Source: Candidatus Omnitrophota bacterium (lineage in GTDB: Bacteria > Omnitrophota > Gorgyraeia > Zapsychrales > JAHFFX01). From it: a stretch of DNA of 64,000 nucleotides. The translations under genes were made by a program, and so were the position numbers. The stretch covers positions 1,688 to 65,687 of the forward strand of contig JAHFFY010000009.1 of NCBI GenBank assembly GCA_023247705.1, written 5' to 3'. Below are positions 1-64,000 of the stretch, piece after piece (within the stretch, counting starts at the first letter, position 1; every line of letters begins with the position of its first letter). The notes below the pieces were generated by a model. The model saw only the letters and a list, made by a program, of their open reading frames with translations. It ran no database searches and had not been told where the DNA came from.

Positions 1-461
1 AGAACTTCGAGGCTTCTTAACCATAAAGGGAATAAAAGAAGTGGGATGAAAAGAATAAAAGAGATTAAAAGGACGACCAGGCCGTAACTTGTTTGTAAGA
101 TATGCTGAATAATCTGCCAATGATTATGAACAAGAAATCTTATTCCCTCCACCGTTAGAAATTGATGAATCGTTGTAAACAATTCCCAGCTGATCGCATA
201 CAGGATAAAAAATGCGTTAAAAGCGATCGCAGAAATCCAACAAGCAATCCTGGCTTTGGCCCTGACCAAAGTGACAAGAATTAAAAAAAACAGAATATTA
301 AACGAGCAATTCAACAAAAAAAGATGCAGCTTACTTGTCAGCGGGATGGGATGGAAAAACAAGGAATATTCATGATTCTTAAAACTCAGGATAAGATCAG
401 TGAAGCTTAAAATCCCGGCAAAAAAACAAGCAATCAAAAAAATTGGCTGGATTTTCTTCAT
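1..461 (-). CDS. hypothetical polytopic membrane protein; partial, C-terminus beyond the left window edge
   Basis: Manual minus-strand translation from the ATG at 461..459 gives MKKIQPIFLIACFFAGILSFTDLILSF... and stays open, with no stop, to position 1. The sequence is strongly hydrophobic with several predicted TM helices. It is absent from the supplied ORF track, presumably because there is no in-window stop. Confidence 0.35.
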   Translation of the reverse strand, partial: MKKIQPIFLIACFFAGILSFTDLILSFKNHEYSLFFHPIPLTSKLHLFLLNCSFNILFFLILVTLVRAKARIACWISAIAFNAFFILYAISWELFTTIHQFLTVEGIRFLVHNHWQIIQHILQTSYGLVVLLISFILFIPLLLFPLWLRSLEV

Positions 462-571
462 TTTTATCTCGCATCTTCTGCCATGATTAAATTTTCCCTT
501 TCCGACTTTTAATCTTACGCTGATTCTATAGGTGCTGTCGTGAGATTTGGAGTTCCGTTTACTCAATAAAA

Positions 572-1210
572 TTATTCAGGATATGTTTCGGATGAAATCA
601 AATTGCCATGCTCATCATAATTATTTTCACTGACGATCTTATAATCTTTATATTTTCCTTCTCTCTTAAGCTTGCCGTTTTCATAATATTCTTTATAAAA
701 ATCCACATATCGGCCATCTTGATAGTTCTCCTCCATGTAAAAATTCCCATCTTCATAGTATTCTTTACAGTACCCGTCCTTTTTTCCATTCTTATAATTC
801 TTTACGGTCCAAACATTGCCGTTTTCATAATATTCCGTGGAAACCCCGTTAAATTTATCATTGATATAATTCCGCTCTGCTTGTAATTTCCCGCTCTTAT
901 AATATCTTTTTGAAATACCTTCTAATTTACCGTCGTGATACCGCCATTCATGACTGATGGACTGGTTCCCAAAATAAATCTTTGAAATCCCATTTAACTT
1001 TCCATTTTGATAACTCCACTCCGCCTTTAATTTTCCATCCAACGTATATTCTTTATGAATATCGCCTTTTTGTTCTTCCGCGTATACTTTAGTGGAAATT
1101 GACATCAAGTAAAAGGTCAAGATCAATATTCTTAGGTTGATTAAGGAATTCCCATCGATTGACTTTTGAGGCGGCCGGGAAATATATAATCTCAATCTCT
1201 GTAATGTCAT
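572..1210 (-). CDS. MORN-repeat-variant (YwqK-family-like) protein with N-terminal signal/anchor
   Basis: Repeated Y.NGKL.G....Y/W..G.L.G units (EWSYQNGKLNGISKIYF, EWRYHDGKLEGISKRYY, YYENGNVWTVKNYKNGKKDGYCKEYYEDG) are typical of the MORN variant / YwqK antitoxin-like family. There is a hydrophobic N-terminal segment (LINLRILILTFYLMSIS). Confidence 0.6.
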   Translation of the reverse strand: MTLQRLRLYISRPPQKSIDGNSLINLRILILTFYLMSISTKVYAEEQKGDIHKEYTLDGKLKAEWSYQNGKLNGISKIYFGNQSISHEWRYHDGKLEGISKRYYKSGKLQAERNYINDKFNGVSTEYYENGNVWTVKNYKNGKKDGYCKEYYEDGNFYMEENYQDGRYVDFYKEYYENGKLKREGKYKDYKIVSENNYDEHGNLISSETYPE

Positions 1211-1279
1211 TTGCTCACTAAATAAATTTTTTTAATAATTGTAATACGATTTGAATAATAATTGGTATTATTAATTATT

Positions 1280-4200
1280 ATGTCTTTGACTCTTAAAAAA
1301 GATAAGAACCTGTTTATTTTTTTGCCGGCAATCCTCATATCCGGCGCCCAATTAATCTTCTACCCTCTTTTTTTGATCCTTTACGGGAATCTAGGTTTAA
1401 CGGCGACCATCTTACTTATTATGGTTTTCTTAAGTATGGTCATGGGAGAAGCTAGAATCATTCCTCTTCAGATCATCCGCCGCATCAGTTTAATTCTGGG
1501 AAGCGCATTAATCCTGCTGGGAATATCTTTTTCAAACTCAATCTTATTTTTTATAAAAATTCCCCTTATCCGCTTTGGCATAACGGCGTTGCTTTTCTTA
1601 TTTCTATTTACCTGCGGACAAATGCTTTTTGTAGGAGTATACCATCAAAACAAATTCCACAAAAACTATATCATGATTAATGGACTCTCCTTTGTCATGG
1701 TTTTAGTCTGGACGCTCTTAGTTCCCCGAATCGGGTTAGACCATTGTTTAACCATGATCGGTCTAGTTTTATTGTTCATAACCTTATCTCAAGAAAAAAA
1801 AATGCCCTACCTCTGCGCACCGACAAACCATCATTCCCCAGAGCAGGAATCCTTGGCAACAGTTATTCGGCTTCCTTATTGTCCCCAGAGCGGCATTGAA
1901 AAGAAAAAGATCAATGAGAGCAGAAAATCTATTATTCTTGGATTTATCGCGGCAGGATACATTAGTTGTTATTTTCAAACCATTTACTTAGCAATCTTCC
2001 CTAATGGATATGAGTTCAACACCTATCTCTCTTTAAGCTTTTTGCTTTTGGCCATATCAACCGGCCTTTATAAAAAATTGGTCAAAGCAAATATGATTTT
2101 ATCAGCCGAGTTTATAGTTTATCTCGGTATAAATTTTGCTATTTTTATTTTCATAATCTTTTTCGGTGGGCAGACTTCTGACGGGTTCTTTCTTGATCCC
2201 TTATCCATATTCAATCGTGTTCCCCGAATATTCTCCAACCCGATCGTTTATTCACTCATCTTTTCTTGTTTTCTGATGCTTCCTTATGTATTTTTCGCCG
2301 CGATTATTCCAGCGCAGGAAACGACCCGGGAAGGAATCAATCATTTATTCTTCTGCAGCATCGGAAATCTTTTAGGATTAATTGTATTCGGCCTCTTCTT
2401 CATCGATTTTGGGATTCATATTAAGCTGATCATACTTGGTTGTACGGTAGGTGTTGTCTTATTTTTACGCTATGGCGTAAAATCAAAATTAGCGTTGGCC
2501 GCGACGATCTTCTTGTTGATGTTAGTGATGAACTTACCGGCTAACCTGGATCAAAGAATTACAGTACAAGGTCAAAGAGCCTTCTTGGGGCAAAGATTGA
2601 TCCTGCAACAGAACCAACCGCATTCCGTGGGGCTCATTCAAAATTTTTTCAAGAAATGGGGTGAGGCAGGATATCTTTTCAATAATCATTACACCTTGCG
2701 CCTCGGTTTTGGAGGTTATAGCACCGCTTCAAATAATATGCATGACCTACAACACGCCCTAACAACGAGAGAACTTATAAATACCAAAACAAAAAACATC
2801 CTCTTTTTAGGATTGGGCAACGAAATCATCTTACAACAGGTCTATGCAAAATTGAACTTTTTGGGAATTAACGATTTTAAAATCGATATTGTCGATAATT
2901 TTTCGCCTCTTTTGATCCCGAAATTCCGATCCGCCATGGAAAAGGACCTCGGGTTTAAACTGGAGGACCCGCGGATCAAATTATATTACGCCGATGCTTT
3001 TCAATATCTTTTATTCAACCATCGACAACCGTATGATCTCATCGTATGGAATTTATCGATCCCCGCTTATACCTCTTCAGCGTTTCTTCACACTCAGGAG
3101 ATGGGACGGTTGCTTGCGCAGGCCTTAACTAAAGAAGGCTATCTGGCTGGAAGATATTTGATCCCTGATCAAATCAACTGTTCGCTGATGAGTTCTTTTA
3201 ATTCCTATTCTTCTTATCCCAGTTCTTATTATTGTCCTTATAGTTCTCTGATCGCCACAAACGGAACAAATTTTTTAAAGCCCATGTTAGGAAACCGAAA
3301 CGGACCGCCATTCCCGTGTGACGAGAAGAACAAAATCGGTCTCAGAAATTATATCATTACGCCTCACTTAGGACCTTTCTGCATAGAGGACCGCGTTTCT
3401 TTCTTTGAAAAAAATAAAAATTCTTTCAAGCAAGATAAAGAGATGCTCAAAACGATCACAGAATCCCCGGAATCAGTGCGTTTATTGGCGGCCAGACTTA
3501 ACATTGGATTTCCTTTTATTTCTATTGTGCCGCTGACCGGTCCTTGGAAAGATTACGGTTTGGAATTTCTGACCGCTGTAAACATTTTCAGAGAAACGCA
3601 AGGAAAGTCGGATATTGATTTTCGATCGCTGGAGAAACAGTTGTATCCAGTTATAATCGATTCAGGAAGTAACGCAAGAGTCGGCCTCCGCTATCATGCA
3701 ATGCTGCAAATGGAACTGCGAAATAAAGCGTTTTATTTCATGCCATTTATGCCGGATCTTTCGACAAGTTCAGAAAATTCATTCTCCTTGATCTCCTTTA
3801 GACAAGACATGAAGGAACTGACCTTCAATGTCTTCCCGATGAATCCCAATTTGCAGGCATCTGTTTCTTCGCTTTTTCCATCTTTAAAAGGATTCCAGGA
3901 TCTGATTTCTGACGTGATCGGTCAAACGCGGAATGTTTACGTCTTAAAAAATAAATCCAACCCCTTGACTGATCATTTGCGATCGATCCTGAATGTCCAG
4001 GCCATCCATCCCTCATTTATCGTGCAAGACATTAAAGAAATCTCCTCCTTAGAAGAAAACATCTCGTCCAACGACCTATTCATTATCCCGATAGAGAAAT
4101 TAATTGATCTGCCCGACATGGATTTCAGAGAAGATATCTCCGAGATGAAAAAACTTATCATTGTAACCGGACCGGAAACGTATGATTTTGCGAATCTGCC

Positions 4201-4591
4201 CCCATCAAAGAATACCGCTTTTCTATTTTTTTGGCATCCTGCGATCAACTATTCGGCCGATAACGCCTTTGATTCGTGCCATTTCGCTCAATTATACCGG
4301 GAAGAAACCGGGCGCCTCCCCTCTTATATTTCAGCATTGACCTACGGAGCCCTTGTATCGCTTTCCAAGGCTGTTAAAAATTTTAACCTCAATGATTCTT
4401 CAAATGGGGTCAGCTTTAACACGATGATAAAGAATAAAATCCCTCAACTGGCAAGAGATCCTGTTATTCTTTATTTTGATGCAACAGGTTATGGTCAAAT
4501 TTGGATTGCGAAAAACCAAGAGATTTGTGCCGATGAGAAAGAAAACATTAGTTCGAGATTTGAGATAAAAAAATATGATCTTCGTTATTGA
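1280..4591 (+). CDS. fused polytopic membrane domain + spermidine-synthase-like domain protein with a long C-terminal extension (paralog 1)
   Basis: The ORF-track start at 1262 is TTG; the first ATG is at 1280 (MSLTLKKDKN...). The N-terminal ~470 aa is multi-TM. The central segment (ILFLGLGNEIILQQ ... DLIVWNLSIPAYTSSAFLHTQEMGRLLAQALTKEGYL) matches the aminopropyltransferase/spermidine-synthase fold pattern, but the acidic D-x-x-D position reads N. The ~500 aa C-terminal region is unassigned. Confidence 0.55.
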   Translation: MSLTLKKDKNLFIFLPAILISGAQLIFYPLFLILYGNLGLTATILLIMVFLSMVMGEARIIPLQIIRRISLILGSALILLGISFSNSILFFIKIPLIRFGITALLFLFLFTCGQMLFVGVYHQNKFHKNYIMINGLSFVMVLVWTLLVPRIGLDHCLTMIGLVLLFITLSQEKKMPYLCAPTNHHSPEQESLATVIRLPYCPQSGIEKKKINESRKSIILGFIAAGYISCYFQTIYLAIFPNGYEFNTYLSLSFLLLAISTGLYKKLVKANMILSAEFIVYLGINFAIFIFIIFFGGQTSDGFFLDPLSIFNRVPRIFSNPIVYSLIFSCFLMLPYVFFAAIIPAQETTREGINHLFFCSIGNLLGLIVFGLFFIDFGIHIKLIILGCTVGVVLFLRYGVKSKLALAATIFLLMLVMNLPANLDQRITVQGQRAFLGQRLILQQNQPHSVGLIQNFFKKWGEAGYLFNNHYTLRLGFGGYSTASNNMHDLQHALTTRELINTKTKNILFLGLGNEIILQQVYAKLNFLGINDFKIDIVDNFSPLLIPKFRSAMEKDLGFKLEDPRIKLYYADAFQYLLFNHRQPYDLIVWNLSIPAYTSSAFLHTQEMGRLLAQALTKEGYLAGRYLIPDQINCSLMSSFNSYSSYPSSYYCPYSSLIATNGTNFLKPMLGNRNGPPFPCDEKNKIGLRNYIITPHLGPFCIEDRVSFFEKNKNSFKQDKEMLKTITESPESVRLLAARLNIGFPFISIVPLTGPWKDYGLEFLTAVNIFRETQGKSDIDFRSLEKQLYPVIIDSGSNARVGLRYHAMLQMELRNKAFYFMPFMPDLSTSSENSFSLISFRQDMKELTFNVFPMNPNLQASVSSLFPSLKGFQDLISDVIGQTRNVYVLKNKSNPLTDHLRSILNVQAIHPSFIVQDIKEISSLEENISSNDLFIIPIEKLIDLPDMDFREDISEMKKLIIVTGPETYDFANLPPSKNTAFLFFWHPAINYSADNAFDSCHFAQLYREETGRLPSYISALTYGALVSLSKAVKNFNLNDSSNGVSFNTMIKNKIPQLARDPVILYFDATGYGQIWIAKNQEICADEKENISSRFEIKKYDLRY

Positions 4592-4638
4592 ACTTCCTTC
4601 TAACTAATAACTGAAACTAAGACAGGAAAATAGGTCAT

Positions 4639-5868
4639 TTGTCACCTCGATCAAAAAAAAAATTTTTAACAATCACTTCCATCGCGTTTCTCCTAATCGG
4701 GATCTATATTTTAAAATCCTGCCAAGCTCAAAACAATAAAAAAATACTGATTGCGACTTCCCTGACCGGGCCTAATGCTAAAATCGGGACCAACATTGTT
4801 CAAGCCATTCAACTCTTCCTTAAGCTTCATCATCTGGAAAATTGGCGACTTGTAACCATGGACTCCCAAAGCAACGATCGGCTAAATGCCGAGCAGACCT
4901 TCCAACTTTATCAAAAGGCATCCTCGCATTCTATTCTTTTTGGACCTCGAGGAACGAAAGCAAGCCTGGAATTTATCAAGCTTTGCTCTCAACAAATTTC
5001 ACCTCAAAACAACCGGTTCATCTTCCTTAATCAAGTGACGGCCTCTCCCATTTTTAACCATTATTTCAACAGTTTATCGACTTTTATTTCATCACAAAAT
5101 TATCTCGCTGGAGTTCTTTATCTTCTGAAGAAAAAAGTTGGAACCCCGGGAAGAATTCATATTCTGCGGTTAAAAGATATCCCTTACTTTGAGGACATGG
5201 TCATGGCTCTAAAAAAAGAGATGAAAAAACTCGACCTTAATCAGGGCAAGGAAATATTTTTTTCTCTTCAGGATGACCGCGCTTCCCTTAATGATTTCTT
5301 ATCGAAAAATGTTCAAGAAAACGATTGGCTTGTTATTCTCGACTATGGACCGCAGCATTATATTTCTCATCAAATGAACCCGGTCTTCTCAAAGGCGCTT
5401 AAAATTTTCGTTTATGGACAAATGCCCTCAAATCAAATTTCTTCACAAGAGAAAGAGACATTTTTAAACAGTCTTCAAGTATTAACCTGGCTTCCCCATC
5501 TTGATTATTCGTCTCAAGGGACGATAAACAATTGCCATTTTTCAAAAAAATTTGAAGAAGCCTTCGCTCACCCTCCTGATTTTCATGCCGCTTATATCTT
5601 TTCCACGTTAGAAGCAGACGAGACACTACGCAACAGCACACCTTCTCCTCAAAACCGAATGAAGCAAATTGAACAAAGGGAAGTAAAAACGATTGTCGGA
5701 ACAGTTCGATGGGATAAGGAGGGAACAAGAATCAATGGCTTTCCTGCATTATTGCTTATTGACCGCAATGGACAAAAAACACTTTATGAGCATGACCAAA
5801 ATACGCTTCAATGGTGTTCCGATGAAAATGCCGACACTTCAATTCCGATTCTTCCCATCCCCAAGTAA
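4639..5868 (+). CDS. periplasmic substrate-binding-protein-like (type-1 PBP, Liv-like) lipoprotein or secreted protein
   Basis: TTG start, then a signal peptide FLLIGIYILKSCQA. This is followed by ILIATSLTGPNAKIGTNIVQAIQLFLK, which resembles the N-terminal motif of ABC branched-chain amino-acid binding proteins. Size is 409 aa. Confidence 0.5.
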   Translation: MSPRSKKKFLTITSIAFLLIGIYILKSCQAQNNKKILIATSLTGPNAKIGTNIVQAIQLFLKLHHLENWRLVTMDSQSNDRLNAEQTFQLYQKASSHSILFGPRGTKASLEFIKLCSQQISPQNNRFIFLNQVTASPIFNHYFNSLSTFISSQNYLAGVLYLLKKKVGTPGRIHILRLKDIPYFEDMVMALKKEMKKLDLNQGKEIFFSLQDDRASLNDFLSKNVQENDWLVILDYGPQHYISHQMNPVFSKALKIFVYGQMPSNQISSQEKETFLNSLQVLTWLPHLDYSSQGTINNCHFSKKFEEAFAHPPDFHAAYIFSTLEADETLRNSTPSPQNRMKQIEQREVKTIVGTVRWDKEGTRINGFPALLLIDRNGQKTLYEHDQNTLQWCSDENADTSIPILPIPK

Positions 5869-6054
5869 CTTAAGAACGGGTTTTAAAAAAGTCCCGACCC
5901 AAGCCATAAGCGCTTAAATAACTTAAAACGCCCGTCAGAAAAAATTTTTTCAAGCCAAAATTTAAGGCTAAAATCAGAGACAATATAGATGTTCATAAAA
6001 AAATCTAATTAACGTGAGTTCGATATAAGATGTGAATAAGGGCTAAATGACTCC

Positions 6055-8550
6055 CTAAATTTTAAGCTGATTTTTCAAGCCAATTATTATTCTCATGGCT
6101 AACAAATAACACATCACCCCACTTAAGAATGTTACCTTTAATCCCCAAGTTAAAGCCAATATCAAAGATAATGTCGAGCCTAATACAGAAAACGCTCCAT
6201 TGATTCCCCATGACCACGGGATTAATCGCTCTTCAATTGTTCCGATTATTCTCATTCCAATGGGAAGACACATGCCCATCAAGAATCCTATTGGGATAAT
6301 TGTTCCTATCGCCATTAAGATGCGGGACAACTTATTCAATCCCATCCATCCTATAAACTGGTCATAAATAAAAAGTACAATCAGCGCTCCCAAACTAATA
6401 ACTCCACCTAATATTAGCAAAAGTTTTCTGTTATTGTCTGCAGTTGACCAACGATAAGAAACTAAACTCCCTACCCCACTACTACATAAAAGACTACTTA
6501 ACACAACAGTAAAAGAATAGATCGGATGTCCTAAAAATACAGTCAAGCGTTGGATTAACGAAAGTTCAATCAACATATATCCCATTCCAATCGCCGCAAA
6601 ATATCCCAAGGCAGTGATCTTCAATGGATCCTTGTTGAATTGTTGTCCCTTCTTCCAATACAACGGAAGAACAATCACTAAAACACTAAACAAATTCACA
6701 AAGAACGCTGTTCCATATAAAATGGGCAAGGCAAACCGACGGGCGACCTGTTCTTCCATGTCAAGATGGAAGATATCTTTAAAACGTGTTGTAAAAAAAA
6801 AGAATGGCCAGTCATCCGTAGAAGGAGAAATATCTTTAGGATAAGAATGGATCGCGTCAGTGCTTGTTTTATTCCCCGAAGGATCACCCAGAATAAGTTT
6901 ACGGAATAAGTCAGCATATTCTGAGGGATCCATCTCTATTCCTGAAGAATTCCGATCCGGATTGGGATCACCAGCTAATTCCGAGGACGCAGGGGCAGAG
7001 AATTGTGGCGCATAGACAAAACTAAATTTCCCCTCTTTTGCATATTTTTCTAAAATATTTATTTCTTCAACAGTAAACAATCCATTCTTTAAAAGAACAG
7101 TTGCAAATTGTTGATCGCCGGCCGACTGGTTTAAAAGGACCAGTATCCTTTTGGGAACATCAGGAATACCAGCTTCTTTAAGATATTGAACGGCCATATT
7201 GGTTAAGCGCAACGTCTCGTCCCACGTGTAGTATAACGTCATGCTGAGCATTCCATCCGGCTTTAAGTGGGAAACATAATCCCTGATGGCTTCTTTGGTA
7301 TATAAATTATTTTCATTAAAGATGTACGCTCCGGCGGCCGCTGCTCCGCCGGCAAAACTATAAATCCGGTTGTTCTGAATAATATCGTATTGATTTCTGG
7401 AAGAGGCTACAAAATTTCTTCCTTCCTGAAGATAAAGGTGCACCTTGGGATGATCAAAAATGCGGCCAATATAATCGGCATAGCGTCCTTTAACCAATTC
7501 CACAATGGTTGGGTCAACTTCAACCGCCGTAATTGACTTCTGATTGAGAAGAAGTCCCCAAAGGACATCTCTCCCTCCCCCCACACCAATACTCAACACA
7601 TCCGCATGAGGTTTTAAAAGCTGAACAATTTGTTCCCCGGGAATCGTATTGATCATGTCAGTGATCTTTGAGAAATCCCCATCAAAACGGATCAGCCAAG
7701 TACTGGCGCTTTCATCGATCCCCACGCGCATATATTCAATCTTGCGATTCTGTCTTTCCCAATACTGAGGGGAAAATACGGCAATCCTCGATACCGGGGA
7801 CCATTGCTCAAAGACCTTCTGTCTCTCTGGTCTTTGAAAACTTCTTTGACCATAATTCTTCACCGCAACAATTTGCAAAATCCCCCAGCGGTCGTTTCCT
7901 AAAAACAGGATCAAATTAATAAAAAAAAGCCACTTTAATAATATTTTCAATCTTGGAGTATTCGAACGTAGAGAAAAGATCCAGCCAGCTCCCGTGGCCA
8001 ATACTGAAATTAAAAAAATAATTGCCATGGGACTGAAGTGATAAAGCAACAATACAACCAAAACGCTCCCCGCCCCCGCACCGACCAAATCAAAAAAATA
8101 GAGTTTGCCAATCTCTTCCTTATATCGCATGAACGCCAAGCTAATACACATCCCACCGCAAAAGAAAACGCAAAAAAAGAAAAATAACTGCAACCCCAAT
8201 ATCAAATAAAATTGTAAATGGTTAATAAAAAATTTTTCGAAATTCATGTAAAGATGAATAAATACGGCAAAAGGAGATAAAAGAGAAAAAAACAGAGCGG
8301 ATAAAGCGAGGGATCGTCCGGCAAAATCTTCTTTAGAAAATTTTTCAGAATACAAAAAACAGAATACAGCCGATGCCGCTGTTCCCAACATCGCCAAAGA
8401 AATCGCCAAAAAACCAAAGTAATACCATAAAGTGACGGCAAAAATTCGGGTTAAACAGATTTCATACAGAATTGTAGCTAAAGCAATGAACCCAACGCCA
8501 GAAAATATTAAAAGATTGGAACTTTTCCTTTTAAATTTCGAATCGTTCAT
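6055..8550 (-). CDS. fused MFS-like membrane domain + spermidine-synthase-like domain protein (paralog 2)
   Basis: The N-terminal ~250 aa is multi-TM. The segment VLSIGVGGGRDVLWGLLLNQKSITAVEVDPTIVELVKGRYADY...HPKVHLYLQEGRNFVA...YDIIQNN matches the spermidine synthase fold (GxGxG, then the D..I. block with D>N changes). Its start overlaps the cstA stop by 4 nt (8547-8550). Confidence 0.65.
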   Translation of the reverse strand: MNDSKFKRKSSNLLIFSGVGFIALATILYEICLTRIFAVTLWYYFGFLAISLAMLGTAASAVFCFLYSEKFSKEDFAGRSLALSALFFSLLSPFAVFIHLYMNFEKFFINHLQFYLILGLQLFFFFCVFFCGGMCISLAFMRYKEEIGKLYFFDLVGAGAGSVLVVLLLYHFSPMAIIFLISVLATGAGWIFSLRSNTPRLKILLKWLFFINLILFLGNDRWGILQIVAVKNYGQRSFQRPERQKVFEQWSPVSRIAVFSPQYWERQNRKIEYMRVGIDESASTWLIRFDGDFSKITDMINTIPGEQIVQLLKPHADVLSIGVGGGRDVLWGLLLNQKSITAVEVDPTIVELVKGRYADYIGRIFDHPKVHLYLQEGRNFVASSRNQYDIIQNNRIYSFAGGAAAAGAYIFNENNLYTKEAIRDYVSHLKPDGMLSMTLYYTWDETLRLTNMAVQYLKEAGIPDVPKRILVLLNQSAGDQQFATVLLKNGLFTVEEINILEKYAKEGKFSFVYAPQFSAPASSELAGDPNPDRNSSGIEMDPSEYADLFRKLILGDPSGNKTSTDAIHSYPKDISPSTDDWPFFFFTTRFKDIFHLDMEEQVARRFALPILYGTAFFVNLFSVLVIVLPLYWKKGQQFNKDPLKITALGYFAAIGMGYMLIELSLIQRLTVFLGHPIYSFTVVLSSLLCSSGVGSLVSYRWSTADNNRKLLLILGGVISLGALIVLFIYDQFIGWMGLNKLSRILMAIGTIIPIGFLMGMCLPIGMRIIGTIEERLIPWSWGINGAFSVLGSTLSLILALTWGLKVTFLSGVMCYLLAMRIIIGLKNQLKI

Positions 8551-10253
8551 GAATTTTTTGAAGCTATTGGAAAACTTGAAATTCTGTTTAATAGAAAGAA
8601 GTTCATTAATCCTTCAATAATTAAGAATACGGCAAGGATCAACAATATCCCGGCCGTCCCGCCTAAAGGATCAAAACCCTTCTCTCCTTTTAAGAAAACA
8701 TTAAGGATCCAAGGTTTAATAATAACCAACAATGACATAATGGCGACCACGGTCATAAAGCAGGCAGGCAAAAGCGTAACCCAAAATACTCTTTTCGTCC
8801 GAAATAACCATAAACTTAATCCCAAAAGAACAATCGCCGCTAGAAGCTGATTACTCGAACCAAAAACAGTCCAGAAAATTTTCCAGCTTGGAATCGTCAT
8901 TCCATTGGGATCTTTGATCGGATGAGTAAGAAAAACCAACGGTAAAATCAAGGTGATGGCGGTGGCGAGCACAGGGCTCCATCGGCCGCGCCAACCCGTT
9001 AATTCTTCGAAGATATAGCGTCCCAGACGGGTGGCCACATCCAACGTGTCATAAACAAACGTGGCAAACGCCAGCAGCGCGAAATTCAAAGCCAGTTCAC
9101 GATTAATCCCAAAGCTGCTTAAAAATAAAGCGATGCCATTAGCATAGATTTGATTTGGATCTTTTAAGGATTCCGTCTCCTGAGTCCCTAAGATCATCAA
9201 TGTTGTAAGAGCAATCACAGCGACAAAACTTTCCAGCAACATGCCGCCGTAACCAACAAGCCGCGCGTCCGGTTCGCGCGCGAGTTGTTTCGAGGTCGTT
9301 CCCGATGAAATCAGACAATGAAAACCCGAGCAAGCGCCGCAGGCCACCGTCGTGAAAAGAATCGGAAAAATGGGCAACCCTTGCGGGTTCGACCAGGATT
9401 TAAAAGCTGGATATTGAACTATAAAATGTTGGGAAAAAGTTCCAATCATAATCCCTAAAAAGCTTAATCCCGCCGTGAATGTAAGAAAAAATCCTCCTAA
9501 ATACCCTCGCGGTTGCAACAATAGCCAGACAGGCATGACCGCAGCTAGAAAACAATAAATCAATAACGTGATGTTCCAAGTGGTATGCAAATCACATCCC
9601 GGAAGACTGGGAATTTTGAGCGGAAGCAGCGGACCTAAATAGATGCATAAAAATATCATCGGCGTAAAAATCAATGTGGCCACCGATAAACGCAACGGGA
9701 ATAACCGCAGAATGATCCCCATGATCACCGCCAATAATAAATACATCATGGAAGCTGAGGCAACGCCCGCGCCTCTTGTCTCATCAACAAAAGTACTGCT
9801 GGTAATATCCGTGAAGGCGGTAATGATATATACGAGAGAAAACCACAGGAATAACAGAAATAAAACGAAAGCACGCCGTCCGATATTTTCTTTGATCACC
9901 TCAGCGATAGATTTTCCCTGATGCCTGATCGATGCGACCAAGGTCGCCATATCATGGACACCCCCGATCAATATGCCGCCCAAAATAATCCAGACGAACG
10001 TCGGCATCCAGCCAAACCACATCCCCGCCAAAATCGGCCCGACAATCGGGCCCGCGGCGGCAATCGCAGACAAATGCTGACCTAAAAGATAATATGGCTC
10101 GGCAGGGATAAAATCTTGATTATTCTCAAAAATGTGGGCTGGGGTCTTTTGATCGGCATTAAGTTGAAACAATCTGGTTAAAAACGCCCCATAGAAGAAA
10201 TAACCTAGCGTGAACAAAATAATTGAGAGGATAACGACAAAAATGATCGACAT
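8547..10253 (-). CDS. cstA: carbon starvation protein A (peptide/pyruvate transporter CstA family)
   Basis: The N-terminal signature is LGQHLSAIAAAGPIVGPILAGMWFGWMPTFVWIILGGILIGGVHDMATLVASIRHQGKSIAEV, and the whole 568-aa protein is polytopic. This is classic CstA. The gene sits 3 nt downstream of the preceding small ORF and overlaps the next gene by 4 nt, so it lies in an operon. Confidence 0.9.
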   Translation of the reverse strand: MSIIFVVILSIILFTLGYFFYGAFLTRLFQLNADQKTPAHIFENNQDFIPAEPYYLLGQHLSAIAAAGPIVGPILAGMWFGWMPTFVWIILGGILIGGVHDMATLVASIRHQGKSIAEVIKENIGRRAFVLFLLFLWFSLVYIITAFTDITSSTFVDETRGAGVASASMMYLLLAVIMGIILRLFPLRLSVATLIFTPMIFLCIYLGPLLPLKIPSLPGCDLHTTWNITLLIYCFLAAVMPVWLLLQPRGYLGGFFLTFTAGLSFLGIMIGTFSQHFIVQYPAFKSWSNPQGLPIFPILFTTVACGACSGFHCLISSGTTSKQLAREPDARLVGYGGMLLESFVAVIALTTLMILGTQETESLKDPNQIYANGIALFLSSFGINRELALNFALLAFATFVYDTLDVATRLGRYIFEELTGWRGRWSPVLATAITLILPLVFLTHPIKDPNGMTIPSWKIFWTVFGSSNQLLAAIVLLGLSLWLFRTKRVFWVTLLPACFMTVVAIMSLLVIIKPWILNVFLKGEKGFDPLGGTAGILLILAVFLIIEGLMNFFLLNRISSFPIASKNS

Positions 10254-10256
10254 TAT

Positions 10257-10685
10257 TTAGTTTTTCTTATCCGGCATCCGTTCGATCAAAACATTAATGC
10301 GGTCCAACAATTCTTTGCAAATAGAATCTTTTTCTCTGCTTTGAATCTTTCTTTTATGGCCGGTGACCAGAAACTCATCGATTTCTCTGATGATACGCTC
10401 AAAGGCCCCCACCATACTGTTCGATAAACGATAGGACCATACCAGGAGAAAAAACAGAAAAATCCACAAGATAACAATCACAGCGAAGATCTTTTGGGAG
10501 AAATCCCAATAACGCATCGTATCGGCAAAAGCAGCGTAACTTGTCAGCTGGTAATAAATCGTTCCCAAAAATGTGAATAGAATGAGAAAAAATAAAGTGC
10601 AGGGGAACAAAATAAAATTCACCAGGGGTTTTTCGTAACGATTTAACTTAAACGAAAAAAGTTTTCTTGGTCTTTGCTGAGCCAT
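10257..10685 (-). CDS. small two-TM membrane protein of unknown function, first gene of the cstA operon
   Basis: The ORF is 142 aa with two hydrophobic helices (FILFPCTLFFLILFTFLGTIYY; IFAVIVILWIFLFFLLVW) and a charged C-terminal tail. Its stop lies 3 nt before the cstA start. Confidence 0.45.
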   Translation of the reverse strand: MAQQRPRKLFSFKLNRYEKPLVNFILFPCTLFFLILFTFLGTIYYQLTSYAAFADTMRYWDFSQKIFAVIVILWIFLFFLLVWSYRLSNSMVGAFERIIREIDEFLVTGHKRKIQSREKDSICKELLDRINVLIERMPDKKN

Positions 10686-10853
10686 TTTTCCTTTTCCTTT
10701 CTTTTAATCGAATCTCCTATGATTTACCCTCATTTATTCAACCTTTTATTTCTTGATCCAGTTAAAGAGATGGTGAACCTCGCTAGGCTGCGGCCGTAAA
10801 AATAACCGTTAACACGCCATCATTAATTTAGCATATTTTTGCTTCAAATAAAC

Positions 10854-13052
10854 CTACCAATAAAAAATTTTAAAATACCGAATACTGTCTAAAATAACCT
10901 TTATTTTGATCCTGGAGAGAATGTTCGAGTAAGTATCCGTCCATGGACGGATTTTTCGGGCGAGAGCCCCTTCTTTGATTGATTTCCACTTTAATTTTGA
11001 GGTCAATATCTGCGATTGCTGACGATCCCAGGTGATAGCGACCCAAGAAGAATCGAATCGGTTATAAGAAATCTCTCCATTTTCTTTCAAATACACATTC
11101 CCCCCTGAAACAGCGCCATTGGCGGCTAAAATTTCAGATAATTCCAAATATCTGTTACTGATATGAAAAAGGATCAACCCATCCCTTTTAAGAACCCTTT
11201 GGTAAACCTGCAGGGCTTCGACCGACAAAAGATGAATCGGGATCGAATCACTGCTGAAGGCGTCGATGATTAAAAGATCATATTTTTGCGCCGGTTGTTT
11301 TTGCAAAGATAATTTCGCGTCTCCAAAAATACAATTGACTCTGCCTGAGGCGTCTTTGAGATAAGTGAAATACCGCGTGGCCAGCTTATAAACATCCGGA
11401 TCAAGCTCAAAAAAATCCAGAGACTGATCCTCTTGGATATAGGATGCTAATGTCCCGGTTCCCAGGCCAACAATCCCGATTGTTTTAAACCCCCAAAAAG
11501 AAGATCTCAGGATCTCTCCCGCAGGAGTGGAATAATGATAATAGGTCAAAGGCGTCTTTTTATATTTCGCGTCCAGATATTGAGCTCCGTGTAAAGTCGT
11601 TCCATGCAAGAGAAACCGCGTATTGCCGTCATCATAAACCCTGTAGAGCCCGTAATAATTTCGGTGCCGTTCAATAAAGAACCGCAAAGCCCAAATGGCA
11701 TCTAATAAAGGCGTCAGAGCCATAATCAGGATCAAACTGATCAATAGCACCGTTTTCTTTTTATTGAATTCACTGAAAACAAATTTTAAACACACGAACA
11801 GAATAATCAACCCAAAGACATTGTATCCTTGATAAACCATCGGCCATATGATCAGAAGGATAACGCCATACATCAACCAGCGGAGATCATGAAAATTAAT
11901 CGGCTCTCTCTTTTTTCCAATCAACAGGCTTCCGGATAAAAGAATCAGGCCGACAAAATATTCCAGAAAAGAGGTCGTTGTCAGAGGGAGAATCCAGTTG
12001 ACAACAAAACCGCCGATGAAACTCCCCAGCGAAATAATAGCGTAAAAAAACGTCAGATGGGCTTTCCCTCCGGGTTTTGTTTGGTAAAGTTCTCGCTGAC
12101 AAAACATGCAGATGTGAAATAAAAAGAAGGCATAAAAAAAGAGCTCAATGACAAAAGGGATCATCGACCTTTTAAAATTCAGGAAATAAAATAATACGCT
12201 CCCCCCCATCGTCAAATATAATTTCTCATTAATCCAACGTGGACACCACGGCCGTTCTTTAAAATTCAAAACAAAAGAAAGAATATATAAAAACAGCGGC
12301 ATCATCCATAAGAGCGGAATCGGAGCAACCTCCGCAGTAATAATATTGGTGACGGACAAAAACATGATTGATCCGGTCATCCCCAGCAACAACCACCGGC
12401 TCACATCCTCTCCGTCAATCGTGATCACCGTGTCGGTGGATCGCTGTCTCTTTTCTTTCTTGACCCCAATGAACGCCAGCGACGCAACTTGCAAGACAGC
12501 TAGAATGAAATAACCGGCCCGCCAGATGTTCAGCTGTATTTTAAGATCAAAAAGGGATTCGAACAAAAACGGATAAGATAAAAGGGCGGATAAAGATCCC
12601 AGATTGGATACGGAATATAACGCATAGGGGTTGGTGCGTTCTTCTAATTCAGATGAGGAGACCCAGGCTTGCAAAACAATGCTAAACGTTGCGAGAACAA
12701 AAAAAATGCTTCCGATATTTTTCAATAATTGCCAGAAGACATCCACCGCCAAAGGCAATTGACTATTGATCGAAATGGAAGTCAATTGTCCACCCGGCAA
12801 AAACAGAAGTGGCAATAAGACCAATCCCGCATGCACCCAGCGGTAACGATCGATTCCCCATCTTTGAATGGCAAAATGGGCGTAGACATAGCCCAGCAAG
12901 AGGACCGCCTGAAAAAAGACGATACACCCTCCCCAGACTAAATAACTTCCGCCATACAATGGCAATAAAATTTTGGCGATGATGAATTCGATTTGGAATA
13001 ATAGAAAAGCGGCGAGGAAAATAATGAGCTGAAAGAGATTGATCTTTCGCAT
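10854..13052 (-). CDS. fused MFS-like membrane domain + spermidine synthase family protein (paralog 3, best-conserved catalytic motifs)
   Basis: The N-terminal ~430 aa is multi-TM. The C-terminal segment GIVGLGTGTLASY...FFELDPDVYKLATRYF...GRVNCIFGDAKLSL...YDLLIIDAFSSDSIPIHLLSVEALQVYQRVLKRDGLILFHISN is a clear spermidine-synthase/aminopropyltransferase signature, including the DxxD block. Confidence 0.7.
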   Translation of the reverse strand: MRKINLFQLIIFLAAFLLFQIEFIIAKILLPLYGGSYLVWGGCIVFFQAVLLLGYVYAHFAIQRWGIDRYRWVHAGLVLLPLLFLPGGQLTSISINSQLPLAVDVFWQLLKNIGSIFFVLATFSIVLQAWVSSSELEERTNPYALYSVSNLGSLSALLSYPFLFESLFDLKIQLNIWRAGYFILAVLQVASLAFIGVKKEKRQRSTDTVITIDGEDVSRWLLLGMTGSIMFLSVTNIITAEVAPIPLLWMMPLFLYILSFVLNFKERPWCPRWINEKLYLTMGGSVLFYFLNFKRSMIPFVIELFFYAFFLFHICMFCQRELYQTKPGGKAHLTFFYAIISLGSFIGGFVVNWILPLTTTSFLEYFVGLILLSGSLLIGKKREPINFHDLRWLMYGVILLIIWPMVYQGYNVFGLIILFVCLKFVFSEFNKKKTVLLISLILIMALTPLLDAIWALRFFIERHRNYYGLYRVYDDGNTRFLLHGTTLHGAQYLDAKYKKTPLTYYHYSTPAGEILRSSFWGFKTIGIVGLGTGTLASYIQEDQSLDFFELDPDVYKLATRYFTYLKDASGRVNCIFGDAKLSLQKQPAQKYDLLIIDAFSSDSIPIHLLSVEALQVYQRVLKRDGLILFHISNRYLELSEILAANGAVSGGNVYLKENGEISYNRFDSSWVAITWDRQQSQILTSKLKWKSIKEGALARKIRPWTDTYSNILSRIKIKVILDSIRYFKIFYW

Positions 13053-13131
13053 CTTTGTGAATTTTTCTACGCTTCTGCGGTAATGTTGGGCGGATTTTCC
13101 GAGGATGAATGTCAGTTGCTAACAAATGATT

Positions 13132-13464
13132 CTAATTCAGCCACCGCAGACGCGTCTGACCGTCGTTTTTTTCGACCCAAACCAAGATCGGTGGATAGCC
13201 CCTTCTCTCGGCAAAGGTTTTAATCTTCGGATAAAATTTGAGCACATACTGACGGTCGCTCTCTTTAATGAACTCGGGATTTCCCAAGAGATATTCCTGA
13301 TCATATCCCCGGAAAACAATCTGACTTTGCCCCAGAATAACGGCCTCTTGGCGATCAATACCGTCAGATTTCTTCACTTGGGAAAGATAAGACTTCATAA
13401 TCGCTTCTTTAGAAAAATCCTGTTGCCTCGAAGCACATCCTAGCATAATAAAAATTAAGATCAT
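13132..13464 (-). CDS. small lipoprotein of unknown function (ORF is open up to 13554; internal Met start preferred)
   Basis: The ORF track gives 13132..13554. The internal start MILIFIMLGCASRQQ looks like a lipoprotein signal peptide with an LGC lipobox. The mature part is hydrophilic (GYDQEYLLGNPEFIKESDRQYVLKFYPK...). Confidence 0.4.
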   Translation of the reverse strand: MILIFIMLGCASRQQDFSKEAIMKSYLSQVKKSDGIDRQEAVILGQSQIVFRGYDQEYLLGNPEFIKESDRQYVLKFYPKIKTFAERRGYPPILVWVEKNDGQTRLRWLN

Positions 13465-13561
13465 AGATGATTTGGATATTTCTTTGCTAAAACAGTCTAT
13501 CACCGGGCGAAAGAATGCCGTGGATGTTGGGAAGGTTGGGATATGATTTCGCATATTTAAA

Positions 13562-14821
13562 TTATGATTCTATCTTTTGCTTCAGCTGATTGAGCTCATC
13601 GGAAAGTTGCTTGATTTTTAAATCTCTCTGCTTAATCGATTGCTCGGAAAGTTCGTTTAATTGTTCCTGTTGGCTTAGCTGTCTTTTAAGATCCGCGATG
13701 ATTTTATCTTTTCCCTGGGATGGCCCTTGTTCTTTCTTCAGCTCATTTTCAAGCGAAACTAATTCTTTGTTCTGCTCCTGGATAACATCCGTTCTGACTT
13801 TTATTTCTTTTTTTTGGTCTTCCAGTTTCTTTTTAAATTTTCCTATTTCCTGTTTCAAAGCGGCGATTGATTTATTCAGTTTGACTTTAGAGGCGATCGG
13901 TTGTTTCTTATCTGTTTTTTCTTCGGCCTTTTTATTCCCCGCGACTTTTATATTCTCTCTCTGATAAGCCATTAATTGCTTCTCCAACAGTTTAATTTTT
14001 TGCTGATAAACGGCGATTTCTTTCTGATACAGTCCATTGGTCTGATTTAATTTTTCTTTCAAAGCAACGGTCTCTCCATTATATTTCTTCATGAGTTGTT
14101 TGATCTGATCTTGATCGACGGTTACTTTTCTGACCGGAAATTTTTGACGGACAGCCTGTTGTTTCATCATGGACAACGCTGAATCCCGACTCCGCAGTTC
14201 TTTCTCTTTTTGTTCCAAAAGGTTTTCATAATTGTCAATCCGGTGCTGCGCTTTATTGAGATCCGCTTTATTTTTCAAAAGAGCGTACTGGATCTTTTGG
14301 ATAGATTGCGTGCTGGTTAGATTTTGAGTTTGTTGCGAGCGCTCGTTGGCGGGATGGAGTTTAGATTCCAGGATCTTCAGCTGGCGTTCTTGGTTGCTAA
14401 TCTTCTTTTTTAGGAAATCTCTTTCTTTTTGGAGCTGATACGTCGAGTCAACCGCAGTGGGCTGAACCCGGCTGAAAGATCCCCGTGTGGATTGTTGATA
14501 AAAAAAATTTTCATCTTCCGATTTTTTCCCTTGAGAATAAAATTGCAGAGCGTACTTGGAAACAATATCCGGAGGGATATCGCGAGGCAAACCCATTCCT
14601 GCCTTGGCTAAATACACGCGGGCGGTCTCACAGGAAGGATCAATCAAAAAAGCTTTGCTAAATTCTTCGATCGATTTTCGGAAACGACCTTCCTCATAAA
14701 ATTTCTTTCCCAAATCACAATAATATTCAACGCTCAGCCGTTCCGCCCAAGTGATTTCACTGATTCCTAAAAACAGAAACATAAAAAGAACAATCTTGGT
14801 GTCCAATCGAGATGTGTGCAT
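13562..14821 (-). CDS. secreted TPR-like + long coiled-coil protein
   Basis: It has a signal peptide (MHTSRLDTKIVLFMFLFLGISEITWA) and a TPR-like helix pair (YYCDLGKKFYEEGRFRKSIEEFSKAFLIDPS). After that comes ~300 aa of K/E/Q-rich heptad-like sequence (QLKILESKL...LKQEIGKFKKKLEDQKKEIK...). Confidence 0.55.
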   Translation of the reverse strand: MHTSRLDTKIVLFMFLFLGISEITWAERLSVEYYCDLGKKFYEEGRFRKSIEEFSKAFLIDPSCETARVYLAKAGMGLPRDIPPDIVSKYALQFYSQGKKSEDENFFYQQSTRGSFSRVQPTAVDSTYQLQKERDFLKKKISNQERQLKILESKLHPANERSQQTQNLTSTQSIQKIQYALLKNKADLNKAQHRIDNYENLLEQKEKELRSRDSALSMMKQQAVRQKFPVRKVTVDQDQIKQLMKKYNGETVALKEKLNQTNGLYQKEIAVYQQKIKLLEKQLMAYQRENIKVAGNKKAEEKTDKKQPIASKVKLNKSIAALKQEIGKFKKKLEDQKKEIKVRTDVIQEQNKELVSLENELKKEQGPSQGKDKIIADLKRQLSQQEQLNELSEQSIKQRDLKIKQLSDELNQLKQKIES

Positions 14822-15288
14822 AGCCGTCCCTTTTCATAAGTAGTTCAATCGAAGATGATATTGTCAAAATCCCTACATCCTTGCGAATTCTTTCATCATT
14901 TAGGAATTTTAGAAGAGTATTTATTAAAATCACATGCGGCAAGTATACCACCCTCAAAAATCAATTGTCAAGACAACCATTTTGGTCTCAAGACGCACAT
15001 ATGTTCTATCCCGAGGTTGCTTTTATCATCCAGACGAGCTGATCCCTTTTTACTCAATGCGGCTTAACTGCGGCTGTTGTTTCGGAACCATCCCCATCAA
15101 AAGGGGAAGATTCTGCATCGTGGCGGGCTCCATTTTGAATATAAACGGCGACAGGCCTTCGATGTGGATATTCTGCAGATCCTGCAGAGGAACCGGCAGA
15201 GGAATGCCATCGGGATCGCGTTTGATCTGCAGGTTCAAATGATTCGCGTTGAAGAAGTTTTGGGTTGTCTGCTCTTTGTGACTTCCCG

Positions 15289-15340
15289 GGGACATCCCTG
15301 CCATCTTTCGCCTTAGGCAACGGATGGCAGGGATGTCCCT
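15289..15340. promoter_or_regulatory. perfect 16-17 bp inverted repeat (stem-loop) in the divergent intergenic region upstream of mutS
   Basis: GGGACATCCCTGCCATC (15289-15305) pairs exactly with GATGGCAGGGATGTCCC (15323-15339) around a 17-nt loop. It overlaps the ATG of a small minus-strand ORF (15050..15304) and lies ~70 nt upstream of the mutS ATG. Confidence 0.4.
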
Positions 15341-15410
15341 TCGTTCGTCAAAGCCCTGTCCCTTTCCCCAATATTCCTTATTTCCACGATGAACATTTTA
15401 TGCTATAAGA

Positions 15411-18059
15411 ATGCCTATGGAAAATACCACCCCGATGCTCCGGCAGTATAACGAAATTAAAAAACAACATCCGCAAGCCATCCTGTTCTTCCGCCTCGGA
15501 GATTTCTATGAAATGTTTTATGAAGACGCCAAGGTCGCCTCCAACATCCTGGACCTTGTTTTGACCGGACGTTCCAACGGACGTAGCGAAAAAGTCCCGA
15601 TGTGCGGGATCCCGTATCATTCCGCGGAAGGCTACATTGCCAAACTCATCAAAGCCGGATTGAAAGTCGCCATCTGCGAACAGGTTGAAGACCCGGTGCA
15701 AGCCCAGGGTATTGTCAGGCGCGACGTAATCCGCACCATCACCTCAGGAACATACTTAGACGACCAAACAACCGATTCCCGCTATATCCTGGCCCTCAGT
15801 TTTAATGGAAAGGTCTGGGGAATGGCGATGATCGAATCCACCAGCGGCACGATCCAGGCGAACCAATACAGCGACCCGCAGCGGATCATTGAGATCATCG
15901 CCAAGATGCCGATCTACGAATGTATCTTCGCCGAGAATGATGAAGAAAAAATCAAAGAATTATTCCGTCATCATTTGGTCCGTATGAAAAATATCATTTT
16001 AAGCCCTTACGACGACTGGTATTTTAACGCACAGATGGCTAGAAAAAGTTTGTGCGATCATTTCAAGATCCACAACTTAAGCGGCTTCGGCATCGAAAAT
16101 CATCCTTTGGCCCAGGCCAGCAGCGGAGCGCTCCTGGAATATCTCAAGCAGATGAACAAACAACCGCTGCGCCATATCGATAAAATCAGTCTTTATACAG
16201 ACAGCTCTTATGTTTTTATTTCACCCGCCGCCTGTTATGGATTAGAAATGGAAGGCTTGTTAAAATTCATTGATCAAACGCTGACTTCGCTGGGGAAACG
16301 CAAACTGCGATACTGGATTTATCATCCGCTCAAAGACATTCCAGCCATCGAAGAACGACAAGACGCGGTGACCCTGCTCAAGGATTCTGCGGAAATCCAG
16401 CGTGCCCTCGAAAATTTATTGAGAAACACCCCTGATCTTGAAAAAAACATTTCTCGTTTAAGCTGCGGCTACACCTCGCCCAAAGACATGCTGGCGATCC
16501 GCAACACCTTACTGAAAATTCCTCTCTTGCAAGACGCGCTTAAAAATATTCAAAATCAGCTCTTCGCGCTCGAGGACATTCCTGAATTGCGGGAACTTTT
16601 GGAAAAAACGATCAATCCCGAGATGCCCCTTTCCCACAGCGAAGGAAAAGTCATCCGCACTGGATATCATACCGAACTTGATGCACTGAAAGACCTCCAG
16701 GAAAACGGCCGGAAATGGTTACAGAATCTCCAGGCCCAGGAAATCAAACGCACCGGGATCAATTCGCTGAAAATCGGATTTAATCAGGTCTTCGGTTATT
16801 ACATTGAAATCACCAAGGCGAATCTCAACAGCGTTCCCTCCGACTACATCCGGAAACAAACGCTGGTCAACGGCGAACGTTTTATCACGCCAGAACTGAA
16901 AACCTTCGAAGAAAAAATACTGACCGCCGAGGCCAAGATCCTGAAGATCGAAAACGAAATCCTCAATGAATTGAAACAGGAAATCTTAAAACATTCCGTG
17001 GCCTTGCATCATTTTGCCAATCACCTCGCGACGGTCGATGTCCTGTATGCCTTAAGCGTCTTGTCCCGTTTGCCCATTTACATCCGTCCCACCCTTACTG
17101 ATGACACCACCATCGATATCAAAGACGGCCGGCACCCGGTGGTCGAACGGACATCCTCTGATTCCTTTGTGGCCAACGACACCCTACTCGATTGCAGTGA
17201 AAATCATCTGATCATTTTGACCGGTCCGAACATGGCGGGAAAATCGACTTACATCCGTCAAACCGCGATCCTGGTCATCCTGGCACAGATGGGCAGTTAT
17301 ATCCCGGCGACCGCGGCGCGTATCGGGATCGTGGATAAAATTTTTACGCGCATCGGGGCCCACGATGACATCAGCAAAGGACAAAGCACCTTTATGGTTG
17401 AGATGAATGAAACCGCCGACATCCTCAACAATCTTTCCGGGCGAAGCCTCGTGATCCTCGATGAAATCGGCCGCGGGACCAGCACTTCCGACGGATTGAG
17501 TTTGGCCTGGGCCCTGGCCGAACATCTGCAGCAAAAAAAAGTGCGCACCATGTTCGCCACCCATTTTCATGAACTCGTGGCTCTGGCGGAACAATATTCG
17601 GGCGTCAAAAATTATAATGTCGCGGTCAAAGAATGGAAAGATGAAATTCTGTTCCTGCATAAAATCATTCCCGGCGGCAGCGATGACAGCTACGGGATTT
17701 ACGTGGCCAAACTCGCCGGGATCCCGGAGGCCGTAATCCAGCGCTCCAAAGAAATCCTCACCGAGTTGGAATTGAAGAATGATTTAAAAGAAAAGACCAA
17801 GATATCGCCTTCCGGGGAAAATCAATTGTCCTTATTTGGTCAGCCGGCGATCGGGGGCGGCACAGAAAGCAAACTGAAAACCCCGACTGTTTCTGTGCCG
17901 CCCCCTTCGTCCCTTTCATCGTCCCTGATCAAAGAACACAGCGATGCGTTGATGAAAGAAATCAAAGCCATCATCCAGTCCATGGACATTAATTCATTGA
18001 CACCGTTGGCGGCGTTGAATAAGATACATGAGTTAAAAAACAAAATTGAAAAAGGATAA
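15411..18059 (+). CDS. mutS: DNA mismatch repair protein MutS (MutS1 type)
   Basis: It has the N-terminal mismatch-recognition domain (TPMLRQYNEIKKQHPQAILFFRLGDFYEMFYEDA), Walker A (LTGPNMAGKSTYIRQ) and the ABC ATPase signature (STFMVEMNETA...DEIGRGTSTSDG). It is 882 aa. Confidence 0.95.
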   Translation: MPMENTTPMLRQYNEIKKQHPQAILFFRLGDFYEMFYEDAKVASNILDLVLTGRSNGRSEKVPMCGIPYHSAEGYIAKLIKAGLKVAICEQVEDPVQAQGIVRRDVIRTITSGTYLDDQTTDSRYILALSFNGKVWGMAMIESTSGTIQANQYSDPQRIIEIIAKMPIYECIFAENDEEKIKELFRHHLVRMKNIILSPYDDWYFNAQMARKSLCDHFKIHNLSGFGIENHPLAQASSGALLEYLKQMNKQPLRHIDKISLYTDSSYVFISPAACYGLEMEGLLKFIDQTLTSLGKRKLRYWIYHPLKDIPAIEERQDAVTLLKDSAEIQRALENLLRNTPDLEKNISRLSCGYTSPKDMLAIRNTLLKIPLLQDALKNIQNQLFALEDIPELRELLEKTINPEMPLSHSEGKVIRTGYHTELDALKDLQENGRKWLQNLQAQEIKRTGINSLKIGFNQVFGYYIEITKANLNSVPSDYIRKQTLVNGERFITPELKTFEEKILTAEAKILKIENEILNELKQEILKHSVALHHFANHLATVDVLYALSVLSRLPIYIRPTLTDDTTIDIKDGRHPVVERTSSDSFVANDTLLDCSENHLIILTGPNMAGKSTYIRQTAILVILAQMGSYIPATAARIGIVDKIFTRIGAHDDISKGQSTFMVEMNETADILNNLSGRSLVILDEIGRGTSTSDGLSLAWALAEHLQQKKVRTMFATHFHELVALAEQYSGVKNYNVAVKEWKDEILFLHKIIPGGSDDSYGIYVAKLAGIPEAVIQRSKEILTELELKNDLKEKTKISPSGENQLSLFGQPAIGGGTESKLKTPTVSVPPPSSLSSSLIKEHSDALMKEIKAIIQSMDINSLTPLAALNKIHELKNKIEKG

Positions 18060-18154
18060 TCAGTTGTCGGGTTACGGGTTTTACGGGTTAGCGGGTTAAA
18101 TGAGCTAATTTCAAACCCGTTAAACTCGCAACCCGCAAACTCGCAAACTAATTT
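18060..18154. repeat. G/C-rich direct and inverted repeats in the mutS-mutL spacer (possible attenuator/terminator-like structure)
   Basis: CGGGTTA / CGGGTTTTA / CGGGTTA / GCGGGTTA repeats are followed by their complements AACCCGTTAAACTCGCAACCCGCAAACTCGCAAAC. A stem GCGGGTT...AACCCGT is possible. There is no clear T-run. Confidence 0.3.
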
Positions 18155-19966
18155 ATGGGCAAAATACACCTTCTCTCCCCAGATATCATCAGCAAAATCG
18201 CCGCCGGAGAAGTCATCGAGCGTCCGGCATCGGTCATTAAAGAACTCATCGAAAATTCGCTGGATGCCGGGGCGACCGACATTGAACTCCATCTGAAAGA
18301 AGCCGGCAAAACCCTCATTCGCCTGAAAGATAACGGATCGGGAATCGAACCGGATGATCTGGAAAAAATTTTCCTTCGGCATTCCACAAGCAAAATCAAA
18401 GACATCGAGGATCTTTTCAATATTCATTCGTTAGGATTCCGCGGCGAAGCGCTCTACAGCATCGGAGCAGTGGCGGACGTGACGTTAAAAAGCAAGACCA
18501 ACGGTCAGGACAACGGCTGGCAGATCCACATGCGCGGCGGGCAACAATCGCAGCTGAAACCCGTGGTCATGGGCCAAGGCACCGATATCGAAGTGAAGGA
18601 ACTTTTTTTCAACACTCCGGCGCGTAAAAAATTTCTCAAAACCAATTCGACCGAGATCAATCAAATCCTCAATATTTTTCTTCCCTATACGTTGTTATAT
18701 CCCCAATGCCGTTTCCTTTTATCGCATCAGGACAAAACGTTGATCGACCTGCGCTTAAGCAAACAATTGAAAGACCGCATCGCCCAGTCTTTAAACCTCG
18801 AGACCAAACATTTGCTCGAAGCTCAAAAAAATTTTTCGGAAGAAAAAATTTCAATACACATGGTCTTGGGTGACATAAACATTCAGCGGGCTCAAAGAGA
18901 CATGCAGTTTCTCTTCATCAATGACCGCCCTGTGCAAAACCGCGCCATTCTCTTGCGCATGAACCAACTTTACCGTGCGCTCCTCGCGCCGGATGTCTTC
19001 GCGTTCTTCAGCCTCTCTATCGAAATCCCACCGGAAGACGTGGACGTCAACATGCATCCCACCAAAAAAGAGGTCAAAATCAAAAGCGAAACAGAAATAA
19101 TCAATCTCATCAGCGCGTTAGCGCAAGAAACGCTCCTCAGCTGCAGTAAAGCCAAACAGGTGAGCCTTCCAATATCCAAAAAAGAAGAACAAGTGGTGAA
19201 CAATGATCTCTCCTCACCCGTCATTCGCGAAAAACAATCGGCGCAATCATCGTCATCCGTATCTTCTATAAAAAACCTTAAATCCGATCCCGCTGAATCC
19301 ATTGAACCATTCGGCAAATACGCCGCCCAACATTACGCCTTTCAAAACCCTCCCGTCAAGGAAGGCCAAACGGCAAATTTTTTGACCGAAGAAGAAAACA
19401 CGCTGAACTACAAACTTGCGATTGCCCGTTATATCGGGACGTTTATGAAAAAATTCCTGATCTTCGAGACCGGCACCTCGCTTTTGGTCGTCGATCAGCA
19501 CGCGGCCCAGGAACGGATCGCCTACGAAGGATTTATCAAACAAATGAGTTTGGGAAAAATCGAAGTCCAATCGCTGTTGAGTCCATTTCTGTTGAAACTC
19601 TCCAAGCAGGAACTCCTCTCGTGGGAAGAAAACAAAACGAAACTGGAAGAGATCGGAATCAGCACCAACTTGTGGGACAAAGAAACGCTTGCGATTCACA
19701 GCTACCCGCATCTTTTGAAGAAACCCGAGATCGCCACCCGTTATCTCCTATCCGGAGAAACGATCACGTACTGCGACCACGAAACCATCGCCCGCAGGGC
19801 CTGCCGTTCCTCGGTCATGGCCGGAGACGCTATGGGCCCCTCGCAGGTCGAATATCAACGCCAACAACTCCTCAAATGCCAGGACCCGTTCACCTGTCCG
19901 CACGGGCGACCGACCGTCATTGAGATGACGGAAAATTTTCTGGATAAACAATTTTTACGGAAATAA
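18155..19966 (+). CDS. mutL: DNA mismatch repair protein MutL (endonuclease-type C-terminal domain)
   Basis: It has GHKL ATPase motifs (ELIENSLDAGAT; LGFRGEAL). The C-terminal endonuclease motifs are DQHAAQERIAYE, ACRSSVMAGD and CPHGRPT, typical of MutH-independent MutL. It is 603 aa. Confidence 0.95.
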   Translation: MGKIHLLSPDIISKIAAGEVIERPASVIKELIENSLDAGATDIELHLKEAGKTLIRLKDNGSGIEPDDLEKIFLRHSTSKIKDIEDLFNIHSLGFRGEALYSIGAVADVTLKSKTNGQDNGWQIHMRGGQQSQLKPVVMGQGTDIEVKELFFNTPARKKFLKTNSTEINQILNIFLPYTLLYPQCRFLLSHQDKTLIDLRLSKQLKDRIAQSLNLETKHLLEAQKNFSEEKISIHMVLGDINIQRAQRDMQFLFINDRPVQNRAILLRMNQLYRALLAPDVFAFFSLSIEIPPEDVDVNMHPTKKEVKIKSETEIINLISALAQETLLSCSKAKQVSLPISKKEEQVVNNDLSSPVIREKQSAQSSSSVSSIKNLKSDPAESIEPFGKYAAQHYAFQNPPVKEGQTANFLTEEENTLNYKLAIARYIGTFMKKFLIFETGTSLLVVDQHAAQERIAYEGFIKQMSLGKIEVQSLLSPFLLKLSKQELLSWEENKTKLEEIGISTNLWDKETLAIHSYPHLLKKPEIATRYLLSGETITYCDHETIARRACRSSVMAGDAMGPSQVEYQRQQLLKCQDPFTCPHGRPTVIEMTENFLDKQFLRK

Positions 19967-19986
19967 TCTTTATTTAAATCAAATAT

Positions 19987-20015
19987 TTGACGCTGGAGAA
20001 AAACTATTGTATATT
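19987..20015 (+). promoter_or_regulatory. candidate sigma70-type promoter for the small-protein/retropepsin module
   Basis: TTGACG is separated by 17 nt from TATATT, a near-consensus -35/-10. An AGGA Shine-Dalgarno lies ~7 nt before the ATG at 20035. Confidence 0.4.
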
Positions 20016-20034
20016 GTTTGCGATAGGACACACG

Positions 20035-20292
20035 ATGAACAAACCATTCTCCAAAAAACAACCAATCTTGATTGACGACGATTCCTGGCTCAAATCCCAT
20101 TTTGAGTGGCTGATTGATCATTATCCCGGCCAATATGTCGTGGTTGCCAAAGGCGAAGCGTTCATCGGCCGTAACGTCATCGCCCTCGAACGTCAAGCCA
20201 GAGAAAAACATCCTCACGCCACGACAACAGGGATGCCCATCCCGCGACAGCAGGATCTCTTCGCGATCCGCCGTCAGTGGTTTCGTAAATGA
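20035..20292 (+). CDS. small protein of unknown function (possibly DUF5678-like), co-transcribed partner of the retropepsin-like protease
   Basis: The ORF track starts at the TTG at 19987; the first ATG at 20035 gives MNKPFSKKQPILIDDDSWLKSHFEWLIDHYPGQYVVVAKGEAFIGRNV... Its stop overlaps the next ATG (ATGA at 20289-20292). From memory, small proteins of this type (YPGQYVVV.KGE motif) are often found next to bacterial retropepsin-like proteases. Confidence 0.45.
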   Translation: MNKPFSKKQPILIDDDSWLKSHFEWLIDHYPGQYVVVAKGEAFIGRNVIALERQAREKHPHATTTGMPIPRQQDLFAIRRQWFRK

Positions 20293-20702
20293 ACGAGATC
20301 ACCTTTTCGTATAAAACTTACAAAAAAACGCATTACCCCATCATCCCTATCGAAATCACCAATAAACGCACCAAAATCAAAACCAACGCCTACGTTGATT
20401 CCGGCGCTTCATTGTCAGTTTTTTCGATCAAAGAAGCGGTACGGCTGGGCCTGGACCGCCGCAGCGGACGGAAAGCCACGATCACCGTGGGAGACGGAAG
20501 TTTTGTCACGATTCATCTGCACAGGCTTTCGGTCAAAATCGGACACAGCCATCTCAAAGCGACGATCGGGTTTTCTCCAAGACTGAGCGTCAATCTGATC
20601 GGACGGAAAGATATCTTCGAATTTTTTGATATTACCTTCAGCGACAAAGACAAAATCGTTTCGTTTTACCCGCGTAAAGCCTCGATAAAACCGGCGGATT
20701 GA
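20289..20702 (+). CDS. retropepsin-like (retroviral-type) aspartic protease
   Basis: The catalytic motif is AYVDSGASLSVFS (D-S/T-G-A). Downstream is the flap/dimer motif NLIGRKDIFEFF, comparable to ILG.D.L. At 137 aa it is typical of single-domain bacterial retropepsin homologs that act as homodimers. Confidence 0.7.
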   Translation: MNEITFSYKTYKKTHYPIIPIEITNKRTKIKTNAYVDSGASLSVFSIKEAVRLGLDRRSGRKATITVGDGSFVTIHLHRLSVKIGHSHLKATIGFSPRLSVNLIGRKDIFEFFDITFSDKDKIVSFYPRKASIKPAD

Positions 20703-23700
20703 TTTGTTTTTCAAGAAATGGTTCTCGATCAGTCCGGCGACTTTGTCTCTTTCGATCCGGCCAGAAACCACCGCAGCCCAAATCACTATCCTGATCAAAA
20801 ACTCAACAAAAAGATCATAACTTAAAAAATAGATCAAGAGACTACTTCCCATATTCAAAACAGGGATATGTCGCGAAAAGCTCAATTGCGTTCCTGCTGG
20901 TTCTTCAGAGGATCGACTCCGGGGGACGCGCCAAAATTGATGATGTCTTTTTCCTTGGGACGCAAGACCGGGACGATCAGATCGCATCAGCAAGAGCGTT
21001 GCCCCCAAAAGAACAATAAAGAAAAACTCATTGATACCTGCTGACGTTCCAAACGCGATGGTGCGATGGGAATCATCATCTTGTTTTTTTTCTTTTAATC
21101 GCTTTCTTTTTTGTTTTGGCGGACCGAATTGAGGTCTCCCCCGGTCGATTTGTGAAATAACAATCACCGCAGCGATCAATAATAAAACAATAAACGACCA
21201 TCCGGTATGTTCCGTGAAGAAATCCACCAGATCAAAAAAGATTCTTTCAAACGAGATGTCGGTGAAACTTGGGACAAAGCTCATGACAACTTCCTCAGTC
21301 GAACCACTCCTCATTCCTAATTTCACCAATTCCGGTGTATATAACTCTCCCATGCGTGAATAGAAAATATTTTTGATCTCCCAGGGCAGATTGGTTTTTT
21401 CAATAAATTCGTAGGTTTCTTTAAGGCTACGCAGGATTCTTTCCTGGGCCCTCGTCATCCGCGGTGGGGAAAAATTATCGCGGTGATTAAAAACTTTGAT
21501 GAGCTGGGCTGCCCTATATAGAGAAGAACCCGATGCCAGTACCCTGCGCAGATGCGGCACCGCGAAATCCTCCAGCAGCCCCAGGGCGCCGCGTCCGTAT
21601 GGACCACGGTTGAAAAAATAGTATTGATAGGAAGGTTGTTGATTCGTAAAAAAGATCCCCAAGATCAGGAGGATCAATACGGCCGGAGTTGGGACCAGCA
21701 TATTGGCATATAATATTTGCCTTGTTCTTTCGTCTCGATTCGGTTCTTCTATCTGCCTTAAAAGAATCCTTTGCCAATCCGTAAAATCCTCATATCCTTC
21801 TAAAAGCCTCCTGATATCGTCCACGGAAAGATTCGTTTCGCGTAAAACCCGGTGGATCAAGGCCTGGATCCTGATAAAATCCACTTCGGTATGCTCTTCC
21901 CATCGGATCCATTCAGGATGTGCGATATGAAAATATTCCCGGGAACGCTCAGCGAGATTAAAGTGATCGAGCTGTTGCGGATAATTTAAGGAAAGCGCGA
22001 GCAGAACCAAAACAAAGGTATCGACATCGTCGAATTTCGGGTCGGCGATCATTCGTTCGATTATGAATTTCGTGTTGATTCCGTACTGCTGTTCCAAATG
22101 ATTCCGGTCAATAAAAGAATCAAGAAAATCGACGAGGCTTTGCCGGCCTCTCACCATGTCAATCATCTGAGCCAGAAGCTGACCTTTCAACGCGTGAATC
22201 GTGTCCGTAATATTTTCGACCATCCCGATCGAAGGAATTTCTTCGCCTCTTTCCAGCCGGGCATACATCTGGGGGGATAGGCCTGCTTCCTGAGCCACCC
22301 AACCCGATGGCAACCAGAGCGTTAAACGCAACTGGGCCAATTCACGCCCCATGGAAACGGTTGTTTCTCCGTTGATCAGATAACCGATATCGGTCCCGAA
22401 CGCCCATAATCCTCGGATCGAAGTGAATAAGGCAAAATTCTGGATCTGCCAGCTGCGTATCTTATTTAATCCGATCAAATATCCCAGTTGATAATCGCTG
22501 TACCCATTACGCTGTTTCAAACGTTCGACTCTTTCGATAAACAATGATCGCTCAAAGTTGCGAATGTCATCAGGCCCTCCCAATCCCAGCAATAACCAAC
22601 GGACACTCAGATTAAGATAATTGACCAACGATAGAACGCTGGTCCTATAAAGATTAGGGATCCTGCGTTGAGCAGGCAAAACCGCGAGCTGGGATTTAAG
22701 CTGGTAAACCGTCCGGGCCCCGAGGACTCTTTCCTCAAAAAGTTTTGTCCATGAGCTTCCCATGTCCTGTAAACGATCGTTGATCCGCTCCGGAAGATAT
22801 CTCAGACGGTCAAAATAATCCAGAAGCGACGGCCGGGATAAAATGGCAATGGCCTCTTGAATTAAAAAATAGGTGTACGATTTCGAATAGCCTAATGATT
22901 GCACCATTTGATCGATGGTTTTGGGAGCTTCTGAAATTCCTAAATACCCATTGATAAACTTGATCAGCAAAGTAGATTTCAGCATGCCATCGTATCGCCC
23001 ATCGGCCATGCGCGCATAAACATTCTGAATCATTCTGGCCTTAGGGCCATAAATTCGTCCTTCAAGCACGTTTTTCAAGAAAACAATTTCGTCTTTACTA
23101 ATGAATCCTTTCAGCATGGCCTCATCTTCTTGAACCAATCCCCCTAACGCTTCGTTTACTTGTAAATCCAGGGCCATGACCAAACGGACAAGACCGCTGC
23201 CCCGGGAAGGAAACTGTATGGTTAACATCCGTGAGGCAAATTTTGGTTTGACCTCCAGGCGTTGTGCAAGAATTTTGCTGCCGATCCGTTTTCGTCGGGC
23301 AATCGCGCGTAACCGTAACGGAAGAGTTGCGAGATCCGGTTGTTCCATCGTCTCGGATTGAGAAATGATGATATCTTCCATAGGAATTTTGAGATCGATC
23401 AATCTTGCCATCGCGACATTCAAACCGATCGCGATCTTTCTTAAACTTTCGAGTTCCGCGTCACGTCTGCCATTTTCTAGCGCCGGCACAATGCGGTTAT
23501 CAATATCGGCTTGATCGGCTAACTGTTGACGGCCTAATCCTCTTTTTAAACGGACATATCTGATCCGCGCGCCGATGGACTTGACGATTTCCTCCCGGCT
23601 CGGGATCCGGGGATGAGCGTCGAGACGCTGGTCGGGCCTTTTTTCCCAATTCACCTCGGACATCAAGAAAATCATCAATCCTAAGAATAAAATTTCCACC

Positions 23701-26700
23701 CCCAACGCTGGAAATCCGACGACCGCGTAATGCCCTTCGTCATTCGTTCCTTGCAATTGCGCCAATAGGACTTTCTGCCAATCGGTGAGATCTTCGTAGC
23801 CTTCCAAGAGGGTGCGAATATCTTCCAGCGAAAGATGTGTTTCCAAAACAACCCGATCCACCAAATGATGAATTGTTTCTAAATCAATTTCTTCATTTCC
23901 TGGAATCTGGGGTGGAACGGCAAAATTGATATGCACATATTCCGAAGACCGTTCGGCAAGATTATGGTAATCGAGTTCTTGGGGATAATTGAGCGAGAGC
24001 GCCAACAAGAACATCACGAAGGTATCGATGTCTTCAAATTGAGAATCAGCAATCATCCGTTCGATAACGAATTGAGTGTTGATCCCGTATTGTATTTCCA
24101 AATGATTCCTCCGGATAAAATCATCCAGAAATTCGGTCAGACTTTGGTTTTTGCGGACCCGATCAATCATCAGCATTAAAAACTGCCCTTTCAGAGCATG
24201 CATCGTGTCGGTGATTTTCTCGATGATCGCTATGGTCGGCACCTCTTCACCGCGTTCGATGCGGCTATAAACCCACGAAGATATTCCCGATTCCTGGGCA
24301 ACCCAACGTCGCGGAAGCCACAACGATAAACGCAATTGTTCCAGATCACGTCCCATCCCTGCGGTCGTTTCACCTTTGATCAAATATCCGAGATCGGTTT
24401 CGAGTCCCCAAAACGCTTTCGTTGCCGTCAATAAAGCCAACTGCCGGACCGGATGAACTTTAAAATTATCCAAGCCCACAAATCGTCCCAGTTGGCTCGT
24501 TGTGTAACCTTTGCGCGTCTTCAGACGTTCGAGCCGTTCTTCTAACGATGTCGCTTCGACTAACCTCGCGTCTTCCGATGTACCCAACCCTAACAATAAC
24601 CAACGCACATTCACGTCAATGGCATCGGCCAGATCGATCGTTATAGGGAGAAATAAATTATGAACCTTTCGCTGAGCAACAGGAACCCCAAACTGTTCTT
24701 TGAGAAGATAAACGGATCTGTTGTTTGATACAGCCCGATAAAGATCAACCCATTCCATATTTTTTTCTTTTAACCGCAGATCTATCCGATCGGGGATCAA
24801 ACGAAACGCGTTAAAATAATCCAAAATTTCCGGACGGAATAAAACCGCGTAGGCCAGCATCCGCAAACGCTGCACGCGGTGCCGGGAATAACCGGTGGCC
24901 GCAGCAATTTGTGCGAACGATTTCGGGCGTCCGTCCAATCCTAAATATTCACGGACAATCCGCGCCAGGAGTCGCGCGTCAAGCATGTGATCATAGTCTT
25001 CCTTCGACATCCGCTCATAAGCCTGAACCACTTTGCGGGAAAAAGGGCCATAGATTCTTTCTTCCAAAATATTTTTCAATAACATATGTTGTTCTGAGTT
25101 CACAATACGTTCCGGTTGACTTGTCACCGCAGAGATCGAAGCCAAAACCTCAGAAACCTCAGCATCGATCGCGATGATCAGACGGATCAAACCGGTCATA
25201 CGCTCAGGAAAATCCAAGTTAAACAATCGCACCGCCGAAGCTCTTTGAATCTCCAGGCGTTCGGCGAGCTCTTGATAATTCATGCGCTGACGTCTAAAAA
25301 TCGCTAATAGCCTCGCCGGCAAGGTTTGTAAATCGGGTTGAGGCGTAGGCTGTTGCGCGGGAAATTCTTTAAATTCAATCATTGCTTCTTTAACGAGTTT
25401 CAAATCAAGTAAACGCGCCAAAGAAACTTCCATGGCCATGCTTAACTTCATCAAACTTTCAAGCGACGCGTCTCTCTTCCCTTCTTCCAAAGGACCGATG
25501 AGGCCTCCTGATATTTTATATTTTCTTCTTAATTCTGTTCTGGTTAATCCGCGTTCTTCCCGGACATATTGAACCCGGCCACCGATGACGCGCATGATTT
25601 CTTCCCGGTTGGGAATGCGCGGCCGGATGGCCACGCGTTGATGATGTTTTCTATCATCATTAAACTGCGTCATCAGGAAAATCATCACGCCAAAAAAGAT
25701 CCAAGTTATGTCACCCGGTCCGTTGAGCACCGGGAAAGAAAACGCCAATAAACTTTCCGGTGAGTCTGTAGGCCGCCCGAGATGTTCAGGGTTGGCCGTT
25801 TTTTTGAACCGGGAAAGAAACGGATAATCTCTCAAGGCATATACCCATAAGGTGAATAAAACCATGATTTGCCAAAGCAACACGCGCGGTTGAAGCAAAA
25901 ACCCAATAACCAATAACGACGATAGAATTGCAGCCTCCAAAGAAGAAAAGCGGTAAGGAACAAATCGCCGGTCCTTGCGCGGCCACAGGACGTTGAACAA
26001 TTCTTCTCTGTTCTTAAATTGAAAGAGCGAAATCGTCCCTAGCATAAAACTCACGGTGCTCAATCCCAGAAAAATATAATTTTTCGGTTGGGGTAAAACG
26101 AAAGTCAAATAAGACAAAAGAGAAAAAAGATTGATCGAAGCGTGATAAGCGACTGCCGCCACCAATCCCAATCGATAAAAAATATAGCTTAGGAAGAAAG
26201 TGTCCAGCATTCGCAAACTGATCAGAAAATAATCACTCTGCTCATGGAGAATGACAAAAAGAAATGAAATGACGACCGCAGAAATCCCAAAGGCCCACCG
26301 CTGTCCGAGCCGCGATAGAATTTTAACCAAACTTCCCATGGCCACTCCTCGGGCGACGAATTCTTCCGCAATGGCGGCTTGAATGGTTCCCTCGAAACTA
26401 TACGCGAGGATACCAAACCACGAGAAGTCCACCAGCAGCGGAGGTTGATAACTGGCATTTACTTTAAAACGAAGAATCGACCGAATGATCACCGCACCGG
26501 TTAAAAACAAACGCATCAAAATGACCGAATGAAAAGCGATCTTGATCGCATGCAAGAATCCCGGGACCCATTCCTGTGTTCGCACCCATTGCGAACGGAA
26601 AGCGAAGATCAACATCCCTTGGATGAGAATCATTGTCAAGGCTATCTCCAAACCGACGATGACCAAGGACATTTTCGGTTCATCTTGTTTCACCCACGCG

Positions 26701-29700
26701 CTGAAAGATTTCTGCCCTTGATAAAGGATCCTTTCCATGAAGATCTCTTTTCCGGTGGACAATGTTCTTTGCGCCATCATCTCGATGAGATCCAGAGGGA
26801 CTTCAAAAACGTTATATCCCTCCAGCCTTTGCACGGCCTCTTCCTTATCGATGCCGCTTCTTAAATCGCCCACCGGCCTTAAGAAATTTTCCAAATCAGC
26901 ATCGGTTTCCACCTGATGCTTGGGTACGAACCCCACAAACAAGGTCCTGTCGTCAAAGATCAAACGATATAACCGGTAAATGCCCTGGGCCGTATAAACA
27001 TGGTGATAATACAAATCTTTCGACATCAATTTATGATCCGGACGCCTGAGCGCTTCCAGAATCTTTTCAGCCAATCTCCGCCGGAGTTCGGCATTCTTTA
27101 AAATCATGAGTAAATCAAACATGGAAGAATCATCCAGGATAGCGATCTTAGCAATGAACTGCGGAACAACAGCTCCTCCCGGACTCATTGGCCCGTTGAT
27201 CTCCACTGATTCCAGCAAAAATTCGACCCACTCTGCTACGCGCTCGGACACTAACGCGCTTAGGCCGCGCAAGTCGATCGCCAGTTCAATGATGCGTCGT
27301 TCGATGCCTGTATTCTCACCGACAGCCCGAAGATACTCATGATAGGTGCCTTTGAGCAAGGCCTCTTTGATCTCGGTAAGATTTCCCTGTTTTGGAATCG
27401 TAATTTCGCTTAGGTCCAGATTGTTAAACCAATCCAATAAAACCCAGCTGTCGAGTTCCAGGATCAGCAAACTCGCGTCCTCAGCTGAATACGCGGCGGT
27501 TAGAATGTTCTCTAATTCAACCGTCTTTTCTCTATAAAAAGAAATCTCTCGATAATAAACACCCAAACTTGTTTCATTAAAAATTTCCGGATCTAACTCA
27601 ACAACATTGATCCAATAATACAAAGCTTTCTGTTTGTTCCCGATCTTGTGATACGCTTCGGCGAGCTGTTGATCAATTGAAATTGTTCTTTTACCTTGCA
27701 GGACAACGGACTCGAGGTAAGTGATGACCTGAGCCGGATGATCGAGTTTGCTATGAACAAATCCCAAATGTTCATCAAGATCGGGATAATTTTCGTTTAA
27801 GTGTTCGACGCGTTCAAAATCCTCAACGGCGTTCTGGTACTCGCCCAGATATTCATAAGCCAATCCCCGATGGAAATGGCTTTCCATGAGACTCCCGGGA
27901 CCGGACGTCAGGACAGACGGAGCAAGGGCAATGGCCTCGTTAAATTCTTCAATGCCCCATTTCCATTGCTGAATATTCATAAAAGCCATCGCTCTGCGAT
28001 AACGGATCATGAAAGAATCATTGCTCTGTGCATTCATCTGCTCAGGGCTCAACATCATGTCTTCTAAAATACCCACCGCTTGGTTCAAGAGAGGAATCTG
28101 CAAAGACTTTAACCACTCCTTCGCGAGATCGAATATTTGCTTATTCTCCAACCGTTGGCCGTGATTTGCCCGCGCATCCCGAATCCGCAACACCAGTTCC
28201 GGAATACGATCCACGGGAACATAACGGGTCAAATTCGTGACAAATGGCATAAACTTAAGAAACGCGCCACCCTTATCTTCCCAGTTCCTCAAGATGATCT
28301 GTTGAATCATCGACATGAGCGCAACATCGCGGTATGCCTGGGCATCGGGCTGCACCCCATCAAAAAATTGTTTGCGTATCAAAGCCAGACGGACATCAAG
28401 CATATTTTCTCTCAATGGAATCGATTCGGCGGTGATCCCGGGAAACTCAGGTGGGATATATTTTTCTACGCCAGCCCTTTCATATCCCTTAAACGTAATC
28501 ACTTTATTATTATTTCCCGTTAACATCTGTGGGATAAATTCCCCCATGGCGCGCGCTCCATAGTGGTGAATGTATTTGATGGATGCTTCGATCGTCCTTC
28601 TTTGAAGTTCCAAAAACAGATCATCACGGCCATCCAGGAGATAATTATAGGCCCGCTCACTCGCTAAGACCATTCGGCTATAATAGAGACTGACGTCTTC
28701 ATACACCGGACCGATCACGATTCTGATATTCCGATAACCTTCAAGTCTTTTCCCGCGGATGAAATTGAAGAACGCCCGCTCAAACGGATGACGGGGGATC
28801 GTAAAAGCGTTCTTGGTCGAACTTTTTTGATTCTGGCTTTGCCGCCGTTTGTTCTCGGTATCGACCGTCAGCTTGATCCGCTTGACTAAAATGTCATCCG
28901 ATTCATAATCATCCGACAGCAAACGTTCTTTATCCCCTTCTTTGAGCTGTTCTTCATCGATGCTTCCCGTGGCCTGAAGCACGATGACAAAATGCGCTGT
29001 TTTTCCTCCCAATTGGTCAAACATTTGATCGATGGTTTCTCTGGCTTCCTGAAAATCCAATTCCGAATAATAAGAATCATAAATGACCGCCCATCGCAAT
29101 GGATTCTCAACGATATGCACGGAATCAATCGTCTTCTTAAGTCGATTTTGTTCCGATAAGAATGCGTTTAAAAAATCATTGGCGATGCTGCCGTGCAGTC
29201 CTTCGAACAGAACACTCTTCTTCAACGCGTCGATTTGCTTTCCTTTCGAACCCATCGCCAAGATGGGTGTCAAAAGAACCGACAATTCACGGATGTCCCG
29301 GGCAAAATTCTTGGCAAACAAAGCTAGACCGTCCTGATGTCTTTGCCGTTCTTCTTCATCGCGGCTATCTTCGATCTTCTGCGCAAGAATGCGGCTGGTC
29401 ACCTCAATCGCACTTTGAAGGATTAAATTGATCGAATTTCTCTCCGACTCCCGTGAGGAACGTCCTGAACCATTGACCATCATCAAGGACCAAAAACCAA
29501 AACTTAAGATCAACAGAATAACCATTTGATCTATCCCCTCCGTCCCGAGGGCAAATGGAATCGACCAAGCCGATGCAGGCTCATCCGGAAAATCGTCGTG
29601 AGGGAGGGCTCCTTTTTTTTGCGCAGGAGCTCTGGTCTTACTGTCTTTATTGGAGTTTGGTTTCTTTTCCTCGAATCTTTTCTTAGGCGGAGTAGGCCAA

Positions 29701-32700
29701 GAGTATTGACGATCAAAAAACTTTATAAAATTCTTAAGGACATCTTCATACTCCTGGGCCTTCTGAGGATATTCCTGGGCTTTGAGAAGACGGATATAAT
29801 GATTCAAGGCATCTTTAAACCGGCGTTCTAATTCGGACGTTGGATTGGATCCGGGATAATATTTCATCGAGAACAAAGCCGATTCAAAGGCTTCAACGGA
29901 TTGATTCAGTTGTTTTTGATGCAACAAAATTTCGGCCAATAATAAAAGAACATCTTCATCCGATGGATCGTGTTGAAGAGCGACCGAAAGATAATGCGCG
30001 GCGTCTTGCAACACTTGATCTCGGTTCTCTGTCTCGTCACGACCCAATGAATCCAGCCTGGACTTGGCCAATGAAAAAAGTTGGTGAATCACTTCTTCAT
30101 TTAATTTTAAAGCCCAGAAATTCTTATCTATGAACAATCGGCTTTCTTCTCTTAAAGCATCACCCACAATGGCCAGCACTCTATTCTGCGGATCTTTCTC
30201 TATCGCCTTATGAATGTACTTTAAAAAAATTTTACTATATTCCGAATCCATCCATTTCAACGATACGATGATCTGAGCACGACTAAACTCATTTTCACTC
30301 TTCTTGGTTATAAATCCCGGAGACGGCAACAACGATTCAACCGGCCATTCCTGCACATGCTGAGAAAGCCCCTGTTGATTCACCCGGTAAGTTAAGACCC
30401 GTTTATAAATACGAAATCTTTCCTCAGGGGCCGGATCCACAGCAACCGCCAAGTTCACATCAGTAGAAGATACCGCTTTGACCTGAAGTTCGGTATAGGT
30501 AAGCTGTGGATATTGTGTCATTAAAAATTTGATCCAATAGCCCAGTTGTCGATCATTAGCCGGATCAAATACATCCGGCCGTTTTTCTAGAAGCTCGGGT
30601 CTTAAACCGGGCAGGATATCCCTCAGGAATACAAAAATTTCATTATTCGATAACAACAGATCGTTGCTCATGTCCTCTTGCGGATTCTCCATTAAGAGTT
30701 GAGCCGTAAAGACCGCATCGCGAGAAAACTGAACAGCAGAATCACTCCGGGCCAAGCGATCAGAAGGAGATAAGACCAGATTACTCAAAAAGAAAATAAG
30801 AAATAAGAATATAAATCTATTCCAACCGATGGACCGATCTCTGATTGAATATCGCAATCCATCCGCAAGTTTTAGAAATACTCCCCCAATAAATACGACT
30901 CCCAACACAAACAACACGACGACATTGCTATTCAACGACGGGAACAGAATCAATTTAAAATTCATCAAATCGCCTGAAGCGGAATCTTCCTCCACATCTT
31001 GATAATTTGAGAAACGGCCTCGATTGTTGCGTCCGTCGTCTTTTTTCTTTAGAAAGAATTCGTCCGAACTTTGTAATTGAAGCGGTTTCTCATGGTCAAA
31101 ACGCGATAACGGCTGATCCTGGACTTCTTTGTTGACCACGACCGCAATCGAGGACAGATTTTTTTCCCCTTGATCAACATAATTGATCAATTGCAGAACC
31201 AGCCGCTGCAATCCTTTATACGTCGTCGCATTGGCGTGATTGACCTCGGCATTGCCTTCCATCTCAACATACGTTGCTTCCGGGATGGAAAGCCCATTAT
31301 TCATTGTGATAATTCCATCGGTTCCCGGTGTCCCATAAAATCGACCGAGTAAAGATAAATGTGTCGACTCAACGGGATTTCCGGATTTTGTCTTGGTCGA
31401 AATAATAACTCTCAATGGACGGTTCTTTTGGAGTGAAAACTTCTGTTGCAGTGTACGAATAAACCGTTTATTGTCTTCGCCGAACAGGAAGGAACCCAAA
31501 AATGTACGCGCGGCCTCTTTCCCCCACCAATAGGTTCGAAATTCTTCCCACCAGCCTGAAATCCAATTTGTGGAACCCTGTGTCAGGCTGAACGCGGGAT
31601 TGATCAAAATATAGGCTAAAACTTCTTCCCGGTGATCCAGAGACATCAAGCCGGCGGCAACCCCTCCAAAACTATTGCCTACCACGACAAAACGCGCATG
31701 GGGATTCTCCTGTTTAAGCTGATCCAAAACGTCGTTGGCTGTCTTAACATCTTGATTGATCGTTCCGGTAAAATTCTGTTTCAAATTCCTATCTTCAGCC
31801 AACGGAACACTATTGATCTCATGAAACTGACTTAAATAAAATGCAAGTCCCTTCTCTTTGGAGAAATAACCATCGTCGTATTTAGCGCCGACGTTTAACT
31901 CTTCCTTCAACCAGGTTATAAAAGCATTCGAAGGCTCAAGGATCATCCGTCCCGGGAAAAAAACAACAATCGTTTTCGATTCCCGGATTTCTTCTCCCTC
32001 CAATGTAACCGGTTTACTCCAGGAAATGAGCGGAAGATTTTCGGAAAATTTTTTAATTCCGAATTTCATATGGGCGAACATCCGGCTCTGGCCGGCTTTG
32101 AGACCAACGAGGACAGTTTCAAACCAGGCATAACCGGTTATGATCTTTTGCACGGTTGTTACAAACCAGCGCCGTAAAGCCATTGTCCAAGACGGTGCGT
32201 CAAAATGCACTGGAGCCTCGGGGATATAATTGTAAATCTCGGGGGTTTGATGTGATGCCGGGGGGAATGGATTACTGGGGGGCCGCATTTCAGGGATCAG
32301 ATAAGGGGTAGTCAAAAAATATAAAGCCAGATATCCAACCAACGCCCGTTTGAAACGCCCTGCCTTGCGGTCAATGGATAATTTTGATTGTTGACCTAAC
32401 GGGACCGGTGGTGAACGGGGGAAATGCGATTTCCCATTCGCATGGCCATTTCCGTTTTTGAAATGATTCTGAATCCATCTTTTTCCATTCGCATGACCGT
32501 TTCTTTCCGGTGATGCGCCGGATGTCCAAGTATTGATTTTAAAATAAGCTTTTCTTTTATACGGTTCATTGTTCCGACGCCACCATCGATCGGACCGCCC
32601 CCGGCCTCTGTGGTCAGAAACAATCCCAACGATCAACATCGTCAATACAATCCCGATATTAAAGACGACCGCATCGGCATTGATTGCCAAGCCAATGACG

Positions 32701-35700
32701 CCCAACGAAACATGATCCAAAGATTTCAAATTTTGCTCGGAAGCGAGCCAAAAAGTTGTCTTTTGAAATTCGTTGCGTTTCACCAGGAAATAAATCGGAT
32801 TAAATCCTAACTCTCGACGGATTCTGCCTAATACGGTATCTTGAGCGACCAACGACGGGATGGTGACTCTTTTTTGTTTATTAACAATTTTAAAAAATTT
32901 TTCTAAGTCGATGTGCTCAAGGATATAAAACCCCAATGCCTCGCTATATTTCCTATCCGTCGACTCGATCAAAATTAAATCTTGATCCAATTGGGTGTGG
33001 CGGGATTTATTTTGATCGCTGCGGACCATCTTTAAAACTTGAATAACTTCCTGGAGTGTCGGGATATTGTGCACTTGAGCAATCCAGTATGTCATCGGCT
33101 GGCCTGAACTTTCCGCGCTGGTCAAGACATGTCTGATCACCTGCGTAAAAATCCCTCCGCGCTGAAATTGCGGCGTGATCGTCGCGTTGGTCACATACAT
33201 CTCCACTCCGCTTCCCTTCCATCTAAAACGCAAATTCACAACACCCGCCTCCACAGGATCTCCTTGCAGATAAATCCAGATTTCCCAGCCGCTCTTGCGG
33301 CTTGATCGAACCCGCAAATGAAATTTTCTCGATTTCTTATCCGTGATGATAAGCTGCGCGGCGTTTCGCTGAAAGGTTTCCATGAAATGATCCGGGGCTT
33401 GATGGAACACAACCCCCAAAATCATCATCAAACCTCCCAGGAGCCAGAATAATTCAAACGTCTCCACCCATACATATCCTTGAGAAATGCGATCGTCAGC
33501 CATACGCTCCTGACGATCTTCTTGCAAAGGATCGAACCGGATCGGCTGCCCGCGGAATTCCGGGACGGCGATGGCAGCGGCATCTTGCTTTAACAATTTC
33601 ACGATCTCTTGAGTGACCGTCGGGAATTGATGGACCGCCTTCTTGTCTTGAATCAATCTCAGAGCCTGCTCAACTCCCTTTAAAGGAACTTCCTCTAACA
33701 GCGGCACCATTTCCGTTTTTAGGTTCTGGAGATCTTTTAACAATTCCTGAACAGCCGTGCGCTTTTGTTCAATGTTCATTTGACGGTCATTAAAAATCGA
33801 TGGGAGATCATCTTGGGCATACTTCAACAAGAACCCTTTTAGCTGCGCTTTCGCCGCAGATTGTTTTTCTCCGATGCGCTCAAATTGTTCAGCGGCTTCA
33901 AAATATTTCTGATAATCGCCCCCCTCGGCCTGACTCAAAACAAAGGGGAACGATTGAGTGGATCGTTGCACATAGAGTAAACCGGGTTCAAAAACCAATA
34001 ACATGGCGAGTAACACCATCTTATTGAACTTTTCCTTTCCCAGAAGGATTCCGGCGATGGTCAGGAATAAAATCAAGACTAAAACATCGACCATCTTAAA
34101 GCCTTCGGCCAAGACAACTAAACCACGCAAATTTTCTTGCGGGCCTTCGGATTCCGTCAATCCCATACTGGAATCGCCGGGACTGAAGGGTTGCCCCCCT
34201 TCCAACAGGACCCGTAAAAACTCTTTCATCTCCGCCATTAAAGCGAATTCAGTATTTTGAAATATCATCTGATCACCTTGCAATGTTCTTAAAAAAAGAC
34301 GGTGAGGATCGTAGGTGTGATCGACAAAGGCCGTTCCCTTCTCCCCCGTCACGATGACCCGGCGGTCCTGTGGCCATTGATAGTTTCGGCTTAAATAAAT
34401 TCTCACCTCCACATCCCCTGGATACCTTAAGTCCAGATAAACTGTTTCTTGACGATCCCAAGCCGAACGTCGCACTTCCCTGATTTCAGCGGGTTTATCC
34501 TGCCCCAGAAAATAATTAATGACCGAGAGGGAATGCACGCCTAAATCCCATAACGTTGTGCTGGTCGGGTCGATTACACGTCGGGGATTAAGGAATCTCG
34601 CTTCGATTGAACGGATCGTCCCAACAGCCCCTTGTTCCTTGAGATCGATCAAAGCTTTCAATTCACGAAACGATTGGGAATACAAGAGAATATGTCCGAC
34701 CATCAAAAGCAATCCTCTCTCTTTGGCTAAAGCGACATTGTGTCGCGCCTCGCCGAGATTTAACGTGAGCGGTTTTTCCACATAAACATTTTTGCCGGCC
34801 TCCAGCGCGATGCGGGTATGATTAAAATGATCTTGCGCCGGGGTGAGGATCACGACAGAATCAACATCTGGGTCGGTTAATACCACCTCAGCGCTGCCTT
34901 GTATAATTTCCAGATTAGGAAACCGAGCAAACTGTTGTCTCAGTCCCTCAACGGATCTTAGACTTCTCACCGCCAATTTAACTTTAGTCGGTTGGTTCAT
35001 CGCCTCGATCTGATTAAGCAAAGTCTGTAAAACCCTCTGGCCAAACCGTCCCGCGCCGGCCACGCCGATGATTCTCTCCTTTGCAGGACGGACGGCTGAT
35101 TTTTCATGCGATACCATCATAACCAAAAATAAAGCGATGAGAATACCTCCCATCCCCCCCATCGAAGAGGCATCGATCGTTCCCTCGATCAAAGCCCCTG
35201 GATGGACCAAGGCTAAAGAAAATTCTTGAGATTCCGCGGCCGATTCGTCGTAAGATTGATACCTTTCAGCCTGTTCAAAAATCATCTGCAGAAAAATCAC
35301 ATTGGCATCAATCTCTCCCGGTGTTCGGTGGCGTTTCATAAACGCGCTGACTTCTCTCAAGAAATAACGTGGCCGCGACCAGCGCAACAACCGGATCAAA
35401 TCCCAAAAATGCGAAAAGACCGATGATTGATCCGAGGGGGATTCCATCGGCAAAGCCAGATCGGTGTAAAGAAAAAGATCCAGCGTAAACATGGCGGACT
35501 TATTGGAACCGAGCATAATCTGCAAAACCGAGAGATTGACCAGGGCCTTTTGAAGCCGTTCGACCAGCCAGGGTCGCCATTGGCTATGCTGCATAACAAA
35601 ATGACGGAGATCACTGCCCGCTAATTTAACCGTCAGTTCATATTTTTGCGGTTGCTCAAGAGATGAACCGTTCAATCCATTCGACACCGCTTCCCTCAAA

Positions 35701-38700
35701 CTCTCTTGGATCTTGTCGATTTGAAGCTGGATGATCCGCTGGATTGAAAAAAGCGCAAGAGATCCGTTTTCTAATCTTCCGGAAACAGCCAGTAGAAGAT
35801 AATAAATTCCTAACCCGCCGCTTTGGATACGAAAAATCTTAAGCGCTCGTCCCAAAGACCTCTCCTCCAGGACTCCTTCTCCAATCATCCGCAGAAGCAA
35901 AAAGAATATCTCGCGATAAACAGCACGGACAATCTCTTCGGCGCGATCCTGATCATTCACCTGAAAGCCCATCACACCCTGGGTGAGATGCTGCCATTTA
36001 AGGCGCAAAAATAAATCAACCGAGTTCTCGATGAAATCAATGAGACGTTTTCGCAACAAATCATCATGTGCGTTTACTTGTCCGTATTCATAAAGAATAT
36101 AAGCCAATTCATATTCCAACCGTGACGGCAAGGCATTTTCCCCGACGGAACCGGTGTTCTCCTGGTGCCATTTTCTTAATTGTTCATAGGTCCAGTCTTT
36201 TAATTCCACAATTTCCCGGAATCCGGCATAAGGAATGAGCCAGCGATCATATAGATCCTTGGCGAGCGTGATATATCCATGACCAAAACTTAAACCCCGC
36301 GGCGTGACAACGATATTAGCGCCGGGCACATCCTCTCGATTGATCACATCTCCGACCTCGAGTTGCGGCAAATATTTCTTAACCGGAAACAGCTGATAGA
36401 TCGGCCGAATAAAACGTGTCAGGAATATCCGGTCGATAAAAAAGAGGAAACGGTTTAACGGCCGGTCATAAATTTCTTTTAACGTCAGAATCACTTTGCG
36501 ATTGGCATATCCCGGGGCCCGAATCTTTGTGGGATCCGGATCATTGATCCGGGTCAATCGGATTGTTTCCCGGATCACAGTCGGTGAGAAACGTTTGATG
36601 ATCCCCGTTATGACCCCGATGGCATACATCTCCTCGAGAATCGCACGCATAAAATAAGGATGCGTTTCATAGTCGGCCCCCGGGCCATATAAAAAGAGGA
36701 TTTCCGGACGCCAGTTGGAATCATTTTTCTCCCGCGCCAATCCTTCCAGCAATTGCGCGACAATAATCCCCTCGGTTTCTCCCACGGGCGAAAGACGGGC
36801 AGAAACACTCAGCGGGACGCTGCGCGGCACGGTCGGTTCCAGAATAATTTTTTGGCTTCCGGTCGTGGCAACGCCGTCCATTCCCGGATCAGCTTGCACC
36901 CGGTACACCGGAACATCGCCATATTCCTGACGGATTAACCGATATTCTTCCTGGGCCACTTCATAGATCGATCCTTTAAAAGTCGATAACCAAACCCGCG
37001 CGCTGAAATCTTGACGAAGCACATCCACAAAATTCGATTCATCCAGGACCCGCAACGCGCCTCTCACGCGGCTTCGCGGTGTGATTTCAAAAAGCGTTTC
37101 GCTTGTCATGAAAGAACCTTCTTCCCTGAAACGCAACGGGATGATCTCTGCAAAATCTTCGATGGGCCTGGGCATTCCGGTTGTCGGATCATAAATTTTC
37201 TCTTCCAAAACATGGTCGATACGGTATGACGGGTTTTGATCAGTCCCAACGCGTTTTTCGGATGAACTTATCAATAAAATATCCGCCCTTTCCATTAGTC
37301 CGCCTAAAATGTTCTTCAAAAAGGACAGAACAAAAATCCCGCTATTGATATCTGATCCACCACCAGGCAGCTTAATGACAATCAATGGTTTGACTTGGTG
37401 AGAAAGACGTAAATCCGCTGCAAGTTGCCGTAACCATTGCTGAAGATCTGACTGAACCTCAAATCCAAAATTATGGAATCTCCAGCCTGGAATATTATTT
37501 CGAACGTGCCAAAGGTAAATACCGATGACCAAGAGGACCAACACAACAAAACCCCCGAGCCCAAGGACAGCGATCATCTCGTTATGTTTAAATTCATCTG
37601 ATTCCGTCCTGATCGGAAATTCCTGATTCAAATTATTCTCAATGTCTTCTAACCAATGGGTGGGCTTTAAAAATTTATTATTCTGCGGAAAGCTCCATGC
37701 TTCGGAAATTTCTACGATGACGATGTTCTGGGTCTCCAGGCTTAAGGGCAGATCATATTCCTGATGGATCAAAGATATAATGCGATTTAAAAAATGATCA
37801 TTGGATTGACTGGAACGGCCCATGTTCTTCAACAGCTTTTGCATATCCGGCCGATGAAGCCGATGACGGACCCAGATCGAGAATTCAACCAAGGCAATCG
37901 TCCCGGGATGATAAATATTCGCCAGTCTCAAAATCATTTGCGCGATATTCATTTGCTCCGGATCAGAATAATCCTCCGGCATCAAATGATCTCCGGACCG
38001 ATATGTTTCATAAAAGAACACACTGTCAGGCAGGAGCCAAAGAATAAACATGAAAGCAAGAACAAGCAAAAATCCCATCGACATAGCAAGTTCAATACTA
38101 ATCACCATGGGAACCACTGCCCCATTGGTTAAAGAATCATTCCCTCTTTTTAGCCAATCATTCTGATTCATCACCTGATCTTCAATGGTTTCGATCCAAA
38201 AGAGAATTTCCCGGCGATGAGCTAAGCGTGCCTTGCGGGCTTCCCGGATCTCACGCAATACGATCGCCTGCGATGTCAGCGTGAGAGGACGACCATATTC
38301 CTCATGGATCCTACTAATGATATGCTCGAGCACCGATTCGACCTCATGCCCCTCAGGCATCATATGCAAAGATCTCTGAAGATAAGTTTCATGAAGACGA
38401 TAGCGCGTCCAAGCCGCAAATTCGATATTGCCAACCAAAAGATCATTCATCCTGATGGTTGGCGGCAGATTGGCGATCAAACCGGCAATCTCGATTTGCA
38501 ACAAAAGAGCATAATCCAGGGAAAAATCCTTCCGTCGATCCTCTGGATTGATCCGGGATTGTTTCACGATGAGGATCAACGATAATACCAGGATCACAAA
38601 AGCGAAAAACGCAACAGCGAGAGGAAGCCATTCATCGACAATCCAGGCTCGGTTTTCTTCGGGTCTCTCTTCCCGTCTTAATTCAAACCAACTGGCTCTC

Positions 38701-41700
38701 CCACGGATTTCGATCACACCGCTTAATGTCGGTAGCCTTGCACCGCGCTGCTGCGAACGTAAAAGTTGCAACCAGGATCCTAGAATAACCTTTCTTTCCT
38801 CTAAATCCTGTTCTGTTAGATCATATCCCTGGGCCCATTCGATGATGTCATTCAATTGGATCACATATCCTTCCTGGGCTTCCACCCGAGCCCGGATGAC
38901 ACTCACGGATTCATCACGGTGCTGAATGACCCGTCGCTGCCGGAAGAAACGCGCGATCGCCTCTTGATGAACCCTTTCTTTCTGAGAACGACCGATCACC
39001 ACGATGCCATGTTCTTCCCTGAAATAAAACCAATAAAAACGCCAGCGTCCCTGTCCGGATCCTGACCGACGATGGTATAAGGGCGCTCGATATTTCATGG
39101 GACCCTTCTCAGGCTGATTAATCGCCGCCACCAGGGAATTCCAGAAATCCTGTTCACCCAGATCACGCACATTGTCCGTCAAGATGGCGATATCCGGCGG
39201 AGACATATTGGTAATCAAAATATGCCGGACACCCAACAAAGGTTGATCGACATCCGGCATCGCAGCCTCGGGGAGGCTGGATGGTCTTTGCTGATGAAAA
39301 AGATGCAAGAGGTTTCTGTTGATCTCGGTTCGCTGTGTATCATTCAATTGCTGCATTGTTCGTAAAATATTCTGGGATGGAACACCCACTAACTCGCTTA
39401 ATTCCTCGGCGTAAGCCTCCAACAAAAGATCTTCCATGGGGACCCCTTCCCGAATCGACATATCTGACAAATCGATAATGTCCGGATCGACATAATAATT
39501 CAACGTCTGAACATCGAGCTGTGAATCGGAAAGATATTGGTAGGCTTGATCAATGTAACTTTGTAAAGTGACTTGGAGCTCGGGCAATGCAATCTGATCA
39601 GAGGACGGGTCTAATCCAATTTCCTGAAGAAGATAAGATAAACCGGTTGACCCGACGGTATTAATAAACTGGCTCAACGGGATCTGAATCTGGGTGAGAA
39701 ATCCCTGCCGGCTCGCTTTTTGCATAAACAAAAGCGGTGTCCGCGGGAGGCCGGCCAGCTCTGCAATGGCATTGCGTAATTGTCGCCGATAACCTCTGAC
39801 CGTTTCTTCTCTATGCACGCCCATGGCTTGAGCGATTGCTGAATCAGGGGGAAGATCCTCCATAATGACAAGAGCTGTCTCATAAGCCTCTTTAAGACGA
39901 ACATACAATCTCTGTAAATGATCTTCAAGAAGCGGGACCAGCTCATCCAACCTTTCCTTGGTAATGATCCCTTCCGTCAAAGATACTTCTTCCATGATTT
40001 CTTCTGCTGAAGTCGGTTCCAAAACAACATCCCCGGCCGTGATCAATTCCGGCTGCAGAGGTATTTCTTGTTCTTCTTGTCTTTGCGATTCCATTTCTCG
40101 CCGGAGATCTAATGTTCGCTGCAACATTGCCCTCCGATCTTCCCACTGCGCGATCACATCTTCGGTCCCGGGAAAATTTCTGAGCCGATTGATCAGCGTT
40201 ACAAGTCCCCGAATATTTTCTTGACCCAAGTCCTGTTGTAACTGCCGGATCAACTCTTCGACCAATCTCTCTTGATTTTCTTGTTCCAATGTCTGTTCTA
40301 GAACGGTCACTTGTCTTTCGAACTGTGTGATGATGTTCTCAGGCGCATGAATGTCTCTTAACTGATCGATCAACGTTCTGGCACCCCTGGCGTTCCTATC
40401 CCTGATAGCCTGCTGTGTTCGCCGCGTCAGATCGTCCTCTCGACCGGATTGTCTTTGTCTCGTGCGCAGACCTTGCAATCCGGCAGAAATAATATCAAGA
40501 TGCGTTTGACTGGCGCCCAGATGTCTTAATGTGCGCAGATGCGACCTCGTTTCTCCAGCGTCTCCTCTGCGCAATGCTTCCTGGGCCTGCTGAATCGTCG
40601 TTTCAATCATTTGCCGGGATTGTCGGCGTAATCTTCGCCGTTCTCCGGTGATAACGCTCTTTAAAAACCGTAACCATCTCACCCAAAATAACCAAAACGG
40701 AATCCCGAAATAAATCTTCAGGAAGCGTGCAAACCGCACCGCATACCTCATGACCGCTCTGTAATTTAAAATAATCCAAACCGCGGAGCTAATGACAAGC
40801 CCAATCCGGCCCCAATTTTTTGATTTGGATAAAAACTTTAACGCCAACTCTAACCAGGAGTCCTCCGGGTCTTCGATCCCGGCGAGAAAGCCAAAGAATT
40901 CTTTGGGAGGATATTCTTTAAATCCCTTCCATCGAAACGTATTAAAAATTTTCCAGGTTCGATCAGAAAATAATTTGGCCCGACCCGATTGCTGTTCCCA
41001 TTTCATAACCCAGTTGACCGCATCGGATAAAAAGTCGTTCGGGTTATGAACAGTCGCGGTTGCGAGATATTTCAGCAAGATGAATATTTCTAAAACCCTT
41101 TGATCATATTCCCCGCTTTCCGGATCATAAATTGACCCAAACCCTTCGCGCAATAACTTGACACTGTTTAATATATATTGAAACGGAATGTTCGCTTCCT
41201 GGGTGAGCAAATGGTCCAGTTTCTCCGTCGTGACTCCTTTATTCTTCAGGAATTCCAACATCGCATGCCAGCTGAGCGAATCAGTCTGGACCTGTAGACG
41301 TAAAAGATCATAGACCGCCCGTTTAAATTCTCTACTGTCTGCAGCAACCTTTCCTTGTTGGACAGCTTTCTGAAGCTCTTGAAATTTCAAAGCCCGTTCA
41401 TTCAACTGCGCAACCAACTGCGGCTCTTCGGTAAAGATCTGTTGATATCTGACGGTTTTAATCAGCCAGGCCGTGGCAAGGGACTGATATAACTCCTTAA
41501 TTTGATATGTCCGCATATTGTCTTCCAGTTGGTCTAATCTTGCGCCCAGCTGGAAAAATAACGGCGCATTCAAAATCAAATGACCGTCAAAACTTCCCGG
41601 CGGATCATCTTTCATGAAAATGAAATAGCTAGTAGAAATCCTCTGGTCCCCGATAAAACCGGAAGACAGATTTTTCTGAGTACGATCTTTAAAATCAGCC

Positions 41701-44700
41701 AGCAGATCAACTAATCCTTTTGCCATCGGATGATGTTCTTTGACGAGGATCTTGCTTAAAGATTCCAATCGTTGAATAAGATGTAAGGCCTGAGGCAGGG
41801 TAAAAGTAATCCGCGCTTCCGGTTGCTGCTGGGGCTGGCTCAACGGTATCGACGGTTGCAAACCCGGCAAAGGCGTTGTGAATGGCAGGGGCGGCGAAGG
41901 TAGCGGGGATTGTTGGGCTAATCGCGAGAGAGATTCCTGAGAAAATGTTTCTGAAAAACTTAGTCCAACCAGGCGGGAAGAAATGACAAAAAGCAATCCC
42001 CAAATTGCGAAATAACGTTTACCTCGGAAGGTTAAAGAATAATCACGGTGCAACGCCCTGATCGTAACCGCGAATACACTCGATAAAATGATCAACACTA
42101 AAATAACGATCCATGCTTCAAGAGAGACATTGATCCATCCATGAGATGTGTCGGATTTGGGTTGTTCTTTTTGTAGGGCAGGATGAAATCCTATGATCTT
42201 GCGGATCATTTTATCAACGGGATGCCTTCGTTTGATGTCGGAAAGAAGTTTAGAGGCTAGTTGGCGATCAGGAAGTTTTCCTAAACGGATGATTAAAACA
42301 AAAACCTTAATGACATCATTAAATTTCCATTCCTTGGCAAGCATGGCTAGAATAACGCCTTTCCAAATACGAGAAAATTCCGCTGTCGACATCTCTAAGA
42401 CAGTCAACCCCGCATTAATCTCTCTCACGTAACGACGATTTCTTTGTGCCGTGTTAAAAAATCCTCGAGCGAGTTGTTTCAAAATAGGAACTTGACGCCC
42501 AAAATACTGTAGAGATAAATACCAGGCGACCTCAATAACGACCGAATGATTTTTCTTCGTGAGCTTTGCCAACTCCTTCTCAGCGACCTGTTCTTTACCG
42601 TTTATGATGAGCCAGACAAGATGATTCACCTTCATCGACAGACGTTCATCATATTTCTCCAGAATTTCTTGGCCCAAAGATTTTACGATCCATTTCCCAC
42701 GCAACCTGCGCACGCTGGTATGTGAAATGTTCAGAATCCGTCCAATCGCCCTGGCGCCATAACCTTCACGATTCAGCTGAATGAATTTCTTTTTGAATTG
42801 AGGTTGAGCAATAAGCGGTTTAATGTTCGTGTCTCGACGTAAACGGCTGACATGCGTAGGAGATATCCCCAATAAAACCGCCATTTCTCTGACACGCTTT
42901 CCTTCTTTGGTATAGCGCGCCAGTTTGCTTTTGAGTTGAACGGGTGTCAATCGGATCTTATTGCGTCGTAACGGCTGGATATTCGCTCTAATCATAATCT
43001 TGCTGATATAGGCCCGCTTGACATTTAAGACTTCAGCTATTTCCCTTTGCCTTAATCCTTTCTCGTTCAGAACTCTTACCTTTTCATTCATCTCTTCTTT
43101 GGATAGTCTTGTCTTCCATGGATAACGGCCGCGTCCAATTTTAACAATCTGATCACCTCCGGATTTGACCATGGCAATCAAAAGCATCATCAGCATCGAT
43201 CCGATCGTCATATTTACGCTCAAATGCATCGCTTGACCTTCGTCATTGCCCTCGGAAGAATCCCGGATGCGATGCAGGATCATCAATTTGTCTGGTTCAA
43301 CGATCACTTCGAAGTCGCTGAGATTCAGGCCAATTCTTTGCTGAAACGGAGCTAAAGTCGTATTGATAAACAGATACGATCCCACACGCATCTGTTCAAT
43401 ATATCCTTTGAGTGTCGTTCGGGCTTCCTGGGATAAATAGGGAATCACGTAATTTAAAAAAATAATGTCTGCATTGCTCATATCAGTCCCTACTTCTCGA
43501 GCGATGAGGCTCGACTGTTCGAACTCAATGAGCCGGCGGTTGCGCAGAAAAGGACGATACTTGATGCTTAACCTCTCCAGGGATTTCTTCAAATAGGCTC
43601 TCAATCTGTGGCTGTGATTCTCACGCGATCGTTTATTAAACTTTTTTAAGCGTTTTGTCTCACGCAGGACTTGAGAGGCGATCGATTGCGGCAAATCTTT
43701 TAACCCGAAATAAACCAACTGATTCGTCAGATAATCCAAATCAACTGTTTCGATCTTGGCCGTTTCAAGTAAATTGTCACGGGCGTAATCAACCATGTCG
43801 GGCTTGAGTTCATAACCGCGAATGACAAATTGCATTTCATCGGCCACAAAACGCGACAGGCGTTTATCCAACACATAGGCCAGGGTTAATCCCATGCTGA
43901 AGGCCTCTTTGAAATTCGCGGCACCGAGTGATAACAGCATAAACTGTTTCGAGCCGCTGGCGATTCTCTCCTGAATTAAACTGATCAAAATACGTTCCAA
44001 TCTGGCAAATTGAGACGGAATACGGTATAGATATGTGGAGGATTGAATCTCGTCGGACAAATTCTTTTCGATCCATCTAAGCGTCCATTGATGAGCCGCT
44101 GTTTCTTCTTCATGAATATGGGCCACAAATGCTTCAATCCCGGATGGATAATGTCGCAAGAGAAATTCCTGGTCGGTCAAAAGATCCCGATAAAAGGTTT
44201 GGATCGTCACACCATTGCGAGGCGGGATGATTCCTAATTCCGTCAAAGCCTCTCTAAGCCTTCCCATCATCCTGTTGCGTTCAAAATTAACCTCTTCAGC
44301 CAGCGTAAAATCTTTTTCTCTCAAGACTTGCAGGAGAATGTTAATTTCATATTCCGAATACAGGCTGAGGAACCGTTCCACCATTAATGGGACGACGAGA
44401 ACCCGCTCGCGCTGTTTTAACAATTGATTCAATGCCATGGGGGTATCTTTTCTGGAGGAAACCGCCACCGCTGCGATAAAACGATCGATCGATTGACGAA
44501 CCCGGTTGCGCCGGATTTGATCAGGATCTTCCCGGATCGCAACGACACCTCTTACTGGGACCAAAGGTCTTAGCCCTTCCCGCGTTTTGACCTTCATAAC
44601 GGAGGCGATCTGAATTTCCTCTTCTTGAAGAAGACGGAGACGGTAATTAACAAACGGCACGTTCGATTCAATAACATATTCGCTGAACTGCAATTGGTCG

Positions 44701-47700
44701 GAGATCTCTCGGACTTCCCATTTTTTATATCGATCAAAGGTATTGCGGTTGACCGCCCAATTGAATAATACAATCTGTGGTGTCATCGGGATTTCCAGCT
44801 GGCGGGTCTGACGCAGCCAAACATTGGAGATCTTCCAGTGATCGGAAAAGAGATCAACTCTCAACGGGAATCTCTGGTTCACATCTGCGTAAGTCCATTT
44901 TTTCATTTTCCGTAAAACCGGGATGCTCTGCCACCAGCGCAGCATTTGCTGGATATGAGGATGCAAATCTTCCCAACGCAAATAAGGCAACCACGCGTTA
45001 AGCGACCCCAACGCTTCCGGTGGAAGGGGGACTGTTCTTAAAGACAGCTGTGCCCAAAGTTCCCACACATAAACGATCCTCTCCAAATCAAACTGCCGTT
45101 GTTTAACGTCATTCGGTTTCCAAGAAGAAACATTCACCAGTGCTCCGGCCTTATCAATCAAAAGATCGACAAAACCGGAATACCGATCATGATCGTCATA
45201 ACTTAAATGAAGACGGGCTTCATTCCTCACTTCTTCGAGAGACATCTCTGGAGTTCGGGTTGTCTCTTGGGCCCGTTGGATCATGGCTCGAATGGAAGGT
45301 GGATAATTCTGCCGGGCGATGGTCTCCAGGTATTCCTTTTTCGATGGATCAATGGTCGGTAGCCATTTAGGAAGGGTGAGATGGATTTCTTGACGACCGT
45401 TTTCGCCTGAGGCCGTGCGGATCATCGCGGTCATTAAAATTTGCATCATGAAAAACATGCCCAGCCAAACGAACCCATTGAATTCGCCATACCAATCCAT
45501 ATCCAGGAAGAAAACGATCTGATTGGATTGGTCTGATGCATCCGGCGTCTTGCGAACCAGATTGTTCTTCTTCATCAAATAAATCACCCTCGTCGGTTTA
45601 ATATATAAGACTCGTGCGATGTCACCGGGTCCTTTCCCTTGGGCCAAAAGATGTGCAATCAATGTTTCCTCTCCATTGACGGCCGCAAAATAATCTTCGA
45701 CGCTTTGGGCCTTCTTCAAGGCCTCAGGAATTTCGGCATACTCCGCCAGTTTCGCCAATGCATAAAAATGGCTTTCGGTCGACAAAAGATCAAAATAAAT
45801 CTGATACGCGTTCAAGCCTTGTTCATTCAGGACTTTATCTTTGAGGTCCTTGTAGGCCTTGATCCAGTCGTCAAAGACCAGCCGTTCCAGATGTCGCTCA
45901 TAATCGGTCGCAAAATATTGTTCATTGGTCTTCGTGACCGGCCAATGCACGACGATCCCGGTTGCATGGCCCAGACTTTCGATCGTGTCGACCACATAAC
46001 CACGATCAATGCCGGATTTTCGTCCGACAAAATCCCCAAGAGCGGGCCAAGGCGCATAAAGACTGGAGCGCTGCAAGCTGAGCGGGAGTCTTTCTTCGGC
46101 CATGAGATACATATATTCGATGAAGGCGAATATTCTGGAATCGTTCATGAAAATCTTCAACAATGCATCCATTTCAGCGACATCCGCCATCAGGTGCAGT
46201 TGAATCGTCTCTTCAATCATTTTTTGGGCCAGATATCTTGTCAATTCCGGATATTCTTCACGCAAGGCCAGCTTCAACCAATCGATCAATTGATCTTCAT
46301 CAGCCGTTTGCAAAAGTTCGAGCGCTTTCGTTCTGGTCTCTGCGGGCGTCAACTTTAAAGACAACGACATTAATCGATCCTGGATATCAGACAACACCCC
46401 TCTGGGATTATTCCCCAGTAAACGTTCCATCACAGAAAAAAAGTCATCCAGATCGCTGAATTCACTTCCTTTCATCTCACGGCTTTTGAGAATCCGTTCG
46501 ATCTGTTCTCGCGAATAGCCGGCCCTCAGCAAATCAAAGGCATCGGCTCTATTTAAAAATTGGACAAATCGCACAACGAGATCCGGATCAATGTCGGCAA
46601 TCCATTGCCTCCGGTTTTCGACAGATGAAAAAGTCTGCCTGGTCTTAGCAACATTGTCTTGTTGACGTTGAGGTAAGCCCAATTTAAGACGTAATTTATC
46701 TTCGATATTAGACCTAGTTTTTCCAGGCAGGCCTTCTTCTTTAGAAGACTCGGAACGTAACGATTGTTCCAGTTGCAACCAAAAATCGTCCATGTCCTGA
46801 AATCTCCGGTTTTCGTCTTCCTCTAATGGCCGCTCAAACAGCAGTTGCAGGATCTTCGCATCTTGTTTTAAAATCGTGCCCCAAACGATTCGCGCTTGCG
46901 ATGGAGGCAAACGAGCTCTGAGCAAATCATCCCACTGCGCCCGGTTCAGGAAATGCACCATCACTGTCGCGGCATCCGTTGATTGAACCACTGTTAGGGC
47001 ATCGGCACTCGTATTTCCATCTTCGATAAAGGCAAAAATCGCATCAACAATTCTCAAAGCGCGGTCAGAACCAGTGATCTCGGATAAAGAATAAAGAGTT
47101 TTTAAAGAATCTTTTTCTTCAAAAATCTTTTTCGCCCAATATCTCGGGCCCTGAATGTTCGTCGCGGATATCCATCTGAAAAGTTGCGCCTCATCGGCGT
47201 CTTGTAACATTCGCAAGGCAGCCGCCTTTGTTTCATATCCCGGGATAAAAAGCGTCTGATTTCTCAGTCGGCGTTCAACATTATCATGCCAACGCGAATA
47301 TCCGCCGTGCGATCCCATCGATCGCCGGATGCCCCACCAAAAATCCCGTAAATGCGTTAATGGACGATCCGGCCATCCCAACTTACGTTTGGTCGCATAG
47401 ATGATGCTGGTATGATATCCTTGTAATCCTAGGCGTAACAAATCCAAACTCTCCGCCCGATTCAAAAAATCCAGAACGGCTGTGTCATCGTTATAAATGG
47501 TCGGTTCTTCACGTTGCGATGAGACAGCTCGTTGCTTGCGTACTGGGACGGGCACGATGTCCTGAGCATCGGCTGGATTGAAAAAATCCACAATCGCCTC
47601 TTCTGTATTGAATACCTCCTCCTCAACCCCCGGGGTTGGAAAGGTCGCCGTCGTTTCGTCCATGAGATTGTATAAATTCCTGACCAGAATCACCGTGCGG

Positions 47701-50700
47701 GCTGCACCGATCACATCGACCAGATCAAACAAACGGTTGATCCCTTGTTTGACTTTCCAGATATCCGAAACCAACGCTTCCGCTTTATTGAGCCCGGATA
47801 ACCAGGTCAACAACTCGGTGCTGGTTGCTTTATGGAATTGCTCTAAGGCTTGCGTTCTGACGGCAATCGGCGTGACCTCCAAGGTTTTGGTTTTTAAAAT
47901 CCGCGCGATAAATTTGTGCGTATGGGCATATCCTTTTCCGTGATAAATGTTCAAACGGTACCAAAATTCTTCATAACTCGAAAAATCACCACCTTGCTCT
48001 CGAACCGCGATCACAGCGTTGACATGAGCGATCTTAAATTCATTCAATAAAAGATCGATCTCATCCGCCGTGTTTAAAAAATCTAAAATACGCTCATCGT
48101 CGTTTTCCCCCTCTCTTCGCGCGGGCGGCGCCAGCCCTTCCTCATCCAAGACCATTCCCAAAAGATGTTCGATAAACTTCTTGAATTTCTCATCACTGAT
48201 ATTATAATCTGTCAAATCATATAACCCATTCGATTGCGCATCACGCAAACCGGTCCGGTTATTAAACACGTGCATCGCGAAGTATTTATTCTGATTGACG
48301 TCGGCGTAACCCTGCCAGGCGGTTGTCACCCAGATCTGAAGTTCGGCGTGCGTTGCGTTCACAACTTTATCGACCATTTTGGAAAGGACCGTGTGATCAA
48401 TCATCTCAAGAGGAGATTCATTTAAAATATTTTTCAGGCGGGTAAAAAGAAGTTTTGTTCCTGACCCCACTCTGAGTTCATCGCTCGCGGTCAAAAAGCG
48501 TTGCCCAAAATTATTCCAATTGGAAAATGTCCCATCCCTTCGCGCGCGCCGGATCGCCCGGACCGTCCAAAATCCCAGATCCAGCCTTAACAGATCAATC
48601 TCATCCGCCTCATTTAAAAAGCGGATGATCGCTGTTTCGGAATTGACCGATGAGGTGCCTTGGACGTCTGTTACGATTAGCGGTGTTTCATGTTCATCCG
48701 TGAAAATTACTCCACCCGGGACCATCCGATAAAGGAACCGGACCAGGAGCCGCAGCCGCTGTTCGGTCATGCCGTCAATATCACGCAGTTCATACAAATT
48801 CTCCAGCCTGACTTTTCGTGTCTCAAGATCAACGCTTCTCATGAACACATCGGTCCCGATCTGAGCAGGAATAACGCCGGTCGCACTGCCCCAGGCGCGT
48901 TTCAATAATTCAGTGATCCCCTCCTGACTCATCGTGACTAAAATCCTTCGAGCCTCTTGATTAAGTTCGCGATCGCTTAGAATCAAAGGATGGTCCTGTA
49001 GTTTATTCATCGAATCATTAATAATCACCTTGGCCCAACGGCCAAAGCCATCTCGTCGCGTTCTTGCCAAACGCTGCCATAAATCCGCGATATCCATTAA
49101 AGCCCCTTCTTGTTTTGTCCTTAAAACCAGATCAATCTCCAGATAATCCAATCCGGCCAACAATAAATCAATCGCCTGCGCCGCGTTCACAAATGAGAGG
49201 ATCTCCGCAGAAGAATTCCTGATCTTTGCGAATGTTTTTGTTTCCGCTGAATCCCCTTCCACCAGACCGTAAAGATATTCGGCGAATTTCAACACACGGT
49301 CCGGGCCCATCCCGGAAGAATGAACGTCAAAGATGGAATCGAGATCATAGCTGCTGTCAGAATTATAGTAATGCCGGGTGGCTATACTGATGGCATATCG
49401 TTCTTCCTTGGTGTATCGCGCATCATGGAAGGCGTTGCGGATCCAGACGGCGATTTGATCTTTGGAAGCGGCCTGTAACATTTTTAAAGCTTCTTCCCGA
49501 ACAATTTTGTCCGTTACCGTCAACCGGGCCGACCGCAATATACGCATGATCGTAATTCCCATAAAAGTGTATCGGTCAAGTTTGCTGAGAACGATCTTCA
49601 TCAGATCATTCCAAGAAAAAACTTTCTGATACAAACGTTGGGCCTGCGTTTGGTTTAAACCCACCCGCAGAAAATCGATCATGTCGGCTTCCCGCAAAAA
49701 ATCCAAGATTGCATCGTTGCTATTGATGCCTTCGATCTTCTCTTGAGTTTCGTTAGGCATCCGGGGGGACTGATCGATTGAGTCAGAAGCCGCTCCCAAT
49801 TCTTGCGTAGGCTCAAGAGATCCCGTCAACTCATCCAGGATAAGACGATATAAATATTCGGCTAATTTCCGGGCATTTTTTTCTGTGATCCTGATCGTGG
49901 TTAATTCATAAAGATTCCGGAAATGAATTTTTTGGGCGGCAATGATCGCAGCGGTGTAACGGGCAACTCCCGGGCGCTGATAAATCCTAATGCCGATCAG
50001 CCAGGATTCAATTTCGGATTCAGACGCCGATTGCAATCTGCGCAGGGCCTCTCGCTGCAACCACGGGGCCGTGACTTTCAAAACAGCGGAATCCAAAACC
50101 CGCTGGATCGCCGGTCTGATCTTGGTCGCGAAACCCGACGAACCGCGATCTTCCATCTTCTGCCAGAAATCCTCGAGACTATCAAACACGATCGGCTCGG
50201 AGACCGCGCTCTCATCTAATCGCACCAGCGGTTCATTGCGCGCGCCTAAAATGTGCAGGATGTGATTACGCAAAAGACCAATCTCCGGCGCCGCAAAATC
50301 AAATCCGTCCGCGATATTTAAAAACGCCAGCTGTCCTTCCGGAGTATTGGAAAAGATCAGATACGGTTCACCTCTCTCCATCGATCCCTCGGCCAGCTCT
50401 TTGACCTGCGTTCGCGGTTGAGGCGAAGAAGATTGATGTGGACCCGCCAGGGAAACACGCCCTTGCACGATAAGATAAAGATATTCGATAAACGTTCTGG
50501 TATTCTCGACGATCCCTAAGGTCGAGATCAACGGATAAAAATCTTGGAGAGAAAATTTTTGACCATAAATTAATTTTGCCTTTGATCGGATGATCTCAAA
50601 ACGCGAATAGATTTTGGCGCCGAGAATCAATTCCAAAATTTCTTCCTCCGAACTGGATTTGAGTTTCATCAGCGCGGAATCGCGCAGTTCAGAGGATGTC

Positions 50701-53700
50701 ACACGTAATGTGGCATAGGACAACGCATCTTCGATCGCCGGTTTCATCCGCGTTTTAAATCCATGAGGTCTCAACATTTGTATGGCTGACCAGAAGTCAT
50801 CCAGACTTTTAAACGGGATGTCGGTATCTTGCCTCTTCTCTCTGGCTTCTTTAATAATATAGTAAGCGGTGTTCCAGGTTAATCCGACGTCAGGATGAGT
50901 CATATCAAAAAGATCAGCGTCATTTAAAAACGCCAATTGGCCTTCCCGTGTATTTGGATAGATGATATAAAGTTCGGTGACCGGTTCGGGTTCCGGCACC
51001 GTTCCTTCGGCCAAACGGTGGAGATAAACAACGAATTGCCGGATCAATTCCTGTTCGACCCGATGATAGATGAGGATATGGCTGACCTTCTGTTGGATGT
51101 CCATATTGGACGACCGGATAAAAGAGAAAAGCTCCTCGGCCAGAAACCTTGTTTCCATCGCCGGCGAAGCGCCCCATGCCTGACTCAGCCATGCCGCGAA
51201 ATCCATGGCCTTCGCGCTGGAAATTCGCTGAATGACGCGATAACGGACATCGACCGATACGTTTTGCAACGGTTTCGTTCTGATCACTTCCTGAATACGC
51301 GCTTTCAATTGTTCATTGGTCAAATCAAACATCCGTCCCCAGAAATCGTCCATCCGTTTCCAAAGTTGCTCAAGCTCGGTGATGGGGCCGACTTTCATCG
51401 TGCGTTCAATGATGTCGATTTCCTCCCGAGTAAATTCATGGAGGACCAAATCAAAATGGTCCGCCTGGTTAAAGAATTTCACGGTGGACAATTGCTGTTG
51501 TTCATCCTGGAAGGATCTATATAAAGGACTTCGCTGATAGGCCACCCAAAGCGTCATGAACTCTTTATCTAATTGTGCAATAAACCGGCTCAATCGGGCA
51601 TCACGCATGATGTCCGCGGTCCCGTCCCATTTGCCGCGCTCTTGAAGAATCAGTGACTCAAACGCGTCGCTGCGATCTTTAATCCGACGATTCCGTTCCG
51701 ATGCAAATTCCGGACGTAATGCGCTTAAAAAGTCCCGTGTCTGTTCATAACTCAAATAAAATTGCTCCGGTGTTTGTTGAACAAAGAGAATGTCCTCGGC
51801 TTTGAAAAATTCGTCTTCCTGCTCTTCCCAGATCTTTACTACGGTATCAAGGCGTTCCCGGATGTTATCATCGAGATAGGTTTTGCCAGCCTGTAAAGCG
51901 GCCAATTTTACGGCAAAATCTTCGTAATTCTTTTCTCTCCGATCGATCTGGTCGTAATTGACAACATGTTCAATACGATCAACCTCAAACTCAATGTCTC
52001 GCCCTAAGAAAACCTCCAGTGTTTTTAAAACGTCGCGGTTCCATTCTTCCTCGAAATATTGCGGCTCTGATTCATGTTCTGGCCGTGATGGTCGAACGCG
52101 TCTTGGCCGGCGCAGACGCAGTTCTTGCGGTTTCAGCATTTCTAAAGCGCCCTCATTGAGCGGCCGCACTTTGACATACACGGTCACATGATAAGGCAAC
52201 GCGGTCATCTGACGGATCTGTTGGAGCATCTGCGGACCTTCGTCCCTTAAAATACTTTCCGCGCTTTCCCGGGATAAACGATTCCGATGGATATAATGCT
52301 GGGCCGCGATCTCATAACCGCCGATCTCGCGCAACATCCGGTCAAAATGACTTCCGATCAATGGCGCGCTCCTCGGAGATCCGACAATTAACACCGGATG
52401 ATCCTTAATATGTTCTTCTGTGATCGTCGTGCCGGCCGGCAACACGTCATATCCGGCATACAGCGCCTCCAAAGTCTTCAAGGCTTCTTTCATTTCGCGC
52501 GGGGTCAATAAATCCCAGACATAACTCGCCACGATCGCTTTAACGACATTCGCCTGATCCTGCCCTAAAAATCTTCTCATCTTATTTAAAACATCTTGGG
52601 TCTCGCTGATATCGGCGAGGATCTTATTGGGGTTGGGGGCGATTCCGCTGATCCCCTCATGCTGTTCAATATCGATCATATAATCTGACATCTCAAGCGG
52701 CCTGCCCTTTCGTCTTAAAACCTGTCTTAAGACCCGCCAGGCAATACTGACATTCGCTCCGACATCCAGCATAAACGGTGTTCCATCGATGTGCTCCGCG
52801 ATCCATTCGGCGATCCAAAGATTGGTATGATAAGAGGAGCGGCGGCGTTCCTGTTCGGTCAAATCAGGGATATCGGTTTTCCCCCAGCGCATACGGTCGT
52901 CGCGTAATAAATTCAATGTTCGGCGGATTTTCTCGTGCAGGTTGATAAAAAAGATCTGTTCGGTCTCCTCAACCACTTCACCGTTTCTGATCTTCTCTAA
53001 TAACGCGGTGAGCCGATCAAAATCATCCGCGGTGATCGCCACCAATTCTTTTCCGGCGTTTCTGCGTTCTTGATACAATTCTTCAGCCAATTCTAGACGG
53101 GTGACCATGCCCATGGCAACCCCGAGTGGAAATCCCGGCATCCTTCGTTGCCACACCCTTTCCATTTCTGTTTTGACCTGCTTGTAAGAGGCGATCTGCT
53201 CGTCTCCCAATTGATCTCGGCCCCAGACAGGTAAATTCCAGCTGCGTTCGGATTCAGGGACCAAACGATTCATAAAAGCCTGCATCTTTCTCATCTCGCG
53301 CAAGAGATCGCGTGCTTCCTTGATTTGCTGCAATTTTTGAGATCTCAACAAAATCCGTCGGGCATCGTGTTTTGCAAATCCGCCGAGGATGACCCGGATA
53401 TCCTGCGGTCCGACATAAATTTCCAATCCACTGGCCAGATTCACCACCTCATAAATCCACTGCGGATTATTTCCAAACTCATCGTGCCGATCTCCAGCCG
53501 TATTGGTCAAACCCGTCGCGCTGATATTCGGCTGAGTGGCGACAAGCAAACTCCTGATTATCCATCCTTCCTGTAGTCTGGCCCATTGCGCTTCGAGATC
53601 CTCTTCAAGATCTTCACCGGATAACTCGATCATGCGACGTTTTTTATCCTCGGTTGTGATCGAAACCCTTCTGTGCAGATCCACGAGCACCTCGCTGAAG

Positions 53701-56700
53701 CGCACATCCCATTCGCCGAACAGTTCCCGTTGCAGGGCCCGTAAAAGATAGTGATGCGCCATAGTCCCACGTCCCTCTGACTGTAAGTCCTTCGCCCGGC
53801 GGGCCAAGACGCGGCTGTCCCGGCGTCTCAGTTCTAAAATAGATTGTTCAGTCCCGATGTGCACGATGAGATCCATTCGCGCGCGCTGTTCGTTTAATTC
53901 CAAAATCAGTCGATGGGAATCAGAAATCTGTTCAGATCCCATGTATTCTCCGAGTTCGTGGAAATACGATAACGCCCGGATCATCGGTTCCGGATGGTTG
54001 ACTAATTTGTGATATAACGCGATTGTTTGTTTGTGAGGGAGGGCCACACCCAACAGATCAGCGATCAAAATTCGGAAGGAATAAATCTTTTCCAATCCCG
54101 GCGGTGCGTGGAAGAGTTGATATAAGGCGCTCAATAAATCATAGGCGTGGGATTCTTCCCGCGCCAGGATTCCCAGCAACGTTAATAAAATTTTTTCTAA
54201 ATCCACGGAAATTTCATCCAGAGGATTAGCAAATGGTCGGTTGGGTTCGGCGTTTTTGATGATTCGCAAATGTGGCCTGCCGTTTTTATGTTCAATCCCG
54301 ATGGCACGAGCCTGGTTCCCTAATTGTCCAAATTCCTCCGGTGTTTCTCCTGGACCTTTCTCTTTGTGTTCTGATCCTGAACTCGATTGATCCGGCAAAT
54401 CTGTTGTTTCAGATCCTTCTTTTCTCTTCTCGGCAATGAGCTTTCTGATTTTTTCTAATACCTCTTGGGTGGAAATTTTTCCACTCTTTACGTCTTCCGG
54501 AGGAGCGATACGATCAAGTTCTCGCATCCCCAACTCTCCGGTGAGAGACCGATACTCATTGACCGCCTCGAGCAAATCCAACACGGATTGATTGGCCATG
54601 CCTTCCGGTAAACTAAATCGCATTTCGTTTGATGATGTATTAAAAATAACCCCTGGCCTTCTGACCGGTTGCTGTTGAGGCTGTTGGGCCGGAGTCCTTT
54701 TCCATTGCTCGATGGCAAATAAACGGATATGGTCTGCGATCTTAGTCTCGTCGTTGTTTCTAAGGTTAAATCGCACGCCTTTCGTTTGAAAATACTGTCT
54801 TAAATCAGCGCGATTCTGTACAATCATCAATTCTTCCAAGACCCGTTGGCTATTCTTAACGGCCCGTCTGTTCTTTCCATCCTCACTGAGTTCCAATTCA
54901 AAAGCTCTTAACCAGTCGATCAATTCCTGAATCTCCTTCGCGAATGGTTTAATTTGACTGACACGGTTGATCAATTCTTCCCTCAATGCGGATGTGATTT
55001 GCGGGAATGGATTCACCCAAGAATTTTGGATCATCTCGACCATCTGACGATAATTTTGTCTTTCTCCATAGATTTCTAAAAGCAAATGCGTGATGGCAGG
55101 CAAGGGAATTTGTTTGATCGTTATGAACGGATCTGGAATGTCTCTATCCGGGTTATAATCCGGTAAAATACGATAACGTAAAAACTGAAGCTCCAATAAC
55201 GATTGAATCATAATGACCGGTTCCAGATGCAATACAGCTGCCTCTTCTGTTCGGCCGGTTCTAAACATTTCCTGAATGAGTTTCGCCTCTAAAGCGATAT
55301 AAACAGACATCGTGTCTTTTTGTCCGGTTGCCCCCAAAGATCTGGCCATGACCGGAATATTCATCCGCTTTAACTGACTATAAAGTCCGATGCCCACATC
55401 GAATCCTATAAAAGCGATCCTCTTCGTCGGGTACTCTTGATAAAGTTGGACCAACCGCTCCAAGATCTGACGTTTTCGGACGATCCGGGCCTTCGCGGAG
55501 TATATGATCTCCTGAGTAAAATAATTGATTCCTTCTCTCAAATGTCCTGATTTAAGCGCAGCGCGGACTAAACGGTTTTGCCTTACCCCTTGGGAATCCC
55601 AATGATTCCGCGGAATCCCCAACGTATAAATCTTTTTCCCTCTTCCGGCGAGAAGTTCAAATAAAAATTTCAGGCTGTTTTTAAGATCTAACGCGTCCTG
55701 GTTAGAAACTTCCATGTCAGTCATAAGCTCAGCCAATTTCGATCGATCTTGAGATAACTCATCCAGAAATTCCTGCTGGAGGTGCATTTCTTCGATGATG
55801 ACAATATCCGCCGTTGCGATCATCTGATTTAACTCTTCTGCGACTTGATTAAAATGTTCCATGTCACTTAAATAAAGTTTTATTCCCGGGGATTGCTCGA
55901 ATCGTTGCTGCCGGGTTTGAATGATTTCGGGTGGTGTTCTCCTGGTGGATGCAACGATCCGTTGTCTTACCGGAACTTGCGGACTATTCGTTACGTCTGT
56001 TGACTCTGGTTCTTGAACAAGCCCTTCCTCTTCGACCGTTTCAGTTAGTTCATTAGTCGTCAATTCTGAAGGCGGTGTCCGTGTTACATTAGCTTGTGCT
56101 AAGGAAACATCCTGTCCGGAAAAAAGGTTCGTTTGTTCTGCAGACTCGACGTCTTCCGGTCCGATATGATCAATCGACAAAACTTCTTCTTGAGTTGGCT
56201 GCGCCTGACTCGCCATCGCCATCATATTCAAAGCCCCGCGTAAAGCACGCATCGCATCGGTTAACGTCTCAATCCCTAACCCGATCATCCATTCTTCGAC
56301 TCTTTGTTGCGCTCGTAGAATTCCTTGCTCGGTCTTCAATGAAGCTAATTTTAATTCCGAAACGATATTAAATAATTCCCGAATCTGCTCGGAGGAAAGG
56401 GATCGCATGATGTTGGAAATCAGACCTGACCAGGTATAAACCATTAAATATCGACCTCCATTCCATAATTTGTCCACGGCATCATAAACAACGCTCTCTT
56501 CTATTAAACGGTCTATTTCTTGCGGTGTGAGATAAGAAGAAATCTGATGTTGCATTATTCTCTCAACAGGACTCAACAATCTCACGATATCTTCCGGTGC
56601 TTGAAGAACGATGCCCCTATATTCCGAAGGCATTTCTTTTTCTCCTCCGATCCGGTTATCCATGCGCAGGCTAATGACGACCCGGTTTCGGTTGGTCTTC

Positions 56701-59700
56701 AGTAACGCCGGGATCTGCTGACCAAAAATCTGCTTATTCATTGAACGCAATCCTTGACCAGCCGACTCCGTCATTCTGAAAATATTCCTTCGATACAGCT
56801 CATAATCCCCCCGATCTTCGGAGGCCTCCAAAAAGGCGTCTGCGATTAAATGACTAATCGATGAAAGCGGCACGCCGGGTTCCAGCGGCTGTAATTCCAG
56901 CATTTGATGGTCCAGCTGAATGTTATAACCTTGCTGCGTCACCTTCTCATGCAGATATTCAAACAATGCCATACGAAATTCCGCTTCGCGGGTAGTCCCT
57001 TGCAAAGCTATATTTCGTTGCACAGTCGCCCTGACCTCAGCAAAGGTTTGCTCTCGATGCCGTATTCGATGGGAAATCTGCCGGGAAGATCTGTTTTCTC
57101 CCTCGATCGAAGCCCGGATAAAATCAATCGTGGGGATAAAATAAGCGTCTCTCTCTCCGGTAACCCTTTTCAAATTGCGATGACGAGACAATCCTAATTC
57201 ATCGACAGCGCTTCGGGGGATCAAAATAGTTTCCTGCTGATACCTATTATCTCGTAACTGACTAAAAATCTCTTTAACCGAGACAACCTGTTCATTGAAA
57301 CGCGGGCGATCGACCTCCAGAAAGATAACGACCTCCGTATCTTTTCGATCTGGGACCAACCGATCAATCAAAACATCCAACTGACTGCGGACACGATCAA
57401 AATCTTTGGCCCATTGCATCCCCGTGTAGATCACACTCCAACGCGGCCTGAGCACTTCCATCTTTCTCAAGATCAACTGCGGCACTTGATCGCGCGTTTC
57501 ATTGCTCAATAAAGCTGTTAAAAATAAATGATTCCTCTTGGCGTTGTTGGACGGCTTACTCATGGCCTCGTGGATCATCGTCGCCGCGGCCGTCACCGTC
57601 AGACCTTCATAATTGCGCGCTAATGTTACAGCCGCATCGCTCAAACGCGCTTGGGTTTTTAATTCTTCGATCGAAGCGGTGATGGCGAGATGAACCAATT
57701 CTTCTGCATCGTTCGTGGGTTGATGGGAACTGGACGCCGGCAAATCTTCCTGTGCGGTTGAAATCTCTTGGACGGCCATAGGGATTTGTGTTACATCCTG
57801 ATACTCAGGATTTTCTTCGTCGGTCAAGAGCCCCGGAATCCGCCCTTTATTCTCAATCAACAATCTGATCCCGGAAGTCACTTCGGCATTCAGATATTCA
57901 ATCACAGCCTCTTCTCCATAAAGATTGAACGCGGCCACGACCGCATGACGGTCATTGCTGGCCAAAAAATTTCCTCTTTGGGCAAAAACCGATCGGCGCA
58001 TGTAAATTCTCTCGACTTCTCTGGCCGTAAACCAATGTTGTGCGACAAAATTTCTAATTTCTCTAATAAAAAGACTTTGTCCTTTGGATGTGACAGCATC
58101 TTCTAATTGCCGTTGAGTCAGAAAATCTCTCAGATCTTGCCTGTTTTGAACCACAAGAAATTCTCCGAGACCTTCCAAAGGCATCGCTTCAATGTTCAAT
58201 CGATCAAGATCAACGTCTTCTTGATTCTGGAATAAGGAATGGAATCTCATCGCCAATTTCCTGCGCAACTCCGGGGTAATTGGGCGCGTCGGCCAATCTT
58301 GTGCCGCGACGATATTCTCGATCGTTTGACTTAAACTCACTCTCCCTGAATAGTGATCAACCAAGCGTAAAGCGATATCAGGAAGAGCGAGGCGTCGGAT
58401 CGCTTTAATTTCACTTTGCATATCCGCTGACCGGTTATAACTTCTTGAGCCGCGCCAATTACGCCATAGATCAGCTAAAAATTTTTGAGCCGCCTCAAGA
58501 GAAGAGATGGAAACATCTTGGGTCTTAAACATTGCTTTGTTTATCTTAACGGCATTGATCATGGACCTGTCAAAATGCGGTTTGTTTTCCAACGATTGGA
58601 AAACGACCGGAACGTTCCTTTTCTTGAGCTGGACGTAAATATTAAGATTAAAATAAACACCGATGACCAAAATCTTCTGTCCTTGATTTTGCTCATAAAG
58701 GCCCTGTAAGAAATTAATCGATTCCAGGTGAGTTTCGTATTCTTCCCGGATAATCGCTTTCCAGGCCTCGATCGAATGTTTCAATCCTTCCCAAAATCTA
58801 TTTTGTTCGAAGCTTTTCTTGGCCGAATTATATCGTTCAACACTCCGGCGATGGTGCGGGTTATCGATGTACTTGGTGTTAATGCTATGGAACCTCTTGC
58901 GGATTCCTTCCACGCCGACTTCATAAAGCAGGCGCATCCATTTTTGGATCGCTTGACCGCTGGGGGTGTTGACTTTAAGGAATGTCCTGTTGACAGCTTG
59001 CTCGAGGGTGATCTTTCTTTGCAGCAGCAAATTAAAAATTTCATTATCCGTCCTGGACAGATCCATGACGATCCGATCCGCTTCCTTCATCGCATTGAGC
59101 AGGATGGTCCGATGTCGATCGATATTTCGTTCATCAAGGAATTGGAAACTAACCCCCGCGATAAGCTTGCGCGCAGATGGTGAAGAAGGAGTAGTAACTG
59201 AAACCACATCCTCATAGATCGCATCAACGATTTCTTCCGTCCCTGGGGCCGCGGCCGGTATTTGGGCTAACGTGGTCGCATCAATCTCCGGCCAATATTG
59301 ATCCACCATTCCACGAATGTGATTGCGCAGCGGATAGCGCGTGCCGCCGGAAACATAACCGAAAATATGTTTAAAGCGTTCGTTCAGGAAATGATTAAGA
59401 TCCGCGGTCTCCCACATCACAAGCAATTCTTCAAATTCTTCCAAGGAAAGTTTTGTGATGGGTAAACCACTGAAGCGTTCCAGTTCCAACCGCATGGCCT
59501 CGGTCACCGGCTGGACGGGCGAATTCAGGGTTGTTTTGAGGATTTGAAATAATTGATGCGCGGTCAACCGATCGCGATAATGCTCAAGAATCCTGCGCGC
59601 CATATAAGGAAGCGGCAGGGCGGCGATAACGTCATTCTCTTCAGGAAAGTTCTCTTCTACGCCGTAATACCATAACACGGCCATTAATGAACGGGTGATG

Positions 59701-62700
59701 CCCTGTAGTCCGATGGTAATTTGCTCAATCTCTATCCCCTGATCAATTTGGGCAACCACCTCATTAAAGAATAGGTCATGATAATCCGGCCGGATCGGAT
59801 TTTCTTCAGATGGATTAAGATATTCCACCGTCGTATTGATCCCTGAGTTATTTAAAAGATAAACCAGATGATCAAGCCCGGCGATGTTTTGAATGATCGC
59901 GACTTTCCCATCCTGGGCTTGACGAAAATATTGCACCAGTGACTCAACGATCGCGATATTATCTCTTGAAGAAATATCCACGGCTAATTTTTCCGCCTCT
60001 AAATAAAACCGAATGCCTGACAAGAATCTATTCTGACGAAACTCCTCACGCGCTTTGTCAAGACGAAGGCTATATTCACGATCATGCGAGTTACCGCCTT
60101 CCTCCCCGAGTATCACCTTAACGCCTCCGTTAATCATCTTGCCTTTGCCGTAGGCAAATCTTAACAAGTACCGCGCCTTACCGATTTCCACACTCTCTTT
60201 AATACTGTTAGGAACTGTTTCTATTTCACTCAATAAACTTTCCAAAGATTCTCTGGCATTGAAAGCGCGCTCGAATATTGAATCGTATTTTTCGGTGATA
60301 TCCGTAAGAATGACATCATATTCCTCAACGATCGTTTCAACACCCGCAGCATATCGCTCCAAGAATTCCGGACGACGGCGATTGGAACTGACGTAGACAT
60401 TAACGGTAAATTGAGTTGAGGTTGTTCCTGCGGATTCACCGGACTTTTGGTCTGCTTGCGTTGTGGTCGCTGATTCTTGGATGGTAACCGTTTCTCCCTC
60501 ATCTTGAATCTGTTCAACTTCTAACGTTGTTTGTACCGCCGAAAGATCCGTGATTGCGGCATCGGCCTCAGGCGTTGATGGTGTTTCTTCTAAATTGCCG
60601 CGTACGGCGTCATTGGATGAAGTCGAATCGGCAATTTCCGAAATCGCTCCCCAATACCGGTTGACCATCGCCCGGATTTCCCGACGCAGCGGATGACGGA
60701 TCTTTCCGGAAACAAAACCGAACACGAACCGGTGCTGATCATTCAGGAAATGACTCAAATCCGGCGTGTCCCACATGACCAGTAATTCCTCAAATTGCTC
60801 AAGCGTCAATTTTTCCAAAGCAAAACCTGCAAGACGACTTAATTCCAATTGCATTTCCCGCGTGACCGGAACAGGCGGGGCCGTTAAGGTCGATCTGAGC
60901 ACGTCAAAAAATTGACCCAATGTCAGCCGTCCACGGAAAAGATCAAGGATCCGAAGCGCGATATAAGGAAGCGGCAGGTGTTGAATAATTTCGTATTCAC
61001 GCGGATCATACGGTTCCTGACTATGGAACCATAAAATGACCAACAAAGATCGGGCCACGGCCAGAAGACTGACTTCGATATCTTTAATTTCTTTACCGGC
61101 CAAGGCCTCGCGCAGCGTCGCATTAATCAGGTTATCAGCTTGGTCGCCCTGGGTTTCCTGTTCCCGCTCGTCGGTCAGATATTCCACCTCGATCTCAATG
61201 CCTTGTCGCTTGAGAAGCTCCCGCAGATGCTCGGCGCCCATCATATCTCGCATGATCGCGATCCGCGCTTCCGGAAATACCTCGAAATGCTGCATGATGA
61301 TTTCAACATTCGTTTGATTTGTTTGCATCGTTGTCCTTGCCGAAAACCGTTGCGACTCAATCAGGCTGCGTATCCCGGCCAAGAAACGATTTTGCTCGAA
61401 TTCCGCCTCCGGCGATTGGAAATCGCGGCTATAGGCAATCGCATCCGGTGTACTGCTCGAATTAATGACGATCGCGCGGATACCGCCGACCAGCTTCTTT
61501 CCCCGGCCATAACTTTGTCTCAGAAGCGTTTGTCCCTTCACGGTATAAGATGGAAAACTCGATTTCGAAACATATTCCTTAATTAAATCTTCGATCGATC
61601 CTTGTCCTTGCGAAGCCCAGGCAAATATTTCGTCTGATTCAGAAAGGATATCAGTAACAATCAAATCGTAATTCTCAATAATGGCATCAATGGCCTGATT
61701 ATAAATATCGGCGCTGACCGGACTTTTACTGTCGGAGGTTATGTAGACTTTGACTTTCCGTTGAGGAGCGATAACATCCGGAGACTGATCTTTTTTTGAG
61801 TCGAGATCCGAACCCTTTTCGGCTTGCTCTGTCAAAAATTTGGTCACCACCCCTGAAATATTCTGTTCCCCTTCAACCGGTTCTTGGGTTTCTTGACTTG
61901 GGGCCGGTTGTTCAATGACCTTATAAAGATATTCGGCGATAAAATTCTCAATAAATCGCGCGATCGCGTCGCGTTCAGCGCCGTTATTTCTGATCAGGAA
62001 CCGTGTCAGGTTCTTTTGCTGGAAGAACGTCCGCAGGTCACTGCCGCGTTCGATCAACAGCAACCGTCCAAAATCTTCCAGACTTAAGTCCCGCAAATCC
62101 ATCGTCAAACCTAATCGCGCTTTGATCTCTGATTCAAACGCGCGCATAAGACCGATTGAAACCGGTTGAAGAGGGCTTTGCGACAGCTTGAACATATCTT
62201 CCGCGATTGATTTGGGCGTCACCTTTTCCCTCGACCATTCAAATACTTGACGCTGAATATAAATGTAAGATAATGTTCTCTCGCGAATGACTTTAACGAT
62301 GATCCCATTGATCGACTGCCCATTGATATCAATATCCACCACATTCATTTGTCCCCATCCGTGCAGCATGGCACTCATAAAGGCGCGGAACACATTGATC
62401 CGCACAACATCCAAAGACTTCTGGTGCCGCATTTGGGACAACAACCGAAGGATCATCAGATCATCCAATTGTTGATACCGTTTTAATAAAATCGTCTCTT
62501 CAAACGTAATATTTTCTTTCCTCAATTCCTGGACAACAAAAAATCCCGGCACAATATCATCCAGGATCACAATCGATCGGTCCGCGTAGATGAGTAATTG
62601 TTCATTGATCCCGACCACAAAAGAATCCAGAATGACTTTCTCTTCTTCATAAACCTCGATCTGCCGTTCCAGATAATGTCTCATCGCAAGCGCGGTATCC

Positions 62701-64000: not shown

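Follow-up and report, generated by a model that had tools for sequence, protein, structure and literature searches.

In the window, i.e., the whole stretch of 64,000 nt that was analysed, the plus-strand genes mutS and mutL are followed by a cassette of two small genes, which faces the 3' end of a giant minus-strand ORF (Table 1). We identified four terminator-like sites in the region compared to 2.1 ± 1.4 expected, which is not significant, and no such site on either strand of 20703-21150. The nearest relatives of MutL stem from three Omnitrophota MAGs (50-55% identical). In the nearest Omnitrophota genomes, mutL is directly followed by a convergent minus-strand gene, without the cassette, and at locus L002 the last 67 nt of mutL are shared with a 3330-aa ORF.

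Table 1. Coordinates of genes, sites and segments at the convergent locus (window positions).
Feature	Position	Strand	Remarks
mutS	15411-18059	+	precedes mutL
mutL	18155-19966	+	conserved neighbour; giant ORF converges on it
Promoter-like site TTGACG-17-TATATT	19987-20015	+	upstream of cassette; consensus match only
Small upstream cassette gene	20035-20292	+	85 aa; overlaps protease start by ATGA; weak DUF5678 likeness (E=0.07)
Retropepsin-like aspartic protease gene	20289-20702	+	137 aa; catalytic DSGAS at 20397-20411
Weak terminator-like hairpin	20378-20403	-	12 nt past the giant's stop, inside protease gene
Giant ORF	20415-63908	-	14,497 codons; ATG at 63908, stop TGA at 20415-20417
Last 95 codons of giant frame (tail)	20418-20702	-	codon-aligned antisense of protease codons 44-138
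50-codon stretch, coding statistics typical of the giant	20703-20852	-	includes TM3
TM-like segment 3 (TM3)	20781-20837	-	within 20703-20852
Open Cys-free 100 codons with poor coding statistics	20853-21152	-	includes TM2
TM-like segment 2 (TM2)	20985-21041	-	within 20853-21152
A8 run (21084-21091) with in-phase A_AAA_AAA heptamer	21073-21091	-	-1 shift meets tandem TGA TGA at 21073-21078
TM-like segment 1 (TM1)	21147-21203	-	GWSFIVLLLIAAVIVISQI, then polybasic KQKRKRLKEKK
Last giant stretch with detectable homologs	21294-21554	-	4 matches, E 9e-9 to 6e-5

A preliminary description of the locus had stated that the 3' end of the giant ORF runs antisense through the protease gene. We can confirm this: the opposite-strand ORFs form an antisense overlapping pair that shares 288 nt, codon for codon. 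That is, protease codons 43-138, taken in codon-aligned antisense, make up the final 95 sense codons of the giant together with its stop (20415-20702), and the TGA stop is the antisense of the Ser43 codon TCA. In this register, stops arise only from the sense codons TTA, CTA and TCA. The protease uses TCA at codons 41 and 43 only (20409, 20415), and the giant frame ends at the first of them reached after entering the overlap. Across the small upstream gene the antisense frame shows about six stops, i.e., the cassette of the window is not fully open. The other two minus frames hold 23 and 29 stops within 20289-21500.

Judged by its sequence and its structure model, the protease gene is real. 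The stretch VDSGAS at residues 36-41 provides the catalytic Asp-Ser/Thr-Gly-Ala motif, whose D37 and G39 never vary among 34 aligned family members (208 homologs in total), with S38 and A40 almost invariant. Pfam scores are just over threshold for PF13975 (28.6 bits, cut-off 28.2) and PF13650 (27.2, cut-off 24.3) and under threshold for PF09668 and RVP, as are TIGR03698 (23.8 vs. 57.35) and TIGR02281. The AF2 model (pLDDT 91.3, pTM 0.82) finds its best Foldseek match within the PDB in APRc (5c9f; top match with E=2e-6 and TM-score 0.70/0.73, overall range 0.70-0.79), followed by many HIV-1 proteases, which assigns the retropepsin fold at an identity of just 20-23%. The single-domain size is consistent with a homodimer, and by eye we see neither a TM-like segment nor a signal sequence in the protein. 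Its C-terminus extends 11 residues past the invariant F126 compared to a median of 5 in 33 homologs, which makes it the second longest of 34; this extension shows low pLDDT.

The giant ORF has the size of an Omnitrophota giant gene (>10,000 codons). Since its frame shows no stop through position 64000, i.e., the window end, its true start may lie beyond the window. It uses no Cys codon at all and carries 28 TM-like segments spaced along its length. Pfam domains of its last third comprise GFO_IDH_MocA, alpha/beta hydrolase, TPR, Rce1-like and several HTH domains, such that the giant appears as a string of unrelated domains with TM-like segments between them. Because SecA-like, dockerin and C39 peptidase domains are not found among the Pfam matches with E <= 0.001 over the whole ORF, we file it under neither the Archaeovorin nor the Dockerin type. 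A recurring linker motif is not observed in the giant either (no over-represented 4-6-mer or [AS]SP motif).

We searched 1.84 billion representatives for homologs of the giant's C-terminal region, and all four matches fall on query residues 207-298. The matched proteins terminate 94-187 aa past the shared stretch, whereas the giant goes on for 292 aa. Our searches yielded no orthologue of the giant or of its C-terminus, so its ancestral end is deduced rather than seen. An independent assembly (Logan contig) confirms 19065-20780 and ends at 20780, short of the A8 run.

To place the end of the giant's own coding sequence, we compared the coding score with a null of stop-free shadow ORFs. Coding-like statistics hold down to 21153. 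The likelihood ratio (coding:shadow) then drops to 0.37 for 21003-21152 and 0.02 for 20853-21002, and reaches about 47 for 20703-20852, whose score ranks at percentile 42 among true coding windows and is attained by 0/319 shadow windows. If unconstrained, 100 codons would be stop-free with a chance of about 0.004 (0.0046 for 20853-21152) and the 150 codons of 20703-21152 with 1.3e-4. Given stop-freeness, the chance to be also Cys-free is about 0.0056 for the latter and 0.054 for the former. The description of 20703-21000 as AT-rich does not hold overall, given its GC content of 0.453 (window: 0.45); only 20703-20852 is lower (0.40), which is the most coding-like part. A TM helix at about 21000-21215 had been considered the last convincing protein feature. 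We recover it as TM1, but TM2 and TM3 lie beyond and match the spacing pattern of the giant's 28 TM-like segments.

The drop of the coding statistics occurs exactly where a lost stop would place it, i.e., the giant might originally have ended after TM1 and the polybasic stretch (near 21075-21000, e.g., at the tandem TGA TGA), such that a one-base homopolymer indel (by mutation, phase variation or assembly error) opened a frame that by chance stays open for about 220 codons. The A8 run is one of just two A>=8 runs in 43.5 kb, a -1 shift reaches the double stop after 2 codons, and the Logan contig leaves the run unverified. The early ends of the four proteins with the last conserved stretch fit as well. 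On the other hand, the preliminary suggestion of a stop lost near 21000 has to account for the next 100-150 codons being stop-free (P 4e-3 to 1e-4) and Cys-free (P 0.006), for two further TM-like segments and for the strong coding signal of 20703-20852. Furthermore, the rest of the 43.5-kb ORF is intact, so homopolymer errors are uncommon in this assembly. The RNA 3' of the A8 run folds no better than shuffles (MFE -17.4 kcal/mol vs. -17.1 ± 2.7, z=-0.10), i.e., no stimulatory structure was found downstream of it. Stop loss or frameshift is thus an unlikely explanation.

The same profile could result from a separate minus-strand gene for a 145-aa membrane protein (ATG at 20852 to the stop at 20415) to which the giant ORF became fused. 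Here, the in-frame ATG at 20850-20852 precedes the strongly coding-like 20703-20852, which starts with a TM-like segment, and the 300 nt upstream score poorly. We consider this highly improbable: neither this ATG nor any other in-frame start within 20700-21150 follows a Shine-Dalgarno-like sequence, no homologs were found, and chance alone would still have to keep the 100 codons from TM1 to the ATG open (P 0.005) and free of Cys (P 0.05). Given these observations, 20703-20852 is probably the native C-terminal part of the giant, and the coding sequence native to the giant is predicted to extend, most likely, to about 20703.

We also investigated how the cassette is distributed. A gene of 75-85 aa precedes the protease homolog in 12/12 lineages examined, i.e., both form a conserved co-directional overlapping pair; at several loci the small gene is marked as PF18929 (weak). 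The cassette is found in WOR-3, Desantisbacteria, Elusimicrobia and archaea including Archaeoglobus, mostly within toxin-antitoxin or mobile islands without giant ORFs. Among the PADLOC candidates, only PDC-M52B (E=9e-4) and PDC-M08B (E=0.02) are matched, both weakly; the small upstream protein has no match. From these sequence comparisons, the cassette is a conserved mobile pair that is widespread across phyla. It lacks any giant ORF nearby in 7/12 lineages and lies beside or inside giant stop-free frames in 5/12.

In at least four lineages other than that of the window (L009, L010-12, L021, L022-23), a multi-kb stop-free frame encloses the whole cassette in antisense, again codon-aligned, and the embedded genes use no TTA, TCA or CTA codons. 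For L009, 3833 codons show no stop across the entire cassette, with PPDK_N and Metallophos domains upstream in frame. In L010-12 (three assemblies), 2335 codons are open over six plus-strand Pfam-positive small genes; DUF433/PIN-type cassettes are embedded likewise in L010. The frames of L021 and L022/23 are open along the whole contig, with a methyltransferase domain downstream in frame for L022. Resampling of synonymous codons yields P-values of 1e-4 to 3e-4 per embedded cassette and 6e-13 jointly for the five aligned genes of L010; when L018 is considered along with L009, L010, L021 and L022, openness is non-random throughout (P 1e-4 to 5e-4). Since the giant sequences flanking the embedded cassettes are not homologous to each other, the embedding events are independent. 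At the level of predicted reading frames, the arrangement is a recurring one and a lost stop codon an unlikely origin of it. The alternative given in the preliminary description, namely genuinely overlapping convergent genes, gains support at the ORF level and is strengthened by these four lineages.

The embedded cassettes of L010, L021 and L009 have an in-phase flanking motif at their borders, translating to A/S-S-P-V. It is conserved at synonymous positions and shows GC-rich codons within DNA of 38-39% GC, which points to a DNA-level site. In the window the motif is absent, except for one non-significant look-alike at 20689-20698.

The protease had also been put forward as a candidate processing enzyme of the polyprotein-like giant, as in Gag-Pol, which would explain the repeated siting of its gene at or inside giant genes. 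Co-occurrence of retropepsin-like genes and giant ORFs does exist, given the physical link in 5/12 lineages. The giant's unrelated domains are separated by TM-like segments, and the A/S-S-P-V motif could in principle be a cleavage site. In addition, APRc, the best fold match, reportedly processes large rickettsial autotransporters. Nevertheless, the pair occurs in many phyla, from WOR-3 to archaea, mostly without giant genes, and so the protease is unlikely to be a dedicated processing enzyme of the giant. Other toxin-antitoxin-type cassettes are embedded alike in L010, and the conservation of the flanking motif at synonymous positions is, as said, indicative of a site in the DNA. Within the window, the protease is encoded on the opposite strand with its own promoter-like site, i.e., not within the transcript or ORF of its proposed substrate, and no cleavage motif recurs between the modules of the giant. 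Such a functional pairing is therefore very unlikely to underlie the arrangement.

The composition of the tail is rich in R, F and D rather than R/S-rich as described before, and the tail contains no Leu compared to 11.9% in the giant core (P 6e-6). The coding score is ambiguous (likelihood ratio 1.25). Given the amino-acid sequence of the protease, the tail would be open with P between 0.01 and 0.16, where the upper value results from mutS/mutL codon usage. By itself, the open antisense stretch over the window's protease is thus not significant and compatible with chance. The overlapped protease codons use no TTA, CTA or TCA and neither ACA nor GCA, and the tail is Cys-free because of the latter two. 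Homolog searches found nothing that aligns to the tail.

These data also bear on true dual coding, i.e., on whether the 95 antisense codons are functional and both proteins are under purifying selection on the same bases. In favour of it, the tail score of -0.9 is above that of typical codon-aligned shadows (mean -10.7, sd 6.5), the overlapped protease codons avoid the five triplets named above, and in L009, L010, L021 and L022 non-random synonymous choice keeps the frame free of stops over the entire cassette. But an open frame that is maintained does not imply that the encoded sequence is selected. For the window, the absence of Leu and the antisense-type composition, an openness compatible with chance under the GC-rich codon bias of the gene, the closure of the frame by two TCA codons and the further stops through the small gene, as well as the lack of aligning homologs, all speak against dual coding. 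We regard it as doubtful here; the 95 codons of the overlap resemble passive antisense translation.

We thus lean, with moderate confidence, towards the explanation that the cassette was inserted at the 3' end of the giant and that such insertions are tolerated by the giant ORFs of this group, whose frames remain open over them. The cassette, with its own promoter-like site, the DUF5678-like gene and the protease gene, lies between mutL and an Omnitrophota-type giant membrane-protein gene, whose 3' end it faces head-on, and we infer that it arrived by insertion at or within that end. The giant's own coding sequence would continue to about the protease stop codon. Because there is no stop at ~20703, ribosomes would carry on into the cassette, reading it in codon-aligned antisense, such that the tail would be translated. 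Translation would end at the first antisense stop, i.e., at Ser43 beside the catalytic DSGAS. Since the read-through ends where the first TTA, CTA or TCA occurs, the last 95 residues would be a by-product dictated by the protease gene. The about six extra C-terminal codons of the protease would be the mirror effect on the opposite strand. Giants would presumably tolerate insertions because only frame-preserving ones survive or because the cassettes are pre-adapted. Convergent transcription may furthermore couple the expression of giant and cassette. Several observations count against insertion with read-through: statistics typical of shadow ORFs for 20853-21152 (likelihood ratio 0.02-0.37), the ends of the four proteins sharing 21294-21554, a window cassette that is neither fully open nor flanked by the motif, an antisense-open stretch over the protease with P up to 0.16, and a C-terminus with no orthologue found and an independent assembly covering 19065-20780 only.

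A further-reading proposal, which we hold only tentatively and deem less probable, is that small conserved gene cassettes move as units and integrate, antisense and in frame, into giant genes of Omnitrophota, bounded in some lineages by the in-phase GC-rich core CTCGCCGNTG (A/S-S-P-V). Both strands would be coding, with the giant kept stop-free over hundreds of antisense codons via synonymous codon choice in the cassette genes, and the window would be a terminal case where the cassette supplies the giant's stop. If true, this would define a class of ORF-preserving mobile element that includes toxin-antitoxin-like pairs such as DUF5678-like/retropepsin, and it would surpass in length all selected antisense dual coding so far described for bacteria.

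Compared with known systems, the window's protease shares with APRc the single-domain clan AA fold, the D-S-G-A motif and, at about 130 aa, a size that suggests a homodimer. APRc is membrane-anchored, unlike the window's protease with no TM-like segment or signal visible by eye. APRc of Rickettsia conorii (PMC4140852, PDB 5c9f) and RloA-C of Pseudomonas aeruginosa (PMC11957051), the latter described there as secreted and differing in this respect as well, are bacterial retropepsin-like proteases; unlike them, the window's protease family is always paired with a small DUF5678-like gene. The pair itself resembles type II toxin-antitoxin modules and integron-type cassettes, i.e., two small co-directional genes with 4-13 nt overlap, patchy across phyla, located in islands with DUF433/PIN, ParE, AAA_14/DUF4143 and transposase genes, and at some loci bounded by a short repeated DNA motif. 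It differs in that no recognised toxin or antitoxin domain, attC-like site or nearby integrase is found.

The A8 site (GAA AAA AAA CAA at 21084-21092) conforms to a slippery heptamer X_XXY_YYZ. It resembles dnaX-type programmed -1 frameshifting by its in-phase A_AAA_AAA and a -1 frame stop, here tandem, a few codons downstream, but lacks the stimulatory downstream structure (z=-0.1); we take the resemblance as a lead only. The giant matches the described Omnitrophota giant genes (bioRxiv 10.1101/2023.11.21.568195) in its more than 10,000 codons, its many TM segments reaching near the C-terminus and the phylum affinity deduced from MutL. Term searches of that work and of a second one on such genes (bioRxiv 10.64898/2026.06.07.730766) returned nothing on antisense or nested genes, on stop codons or on cysteine.

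Antisense embedded genes are known from pop, antisense to ompA in EHEC (PMC7103648), and from antisense overlapping pairs of 957 nt and 1536 nt in Pseudomonas aeruginosa (PMC8850804). Similar to these, we observe a long antisense ORF overlap in the codon-aligned register, which lets synonymous choice avoid stops. While the known pairs combine a young small ORF with an ordinary older gene, here old, widespread and mobile families are embedded, and giant ORFs of several kb up to 43 kb provide the enclosing frame; the predicted overlap of the window covers just the terminal 288 nt. Finally, spurious long antisense ORFs are known as shadow ORFs (AntiFam, PMC3308159; PMC3454372). The giant's last 95 codons are like them in their classic shadow register and antisense-type composition (0 Leu). 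Unlike shadow ORFs, however, the tail is contiguous with a real gene of 14,400 codons and would be translated unless the ribosome stopped, and related loci are depleted of TTA, CTA and TCA far beyond chance (1e-4 per cassette; 6e-13 jointly for L010).

The giant minus-strand ORF closes within the retropepsin-like protease gene, which is encoded on the opposite strand. Both frames read the same triplets, such that the last 95 sense codons of the giant plus its stop are the codon-aligned antisense of protease codons 43-138, and the terminal TGA is the antisense of the TCA of protease Ser43. The other two minus frames meet a stop every 10-25 codons across the same region. The core observation of the preliminary description, i.e., that the giant's 3' end runs antisense through the protease gene, is thus correct. 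At its other end, the giant frame holds no stop from the listed ATG (63908) to the window edge (63909-64000); the gene may therefore begin outside the window and exceed 14,497 codons.

Not a single TGT or TGC occurs among these codons (20418-63908, minus strand). The two other frames of that strand show 32 TGY per 1000, Cys makes up 0.5-1.3% elsewhere in the window's genes, and the large minus ORFs of three of the contigs compared below (L009, L010, L002) show Cys at normal levels. The giant also uses Arg CGN codons at about twice the rate of the other genes. A cysteine-free product of 14,497 residues is a separate, strong and unexplained constraint worth attention. Furthermore, 28 TM-like segments are spaced along the giant. 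Its last third (about 20418-35108, minus strand) resembles a chain of ordinary single-gene proteins with TM-like segments between them, and holds, beside the tabulated oxidoreductase, alpha/beta hydrolase, TPR, Rce1-like CAAX protease and at least five XRE-type HTH domains. No Pfam domain is matched within the first 4800 residues.

Features of the window and of the compared contigs (LR, likelihood ratio coding:shadow)
Feature	Contig	Position	Strand	Remark
Giant ORF	window	63908 -> 20415	-	14,497 codons, ATG start, TGA stop
GFO_IDH_MocA oxidoreductase	window	about 34329-35069	-	in giant's last third
mutS	window	15411..18059	+	
mutL	window	18155..19966	+	
Small cassette gene	window	20035..20292	+	85 codons
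Protease gene	window	20289..20702	+	137 codons, VDSGAS at residues 36-41
A8 run	window	21084-21091	-	with the -1 frame tandem TGA TGA, 21073-21091
TM-like segment TM2	window	20985-21041	-	
TM-like segment TM3	window	20781-20837	-	
Giant 3' segment	window	21153-21602	-	LR 6 to 211, coding-like
Giant 3' segment	window	21003-21152	-	LR 0.37, poor
Giant 3' segment	window	20853-21002	-	LR 0.02, poor
Giant 3' segment	window	20703-20852	-	LR 47, typical coding
Giant tail	window	20418-20702	-	LR 1.25, ambiguous; antisense of protease
Large ORF	L002	11734-21726	-	3330 codons
mutL	L002	10001-11800	+	
Cassette-spanning antisense ORF	L018	7256-8017	-	
Cassette-spanning antisense ORF	L020	9752-10453	-	
Cassette-spanning antisense ORF	L024	1590-2276	-	
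CTCGCCGNTG	L010	1264-1273, 3685-3694, 5557-5566, 5626-5635, 6532-6541	-	
CTCGCCGNTG	L021	251-260, 998-1007		
CTCGCCGNTG variants	L009	about 6444, 5655 and 588		
Direct-repeat copies	L022	3256-3393 and 836-973		
Partial-copy / repeated-segment sites	L009	about 3900-3990, about 560-590, about 5500-5655		

The protease matches the Pfam models gag-asp_proteas and Asp_protease_2 barely over threshold, and TIGR models stay under theirs. Its AF2 model, built on 34 family members, reaches a pLDDT of 91.3; the top fold match is Rickettsia APRc (TM-score 0.70-0.79), followed by HIV-1 proteases. We found 208 homologs of about 130 aa in Omnitrophica, WOR-3, Desantisbacteria, Elusimicrobia and archaea, among them Archaeoglobus fulgidus; apart from identical sequences, the top match is 61% identical. 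In every locus inspected, a gene of 75-85 aa (several weakly marked DUF5678) lies directly upstream and overlaps the protease start. The usual neighbors of this two-gene cassette are DUF433/PIN-like pairs, ParE, AAA_14/DUF4143 ATPases, transposases or plain housekeeping genes. Two copies lie on one contig, and PADLOC reports a weak match to the candidate PDC-M52B. The cassette is a putative small mobile module akin to a toxin-antitoxin pair. In the window, it is preceded by a promoter-like TTGACG-17-TATATT. The window's protease extends 11 residues past the invariant F126, compared to a median of 5 across 33 homologs; this C-terminus has low pLDDT and would be the mirror effect, on the other strand, of the giant's tail overrun.

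The ends of giant homologs, which the preliminary description expected to be read from orthologous loci, could not be located, since word-indexed, exhaustive HMMER and MutL-anchored scans found no orthologue of the giant. The word-indexed search with the last 661 aa returned nothing. Exhaustive HMMER comparison of the last 587 aa with 1.84 billion representatives yielded four proteins, all matching 21294-21554 only and terminating 94-187 aa beyond this stretch, such that none reaches the tail; a profile of antisense-cassette translations found no homologs of the tail either. We thus judged the end of coding by internal signals.

Without constraint, a frame free of stops has P about 0.004 across 20703-21002 and P about 1.3e-4 across 20703-21152. 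Given stop-freeness, the latter is Cys-free with P=0.0056, an independent sign that it would obey the giant's constraints. TM2 and TM3 carry on the giant's TM spacing pattern. Coding was scored by a 3-periodic Markov model trained on the giant, with stop-free shadow ORFs (antisense to a real gene) as null; this null was preferred to a six-frame Markov comparison, which is dominated by stop codons. The resulting scores give a mixed picture overall, i.e., coding-like values upstream, two poor segments and typical coding again right next to the protease.

The drop of the score starts where the A8 run is located, directly following the TM-like segment at 21147-21203 and a polybasic stretch. The 43.5-kb ORF has just two runs of this kind. 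This one provides an A_AAA_AAA heptamer in phase, and after a -1 slip a tandem TGA TGA is met two codons on. All this would fit a giant that has lost its stop or shifted by one base near this run, and the preliminary description had considered an original stop lost near 21000. The stop-freeness and Cys-freeness of 20703-21152 speak against this, as the loss or shift needs a 1e-4 coincidence plus the absence of Cys, and the RNA after the run folds no better than shuffles, i.e., a frameshift-stimulating structure is absent. We regard a stop loss or shift as unlikely. A separate 145-codon minus-strand gene starting at 20852, being without ribosome-binding site and without homologs, is hardly to be expected.

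For the tail itself, composition is informative. It contains no Leu, compared to 11.9% in the core (P about 6e-6), and is rich in R, F and D, as expected where the opposite strand dictates the sequence. Its lack of Cys is no evidence either way, as 22-31% of such shadows lack Cys as well. Given the amino-acid sequence, protease codons 44-137 avoid TTA, CTA and TCA with a probability of 0.01-0.16, depending on the codon-usage reference. Taken together, stop-freeness, Cys, hydrophobicity, Markov scores, tail composition and codon resampling indicate that native giant sequence most likely ends at about 20703 and that the 95-codon tail is a passive continuation, probably junk. A selected, functional dual-coding tail is not needed to explain the window and is improbable to about the same degree as the stop loss.

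The spacer shows no intrinsic terminator, and no RNA family or tRNA comes near threshold in 19500-21800. Confirmation by a second assembly covers 19065-20780 of the window only: this part is 100% identical in a Logan contig (L001, SRR14366787), the only other public contig with this sequence, which adds no variation. That contig ends at 20780, inside TM3 and 78 nt beyond the protease stop; the end could reflect an assembly-graph branch near the cassette boundary.

Cassettes antisense within open frames recur among the protease-homolog loci. The scaffold with the closest homolog (L009; 61% identity, 11.5 kb) has one entirely stop-free minus frame of 3833 codons, which spans one 100-N gap, runs antisense through both cassette genes and encodes PPDK_N and Metallophos domains upstream. 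L010 (an Omnitrophica MAG contig, 39% GC) has one minus frame without a stop along its whole 7006 nt, compared to 87-237 stops in the other frames. The open frame runs antisense through six plus-strand genes, the last two being the small gene and the protease; four of the six have a Pfam match (DUF433, PIN_10/DUF5615, DUF433, DUF5615) and five are codon-aligned with it. Two further assemblies of the same population agree, with the exception of one distant frameshift. L021 and L022/L023 are also open along their whole length, and in L022 the frame encodes a methyltransferase domain downstream of the cassette. When synonymous codons are resampled with local usage, each embedded cassette is open with a probability of 1e-4 to 3e-4, and the five aligned genes of L010 with 6e-13. 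The giant-frame flanks of embedded loci share no homology with each other or with the window's giant, suggesting that the events were independent.

Antisense ORFs of 229-254 codons that span just the cassette are found in L018, L020 and L024, where the cassettes lie outside any giant ORF; for L018 (31% GC), such openness has P=5e-4 given local codon usage. These cassettes may be pre-adapted or fresh from a giant ORF; otherwise, there is an antisense product that has gone unrecognised. Five lineages have a closed antisense frame, a tally based on 12 sampled homologs and not a census. In the codon-aligned register, antisense stops come only from the sense codons TTA, CTA and TCA and are thus removable without changing the cassette proteins. 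Genuinely overlapping genes, the other option of the preliminary description, are supported at the ORF level, the more so as fully antisense cassettes within open frames recur in L009, L010, L021 and L022/L023; the window's tail, on the other hand, looks passive.

A GC-rich motif, CTCGCCGNTG, is present in five copies in L010 and two in L021, where chance would give 0.01 per contig. All copies share the giant's strand and one phase (read as A/S-S-P-V), and they flank each embedded antisense cassette on both sides, 42-145 nt out. The motif may be a recombination or attachment site. Neither the window nor the non-embedded cassette loci contain it; a look-alike at 20689-20698 in the window is at chance level. 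Beside this, a 46-aa (138-nt) giant-frame stretch just upstream of the L022 cassette is repeated about 2.3 kb on with 87% identity (SSEYFKSMGKNKRKRTNDYYSVLGILLTPDEIDEFIGRI), such that the cassette and about 1.6 kb are bracketed by a direct repeat. L009 shows a partial second copy of the small-gene/protease junction about 2 kb from the intact cassette (antisense reading RTGVESIISVWKNDGAFHSIETKSSGRGIGIQ) and a segment IHA[SP]P...RKRNRIKEN.KNTSAS that recurs at two sites. Both resemble remnants of earlier cassette events within the same open frame.

The protease had also been proposed as a candidate processing enzyme of the giant. This is weakened by its location on the opposite strand, by the wide distribution of the cassette without giant genes, by unrelated cassettes being embedded equally, and by the window's giant lacking any linker or cleavage motif that recurs; we consider such a role very unlikely.

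MutL-anchored genome scans returned only Omnitrophota at 50-55% identity, which have neither the cassette nor a homologous giant; the metagenome scan gave a Margulisiibacteriota contig only. It is by this MutL similarity that the window is assigned to its phylum. In the relatives L002-L004, a convergent gene directly follows mutL. In L002 (OY759724.1, a complete Omnitrophota chromosome), this gene is an ORF of 3330 codons without homology to the window's giant, and it shares 67 nt with the 3' end of mutL. The ten largest plus-strand ORFs inside this ORF and inside the window's giant are without Pfam match, i.e., there is no sign of further embedded genes in the window. Within the window, TTA, CTA and TCA make up 2.2% of the mutS and mutL codons compared to 3.1-7.0% in seven genes at 572-14821, and in the codon-aligned antisense register the two genes stay open for runs of 199 and 164 codons. 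For the small cassette gene, this register is free of stops from about 20300 down to 19857, within mutL.

We consider it fairly probable that the cassette was inserted at the giant's 3' end, that the giant reads into it up to the first TCA, and that giant ORFs of this kind tolerate such insertions. That is, the cassette would have entered at, or just inside, the giant's 3' end, between giant and mutL, whereupon the giant frame would run on into it up to that codon. In this group, giant ORFs would evidently come through such insertions with an open frame.

What the window itself shows is modest, i.e., a terminal overlap of 288 nt. If frames are really kept open across cassettes, the loci would be natural, repeated dual-coding experiments, would show the tolerance of a giant membrane protein for arbitrary sequence, and would offer giant genes a concrete way of gaining sequence. 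Gene callers are unable to represent an antisense cassette within a giant ORF: in the contigs examined, they truncate the ORF where the cassette lies, and keeping it whole would have meant omitting the cassette genes. For Omnitrophota, the lengths of giant proteins as well as toxin-antitoxin/defence inventories are therefore likely mis-annotated.

In the literature searched, conserved cassettes that are repeatedly embedded, with purged codons, within giant ORFs do not appear, and a term search of two Omnitrophota giant-gene papers brought up nothing on antisense or nested genes, stop codons or cysteine. The nearest concepts are the Omnitrophota giant genes, antisense embedded overlapping genes and shadow ORFs (the latter two: PMC7103648, PMC8850804, PMC3308159).

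Follow-up and report, generated by a model that had tools for sequence, protein, structure and literature searches.

The window analysed here is a stretch of DNA of 64,000 nucleotides, and most of its minus strand is taken up by one reading frame. A six-frame scan shows that this frame is free of stop codons from 63998 to 20418, corresponding to 14,527 sense codons, before it ends at a TGA at 20415-20417. A sequence-only reading of the same DNA had described a stop-free frame at 64000-20418, and apart from these exact limits the description holds. Its length of "at least 14,497 codons" is exactly right for the ORF that starts at the first ATG (20415..63908; 14,497 amino acids), while the stop-free stretch itself comprises 14,527 codons. 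The first methionine is thus residue 31 of the open frame, and the 30 codons between the window edge and this methionine are all sense codons. None of the six frames in the window has another stop-free run longer than 1,109 codons. The window edge cuts the first copy of a 300-residue repeat found in the protein, as residue 2, where this copy begins, corresponds to position 14 of the repeat profile. The gene therefore extends upstream of the window, as had also been proposed. The features of the gene are collected in Table 1.

Table 1. Features of the giant gene and its 3' end, given as positions in the 64,000-nucleotide window; residues are numbered from the first codon of the open frame.
Feature	Position	Strand	Remarks
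Giant ORF, 5' end cut by the window edge	20415..63998	-	residue 1 = codon 63998-63996
Repeat-A zone (aa 2-3102)	54693..63995	-	~300-aa orphan module, all-alpha, in six diverged copies
Repeat-B array (aa 4167-5976)	46071..51500	-	ten tandem modules, ~166-190 aa each
Membrane-threaded zone (aa 6175-14413)	20760..45476	-	~27 strongly hydrophobic segments
CheR-type SAM-dependent methyltransferase domain (aa 6654-6759)	43722..44039	-	PF01739
Helix-turn-helix (HTH) cluster (aa 6969-7126)	42621..43094	-	HTH_23, HTH_3, HTH_28
Two homologous ~155-aa modules, each edged by a strong hydrophobic helix	37518..38621	-	helices at aa 8460, 8638, 8809
Gfo/Idh/MocA NAD(P)-dependent (sugar) dehydrogenase domain, N- and C-terminal parts (aa 9644-9946)	34161..35069	-	
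Alpha/beta-hydrolase core (aa 10749-10845)	31464..31754	-	Hydrolase_4 5.7e-7; Abhydrolase_1 3.8e-6
TPR-containing stretch	27519..30008	-	TPR units at aa 11331-11375 and 11998-12160
CPBP/Rce1-like intramembrane glutamic protease domain (aa 12446-12713)	25860..26663	-	six hydrophobic helices
Repeat C, two ~690-aa copies (aa 12754-13439, 13433-14120)	21639..25739	-	
C-terminal end (aa 14266-14527)	20418..21203	-	three hydrophobic helices, then a ~120-aa basic tail
Terminator-like hairpin and T-rich run	20378..20403	-	12 nt past the stop codon; consensus match only

The 20 kb downstream of the gene encode MutL, MutS, a coiled-coil protein, spermidine-synthase-like membrane proteins, CstA and a MORN protein; no secretion, pilus or glycoside hydrolase genes are found on this side, the only flank that the window shows. 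Scans of the window for Rfam families and for tRNA genes gave no match. The adjoining MutS and MutL are 61 and 53% identical, respectively, to those of Candidatus Omnitrophota MAG246, which is the nearest relative by a wide margin, as the other GTDB species representatives reach at most 45% (MutS) and 39% (MutL). Judged from these two markers rather than from a phylogenomic placement, the host is probably affiliated with the Omnitrophota, and the earlier comparison of the frame with the giant genes of this phylum is thus apt. The related Omnitrophota MAG keeps mutS-mutL, and the region downstream of these genes contains neither a giant gene nor homologous sequence.

In the other two minus-strand frames stops make up 5.4-5.7% of the codons. 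At this rate a stop-free run of 14,527 codons has a probability of about 1e-353, and the claim that such a frame cannot arise by chance is fully justified. GC1, GC2 and GC3 are approximately 0.53, 0.36 and 0.50 and stay constant over ten successive blocks of the gene, and the RSCU values of six gene segments, including the segment that is verified by another assembly, are inter-correlated at 0.84-0.92. The copies of the internal repeats differ with a pS of 0.70-0.77 and a pN of 0.20-0.44, indicating purifying selection on the protein; synonymous sites are saturated, while non-synonymous change is restrained. The uniform codon-position GC and codon usage, the in-frame Pfam domains with their catalytic motifs and the restrained non-synonymous change in the repeats confirm that the giant frame is one real, uninterrupted protein-coding gene.

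The N-terminal approximately 6,100 residues are free of transmembrane segments, apart from one marginal hydrophobic segment in a Kyte-Doolittle scan, and contain two families of orphan helical repeats (six of 300 residues and ten of about 175 residues). The copies of repeat A are found at residues 2-303 (cut by the window edge), 383-694, 821-1119, 1274-1572, 1683-1992 and 2775-3102. Both repeat modules were modelled as all-helical. The AlphaFold2 model of repeat B reached a pLDDT of 90 from the ten internal copies alone, and according to this model every module contains a tandem helix-hairpin-helix, (HhH)2-like, fold together with an extra helical half of about 90 residues. The best match of repeat B to HHH_3 has an E-value of 0.038, was obtained for one of the ten copies and is not significant. 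The glycines of the G-hydrophobic-G hairpins are not conserved, and the net charge is -1 to -10 per copy, except for one copy with +1. Profile searches of PDB using the repeat A and repeat B alignments gave nothing significant. This N-terminal arm arose by tandem duplication of two helical modules, and the duplicates are old and have diverged strongly.

The C-terminal part is about 8,400 residues long and strings together domains that normally are separate small proteins. Hydrophobic segments were defined as 19-residue windows with a Kyte-Doolittle mean of at least 1.6, that is by a hydropathy scan and not by a trained predictor. They are mostly single helices found 150-900 residues apart, and all but one lie within the membrane-threaded zone. 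The putative methyltransferase domain matches PF01739 with an E-value of 7.7e-7 and 29.2 bits (gathering score 27), and this region alone has no sequence match in PDB. The HTH cluster also matches Cbp1-like proteins, IS1 HTH, sigma-70 region 4 and Tfx, and it is situated in a strongly basic stretch (residues 7001-7500, net charge +39). Each copy of repeat C contains two XRE-type HTH domains and has one strong hydrophobic helix at its end; the copies are 47% identical overall and 68% at best, with a pN of 0.36 and a pS of 0.72. The cluster and the four XRE-type domains give at least eight HTH units in the protein, and the RodZ-type HTH_25 is among the HTH matches. The TPR stretch is also the site of an internal resemblance, as residues 11609-11979 resemble residues 2159-2587 of the N-terminal arm.

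Catalytic motifs were checked in the dehydrogenase, hydrolase and protease domains and are kept in all three. The Gfo/Idh/MocA domain matches PF01408 (5e-18, 66 bits), PF22725 (2e-10, 41 bits), PDB entry 3c1a (3e-18) and an iolG-like family (7e-23), and contains GAGRFG, corresponding to the Rossmann motif GxGxxG, and VEKP, corresponding to EKP. Its matches include periplasmic glycoside 3-dehydrogenases of the BT_2158/2159 families. The nucleophile elbow of the alpha/beta-hydrolase is GNSFG at residue 10774. The CPBP domain matches PF02517 (3.5e-6, 27.7 bits, gathering score 22.4) as well as an MroQ-like family, and all three motifs are present, EEFVAR at 12545 (EExxxR), FVILH at 12581 (FxxxH) and HASIN at 12609 (HxxxN/D). 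Together, the CheR-like, Gfo/Idh/MocA, alpha/beta-hydrolase, CPBP, TPR and HTH matches cover about 10% of the length, in agreement with the earlier statement that almost none of the protein belongs to characterised families.

The arrangement of these domains raises a topological problem. Between homologous soluble modules, the XRE-type HTH domains among them, there is a single hydrophobic helix each time, and with a simple alternating topology the copies of one module would thus end up on different sides of the membrane. It may therefore be that some of the hydrophobic helices do not cross the membrane, or that the picture of a membrane scaffold is incomplete. Judged by the positive-inside rule, no self-consistent alternating topology emerges from the flanking charges. 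That homologous modules split by single helices cannot all face one side under textbook topology is a general problem of this class of proteins.

Homologues were searched for in several collections. The N-terminal 1,200 residues and the C-terminal 1,774 residues, as well as a repeat B profile, had no homologue in a word-indexed database of 5.8 billion clusters. The same was found for a repeat A profile in a full HMMER search of 1.84 billion representatives, for the N-terminal 1,200 residues in JGI metagenome contigs and for repeat B in viral contigs. A 2,431-residue fragment of the protein, called on an ENA contig that covers the 3' end of the gene, is itself absent from the protein collection searched. 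Fragments of giants cut by contig ends thus seem to be under-represented, which makes the negative results weaker.

There are no cysteine codons in any part of the gene, whereas about 140 would be expected among 14,527 codons. The sequence-only reading had overlooked this feature. The neighbouring genes contain 0.5-1.4% cysteine, and at their cysteine frequency the probability of finding none is about 1e-61. Robustness against nonsense mutations was considered as the cause and rejected: codons one step from a stop make up 0.350 of the gene and 0.349 of its neighbours, TGG is used 215 times, and the use of TAT and TAC is normal. Since near-stop codons are not avoided, TGG is used and the neighbours contain cysteine, the exclusion seems to act at the amino acid level. 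It most likely reflects selection for a chain that can be threaded or translocated, and that can function without stray disulfides or thiol chemistry. Exclusion of cysteine has been described as an adaptation of exported bacterial proteins (Daniels et al., 2010, PMC2823432). The compared literature on Omnitrophota giants does not mention it.

The lack of cysteine might even be a functional signature, although we consider this rather unlikely. It would then mark either a megaprotein that is exported or displayed outside the cytoplasm, or a general design rule for megadalton chains in the Omnitrophota. In the first version the destination of a "cytoplasm-on-a-string" would be the envelope or a host cell; in the second the absence of cysteine would enable translation, threading and folding of megadalton chains. 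The cysteine-free chain includes domains that are normally cytoplasmic, of which the Gfo/Idh/MocA dehydrogenase, the alpha/beta-hydrolase and the CPBP protease have their motifs intact, while the SAM methyltransferase and the XRE-type HTH are domain matches only. If true, such a signature would be a simple sequence criterion that separates functional classes of giant proteins and predicts their location. If the absence of cysteine is common to other giants, it would constrain where and how such proteins assemble.

The explanation that best accounts for the data, and which we regard as probable, is that the window contains the 3' 43.6 kb of a single Omnitrophota gene encoding a modular, cysteine-free megaprotein of more than 14,527 residues that is threaded through the inner membrane and belongs to a known class. 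The hydrophobic helices would fix the polypeptide in the cytoplasmic membrane, and the chain would then serve as one large scaffold holding fixed enzymatic and binding activities at the envelope. The long helical-repeat arm of this scaffold might bind partners, and in the Omnitrophota such binding could bring the bacterium into contact with a host or prey cell or help to exploit it. Giant genes constitute a sizeable part of the small genomes in this phylum and are thought to mediate a host-dependent or predatory lifestyle. The present gene offers three handles for studies of their mechanism: the ten-fold (HhH)2-type arm, which is predicted with high confidence and is open to expression and binding tests, the enzyme domains that are embedded in the chain and keep their motifs, among them an intramembrane protease that could process the protein it is part of, and a total and statistically extreme absence of cysteine.

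A possible, though less likely, reading is that the protein is an exported coat, tether or adhesin, with most of the chain, and especially the N-terminal 6,100 or more residues, outside the cytoplasm and touching a host or prey cell. It overlaps with the scaffold explanation and differs only in the side of the membrane on which most of the mass is found. Cysteine would be excluded since the chain crosses the membrane unfolded and then works outside the cytoplasm, and its total exclusion is the pattern described for exported proteins (PMC2823432). The periplasmic relatives of the Gfo/Idh/MocA domain also fit such a location. Dockerin-type Omnitrophota giants similarly combine a long N-terminal part free of transmembrane segments with transmembrane anchors towards the C-terminus (West-Roberts et al., 2023), but the arm described here differs from them in being all-helical, while known adhesins typically are β-rich. 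Furthermore, the HTH, SAM-methyltransferase and NAD-dependent domains are typically cytoplasmic. No adhesin-type domain (dockerin, discoidin, Ig-like, lectin or RTX) was matched, and the whole visible protein has no Pfam match at E <= 0.01 to dockerin (PF00404), TSP3, discoidin or other carbohydrate-binding or adhesion families.

The HTH units and the ten (HhH)2 modules could also bind nucleic acid, either the nucleoid or DNA that is taken up, which would make the protein a membrane-to-DNA tether or an array of regulators. The number of HTH units, with a cluster in the +39 stretch and four of the XRE type, and the fold that repeat B shares with the tandem HhH domains of ComEA and TEFM point in this direction. 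Canonical HhH motifs contact the DNA phosphate through their G-hydrophobic-G hairpins, however, and these are lost in repeat B, which is net acidic and has no significant match to HhH families (E 0.04). An XRE-type HTH beside a transmembrane helix can also bind protein, and the RodZ-type HTH_25 is among the matches. A simple topology would place the HTH copies on both sides of the membrane. A role in DNA binding is therefore doubtful.

We find it slightly less plausible still that the product is a polyprotein, that is a translationally fused operon whose precursor is cut into separate membrane and soluble proteins. The kinds of domains found normally exist as separate small proteins, and the embedded CPBP protease, with its three catalytic motifs, and the GxSxG hydrolase are possible self-cutters. 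The same idea has been raised for giants with C39 or S8 peptidase domains (West-Roberts et al., 2023). However, no recurring linker or cleavage motif is seen at the module borders, and the arms formed by repeats A and B resemble a single unbroken array of the solenoid type. The known substrates of CPBP proteases are short and of the C-terminal or peptide kind. Peptides from V. archaeovorus have been mapped to a giant ORF in a study that does not show processing (Seymour et al., 2023, PMC10066038).

Protein look-ups of MutL, MutS and a 101-residue ORF all lead to a single ENA contig of 29 kb (ERZ27280021:k141_6301103), which ends inside the gene. It matches window positions 8155-27711 with one mismatch, found outside the gene. 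The integrity of the frame is thus backed by an independent assembly, with zero mismatches, for the 3' 7.3 kb, while for the other 36 kb the support is one of internal consistency. An exact 38-nt pattern from the window end has no match in genome_contigs or metagenome_contigs. An assembler could be misled by long, nearly identical DNA repeats, but the gene has none; the repeat families A, B and C form orderly tandem arrays with 20-68% protein identity and at most 73-85% DNA identity over 31-219 nt, and mis-joining through repeats is thus unlikely. Although the contig of the window has no match in the collections searched and the sole independent contig ends at 27711 within the TPR region, it is highly improbable that a chimeric join or a collapsed repeat has kept one frame open by luck, since chance is excluded as the source of so long an open frame, the entire gene is uniform in composition, in codon usage and in its lack of cysteine, and the tandem repeats are too diverged at the DNA level to make collapse likely.

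When it comes to known systems, type I-secreted RTX adhesins such as LapA, SiiE and MpIBP are also very long, repetitive and Cys-poor or Cys-free. They are built from β-rich Ig-like repeats, end with C-terminal RTX repeats and have no transmembrane helices, while the modelled repeats of the present protein are helical; neither Ig-like β repeats nor C-terminal GGxGxD nonapeptide repeats were matched in Pfam or NCBIfam. Likewise, no NRPS/PKS domains (condensation, adenylation, carrier, KS, AT) were detected in these two collections. Compared to the tandem HhH domains of ComEA and TEFM, the fold of repeat B agrees, but the sequence match is not significant, and repeat B differs from both in lacking the conserved GhG hairpins, in being acidic and in having the extra helical half. 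To our knowledge, ten tandem HhH copies are not known for ComEA.

The protein fits the published class of giant Omnitrophota membrane proteins, of which thousands of genes are already known. The closest known system is the multi-enzyme or regulatory class rich in transmembrane helices, which includes class 1 of Nielsen and Lui (2026), the 39,678-residue protein of Velamenicoccus archaeovorus and the "Archaeovorins" (West-Roberts et al., 2023). ORFs of more than 20 kb are found in most Omnitrophota classes (Seymour et al., 2023), and 5,761 proteins of at least 10,000 residues have been catalogued, the largest having 147,155 (Nielsen and Lui, 2026, bioRxiv 10.64898/2026.06.07.730766). Placing the present gene at the extreme of known bacterial gene sizes was thus an overstatement, and it adds little to the size record. 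It is rather characterised by having no recognisable relatives, repeats without a homologue in the databases searched and no cysteine at all.

The complete lack of cysteine, the ten-fold (HhH)2 array and the many HTH units set the protein apart from the giants described so far. A divergent SecA DEAD or preprotein-binding domain is reported for "most" giants (West-Roberts et al., 2023), while the 14,527 visible residues have no SecA_DEAD match in Pfam or NCBIfam, and the N-terminal part of the gene, which could encode such a domain as well as any signal peptide, lies beyond the window; C39/S8 peptidase, glycosyltransferase and dockerin domains and a sugar-metabolism cluster are also missing from the visible part. 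Of the 14 largest giants, 13 have flanks with genes for secretion (type II or type IV), for pili or for glycoside hydrolases, which is a tendency of the largest ones and not a strict criterion; the visible flank here is mutS-mutL. In other respects the agreement is close. The protein is a single ORF of more than 10,000 residues from a host that the nearest MutS and MutL place in the same phylum. Published giants of at least 10,000 residues have a mean of 22 transmembrane helices, with transmembrane helices and/or a signal peptide in 94% of the catalogue, and the present protein has about 27 hydrophobic segments, approximately one per 300-500 residues in the anchored part. It is poorly conserved and, like 80% of the published giants, a singleton at the sequence level. 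Its internal repeats are ancient and not recent tandem expansions, and its few, divergent Pfam domains (methyltransferase, oxidoreductase, peptidase, hydrolase and TPR) are drawn from the same functional pools as those of the other Omnitrophota giants.

On the minus strand a single reading frame runs from 63998 down to 20418 without a stop and ends with a TGA at 20415-20417, giving 14,527 sense codons, while the longest run in any other frame of the window is at most 1,109 codons. Stops make up 5.4-5.7% of codons in the two remaining frames of this strand, and at that rate the chance probability of such a run is about 1e-353. The sequence-only reading had described a stop-free frame of a length beyond chance, with an ATG-started ORF of 14,497 amino acids and a gene running on past the window edge, and all of this holds. 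A mechanical ORF listing returns the same ORF (20415..63908, 14,497 aa). The HMM of repeat A, one of three internal repeat families, enters copy 1 at window-frame residue 2 but at profile position 14 of 301, and the ATG at 63908 lies about 30 residues further into this copy. The window edge thus cuts a repeat, which indicates that the true start lies beyond 64000 and that the gene extends upstream. Searches of genome and metagenome contigs with the end pattern and by protein look-ups found no sequence continuing past 64000.

Several independent lines of evidence show that the ORF is a real, single gene. GC1/GC2/GC3 is about 0.53/0.36/0.50 in each of ten consecutive 1,500-codon blocks, and the RSCU values of six equal segments correlate at 0.84-0.92. 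Curated domain models are matched in frame, with catalytic motifs intact wherever checked. Copies within the three repeat families share 20-68% protein identity, while their DNA identity is at most 73-85% over 31-219 nt. Between copies, synonymous change has reached saturation (pS 0.70-0.77) and non-synonymous change is restrained (pN 0.20-0.44), indicating purifying selection on the protein since the duplications; the repeats are old. AlphaFold2, given an alignment of the ten copies of repeat B alone, returned a model with pLDDT 90.2 and pTM 0.82, and such a confident fold implies a co-varying, structurally constrained sequence.

The protein falls into two parts (see table). The first, from aa 1 to about 6,100, is essentially devoid of strongly hydrophobic segments and has no match in Pfam, NCBIfam or the PDB sequences. 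AlphaFold2 models repeat A with intermediate confidence, and comparing that fold with known ones gives no useful lead; for repeat B an (HhH)2 fold is established at the level of the model, the sequence match to HhH being below significance. A stretch of about 400 residues in this arm (aa 2159-2587; 56238-57524) resembles one just before the TPR units (aa 11609-11979; 28062-29174; E about 1e-5), so that an internal duplication spans a distance of 9,000 residues. In the second part, aa about 6,175 to 14,413, mean hydropathy over 19 residues reaches 1.6 or more in some 27 segments, mostly single helices 150-900 residues apart. Three of its enzyme or binding domains have intact catalytic motifs. 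About 10% of the chain falls within recognised families, in line with the earlier claim that almost none of it belongs to characterised families.

Features of the giant gene and its flank (aa numbered from codon 63998-63996 as residue 1; other positions in nt of the window)
Feature	Position	Strand	Remarks
1,109-aa protein	1262-4591	+	weak spermidine-synthase/aminopropyltransferase-like domain, rest unannotated
831-aa protein	6055-8550	-	weak spermidine-synthase/aminopropyltransferase-like domain, rest unannotated
732-aa protein	10854-13052	-	weak spermidine-synthase/aminopropyltransferase-like domain, rest unannotated; NCBIfam 'fused MFS/spermidine synthase', 42.3 bits (cut-off 40)
419-aa ORF	13562-14821	-	weak SMC-like (coiled-coil) similarity only; upstream of and divergent from mutS
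mutS	15411-18059	+	upstream of mutL
mutL	18155-19966	+	convergent with giant ORF
101-aa ORF	19987-20292	+	in 448-nt gap between convergent mutL and giant gene
Terminator-like hairpin	3' of giant-ORF stop	-	predicted
Repeat A	six copies, each about 300 aa	-	all-helical
Repeat B	aa 4167-5976	-	ten tandem copies, after further unannotated sequence
CheR-type SAM methyltransferase domain	aa 6654-6759	-	domain match
HTH cluster	aa 6969-7126	-	basic stretch, net +39 over aa 7001-7500
Two homologous 155-aa modules	aa 8460-8827	-	hydrophobic helices at borders
Gfo/Idh/MocA dehydrogenase, complete	aa 9644-9946	-	GAGRFG and VEKP
Alpha/beta-hydrolase core	aa 10749-10845	-	GNSFG
TPR units	aa 11331-11375, 11998-12160	-	domain matches
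CPBP/Rce1-like intramembrane protease, six helices	aa 12446-12713	-	EEFVAR, FVILH, HASIN
Two-copy 690-aa module (repeat C)	aa 12754-14120	-	per copy two XRE-type HTH and one terminal hydrophobic helix
C-terminal end		-	three further hydrophobic helices, then basic tail

The giant ORF contains no cysteine: TGT and TGC occur in none of the 14,527 codons, while the other two frames of the strand hold 458 and 475 such triplets. At the frequency of the eleven neighbouring ORFs (0.5-1.4% cysteine) about 140 would be expected, and a chain without any has a probability of about 1e-61. Avoidance of codons that easily mutate to stops was considered and rejected, as these make up 35.0% of codons in the giant gene and 34.9% in the neighbours; TGG is used 215 times and tyrosine codons at normal levels. 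Selection thus appears to act against cysteine as an amino acid, along the whole chain including the enzyme-like domains. Some bacteria are documented to keep cysteine out of exported proteins as a strategy (Daniels et al. 2010, PMC2823432). The exclusion seen here suggests a chain that, wholly or in large part, has to be threaded or translocated and to work in a setting where free thiols do harm. That the protein is a largely exported coat or tether would accord with this and is a less likely reading.

A single Omnitrophota gene for a cysteine-free, membrane-threaded megaprotein of the published class is very probably the correct explanation; any particular biochemical role is far less certain. 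The hydrophobic helices would anchor the chain in the cytoplasmic membrane, so that it would serve as one scaffold keeping several activities in place at the envelope, while the long repeat arm may bind partners. Within the phylum, it would plausibly serve to attach to a host cell or to exploit one. Strong single helices lie between homologous soluble modules at aa 12757/13426/14100 and aa 8460/8638/8809, so that textbook alternating topology puts copies of the same module, including the HTHs, across the membrane from one another. The charges flanking the helices give no consistent topology, and either some helices are not membrane-spanning or the modules work on both sides. The HTH units and the (HhH)2 fold could be taken to point to a membrane-DNA tether, which is improbable: the G-hydrophobic-G hairpins of repeat B are not conserved, and nine of its ten modules are net acidic. 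A polyprotein, processed by the embedded CPBP or hydrolase domain, both with intact catalytic motifs, is quite improbable.

Window 8155-27711 is also covered by a second, independently assembled sequence, the 29.4-kb short-read contig k141_6301103 of ENA ERZ27280021. Over 19,557 aligned bases the two differ only at 11892 (A in the window, C in ENA), in the 732-aa ORF and outside the giant gene. The 3' 7.3 kb of the ORF is thus identical on the ENA contig; the other 36 kb rest on internal consistency. This only independent assembly stops at 27711, in the TPR region at about aa 12,095, which may be an assembly-graph break at repeats. Uniform composition and codon usage, the lack of collapse-prone repeats and the absence of cysteine argue against a chimera in the remainder, and an assembly artefact is highly improbable.

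MutS is 61% identical to that of a Candidatus Omnitrophota MAG (JBFMEN010000052.1) and at most 45% to all else among one genome per GTDB species; for MutL, on the same MAG contig, the values are 53% and at most 39%. The host is thus Omnitrophota-affiliated, and none of these genomes is a close relative. The two genes are adjacent and co-oriented in the window (15411-19966, plus strand) and in the MAG (10001-14528), where the first 77 residues of the 419-aa ORF also have a 38% match upstream of mutS. The sequence-only reading had proposed a search for homologous giant ORFs in related MAGs; downstream of mutS-mutL in this nearest one there is neither a giant gene nor homologous sequence, and ordinary-sized genes follow instead. 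Searches with the N- and C-terminal parts of the ORF or with its repeats likewise gave no homologue in the protein, metagenome-contig and viral-contig collections covered. Even the truncated fragment called on the ENA contig has no entry in the protein collection, so databases under-sample such genes and the orphan status should be read accordingly. G+C is 0.36-0.41 in window 1-14000 and 0.45-0.51 in 14000-64000, while synonymous codon usage of the giant gene correlates better with the low-GC genes (r 0.73-0.79) than with the adjacent mutS/mutL (r 0.48-0.61). BLASTP at E 1e-5 paired none of the 1,109-, 831- and 732-aa proteins. Gene calling on the ENA contig also yields the 101-aa ORF, which lacks a family match and has a sigma-70-like promoter consensus overlapping its start. 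Scans of all 64 kb for tRNA and tmRNA genes and for Rfam families at gathering score gave no hit.

Omnitrophota are known for their giant ORFs, and most classes have some above 20 kb; in V. archaeovorus, 42 TM helices are predicted for a protein of 39,678 aa whose peptides are up in attached cells (Seymour et al. 2023, PMC10066038). Giants of up to 85,804 aa carry numerous TM regions, TPRs and metabolic-enzyme-like domains (West-Roberts et al. 2023). Proteins of at least 10 kaa now number 5,761, reaching 147,155 aa, and 80% are singletons at 30% identity (Nielsen & Lui 2026, 10.64898/2026.06.07.730766). In a catalogue of 916 proteins, 94% have TM helices or signal peptides (mean 22 helices at 10 kaa or more), repeats are ancient rather than recent, and the domains include methyltransferases, oxidoreductases, peptidases and TPR or HEAT scaffolds (Nielsen & Lui 2026). 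The present protein fits this class feature by feature and is not a new one. The earlier reading was right that the gene is real and has counterparts in Omnitrophota, and its interpretation stands, except that the size is not at the extreme of so well populated a class. What deserves attention is instead that the protein has no cysteine at all, that its (HhH)2 repeat arm is modelled with confidence and that its topology is puzzling. Cysteine goes without mention in West-Roberts 2023, Nielsen & Lui 2026, Seymour 2023 and a 2024 survey of huge proteins. Compared with the Omnitrophota giants, the visible part lacks SecA-like, C39 or S8, glycosyltransferase and dockerin domains, and its downstream flank holds mismatch-repair and polyamine-type genes in place of pilus, secretion and glycoside-hydrolase genes. 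It further differs from them in its zero cysteine, its ten-fold (HhH)2 array and its at least eight HTH units.

Follow-up and report, generated by a model that had tools for sequence, protein, structure and literature searches.

A tandem pair of putatively membrane-anchored multi-HTH cassettes in a giant Omnitrophota protein

The giant ORF and its duplicated cassettes

The window (the whole 64,000-nt stretch of DNA analysed) contains a single giant ORF of 14,497 aa (20415..63908, minus strand, as are all features below; ORF list), which encodes a mosaic polytopic membrane protein and holds two related modules near its C terminus (21729-25760). The host belongs to Omnitrophota, its MutS having its best match (61% identity) in a MAG of that phylum. 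Scanning with Pfam revealed CheR-like, GFO/IDH/MocA, alpha/beta-hydrolase, TPR, Rce1-like (CPBP) and HTH domains but no SecA-DEAD, dockerin, TSP3 or C39 domains, and a hydropathy scan revealed numerous hydrophobic segments from aa 6145 on. The original prediction had called this a giant structural protein, but enzyme domains, TPR and many TM helices make it a mosaic of enzymes and membrane segments instead. No signal peptide was seen at the N terminus when the sequence was inspected, and a helix-hairpin-helix motif, of another kind that binds nucleic acids, is found elsewhere along the chain. Upstream of module 1 lies a CPBP/Rce1-like intramembrane protease domain (aa 12507-12595, 26124..26390; PF02517, E 4.5e-7, above cutoff) in which a motif scan found EEFVAR, FVILH and HASIN all intact. 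By hydropathy and charge, the C-terminal 437 aa (20418..21728) comprise an extra hydrophobic anchor (aa 14070-14088), about three further TM-like segments and a terminal basic tail (net charge +21), with no match in Pfam or NCBIfam.

Module 1 (aa 12717-13390, 23739..25760) and module 2 (aa 13391-14060, 21729..23738) share one architecture of anchor, units U1-U6 and acidic tail, and each is supported by blastp against the other and by Pfam HTH_3 and HTH_31 matches. The predicted duplication, placed at 21745-25760 (aa 12717-14055), was borne out: the copies align end to end over 670 aa with 48% identity and 67% positives (610 bits, E 0.0), and the two peptides originally quoted as an example are located at aa 13179 and aa 13847, 668 aa (2004 nt) apart. 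Paralogy had been claimed at both the DNA and protein level, of which the protein part stands while nucleotide similarity is weak, with 56% identity in a codon alignment, 71-73% in just three short ungapped stretches and saturated synonymous sites (pS 0.72). This saturation indicates an old duplication. Nonsynonymous divergence was far lower (pN 0.36 overall, 0.18-0.23 across U6-U7), and both copies are maintained by purifying selection. A contig (L081) from an independent ENA assembly matches window positions 8155-27711 at 99.995% identity, with one mismatch in 19,557 nt, and reproduces both modules, so the duplication is not an assembly artefact; nor can the copies be collapsed or expanded reads, given that 44% of their nucleotides differ. 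No additional cassettes were found elsewhere in the giant protein. The locus encodes two tandem paralogous cassettes of ~670 aa arising from an ancient duplication, and we are highly confident in their anatomy.

HTH units and the acidic tail

Each cassette consists of an anchor, a basic linker, XRE-type units U1-U2, a sigma70-region-4-like U3, XRE-type units U4-U6 and an acidic tail. The expected XRE/Cro-C1-type domains are present, each module giving HTH_3 and HTH_31 scores that pass the Pfam gathering thresholds, but the count of three to four HTH units per module was too low, the actual number being five XRE-type units plus the sigma70-like one. Among the five, U1 and U6 exceed Pfam thresholds, while U2, U4 and U5 were recognized by profile-profile comparison (88-98%). 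The hhalign figures for U1, U2, U4 and U5 refer to comparison with a canonical XRE profile, over the full unit length for the latter three.

U1 matches HTH_3 in module 1 (25389..25622, E 3.7e-10) and module 2 (23379..23612, E 2.5e-11), scores 99.4% by hhalign and has DdrOC and SinR as PDB profile matches. U2 is a probable degenerate XRE-type HTH; its module 1 copy (25128..25346) reaches 88.5-90% over 58-61 columns with only sub-threshold Pfam matches, and its module 2 copy (23127..23348) was assigned through hhalign of a unit profile that includes it. U3 (24828..25100 in module 1) matches the sigma4 profile at 91.7% (hhalign, E 7.7e-7) versus 0.5% for the reversed control; its best PDB matches are RpoD region 4 (E 0.07-0.4), its match to NCBIfam sigma70-ECF falls below cutoff (E 1.2e-3), and the module 2 copy (22827..23099) was assigned by the same sigma4 profile and PDB comparisons. 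U4 (24573..24827 and, also by hhalign, 22569..22826) and U5 (24369..24572 and 22365..22568, the latter by hhalign and a family-profile PDB match) are degenerate XRE-type HTHs, scoring 97.3% and 97.7%, respectively, in module 1. Family profiles linked U4 to 434 repressor (E 2e-3) and U5 to P22 C2 repressor (E 8.6e-5). U6 matches HTH_31 in both modules (24171..24368, E 5.7e-10; 22167..22364, E 2e-9). Its AF2 model (pLDDT 72-78) superposes on C.BclI, HipB, C.AhdI and SinR, and the top Foldseek matches are all XRE HTH structures (r.m.s.d. 1.4-2.0 Å), so the HTH calls withstood both profile and structure comparison, with structural support limited to U6 because the whole-module AF2 model is poor (pLDDT 36.5). 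The RodZ-type Pfam profile HTH_25 gave only sub-threshold matches in the cassette.

Beyond the HTH units, each module ends in an acidic helical tail, U7-U8 (~145 aa; 23739..24170 in module 1, all-helical, and 21729..22166 in module 2), which according to copy comparison is the most conserved part between copies (60% identity, pN 0.18-0.26), with net charges of -6 for U7 and -10 for U8. Searches of Pfam, PDB, NCBIfam and PADLOC returned no match to it, and its AF2 model has pLDDT <50. This large non-HTH region, the most constrained of the cassette, was left out of the earlier description.

U1-U5 carry net charges of 0 to +7 and U6-U8 are negative. The exposed recognition-helix positions of U1 differ among three cassette copies (S/D/D, G/N/H and G/R/K, with Pro and Gly included), and in U6 an acidic GEE(V/I)P takes the place of residues that are basic in canonical units. 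U4 and U5 of the giant protein are degenerate relative to canonical counterparts in two other proteins (P0027 and P0006), and the degeneracy of several units affects the recognition helix and the loop after it. The variable, acidic and degenerate features are as compatible with a protein-binding reuse of the fold as with DNA binding.

No full-length match to the cassette occurred among 1.84 billion representative proteins. A second giant ORF (L082) contains one cassette copy at 43% identity, versus two here, which is a single-copy orthologue; there, a GNAT domain precedes the cassette and a CPBP domain lies ~2,600 aa away. Two further proteins share the U3-U5 core. One is an Omnitrophota protein truncated at its N terminus (P0006); the other, a stand-alone 602-aa protein annotated as an XRE transcriptional regulator (P0027), is collinear with U1-U5 and has a significant HTH_3 as the counterpart of U4. 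The cassette type is new and rare.

Membrane anchors, topology and possible function

Both modules open with a hydrophobic helix, as predicted, although its hydrophobicity is clear only in module 2. The module 1 anchor (aa 12733-12749, 25662..25712; ITWIFFGVMIFLMTQF) is marginal by Kyte-Doolittle scan (best 19-residue mean 1.49), appears as a helix at residues 17-33 of a low-confidence model, and is flanked by acidic residues on its N-terminal side and by basic ones on its C-terminal side, where the basic linker RKHHQRVAIRPRIPNR follows. The module 2 anchor (aa 13396-13414, 23667..23723) scores 2.24 and is also followed by a basic linker (K+R of 0 upstream and 3 downstream). Acidic-N/basic-C flanks were likewise read from the sequence at the L082 cassette, and because each anchor has this polarity we propose a cytoplasmic location for the cassette. 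The two modules are, however, separated by exactly one hydrophobic helix, which, if it spans the membrane, would place the paralogues on opposite sides and clashes with both being cytoplasmic. In L082, three TM helices are predicted between the GNAT domain and a SAM methyltransferase, and this odd number implies that TM calls or simple topology logic are wrong somewhere.

Our preferred reading, with a probability of roughly 0.45, is that the cassette acts as a cytoplasmic, membrane-tethered, multivalent platform for nucleic-acid binding or regulation. [quoted passage not shown] Such an arrangement could couple the nucleoid or transcription to the state of the giant envelope protein, as in membrane-bound one-component regulators. 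Anchor flank polarity, the charge of U1-U5, the annotation of P0027 and the published topology of TM-only Omnitrophota giants, read as membrane-anchored with cytoplasmic domains (10.64898/2026.06.07.730766), favour a cytoplasmic, DNA-facing cassette, while the single helix between modules, the variable U1 helix 3, the acidic U6 and the degenerate U4 and U5 count against the platform.

A somewhat unlikely alternative is a RodZ-like protein-interaction scaffold, in which HTH folds no longer binding nucleic acid would dock cytoplasmic partners onto the giant protein; candidate partners are proteins of the cytoskeleton, of envelope synthesis or of signalling, as well as RNA polymerase, recruited through the sigma4-like unit. 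RodZ is an established membrane-anchored XRE HTH that binds MreB rather than DNA (PMC9804626), and a scaffolding role would agree with the poorly conserved exposed helix-3 positions, the acidic U6 and tail, the degeneracy of U2, U4 and U5 relative to stand-alone P0027, and the strongest constraint falling on U6-U7 and not on the basic units. The net positive charge of U1-U5 and the ordinary XRE scores of U1 and U6 speak against it, as do the reversed domain order relative to RodZ, the sub-threshold HTH_25 matches and the lack of an identifiable partner.

We consider it improbable that the giant ORF is a precursor from which CPBP or another protease, cutting near the anchors, frees each cassette as an anchor-plus-HTH protein or a soluble multi-HTH regulator, even though cleavage there would remove the topology conflict. 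The CPBP domain, whose EExxxR, FxxxH and HxxxN motifs are intact, precedes the module 1 anchor by 140-220 aa, but this adjacency is not conserved in L082, and neither a cleavage motif nor an internal start was identified. In keeping with processing, every cassette has its own anchor with shared charge polarity, as in independently inserted N-out/C-in proteins, a homologous cassette stands alone as a 602-aa gene (P0027) and cleavage of Omnitrophota giants into smaller polypeptides has been proposed (10.1101/2023.11.21.568195).

Placement of one or both cassettes in the periplasm or at the surface, where they would capture extracellular or prey DNA for a host-dependent bacterium, is very improbable. 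Strict alternation over the lone inter-module helix would put one cassette outside, and the helix-hairpin-helix motif elsewhere in the protein would also suit this reading, but the basic residues after each anchor favour the cytoplasm under the positive-inside rule and the N terminus lacks a signal peptide. To our knowledge, every characterized XRE or sigma4 HTH domain is cytoplasmic. Many giant-protein domains have been predicted outside the cell, although the authors warn that such localization predictions are unreliable (10.1101/2023.11.21.568195). Nothing in our analysis supports the extracytoplasmic location that prey-DNA binding would require. Finally, although repeats are prone to mis-assembly and several units are degenerate, there is next to no chance that an assembly error produced the duplication or that the HTH region is a non-functional, decaying relic of fused regulator genes, a possibility effectively refuted by the L081 match, the L082 copy and pN far under pS, and further opposed by the 44% nucleotide difference between copies and a frame that stays open for 43 kb.

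Comparison with known systems

Arrays of this kind had been thought to have no obvious precedent, which overstates the case given that soluble proteins can carry 11-12 HTH_3 units in tandem, that RodZ and BcrR are membrane-anchored XRE proteins, and that L082 has the same cassette. The cassette resembles the XRE/Cro-C1 (lambda-repressor-like) family (PF01381 HTH_3, PF13560 HTH_31) through U1 and U6 above thresholds and U2, U4 and U5 by profile-profile comparison, but differs in setting five such units, a sigma4-like HTH and a tail behind an anchor in a 14.5-kaa protein. Uncharacterized soluble poly-XRE arrays (P0001 with 11 HTH_3 units, P0061 with 12, and also P0005 and P0094) likewise carry many XRE units in tandem per polypeptide; however, they are 850-2,059 aa long, consist of near-homogeneous canonical units, and match only U1 of the cassette profile, and neither a hydrophobic anchor nor a sigma4-like unit or an acidic tail is evident when their sequences are read.

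BcrR is membrane-bound, and regulators of its one-component type resemble the cassette in placing an XRE DNA-binding domain in a membrane protein, an arrangement that would link an envelope signal directly to DNA. BcrR, however, is ~200 aa long and has one HTH, at its N terminus and ahead of a TM region, and homology to it is that of the generic HTH alone. Its XRE domain has been described (PMC3435297). Bitopic RodZ combines a cytoplasmic XRE HTH, a basic juxtamembrane segment, a TM helix and a periplasmic DUF4115, and offers a precedent for protein binding by an XRE-family HTH that a TM helix, with a basic juxtamembrane segment, holds at the membrane (PMC9804626). Its single HTH is N-terminal to the TM helix, whereas here the anchor comes before six HTHs, DUF4115 is absent and HTH_25 is matched only below threshold.

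The make-up of the giant ORF matches the multi-enzyme, membrane-anchored class of Omnitrophota giants (10.64898/2026.06.07.730766), although it lacks SecA-DEAD, dockerin, TSP3 and C39 domains. HTH, XRE and DNA-binding domains go unmentioned in the main text of both reports on such giants (10.64898/2026.06.07.730766; 10.1101/2023.11.21.568195). Like the proteins described there, which come from the same phylum as the present host, the ORF exceeds 10 kaa, is a mosaic in which many TM helices accompany unrelated enzyme domains, and contains internal domain repeats with decayed nucleotide similarity.

A tandem duplication within a giant mosaic protein

The range singled out in the original prediction (21745-25760) corresponds to aa 12717-14055 of a 14,497-aa protein encoded by a minus-strand open reading frame (20415-63908). 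Pairwise protein alignment resolved this range into two modules, or cassettes, on the minus strand: module 1 (aa 12717-13390; 23739-25760) and module 2 (aa 13391-14060; 21729-23738), which align end to end with 48% identity over 670 aa (610 bits). The two peptides first quoted as paralogous were located at aa 13179 and aa 13847, a spacing of 668 aa. The predicted ~2-kb tandem duplication was thereby confirmed at the protein level, but the paralogy also claimed for DNA is weak, with a codon-aligned nucleotide identity of 56% and 71-73% identity in just three short ungapped stretches, 2001-2004 nt apart. No further module copies were found in the giant protein. A separate ENA contig carrying the same MutL (L081) is 99.995% identical to window positions 8155-27711 and reproduces both modules; the duplication is therefore genuine and not an artifact of assembly.

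Synonymous differences between the two copies are saturated (pS, their proportion, is 0.72), while the corresponding non-synonymous proportion (pN) is 0.36 overall and drops to 0.18-0.23 in U6-U7, the sixth and seventh of the eight units (U1-U8) along each module. The duplication is ancient, both copies are under purifying selection and the greater identity in the C-terminal part of the modules reflects constraint. Recent duplication or gene conversion was rejected as the source of the high U6-U7 identity because synonymous sites are saturated there as well.

The genes flanking the giant gene are chromosomal (mutS, mutL and cstA). Among species-representative genomes, the best MutS match is a Candidatus Omnitrophota MAG (61%; the other 79 listed loci reach at most 45%), and at the locus of the closest MutS relative (L001) no giant gene lies downstream of mutL and synteny is absent. 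The G+C content is 0.36-0.41 over the initial ~14 kb of the window and then jumps to 0.45-0.51 over mutS, mutL and the giant gene. Three ORFs have no Pfam match (1262-4591, 1109 aa; 10854-13052, 732 aa; 13562-14821, 419 aa), and their neighbors include genes for a MORN-repeat protein (572-1210) and for a protein of 831 aa bearing a spermine-synthase-like domain (6055-8550).

Although the region had been described as part of a giant structural protein, Pfam annotation revealed a mosaic of enzyme domains with transmembrane (TM) helices and not a structural repeat protein. At least six unrelated domain types are present, including a CheR-like methyltransferase (aa 6624-6728), a GFO/IDH/MocA oxidoreductase, an alpha/beta-hydrolase, TPR repeats and, upstream of the modules, an Rce1-like/CPBP intramembrane protease (aa 12507-12595; 26124-26390), all on the minus strand. 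The three catalytic motifs of the CPBP domain (EEFVAR, FVILH and HASIN) are intact, and 140-220 aa separate it from the first HTH cassette downstream. Hydropathy analysis identified at least 20 strongly hydrophobic segments from aa 6145 onward and none before that position, and aa 1-5000 (48909-63908) gave no Pfam match at E<=0.01; this N-terminal stretch is a very large unannotated region that is apparently soluble. No N-terminal signal peptide was seen on reading the sequence. Other nucleic-acid-type motifs occur within ~42700-48035 (aa ~5292-7073), comprising a helix-hairpin-helix (HHH_6/T2SSK-like, aa ~5292-5320) and, just downstream of the CheR-like methyltransferase, a weak HTH_3 match (aa ~6947-6971) and HTH_23/HTH_28 matches (aa ~7002-7073). 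In its size (>10 kaa), many TM helices, many Pfam domains and Omnitrophota origin, the protein fits the multi-enzyme TM-only giants of this phylum (10.64898/2026.06.07.730766), whereas it does not fit the Archaeovorin/dockerin-type SecA giants (10.1101/2023.11.21.568195); SecA-DEAD, dockerin, TSP3 and C39 peptidase domains were absent at E<=0.01 from every 1000-aa chunk.

Domain composition of the modules

Each module runs in the order hydrophobic anchor, basic linker, XRE, XRE, sigma4-like, XRE, XRE, XRE and acidic tail, giving five XRE-type units and one sigma4-like unit where three or four HTH units had been counted. The XRE-type assignment itself held up in profile searches, with HTH_3 (40.1 and 43.9 bits; cutoff 23) and HTH_31 (39.8 and 38.0 bits; cutoff 27) exceeding the Pfam gathering thresholds in both modules. 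The significant stretches in each are U1 (module residues ~47-124, minus strand) and U6 (~465-530, minus strand); isolated U2-U5 and U7 gave nothing significant in Pfam, and no additional units emerged with a local HMM based on U1 and U6. Profile-profile comparison of each unit (three to five sequences) with a canonical XRE profile (70 units from poly-HTH proteins) yielded 99.4% for U1, 88.5% for U2, 97.3% for both U4 and U6 and 97.7% for U5, with matches of 54-61 columns each, versus 30.6% for U3 and about 0.2-0.3% for U7 and U8. Comparison of a family profile that included relatives with solved structures in the PDB linked U4 to the 434 repressor (E 2e-3) and U5 to the P22 C2 repressor (E 8.6e-5). 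The related protein P0027 is collinear with U1-U5, and its counterpart of U4 is a significant HTH_3. By profile comparison, U2, U4 and U5 are homologous to the XRE/Cro-C1 family, U2 being the weakest of the three.

Structure prediction agreed with the HTH assignment at U6. In AF2 models of U6-U8, U6 reached a pLDDT of 72-78 with the XRE helix pattern, and its top Foldseek matches in the PDB were all XRE regulators (C.BclI, HipB, C.AhdI, SinR and ClgR; rmsd 1.4-2.0 Å over 53-59 residues, target-normalized TM-score 0.63-0.75). The whole module, modeled from a two-sequence alignment, gave a pLDDT of 36.5, so fold support is limited to U6.

U3 probably belongs to sigma70 region 4. RpoD region 4 accounts for four of the seven top PDB matches to this unit, in the expected register and at E values of 0.07-0.4 that are not significant alone. 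Using hhalign, U3 matched a small, hand-entered sigma4 profile, which included an RpoD fragment from the PDB search, at 91.7% (E 7.7e-7, 48 columns), with the same profile giving at most 14% for the other units and 0.5% for a reversed control. NCBIfam sigma70-ECF weakly touches the same residues (E 1.2e-3, below cutoff), and Pfam Sigma70_r4 gave no match to U3. Neither module contains a match to Sigma70_r2 or related models of region 2 (core-binding and -10 recognition); we rejected the module as a sigma factor on this ground, leaving U3 as an isolated region-4-like domain.

The tail (U7-U8) is all-helical, ~145 aa long and strongly acidic (net charge -11 to -16), with 60% identity between copies and a pLDDT below 50 in the AF2 models. 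It had no match in Pfam, PDB sequence profiles, NCBIfam or PADLOC, nor to the XRE and sigma4 profiles with hhalign. Across whole modules, the best stretch for every listed PADLOC defense-regulator model (HTH, control proteins, capH and RmrA) was confined to the U1 HTH (residues ~50-127), and an anti-phage defense regulator was rejected because none of these models matched beyond this generic HTH.

Relatives of the cassette

Scanned exhaustively with HMMER, 1.84 billion representative proteins yielded no full-length module homologue and two proteins that match mid-module, P0027 (602 aa) and P0006 (1,415 aa). In a word-indexed search of 5.8 billion protein clusters, module 1 alone retrieved nothing, a four-sequence alignment retrieved P0027 only and a five-sequence alignment one generic XRE match; no relative emerged when genome contigs were scanned with the module alignment. 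P0027, whose source calls it a 'transcriptional regulator with XRE-family HTH domain', is encoded by a complete gene that stands alone. A Candidatus Omnitrophica MAG is the origin of P0006, which is partial; it lies at the very start of its contig and is therefore the C-terminal end of a larger protein. The U3-U5 core (sigma4-like, XRE, XRE), a new combination, is common to the giant proteins and the stand-alone regulator, and may show how giant genes acquire modules.

A metagenome scan recovered one further cassette on a 78-kb JGI contig (L082), of which 21.4 kb form one uninterrupted frame of 7,141 codons, open at both ends and therefore another giant gene. Its single full cassette is 43% identical to module 1 and to module 2, and there is no other similarity between the two giants at E<1e-5. 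Identity between modules 1 and 2 (48%) exceeds that of either with the L082 cassette, so their duplication would most simply be younger than the split between the two lineages. The layout is shared (anchor, acidic-to-basic charge switch and U1-U8) and is followed in L082 by two TM helices. Between U4 and U5, the L082 cassette carries an insertion of ~47 aa (translation aa ~3685-3740) that ends in LIWTALGLG, resembling the C-terminal motif VRWLLLGLG of U4, and that may represent a partial internal duplication. The L082 cassette is flanked by a GNAT domain on its N-terminal side and by SAM methyltransferases on its C-terminal side. About 2,600 aa separate it from the CPBP domain upstream, and we set aside CPBP and cassette as a conserved pair for this reason. 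Judging from these searches, the cassette is a rare module with an Omnitrophota association that moves between otherwise unrelated giants and has a stand-alone relative.

Membrane topology, possible function and known systems

The modules had been predicted to be TM-anchored, which is supported in that a hydrophobic helix opens each of them but is complicated by a marginal helix in module 1 and by a conflict in topology. The Kyte-Doolittle 19-residue means of the opening helix are 1.49 in module 1, 2.24 in module 2 and 2.31 in L082. Both window anchors have an acidic N-flank and a basic C-flank, with the same pattern read from the L082 sequence, and under the positive-inside rule the HTH array that follows would be placed in the cytoplasm. 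Just one hydrophobic helix lies between the modules (23667-23723), however, so under strict alternation the paralogues would lie across the membrane from each other. The predicted TM helices between the GNAT domain and a SAM methyltransferase of L082 (translation aa 3148-4350) are likewise odd in number (three), although both are cofactor-dependent enzymes expected to be cytoplasmic. This conflict in both proteins implies that some anchors do not span the membrane, that the predictions are wrong or that the protein is processed. Two paralogous cassettes with a single helix between them allow a concrete test of how trustworthy TM predictions for giant proteins are, and a warning that such localization predictions can be wrong has been given elsewhere (10.1101/2023.11.21.568195).

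Our leading, still tentative reading, with a probability of roughly 0.45, is that the cassette serves as a cytoplasmic, membrane-tethered, multivalent platform for nucleic-acid binding or regulation, its HTH array held at the membrane by the anchor. This reading draws on the net basic charge of U1-U5 (0 to +7 per unit), the ordinary XRE HTHs of U1 and U6, the annotation of P0027 as a regulator and the inward polarity of the anchor. Three features argue against DNA binding and would favor a protein-docking surface that uses the XRE fold, as in RodZ (PMC9804626): the exposed helix-3 positions of U1 differ among the three cassette copies and include Gly and Pro, U6 has 'GEE(V/I)P' at a site that is basic in canonical units, and P0027 and P0006 have less degenerate U4 and U5 than the giant proteins do. 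Docking is the main alternative, although we regard it as less likely.

Cleavage of the giant protein would remove the topology conflict and is consistent with the intact CPBP motifs just upstream and with the separate anchor on each cassette, but CPBP adjacency is not kept in L082, and we consider processing improbable. Comparably improbable is a membrane-inserted precursor with the HTH cassettes as its regulatory output, in which the adjacent CPBP protease, or envelope stress or prey contact, would lead to cleavage at the anchors and to release or exposure of the six-HTH arrays, whose sigma4-like unit could engage RNA polymerase or promoters. If true, an envelope protein of 14.5 kaa would pass signals straight to the chromosome, and the giant would contain a transcription factor of a new kind, acting through regulated intramembrane proteolysis. 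Extracytoplasmic DNA capture by the cassettes is very unlikely given the inward anchor polarity, and one cassette facing outward to bind foreign DNA is an exotic possibility. An artifact or relic is scarcely credible for modules that recur in a second contig and are both under selection.

Omnitrophota giant proteins are among the largest known, with 5,761 of 10 kaa or more in one catalog (10.64898/2026.06.07.730766), and published analyses emphasize enzymes, adhesion and secretion domains. HTH, XRE and DNA-binding terms do not occur in the main text of two giant-gene papers (10.64898/2026.06.07.730766 and 10.1101/2023.11.21.568195), nor do HTH_3 records in the accessible portions of their supplements. 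As a tethered platform, a conserved cassette of six DNA-binding-type domains under selection suggests a nucleic-acid-facing or regulatory arm in at least some giants. The cassette is also a compact piece of ~500 aa that, unlike the whole 14.5-kaa protein, can be expressed and tested.

The original prediction saw no obvious precedent for such arrays, which overlooks soluble XRE arrays of 11-12 canonical units and the XRE HTHs of membrane proteins, namely RodZ and the membrane-bound BcrR. Four uncharacterized proteins of 850-2,059 aa, known solely from Logan assemblies of sequencing runs, consist almost wholly of tandem canonical XRE HTH units, with 11 significant HTH_3 stretches in P0001, 12 in P0061 and 10 matched stretches each in P0005 and P0094; the literature searched held no relevant description of poly-XRE arrays. 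Single XRE HTHs are found in RodZ, a known precedent on a membrane protein (PMC9804626), and in BcrR, whose XRE domain is described in PMC3435297. The cassette departs from the RodZ order (N-terminal HTH_25, TM and periplasmic DUF4115) in that its anchor precedes the HTHs, and Pfam found no DUF4115 in the modules and HTH_25 just at E 0.02-0.05, below cutoff. The XRE HTHs, assigned by profile and at U6 supported also by fold, and the probable sigma70 region 4 are domains of known families. What appears to be new is the specific hetero-array of five XRE units, a sigma4-like unit and an acidic tail, its occurrence as a loop in a giant polytopic protein, after an anchor, and its tandem duplication. 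As an architecture the cassette is real, unusual and clearly accessible to experiment, and each of its components has precedent.

What the first reader, a model, noticed from the sequence alone, without database searches (positions are those of the whole stretch)
54700..64000. At least five tandem ~440-aa modules of an unrecognised family at the N-terminal end
Each module has a beta-strand-like start (KVYITSDS / VNVYVSSN / IKLYLSDM), YDLIVTDI, GRGKK..GG, FEQNRF, an (R/K)(I/V)A(I/F)IG...G...L...LK motif, and a C-terminal LPLPY(I/M)A.RIL...FEELLVMW.T.DL.HFLN block. The conservation pattern, with invariant charged and glycine positions, suggests a folded and possibly enzymatic or nucleotide-binding unit rather than a pure structural repeat. 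The partial copy at the window edge implies more copies upstream.
Basis: seen in the sequence. Interest (0 to 1): 0.55.

Follow-up and report, generated by a model that had tools for sequence, protein, structure and literature searches.

The report
Orphan repeat modules in giant protein
The start of a giant (at least 14,497 amino acid) bacterial gene, probably from the phylum Omnitrophota, holds six old, diverged copies of a roughly 400-residue two-domain unit with no detectable relative in any database searched; this fits what is already known of these giant proteins and shows no sign of an active enzyme.

Summary
One minus-strand ORF (20415..63908, still open at the window edge) encodes at least 14,497 aa. 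Its first 3,090 residues hold six homologous modules: five complete and one cut by the window edge. Leave-one-out HMM E-values are 3e-19 to 1e-77, against at most 10 bits for shuffles.

- **Divergence:** copies are 17-39% identical, with almost no DNA similarity, so this is ancient duplication and not assembly collapse.
- **Spacing:** the sixth copy is separated from the others by about 710 aa of unrelated sequence.
- **No relatives:** nothing in Pfam, NCBIfam, PHROGs, PADLOC, PDB sequences, 1.84 billion protein representatives, or genome, metagenome and viral contigs.
- **Fold:** AlphaFold2 folds two copies the same way (pLDDT 79 and 70): a five-strand alpha/beta domain plus a helical domain.
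- **Nearest fold:** the highest-probability Foldseek hits are mostly TIKI/TraB/ChaN/erythromycin-esterase members, but no E-value is significant.
- **Catalytic residues:** the family's 2His/2Glu set is missing. There is no Walker A or GxGxxG motif, and only two columns are invariant.

I read the modules as non-catalytic scaffold or binding units in the transmembrane-free N-terminal arm of an Omnitrophota giant membrane protein. This is a sequence-unique member of a known kind, of modest interest.

The parts
20415..64000 (-). Giant ORF: 14,497 aa from the first ATG at 63908. The frame stays open to the window edge, so the true N-terminus probably lies beyond base 64000.
63087..64000 (-). Module copy c0, cut by the window edge (aa 1-274 plus the 30 upstream in-frame codons). 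It covers profile positions ~103-384 only: the end of the alpha/beta domain and the helical domain.
61896..63071 (-). Module copy c1 (aa 280-671). Complete and the most degenerate full copy.
60636..61757 (-). Module copy c2 (aa 718-1091). Carries KVYITSDS, YDLIVTDI, GRGKK..GG, FEQNRF, MGAEHL, LPLPYIA and FEELLVMW.
59223..60407 (-). Module copy c3 (aa 1168-1562). 39% identical to c2. Modelled with AF2 (pLDDT 78.6): alpha/beta domain in residues 1-~200, helical domain in 208-380.
58017..59156 (-). Module copy c4 (aa 1585-1964).
55887..58016 (-). About 710 aa of intervening sequence (aa 1965-2674) that does not match the module or any family. It interrupts the array.
54639..55886 (-). Module copy c5 (aa 2675-3090). 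19% identical to c3. Modelled with AF2 (pLDDT 70.4), with the same element order as c3.

Best explanation
The region encodes the N-terminal part of one giant protein that has many hydrophobic, membrane-spanning-like segments. The bacterium is probably a member of Omnitrophota.

Ancient internal duplication produced at least six copies of a two-domain module. Each has a ~200-aa alpha/beta domain of five strands alternating with helices, directly followed by a ~180-aa helical domain. Three of the four junctions between the first five copies are polar linkers of 24-78 aa (acidic in the two longest); c0 and c1 are only about 5 aa apart.

The alpha/beta domain is most likely a very divergent offshoot of the TIKI/TraB/ChaN/erythromycin-esterase fold that has lost the catalytic 2His/2Glu set. 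The TIKI-like domain of Pasteurella multocida toxin has lost it in the same way.

The modules would then act as non-catalytic structural or binding units. They would form a repeated platform in the transmembrane-free first ~6,100 residues, ahead of the membrane-embedded, enzyme- and HTH-bearing remainder.

Shown: the ORF, the six homologous copies, their divergence, the lack of relatives, the two-domain prediction, and the absence of catalytic or nucleotide-binding motifs.

Inferred: the TIKI-like ancestry, the non-catalytic role, and the cytoplasmic location.
For: - **ORF and copies:**
- **Ancient duplication:** 17-39% identity and almost no DNA similarity.
- **Fold:** two separately modelled copies give the same E-H-E-H-H-H-E-H-H-E-H-E core plus a helical domain, with pTM 0.76 and 0.71.
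- **TIKI-like, c3 model against PDB:** the only hits with probability above 0.3 are HopBA1 5t09 (0.99) and BcR135 2rad/3b55 (0.87 / 0.47).
- **TIKI-like, c3 model against viral structures:** the top hit is a Marseillevirus TraB-family protein (probability 0.96).
- **TIKI-like, c5 model against PDB:** HopBA1 (0.75) and ChaN 2g5g (0.54) are again among the four hits above 0.5.
- **Same superfamily:** PMC6254334 places HopBA1, BcR135, ChaN and PMT in one TIKI superfamily. It defines that superfamily by a five-strand parallel sheet core and notes that PMT lacks the 2His/2Glu motif.
- **Motif order in c2/c3:** strand 2 ends in Asp, then Q-N-R-F, then a strand followed by G-x-x-H (MGAEHL / AGLDHL). 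This parallels E. coli YbaP, a TraB-family protein: VEAD, QRN, GALH.
- **No invariant polar residues** across the six copies.
- **Membrane layout:** the first TM-like segment is at about aa 6145, followed by roughly 25 hydrophobic segments (28 peaks, some overlapping).
- **Organism:** MutS is 61% and MutL 53% identical to an Omnitrophota MAG, in the same gene order. Other phyla reach at most 45%.
- **Literature:** dark N-terminal regions, ancient internal repeats, many TM helices and mostly singleton sequences are typical of Omnitrophota giant proteins.
Against: - No Foldseek E-value is significant (best 0.059). TM-scores normalised to the TIKI-type targets are only 0.24-0.36.
- For c5, tetrapyrrole-methylase domains score about as well (probability 0.51-0.54).
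- Sequence-level tests for TIKI membership are all negative. Pfam at E<=10 gave nothing for the six copies or their consensus. PDB profile searches gave nothing. hhalign against an enterobacterial YbaP alignment gave probability 0.1, although both alignments are shallow.
- Both models come from the same six-sequence alignment, so they are not fully independent.
- The cytoplasmic location is unproven, because the true N-terminus, and any signal peptide, lies outside the window.
- A non-catalytic role is argued from missing motifs, not shown.
Confidence: 0.5

Rival explanations
1. The alpha/beta domain is a generic three-layer Rossmann-like fold, or a degenerate ParA/MinD/Get3-type or AAA+-type fold with a helical lid, unrelated to TIKI. 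The module is a lineage-specific scaffold of no assignable ancestry.
For: - Many E-value-ranked Foldseek hits are P-loop ATPases that pair an alpha/beta domain with a helical domain: F1/V-ATPase, CED-4, Get3, Soj, RFC/ORC, and the unnamed protein 3pg5.
- Strand 2 looks like a 'hhhhD/E' motif (VILTDI, IVIIEE).
- Tetrapyrrole-methylase hits match the TIKI hits for c5.
- All sequence tests for TIKI are negative.
Against: - Foldseek probabilities for these hits are 0.02-0.30, against 0.54-0.99 for TIKI members.
- TM-scores are 0.10-0.24.
- No Walker A loop follows strand 1 in any copy.
- TIKI members form a very small superfamily, yet they appear in all three searches.
Confidence: 0.3
2. Some copies (c2, c3) are active TIKI-like hydrolases or proteases. 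They could, for example, cut the giant polyprotein at its polar inter-module linkers. The other copies would be decayed duplicates.
For: - c2 and c3 keep an Asp after strand 2, an Arg in QNRF and a His in GxxH.
- In RRSP the essential catalytic pair was assigned to the second His and a Glu, and a conserved Arg is required.
- West-Roberts et al. propose that N-terminal C39 or S8 peptidase domains may process Omnitrophota giant proteins.
Against: - The first E-x-H / GxxH motif is absent from every copy.
- The supposed pair has Asp rather than Glu and occurs in only 2 of 6 copies.
- There is no sequence-level match to any hydrolase family.
- The spatial proximity of these residues in the models could not be checked.
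Confidence: 0.1
3. The repeats are an artefact: an assembly collapse or expansion of a mobile or tandem DNA repeat, or a spurious non-coding ORF.
For: None found.
Against: - Copies share only 17-39% protein identity, and DNA similarity is limited to two short stretches between c2 and c3.
- A 43.5-kb frame without a stop cannot arise by chance at 46% GC.
- Several recognised domains lie in the same frame further on.
- There are no transposase or other mobile-element hits in the region.
Confidence: 0.01

Closest known systems
Giant (>=10,000 aa) membrane-anchored proteins of Omnitrophota (West-Roberts et al. 2023, bioRxiv 10.1101/2023.11.21.568195; Nielsen & Lui 2026, bioRxiv 10.64898/2026.06.07.730766)
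   Same: - Likely phylum, from MutS and MutL.
- ORF of at least 14.5 kaa with about 25 TM-like segments.
- N-terminal region without recognisable domains.
- Several families of ancient internal repeats whose DNA similarity has dissolved.
- Scattered enzyme domains in the rest of the protein.
- No sequence relatives; 80% of such proteins are reported as singletons.
   Different: - No SecA_DEAD, C39 or S8 peptidase, dockerin or TSP3 domains, so it is neither the Archaeovorin nor the Dockerin type.
- The repeated N-terminal module is not a Pfam family.
- The protein is unusually rich in HTH domains.
TIKI / TraB-PrgY-GumN / ChaN / erythromycin-esterase superfamily (e.g. HopBA1 5T09, BcR135 3B55/2RAD, ChaN 2G5G, RRSP, PMT C1-C2)
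   Same: - Predicted five-strand alpha/beta core with a helical insertion.
- Highest-probability Foldseek hits in three searches.
- c2 and c3 keep a GxxH after the fourth strand, an acidic residue after strand 2 and an R/N motif, in the family's order.
- Like PMT, it sits in a very large multi-domain protein and lacks the catalytic set.
   Different: - No significant E-value and low TM-scores.
- No sequence-profile match.
- The first GxxH is absent in all copies and the second in four of six.
- There is a long extra helical hairpin before strand 4.
- It is fused to a ~180-aa helical domain and repeated six or more times.
P-loop NTPases with a helical lid (AAA+/STAND, SIMIBI such as Get3, Soj and MinD)
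   Same: Overall 'alpha/beta domain followed by helical domain' layout. A hydrophobic strand ends in Asp or Glu.
   Different: - No Walker A motif.
- Foldseek probabilities are 0.30 or lower and TM-scores 0.24 or lower.
- No Pfam match.

Membership tests
TIKI/TraB/ChaN/EreA superfamily | Core of five parallel beta-strands flanked by helices (PMC6254334) | tested here: inconclusive
   - AF2 models of c3 and c5 each show five strands alternating with helices.
- Foldseek probabilities are 0.99 / 0.87 / 0.47 (PDB, c3), 0.96 (BFVD, c3) and 0.75 / 0.54 (PDB, c5) for superfamily members.
- But E-values are 0.06-1.6 and TM-scores to the targets are 0.24-0.36.
- Strand order and direction could not be inspected.
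TIKI/TraB/ChaN/EreA superfamily | Catalytic 2His/2Glu set (two GxxH-type histidines plus glutamates) (PMC6254334) | tested here: not met
   - First His motif: absent in all five copies that cover it. c2 has YITSDS, c3 YVSSNR, c4 QFLDER, c5 YLSDME, and c1 is gapped there.
- Second GxxH: only in c2 (GAEH) and c3 (GLDH).
- Residue after strand 2: Asp in c2-c4, Glu in c5, Asn in c1.
- PMT is an accepted member that also lacks the set. This therefore rules out activity rather than the fold.
TIKI/TraB/ChaN/EreA superfamily | Conserved basic residue near the active site (Arg-4001 in RRSP) | tested here: inconclusive
   The Arg of F-[ERK]-Q-N-R-F is present in c2, c3 and c4 only. Equivalence to the family's Arg rests on motif order, not on superposition.
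TIKI/TraB/ChaN/EreA superfamily | Sequence-profile match to PF01963, PF04187 or PF05139, or to solved members | tested here: not met
   - Pfam at E<=10 gave none of these for the six copies or the consensus.
- PDB profile searches gave none.
- hhalign against a YbaP-family alignment gave probability 0.1, with shallow alignments on both sides.
   - The loop after strand 1 is SSNRRRPEF, TSDSKSPVS, DERN or SDMEH.
- GRGKK..GG lies between a helix and strand 3, and only c2, c3 and c5 carry it (GRGKK in c2 and c5, GKGK in c3).
Rossmann NAD(P)/FAD-binding domain | GxGxxG loop after the first strand, and an acidic residue ending strand 2 | tested here: not met
   - The (R/K)(I/V)A(I/F)IG strand is the fourth strand of the domain.
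- The glycine pattern is not conserved: IGFDVGIG, IGVYFNLN, IQNIAGLD, ILDDIVPG.
- No Pfam hit.
Omnitrophota giant proteins | ORF of at least 10,000 aa in an Omnitrophota genome | tested here: met
   - ORF of at least 14,497 aa.
- MutS is 61% and MutL 53% identical to Ca. Omnitrophota MAG246, with mutS-mutL in the same order. The next-best MutS is 45% or lower.
- The phylum call rests on two linked markers only.
Omnitrophota giant proteins | Numerous TM helices, a domain-poor N-terminal region, and ancient internal repeats without nucleotide tandems | tested here: met
   - About 25 hydropathy peaks from aa 6145 onward.
- No Pfam hit in aa 1-5000.
- Four internal repeat families, with almost no DNA repeats.
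- Compared.
Archaeovorin- or Dockerin-type giant proteins (West-Roberts 2023) | SecA_DEAD domain, N-terminal C39 or S8 peptidase, and dockerin/TSP3 or glycosyl-transferase/hydrolase sets | tested here: not met
   Pfam scans of the whole ORF show only HTH, GFO_IDH_MocA, alpha/beta-hydrolase, TPR and Rce1-like domains. The part of the N-terminus beyond the window is untested.

The most novel reading that the evidence does not exclude
The module is a new, lineage-restricted protein family with no relative among about 15 billion predicted proteins. Copies c2 and c3 would retain a working His/Asp/Arg site derived from the TIKI hydrolase fold. They would act in cis as processing proteases or esterases that cut or modify the giant polyprotein. 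That would give a mechanism for how Omnitrophota giant proteins are matured.
Probability: 0.08. Interest if true: 0.6.

Novelty: new member of a known kind. Interest (0 to 1): 0.3.

Why it matters
Omnitrophota giant proteins are among the largest proteins known, and most of their sequence is unannotated. This case gives a cleanly delimited, repeated and confidently foldable unit from the 'dark' N-terminal arm, plus a testable fold hypothesis: a decayed TIKI/TraB-like domain joined to a helical domain. If the hypothesis holds, the unit adds a pseudo-enzyme module to the parts list of these proteins and gives a handle (profile A1) for finding it in newly sequenced relatives. It does not by itself reveal a new mechanism. 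Internal ancient repeats and singleton sequences are already reported as the rule for this protein class.

Tried and rejected
**Searches for relatives of the module (all empty)**
- Word-indexed search of 5.8 billion proteins with the six-copy alignment.
- Exhaustive hmmsearch of 1.84 billion representatives.
- GTDB genome contigs with aa 1-270.
- JGI metagenome contigs with the c2/c3 alignment.
- IMG/VR viral contigs.

**Attempts to extend the contig (failed)**
- An exact 44-nt search of the metagenome contigs and an exact MutS look-up both found nothing.

**Family libraries for the module (nothing usable)**
- Pfam, NCBIfam, PADLOC, PHROGs and PDB sequence profiles for the full module, N-domain and C-domain.
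- The artificial consensus sequence gave a sub-threshold DUF3427 hit (E 6.5e-4, 19.5 bits, below the 27.7 cut-off). It falls in the helical insertion, and none of the real copies reproduces it. I treat it as compositional noise. phmmer of the consensus against PDB gave nothing.

**Profile-profile and internal comparisons (all probability 0.2 or lower)**
- Module N-domain against an enterobacterial YbaP (TraB-family) alignment. That homolog search returned only close relatives, so this is a weak test.
- The intervening 710 aa, and aa 3090-4090, as hidden module copies.
- The module's helical domain against the downstream ~165-aa repeat family.

**Other readings considered and rejected**
- Csm6 (CARF-HEPN) topped the E-value list (0.06), but with probability 0.16 or lower and TM 0.11, and there is no conserved Rx4-6H motif.
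- The closest genome (L001) has mutS-mutL but nothing similar to the giant gene beside them.
- The repeat region at aa 4080-5960 also has no homologs.
Full report
**What is there**

The reported interval is the 5' part of one enormous minus-strand ORF, 20415..63908, encoding 14,497 aa from the first ATG. The 30 in-frame codons between that ATG and the window edge contain no stop. GC content is even across the ORF at 0.43-0.51. Recognised domains occur in the same frame further downstream. This is a real coding frame.

**The modules**

BLAST of one unit against the protein showed related segments. A profile built from four units found two more on its own, with E 6.7e-20 and 1.3e-16.

In leave-one-out tests each of the six copies matches the profile of the others, with E between 3e-19 and 1e-77. 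Shuffled versions never exceed 10 bits.

| Copy | Residues | Note |
|---|---|---|
| c0 | 1-274 | Starts at profile position ~112 |
| c1 | 280-671 | Most degenerate full copy |
| c2 | 718-1091 | Full motif set |
| c3 | 1168-1562 | Full motif set |
| c4 | 1585-1964 | Partial motifs |
| c5 | 2675-3090 | Partial motifs |

- No further copy is detectable anywhere in the 14.5 kaa. That includes the 710 aa between c4 and c5 and the 1,000 aa after c5.
- A profile built without c0 aligns about 10 residues upstream of the first ATG. The ATG is therefore probably internal, and at least ~100 aa of c0 lie beyond the window.

**Not an artefact**

- Copies are 17-39% identical.
- At DNA level, the only similarity aligned with the copies is two stretches of 75-91 nt, at 71-75% identity, between c2 and c3.
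- Three of the four junctions between the first five copies are polar linkers. The two longest (50 and 78 aa) are acidic, with 20-21% Asp+Glu and 38-42% Ser/Thr/Pro/Gln. The 24-aa c3-c4 linker is polar but not acidic. c0 and c1 are only about 5 aa apart.

This is old duplication followed by divergence.

**Conservation**

Only one Ile and one Pro are invariant in all copies. What is shared is mainly hydrophobic core positions and a few glycines.

**No relatives**

- The six-copy profile has no match in Pfam, NCBIfam, PADLOC, PHROGs or PDB sequences.
- It has none in a word-indexed search of 5.8 billion proteins.
- It has none in an exhaustive HMMER search of 1.84 billion cluster representatives.
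- Scans of GTDB genomes, JGI metagenomes and IMG/VR found nothing.
- The source contig is not in these collections, so it could not be extended.

**Fold**

- AlphaFold2, using only the six-copy alignment, gave a confident model for c3 (pLDDT 78.6, pTM 0.76) and a usable one for c5 (70.4, 0.71).
- Both have the same element order: strand-helix-strand, three helices, strand, two helices (one about 35 residues long), strand-helix-strand. A domain of roughly ten helices follows.
- Each module is therefore a ~200-aa alpha/beta domain plus a ~180-aa helical domain.

No Foldseek match reached E<=0.001 in PDB or BFVD. The high-probability hits nevertheless come repeatedly from one small superfamily:

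| Query | Library | Hit | Probability |
|---|---|---|---|
| c3 | PDB | HopBA1 (5t09) | 0.99 |
| c3 | PDB | BcR135 (2rad / 3b55) | 0.87 / 0.47 |
| c3 | BFVD | TraB-family protein | 0.96 |
| c5 | PDB | HopBA1 (5t09) | 0.75 |
| c5 | PDB | ChaN (2g5g) | 0.54 |

- PMC6254334 groups HopBA1, BcR135, ChaN, PMT and RRSP as the TIKI superfamily. It defines the superfamily by a five-strand parallel sheet core, a 2His/2Glu catalytic set and a conserved Arg. It notes that PMT lacks the catalytic set.
- TM-scores to these targets are low (0.24-0.36).
- For c5, tetrapyrrole-methylase domains score about as well.
- P-loop ATPases with helical lids fill the E-value ranking, but with probabilities of 0.30 or lower.

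**Motifs against known families**

E. coli YbaP, a TraB-family protein, shows GSIH, then VEAD, then QRN, then GALH in that order. c2 and c3 show no His motif after strand 1. They then have TD after strand 2, QNRF, and GAEH / GLDH after strand 4. The other four copies lack the histidine altogether.

- The family's catalytic set is therefore not met, and sequence-profile tests for membership are negative.
- No copy has a Walker A loop.
- The 'RIAFIG' strand is the fourth strand, not a dinucleotide-binding first strand, and its glycines are not conserved.
- The nucleotide-binding idea is not supported.

**Context**

- The flank encodes MutS and MutL.
- MutS is 61% and MutL 53% identical to a Candidatus Omnitrophota MAG, with the same mutS-mutL order. 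All other phyla reach 45% or less.
- That MAG has no counterpart of the giant gene at this locus.
- The giant protein has no TM-like segment before about aa 6145 and roughly 25 after it.
- It carries three further internal repeat families.
- It also carries many HTH domains, a GFO/IDH/MocA oxidoreductase, an alpha/beta-hydrolase, TPRs and an Rce1-like protease.

All of this matches published descriptions of Omnitrophota giant proteins:

- N-terminal regions lack identifiable domains.
- Proteins of 10 kaa or more are common.
- 94% carry TM helices or a signal peptide.
- 65% have internal domain repeats that are ancient rather than recent.
- 80% are sequence singletons.
- Finding unannotated repeated folds in them with AlphaFold2 has precedent.

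**Interpretation**

- **Most likely (about 0.5).** The modules are non-catalytic structural or binding units, descended from a TIKI/TraB-like alpha/beta fold fused to a helical domain. They are repeated along the soluble N-terminal arm of a membrane-anchored giant protein.
- **Rival 1 (0.3).** The alpha/beta domain is a generic or P-loop-derived fold with no TIKI ancestry.
- **Rival 2 (0.1).** c2 and c3 retain hydrolase or protease activity.
- **Rival 3 (about 0.01).** The repeats are an artefact.

The existence, extent and homology of the copies are shown. Ancestry, lack of activity and cellular side are inferred.

**Verdict**

The family is new at sequence level. The phenomenon is the expected one for this class of proteins, so interest is modest.

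Noticed in passing
window 46086-51488 (-), aa 4141-5941 of the giant ORF: A second internal repeat family: ten tandem ~165-aa units (E 1e-18 to 1e-60 after HMM iteration). They share a motif like 'LDFLNrAD..DLLr.G', reminiscent of ComEA-type helix-hairpin-helix. The only database support is a weak Pfam HHH_6 hit (E 0.004). The word-indexed protein search found no homologs, and hhalign shows no relation to the N-terminal module.
   Followed up: partly
window 21639-25835 (-), aa 12692-14090: Two consecutive ~700-aa units, 38-57% identical. Each contains several Cro/C1-type HTH domains (HTH_3, HTH_31, HTH_26) and ends in a TM-like segment. DNA-binding domains are unexpected in a membrane-threaded giant protein.
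   Followed up: no
window 42690-43067 (-), aa 6947-7073: Three back-to-back short HTH motifs (HTH_3, HTH_28, HTH_23; 'REIAEVLNVKRAYISKI', 'REMAVLLGISPTHVSRL', 'RAIGRILNISHTSVRRL'). They lie just after a TM-like segment.
   Followed up: no
window 26124-35069 (-), aa 9614-12595: Enzyme-like domains interspersed with TM-like segments: GFO/IDH/MocA oxidoreductase (aa 9614-9860, E 4e-18), alpha/beta-hydrolase (aa ~10719-10790), TPRs (aa ~11301 and ~12009) and an Rce1-like CAAX protease (aa 12507-12595). There is no SecA_DEAD, C39 or dockerin domain, so this is neither of the published giant-protein types.
   Followed up: partly
window 37719-38516 (-), aa 8465-8730: A short duplicated ~85-aa segment (37% identity). 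Each copy precedes a strongly hydrophobic TM-like helix.
   Followed up: no
window 1-14000: The left flank is markedly lower in GC (0.36-0.42) than the mutS-mutL and giant-gene part (0.43-0.51). It carries three large ORFs with weak spermidine-synthase-like or MFS-fusion matches (1262-4591 +, 6055-8550 -, 10854-13052 -) and a CstA-like transporter (8547-10253 -).
   Followed up: no
L001 (JBFMEN010000052.1, Ca. Omnitrophota MAG246) 10001-22562: The closest available genome keeps the mutS-mutL pair (61% and 53% identity). It has ordinary-sized minus-strand genes (209-1049 aa) where the window has the giant gene, and none resembles the giant protein. The giant gene is therefore lineage-specific or the locus has been rearranged.
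   Followed up: partly
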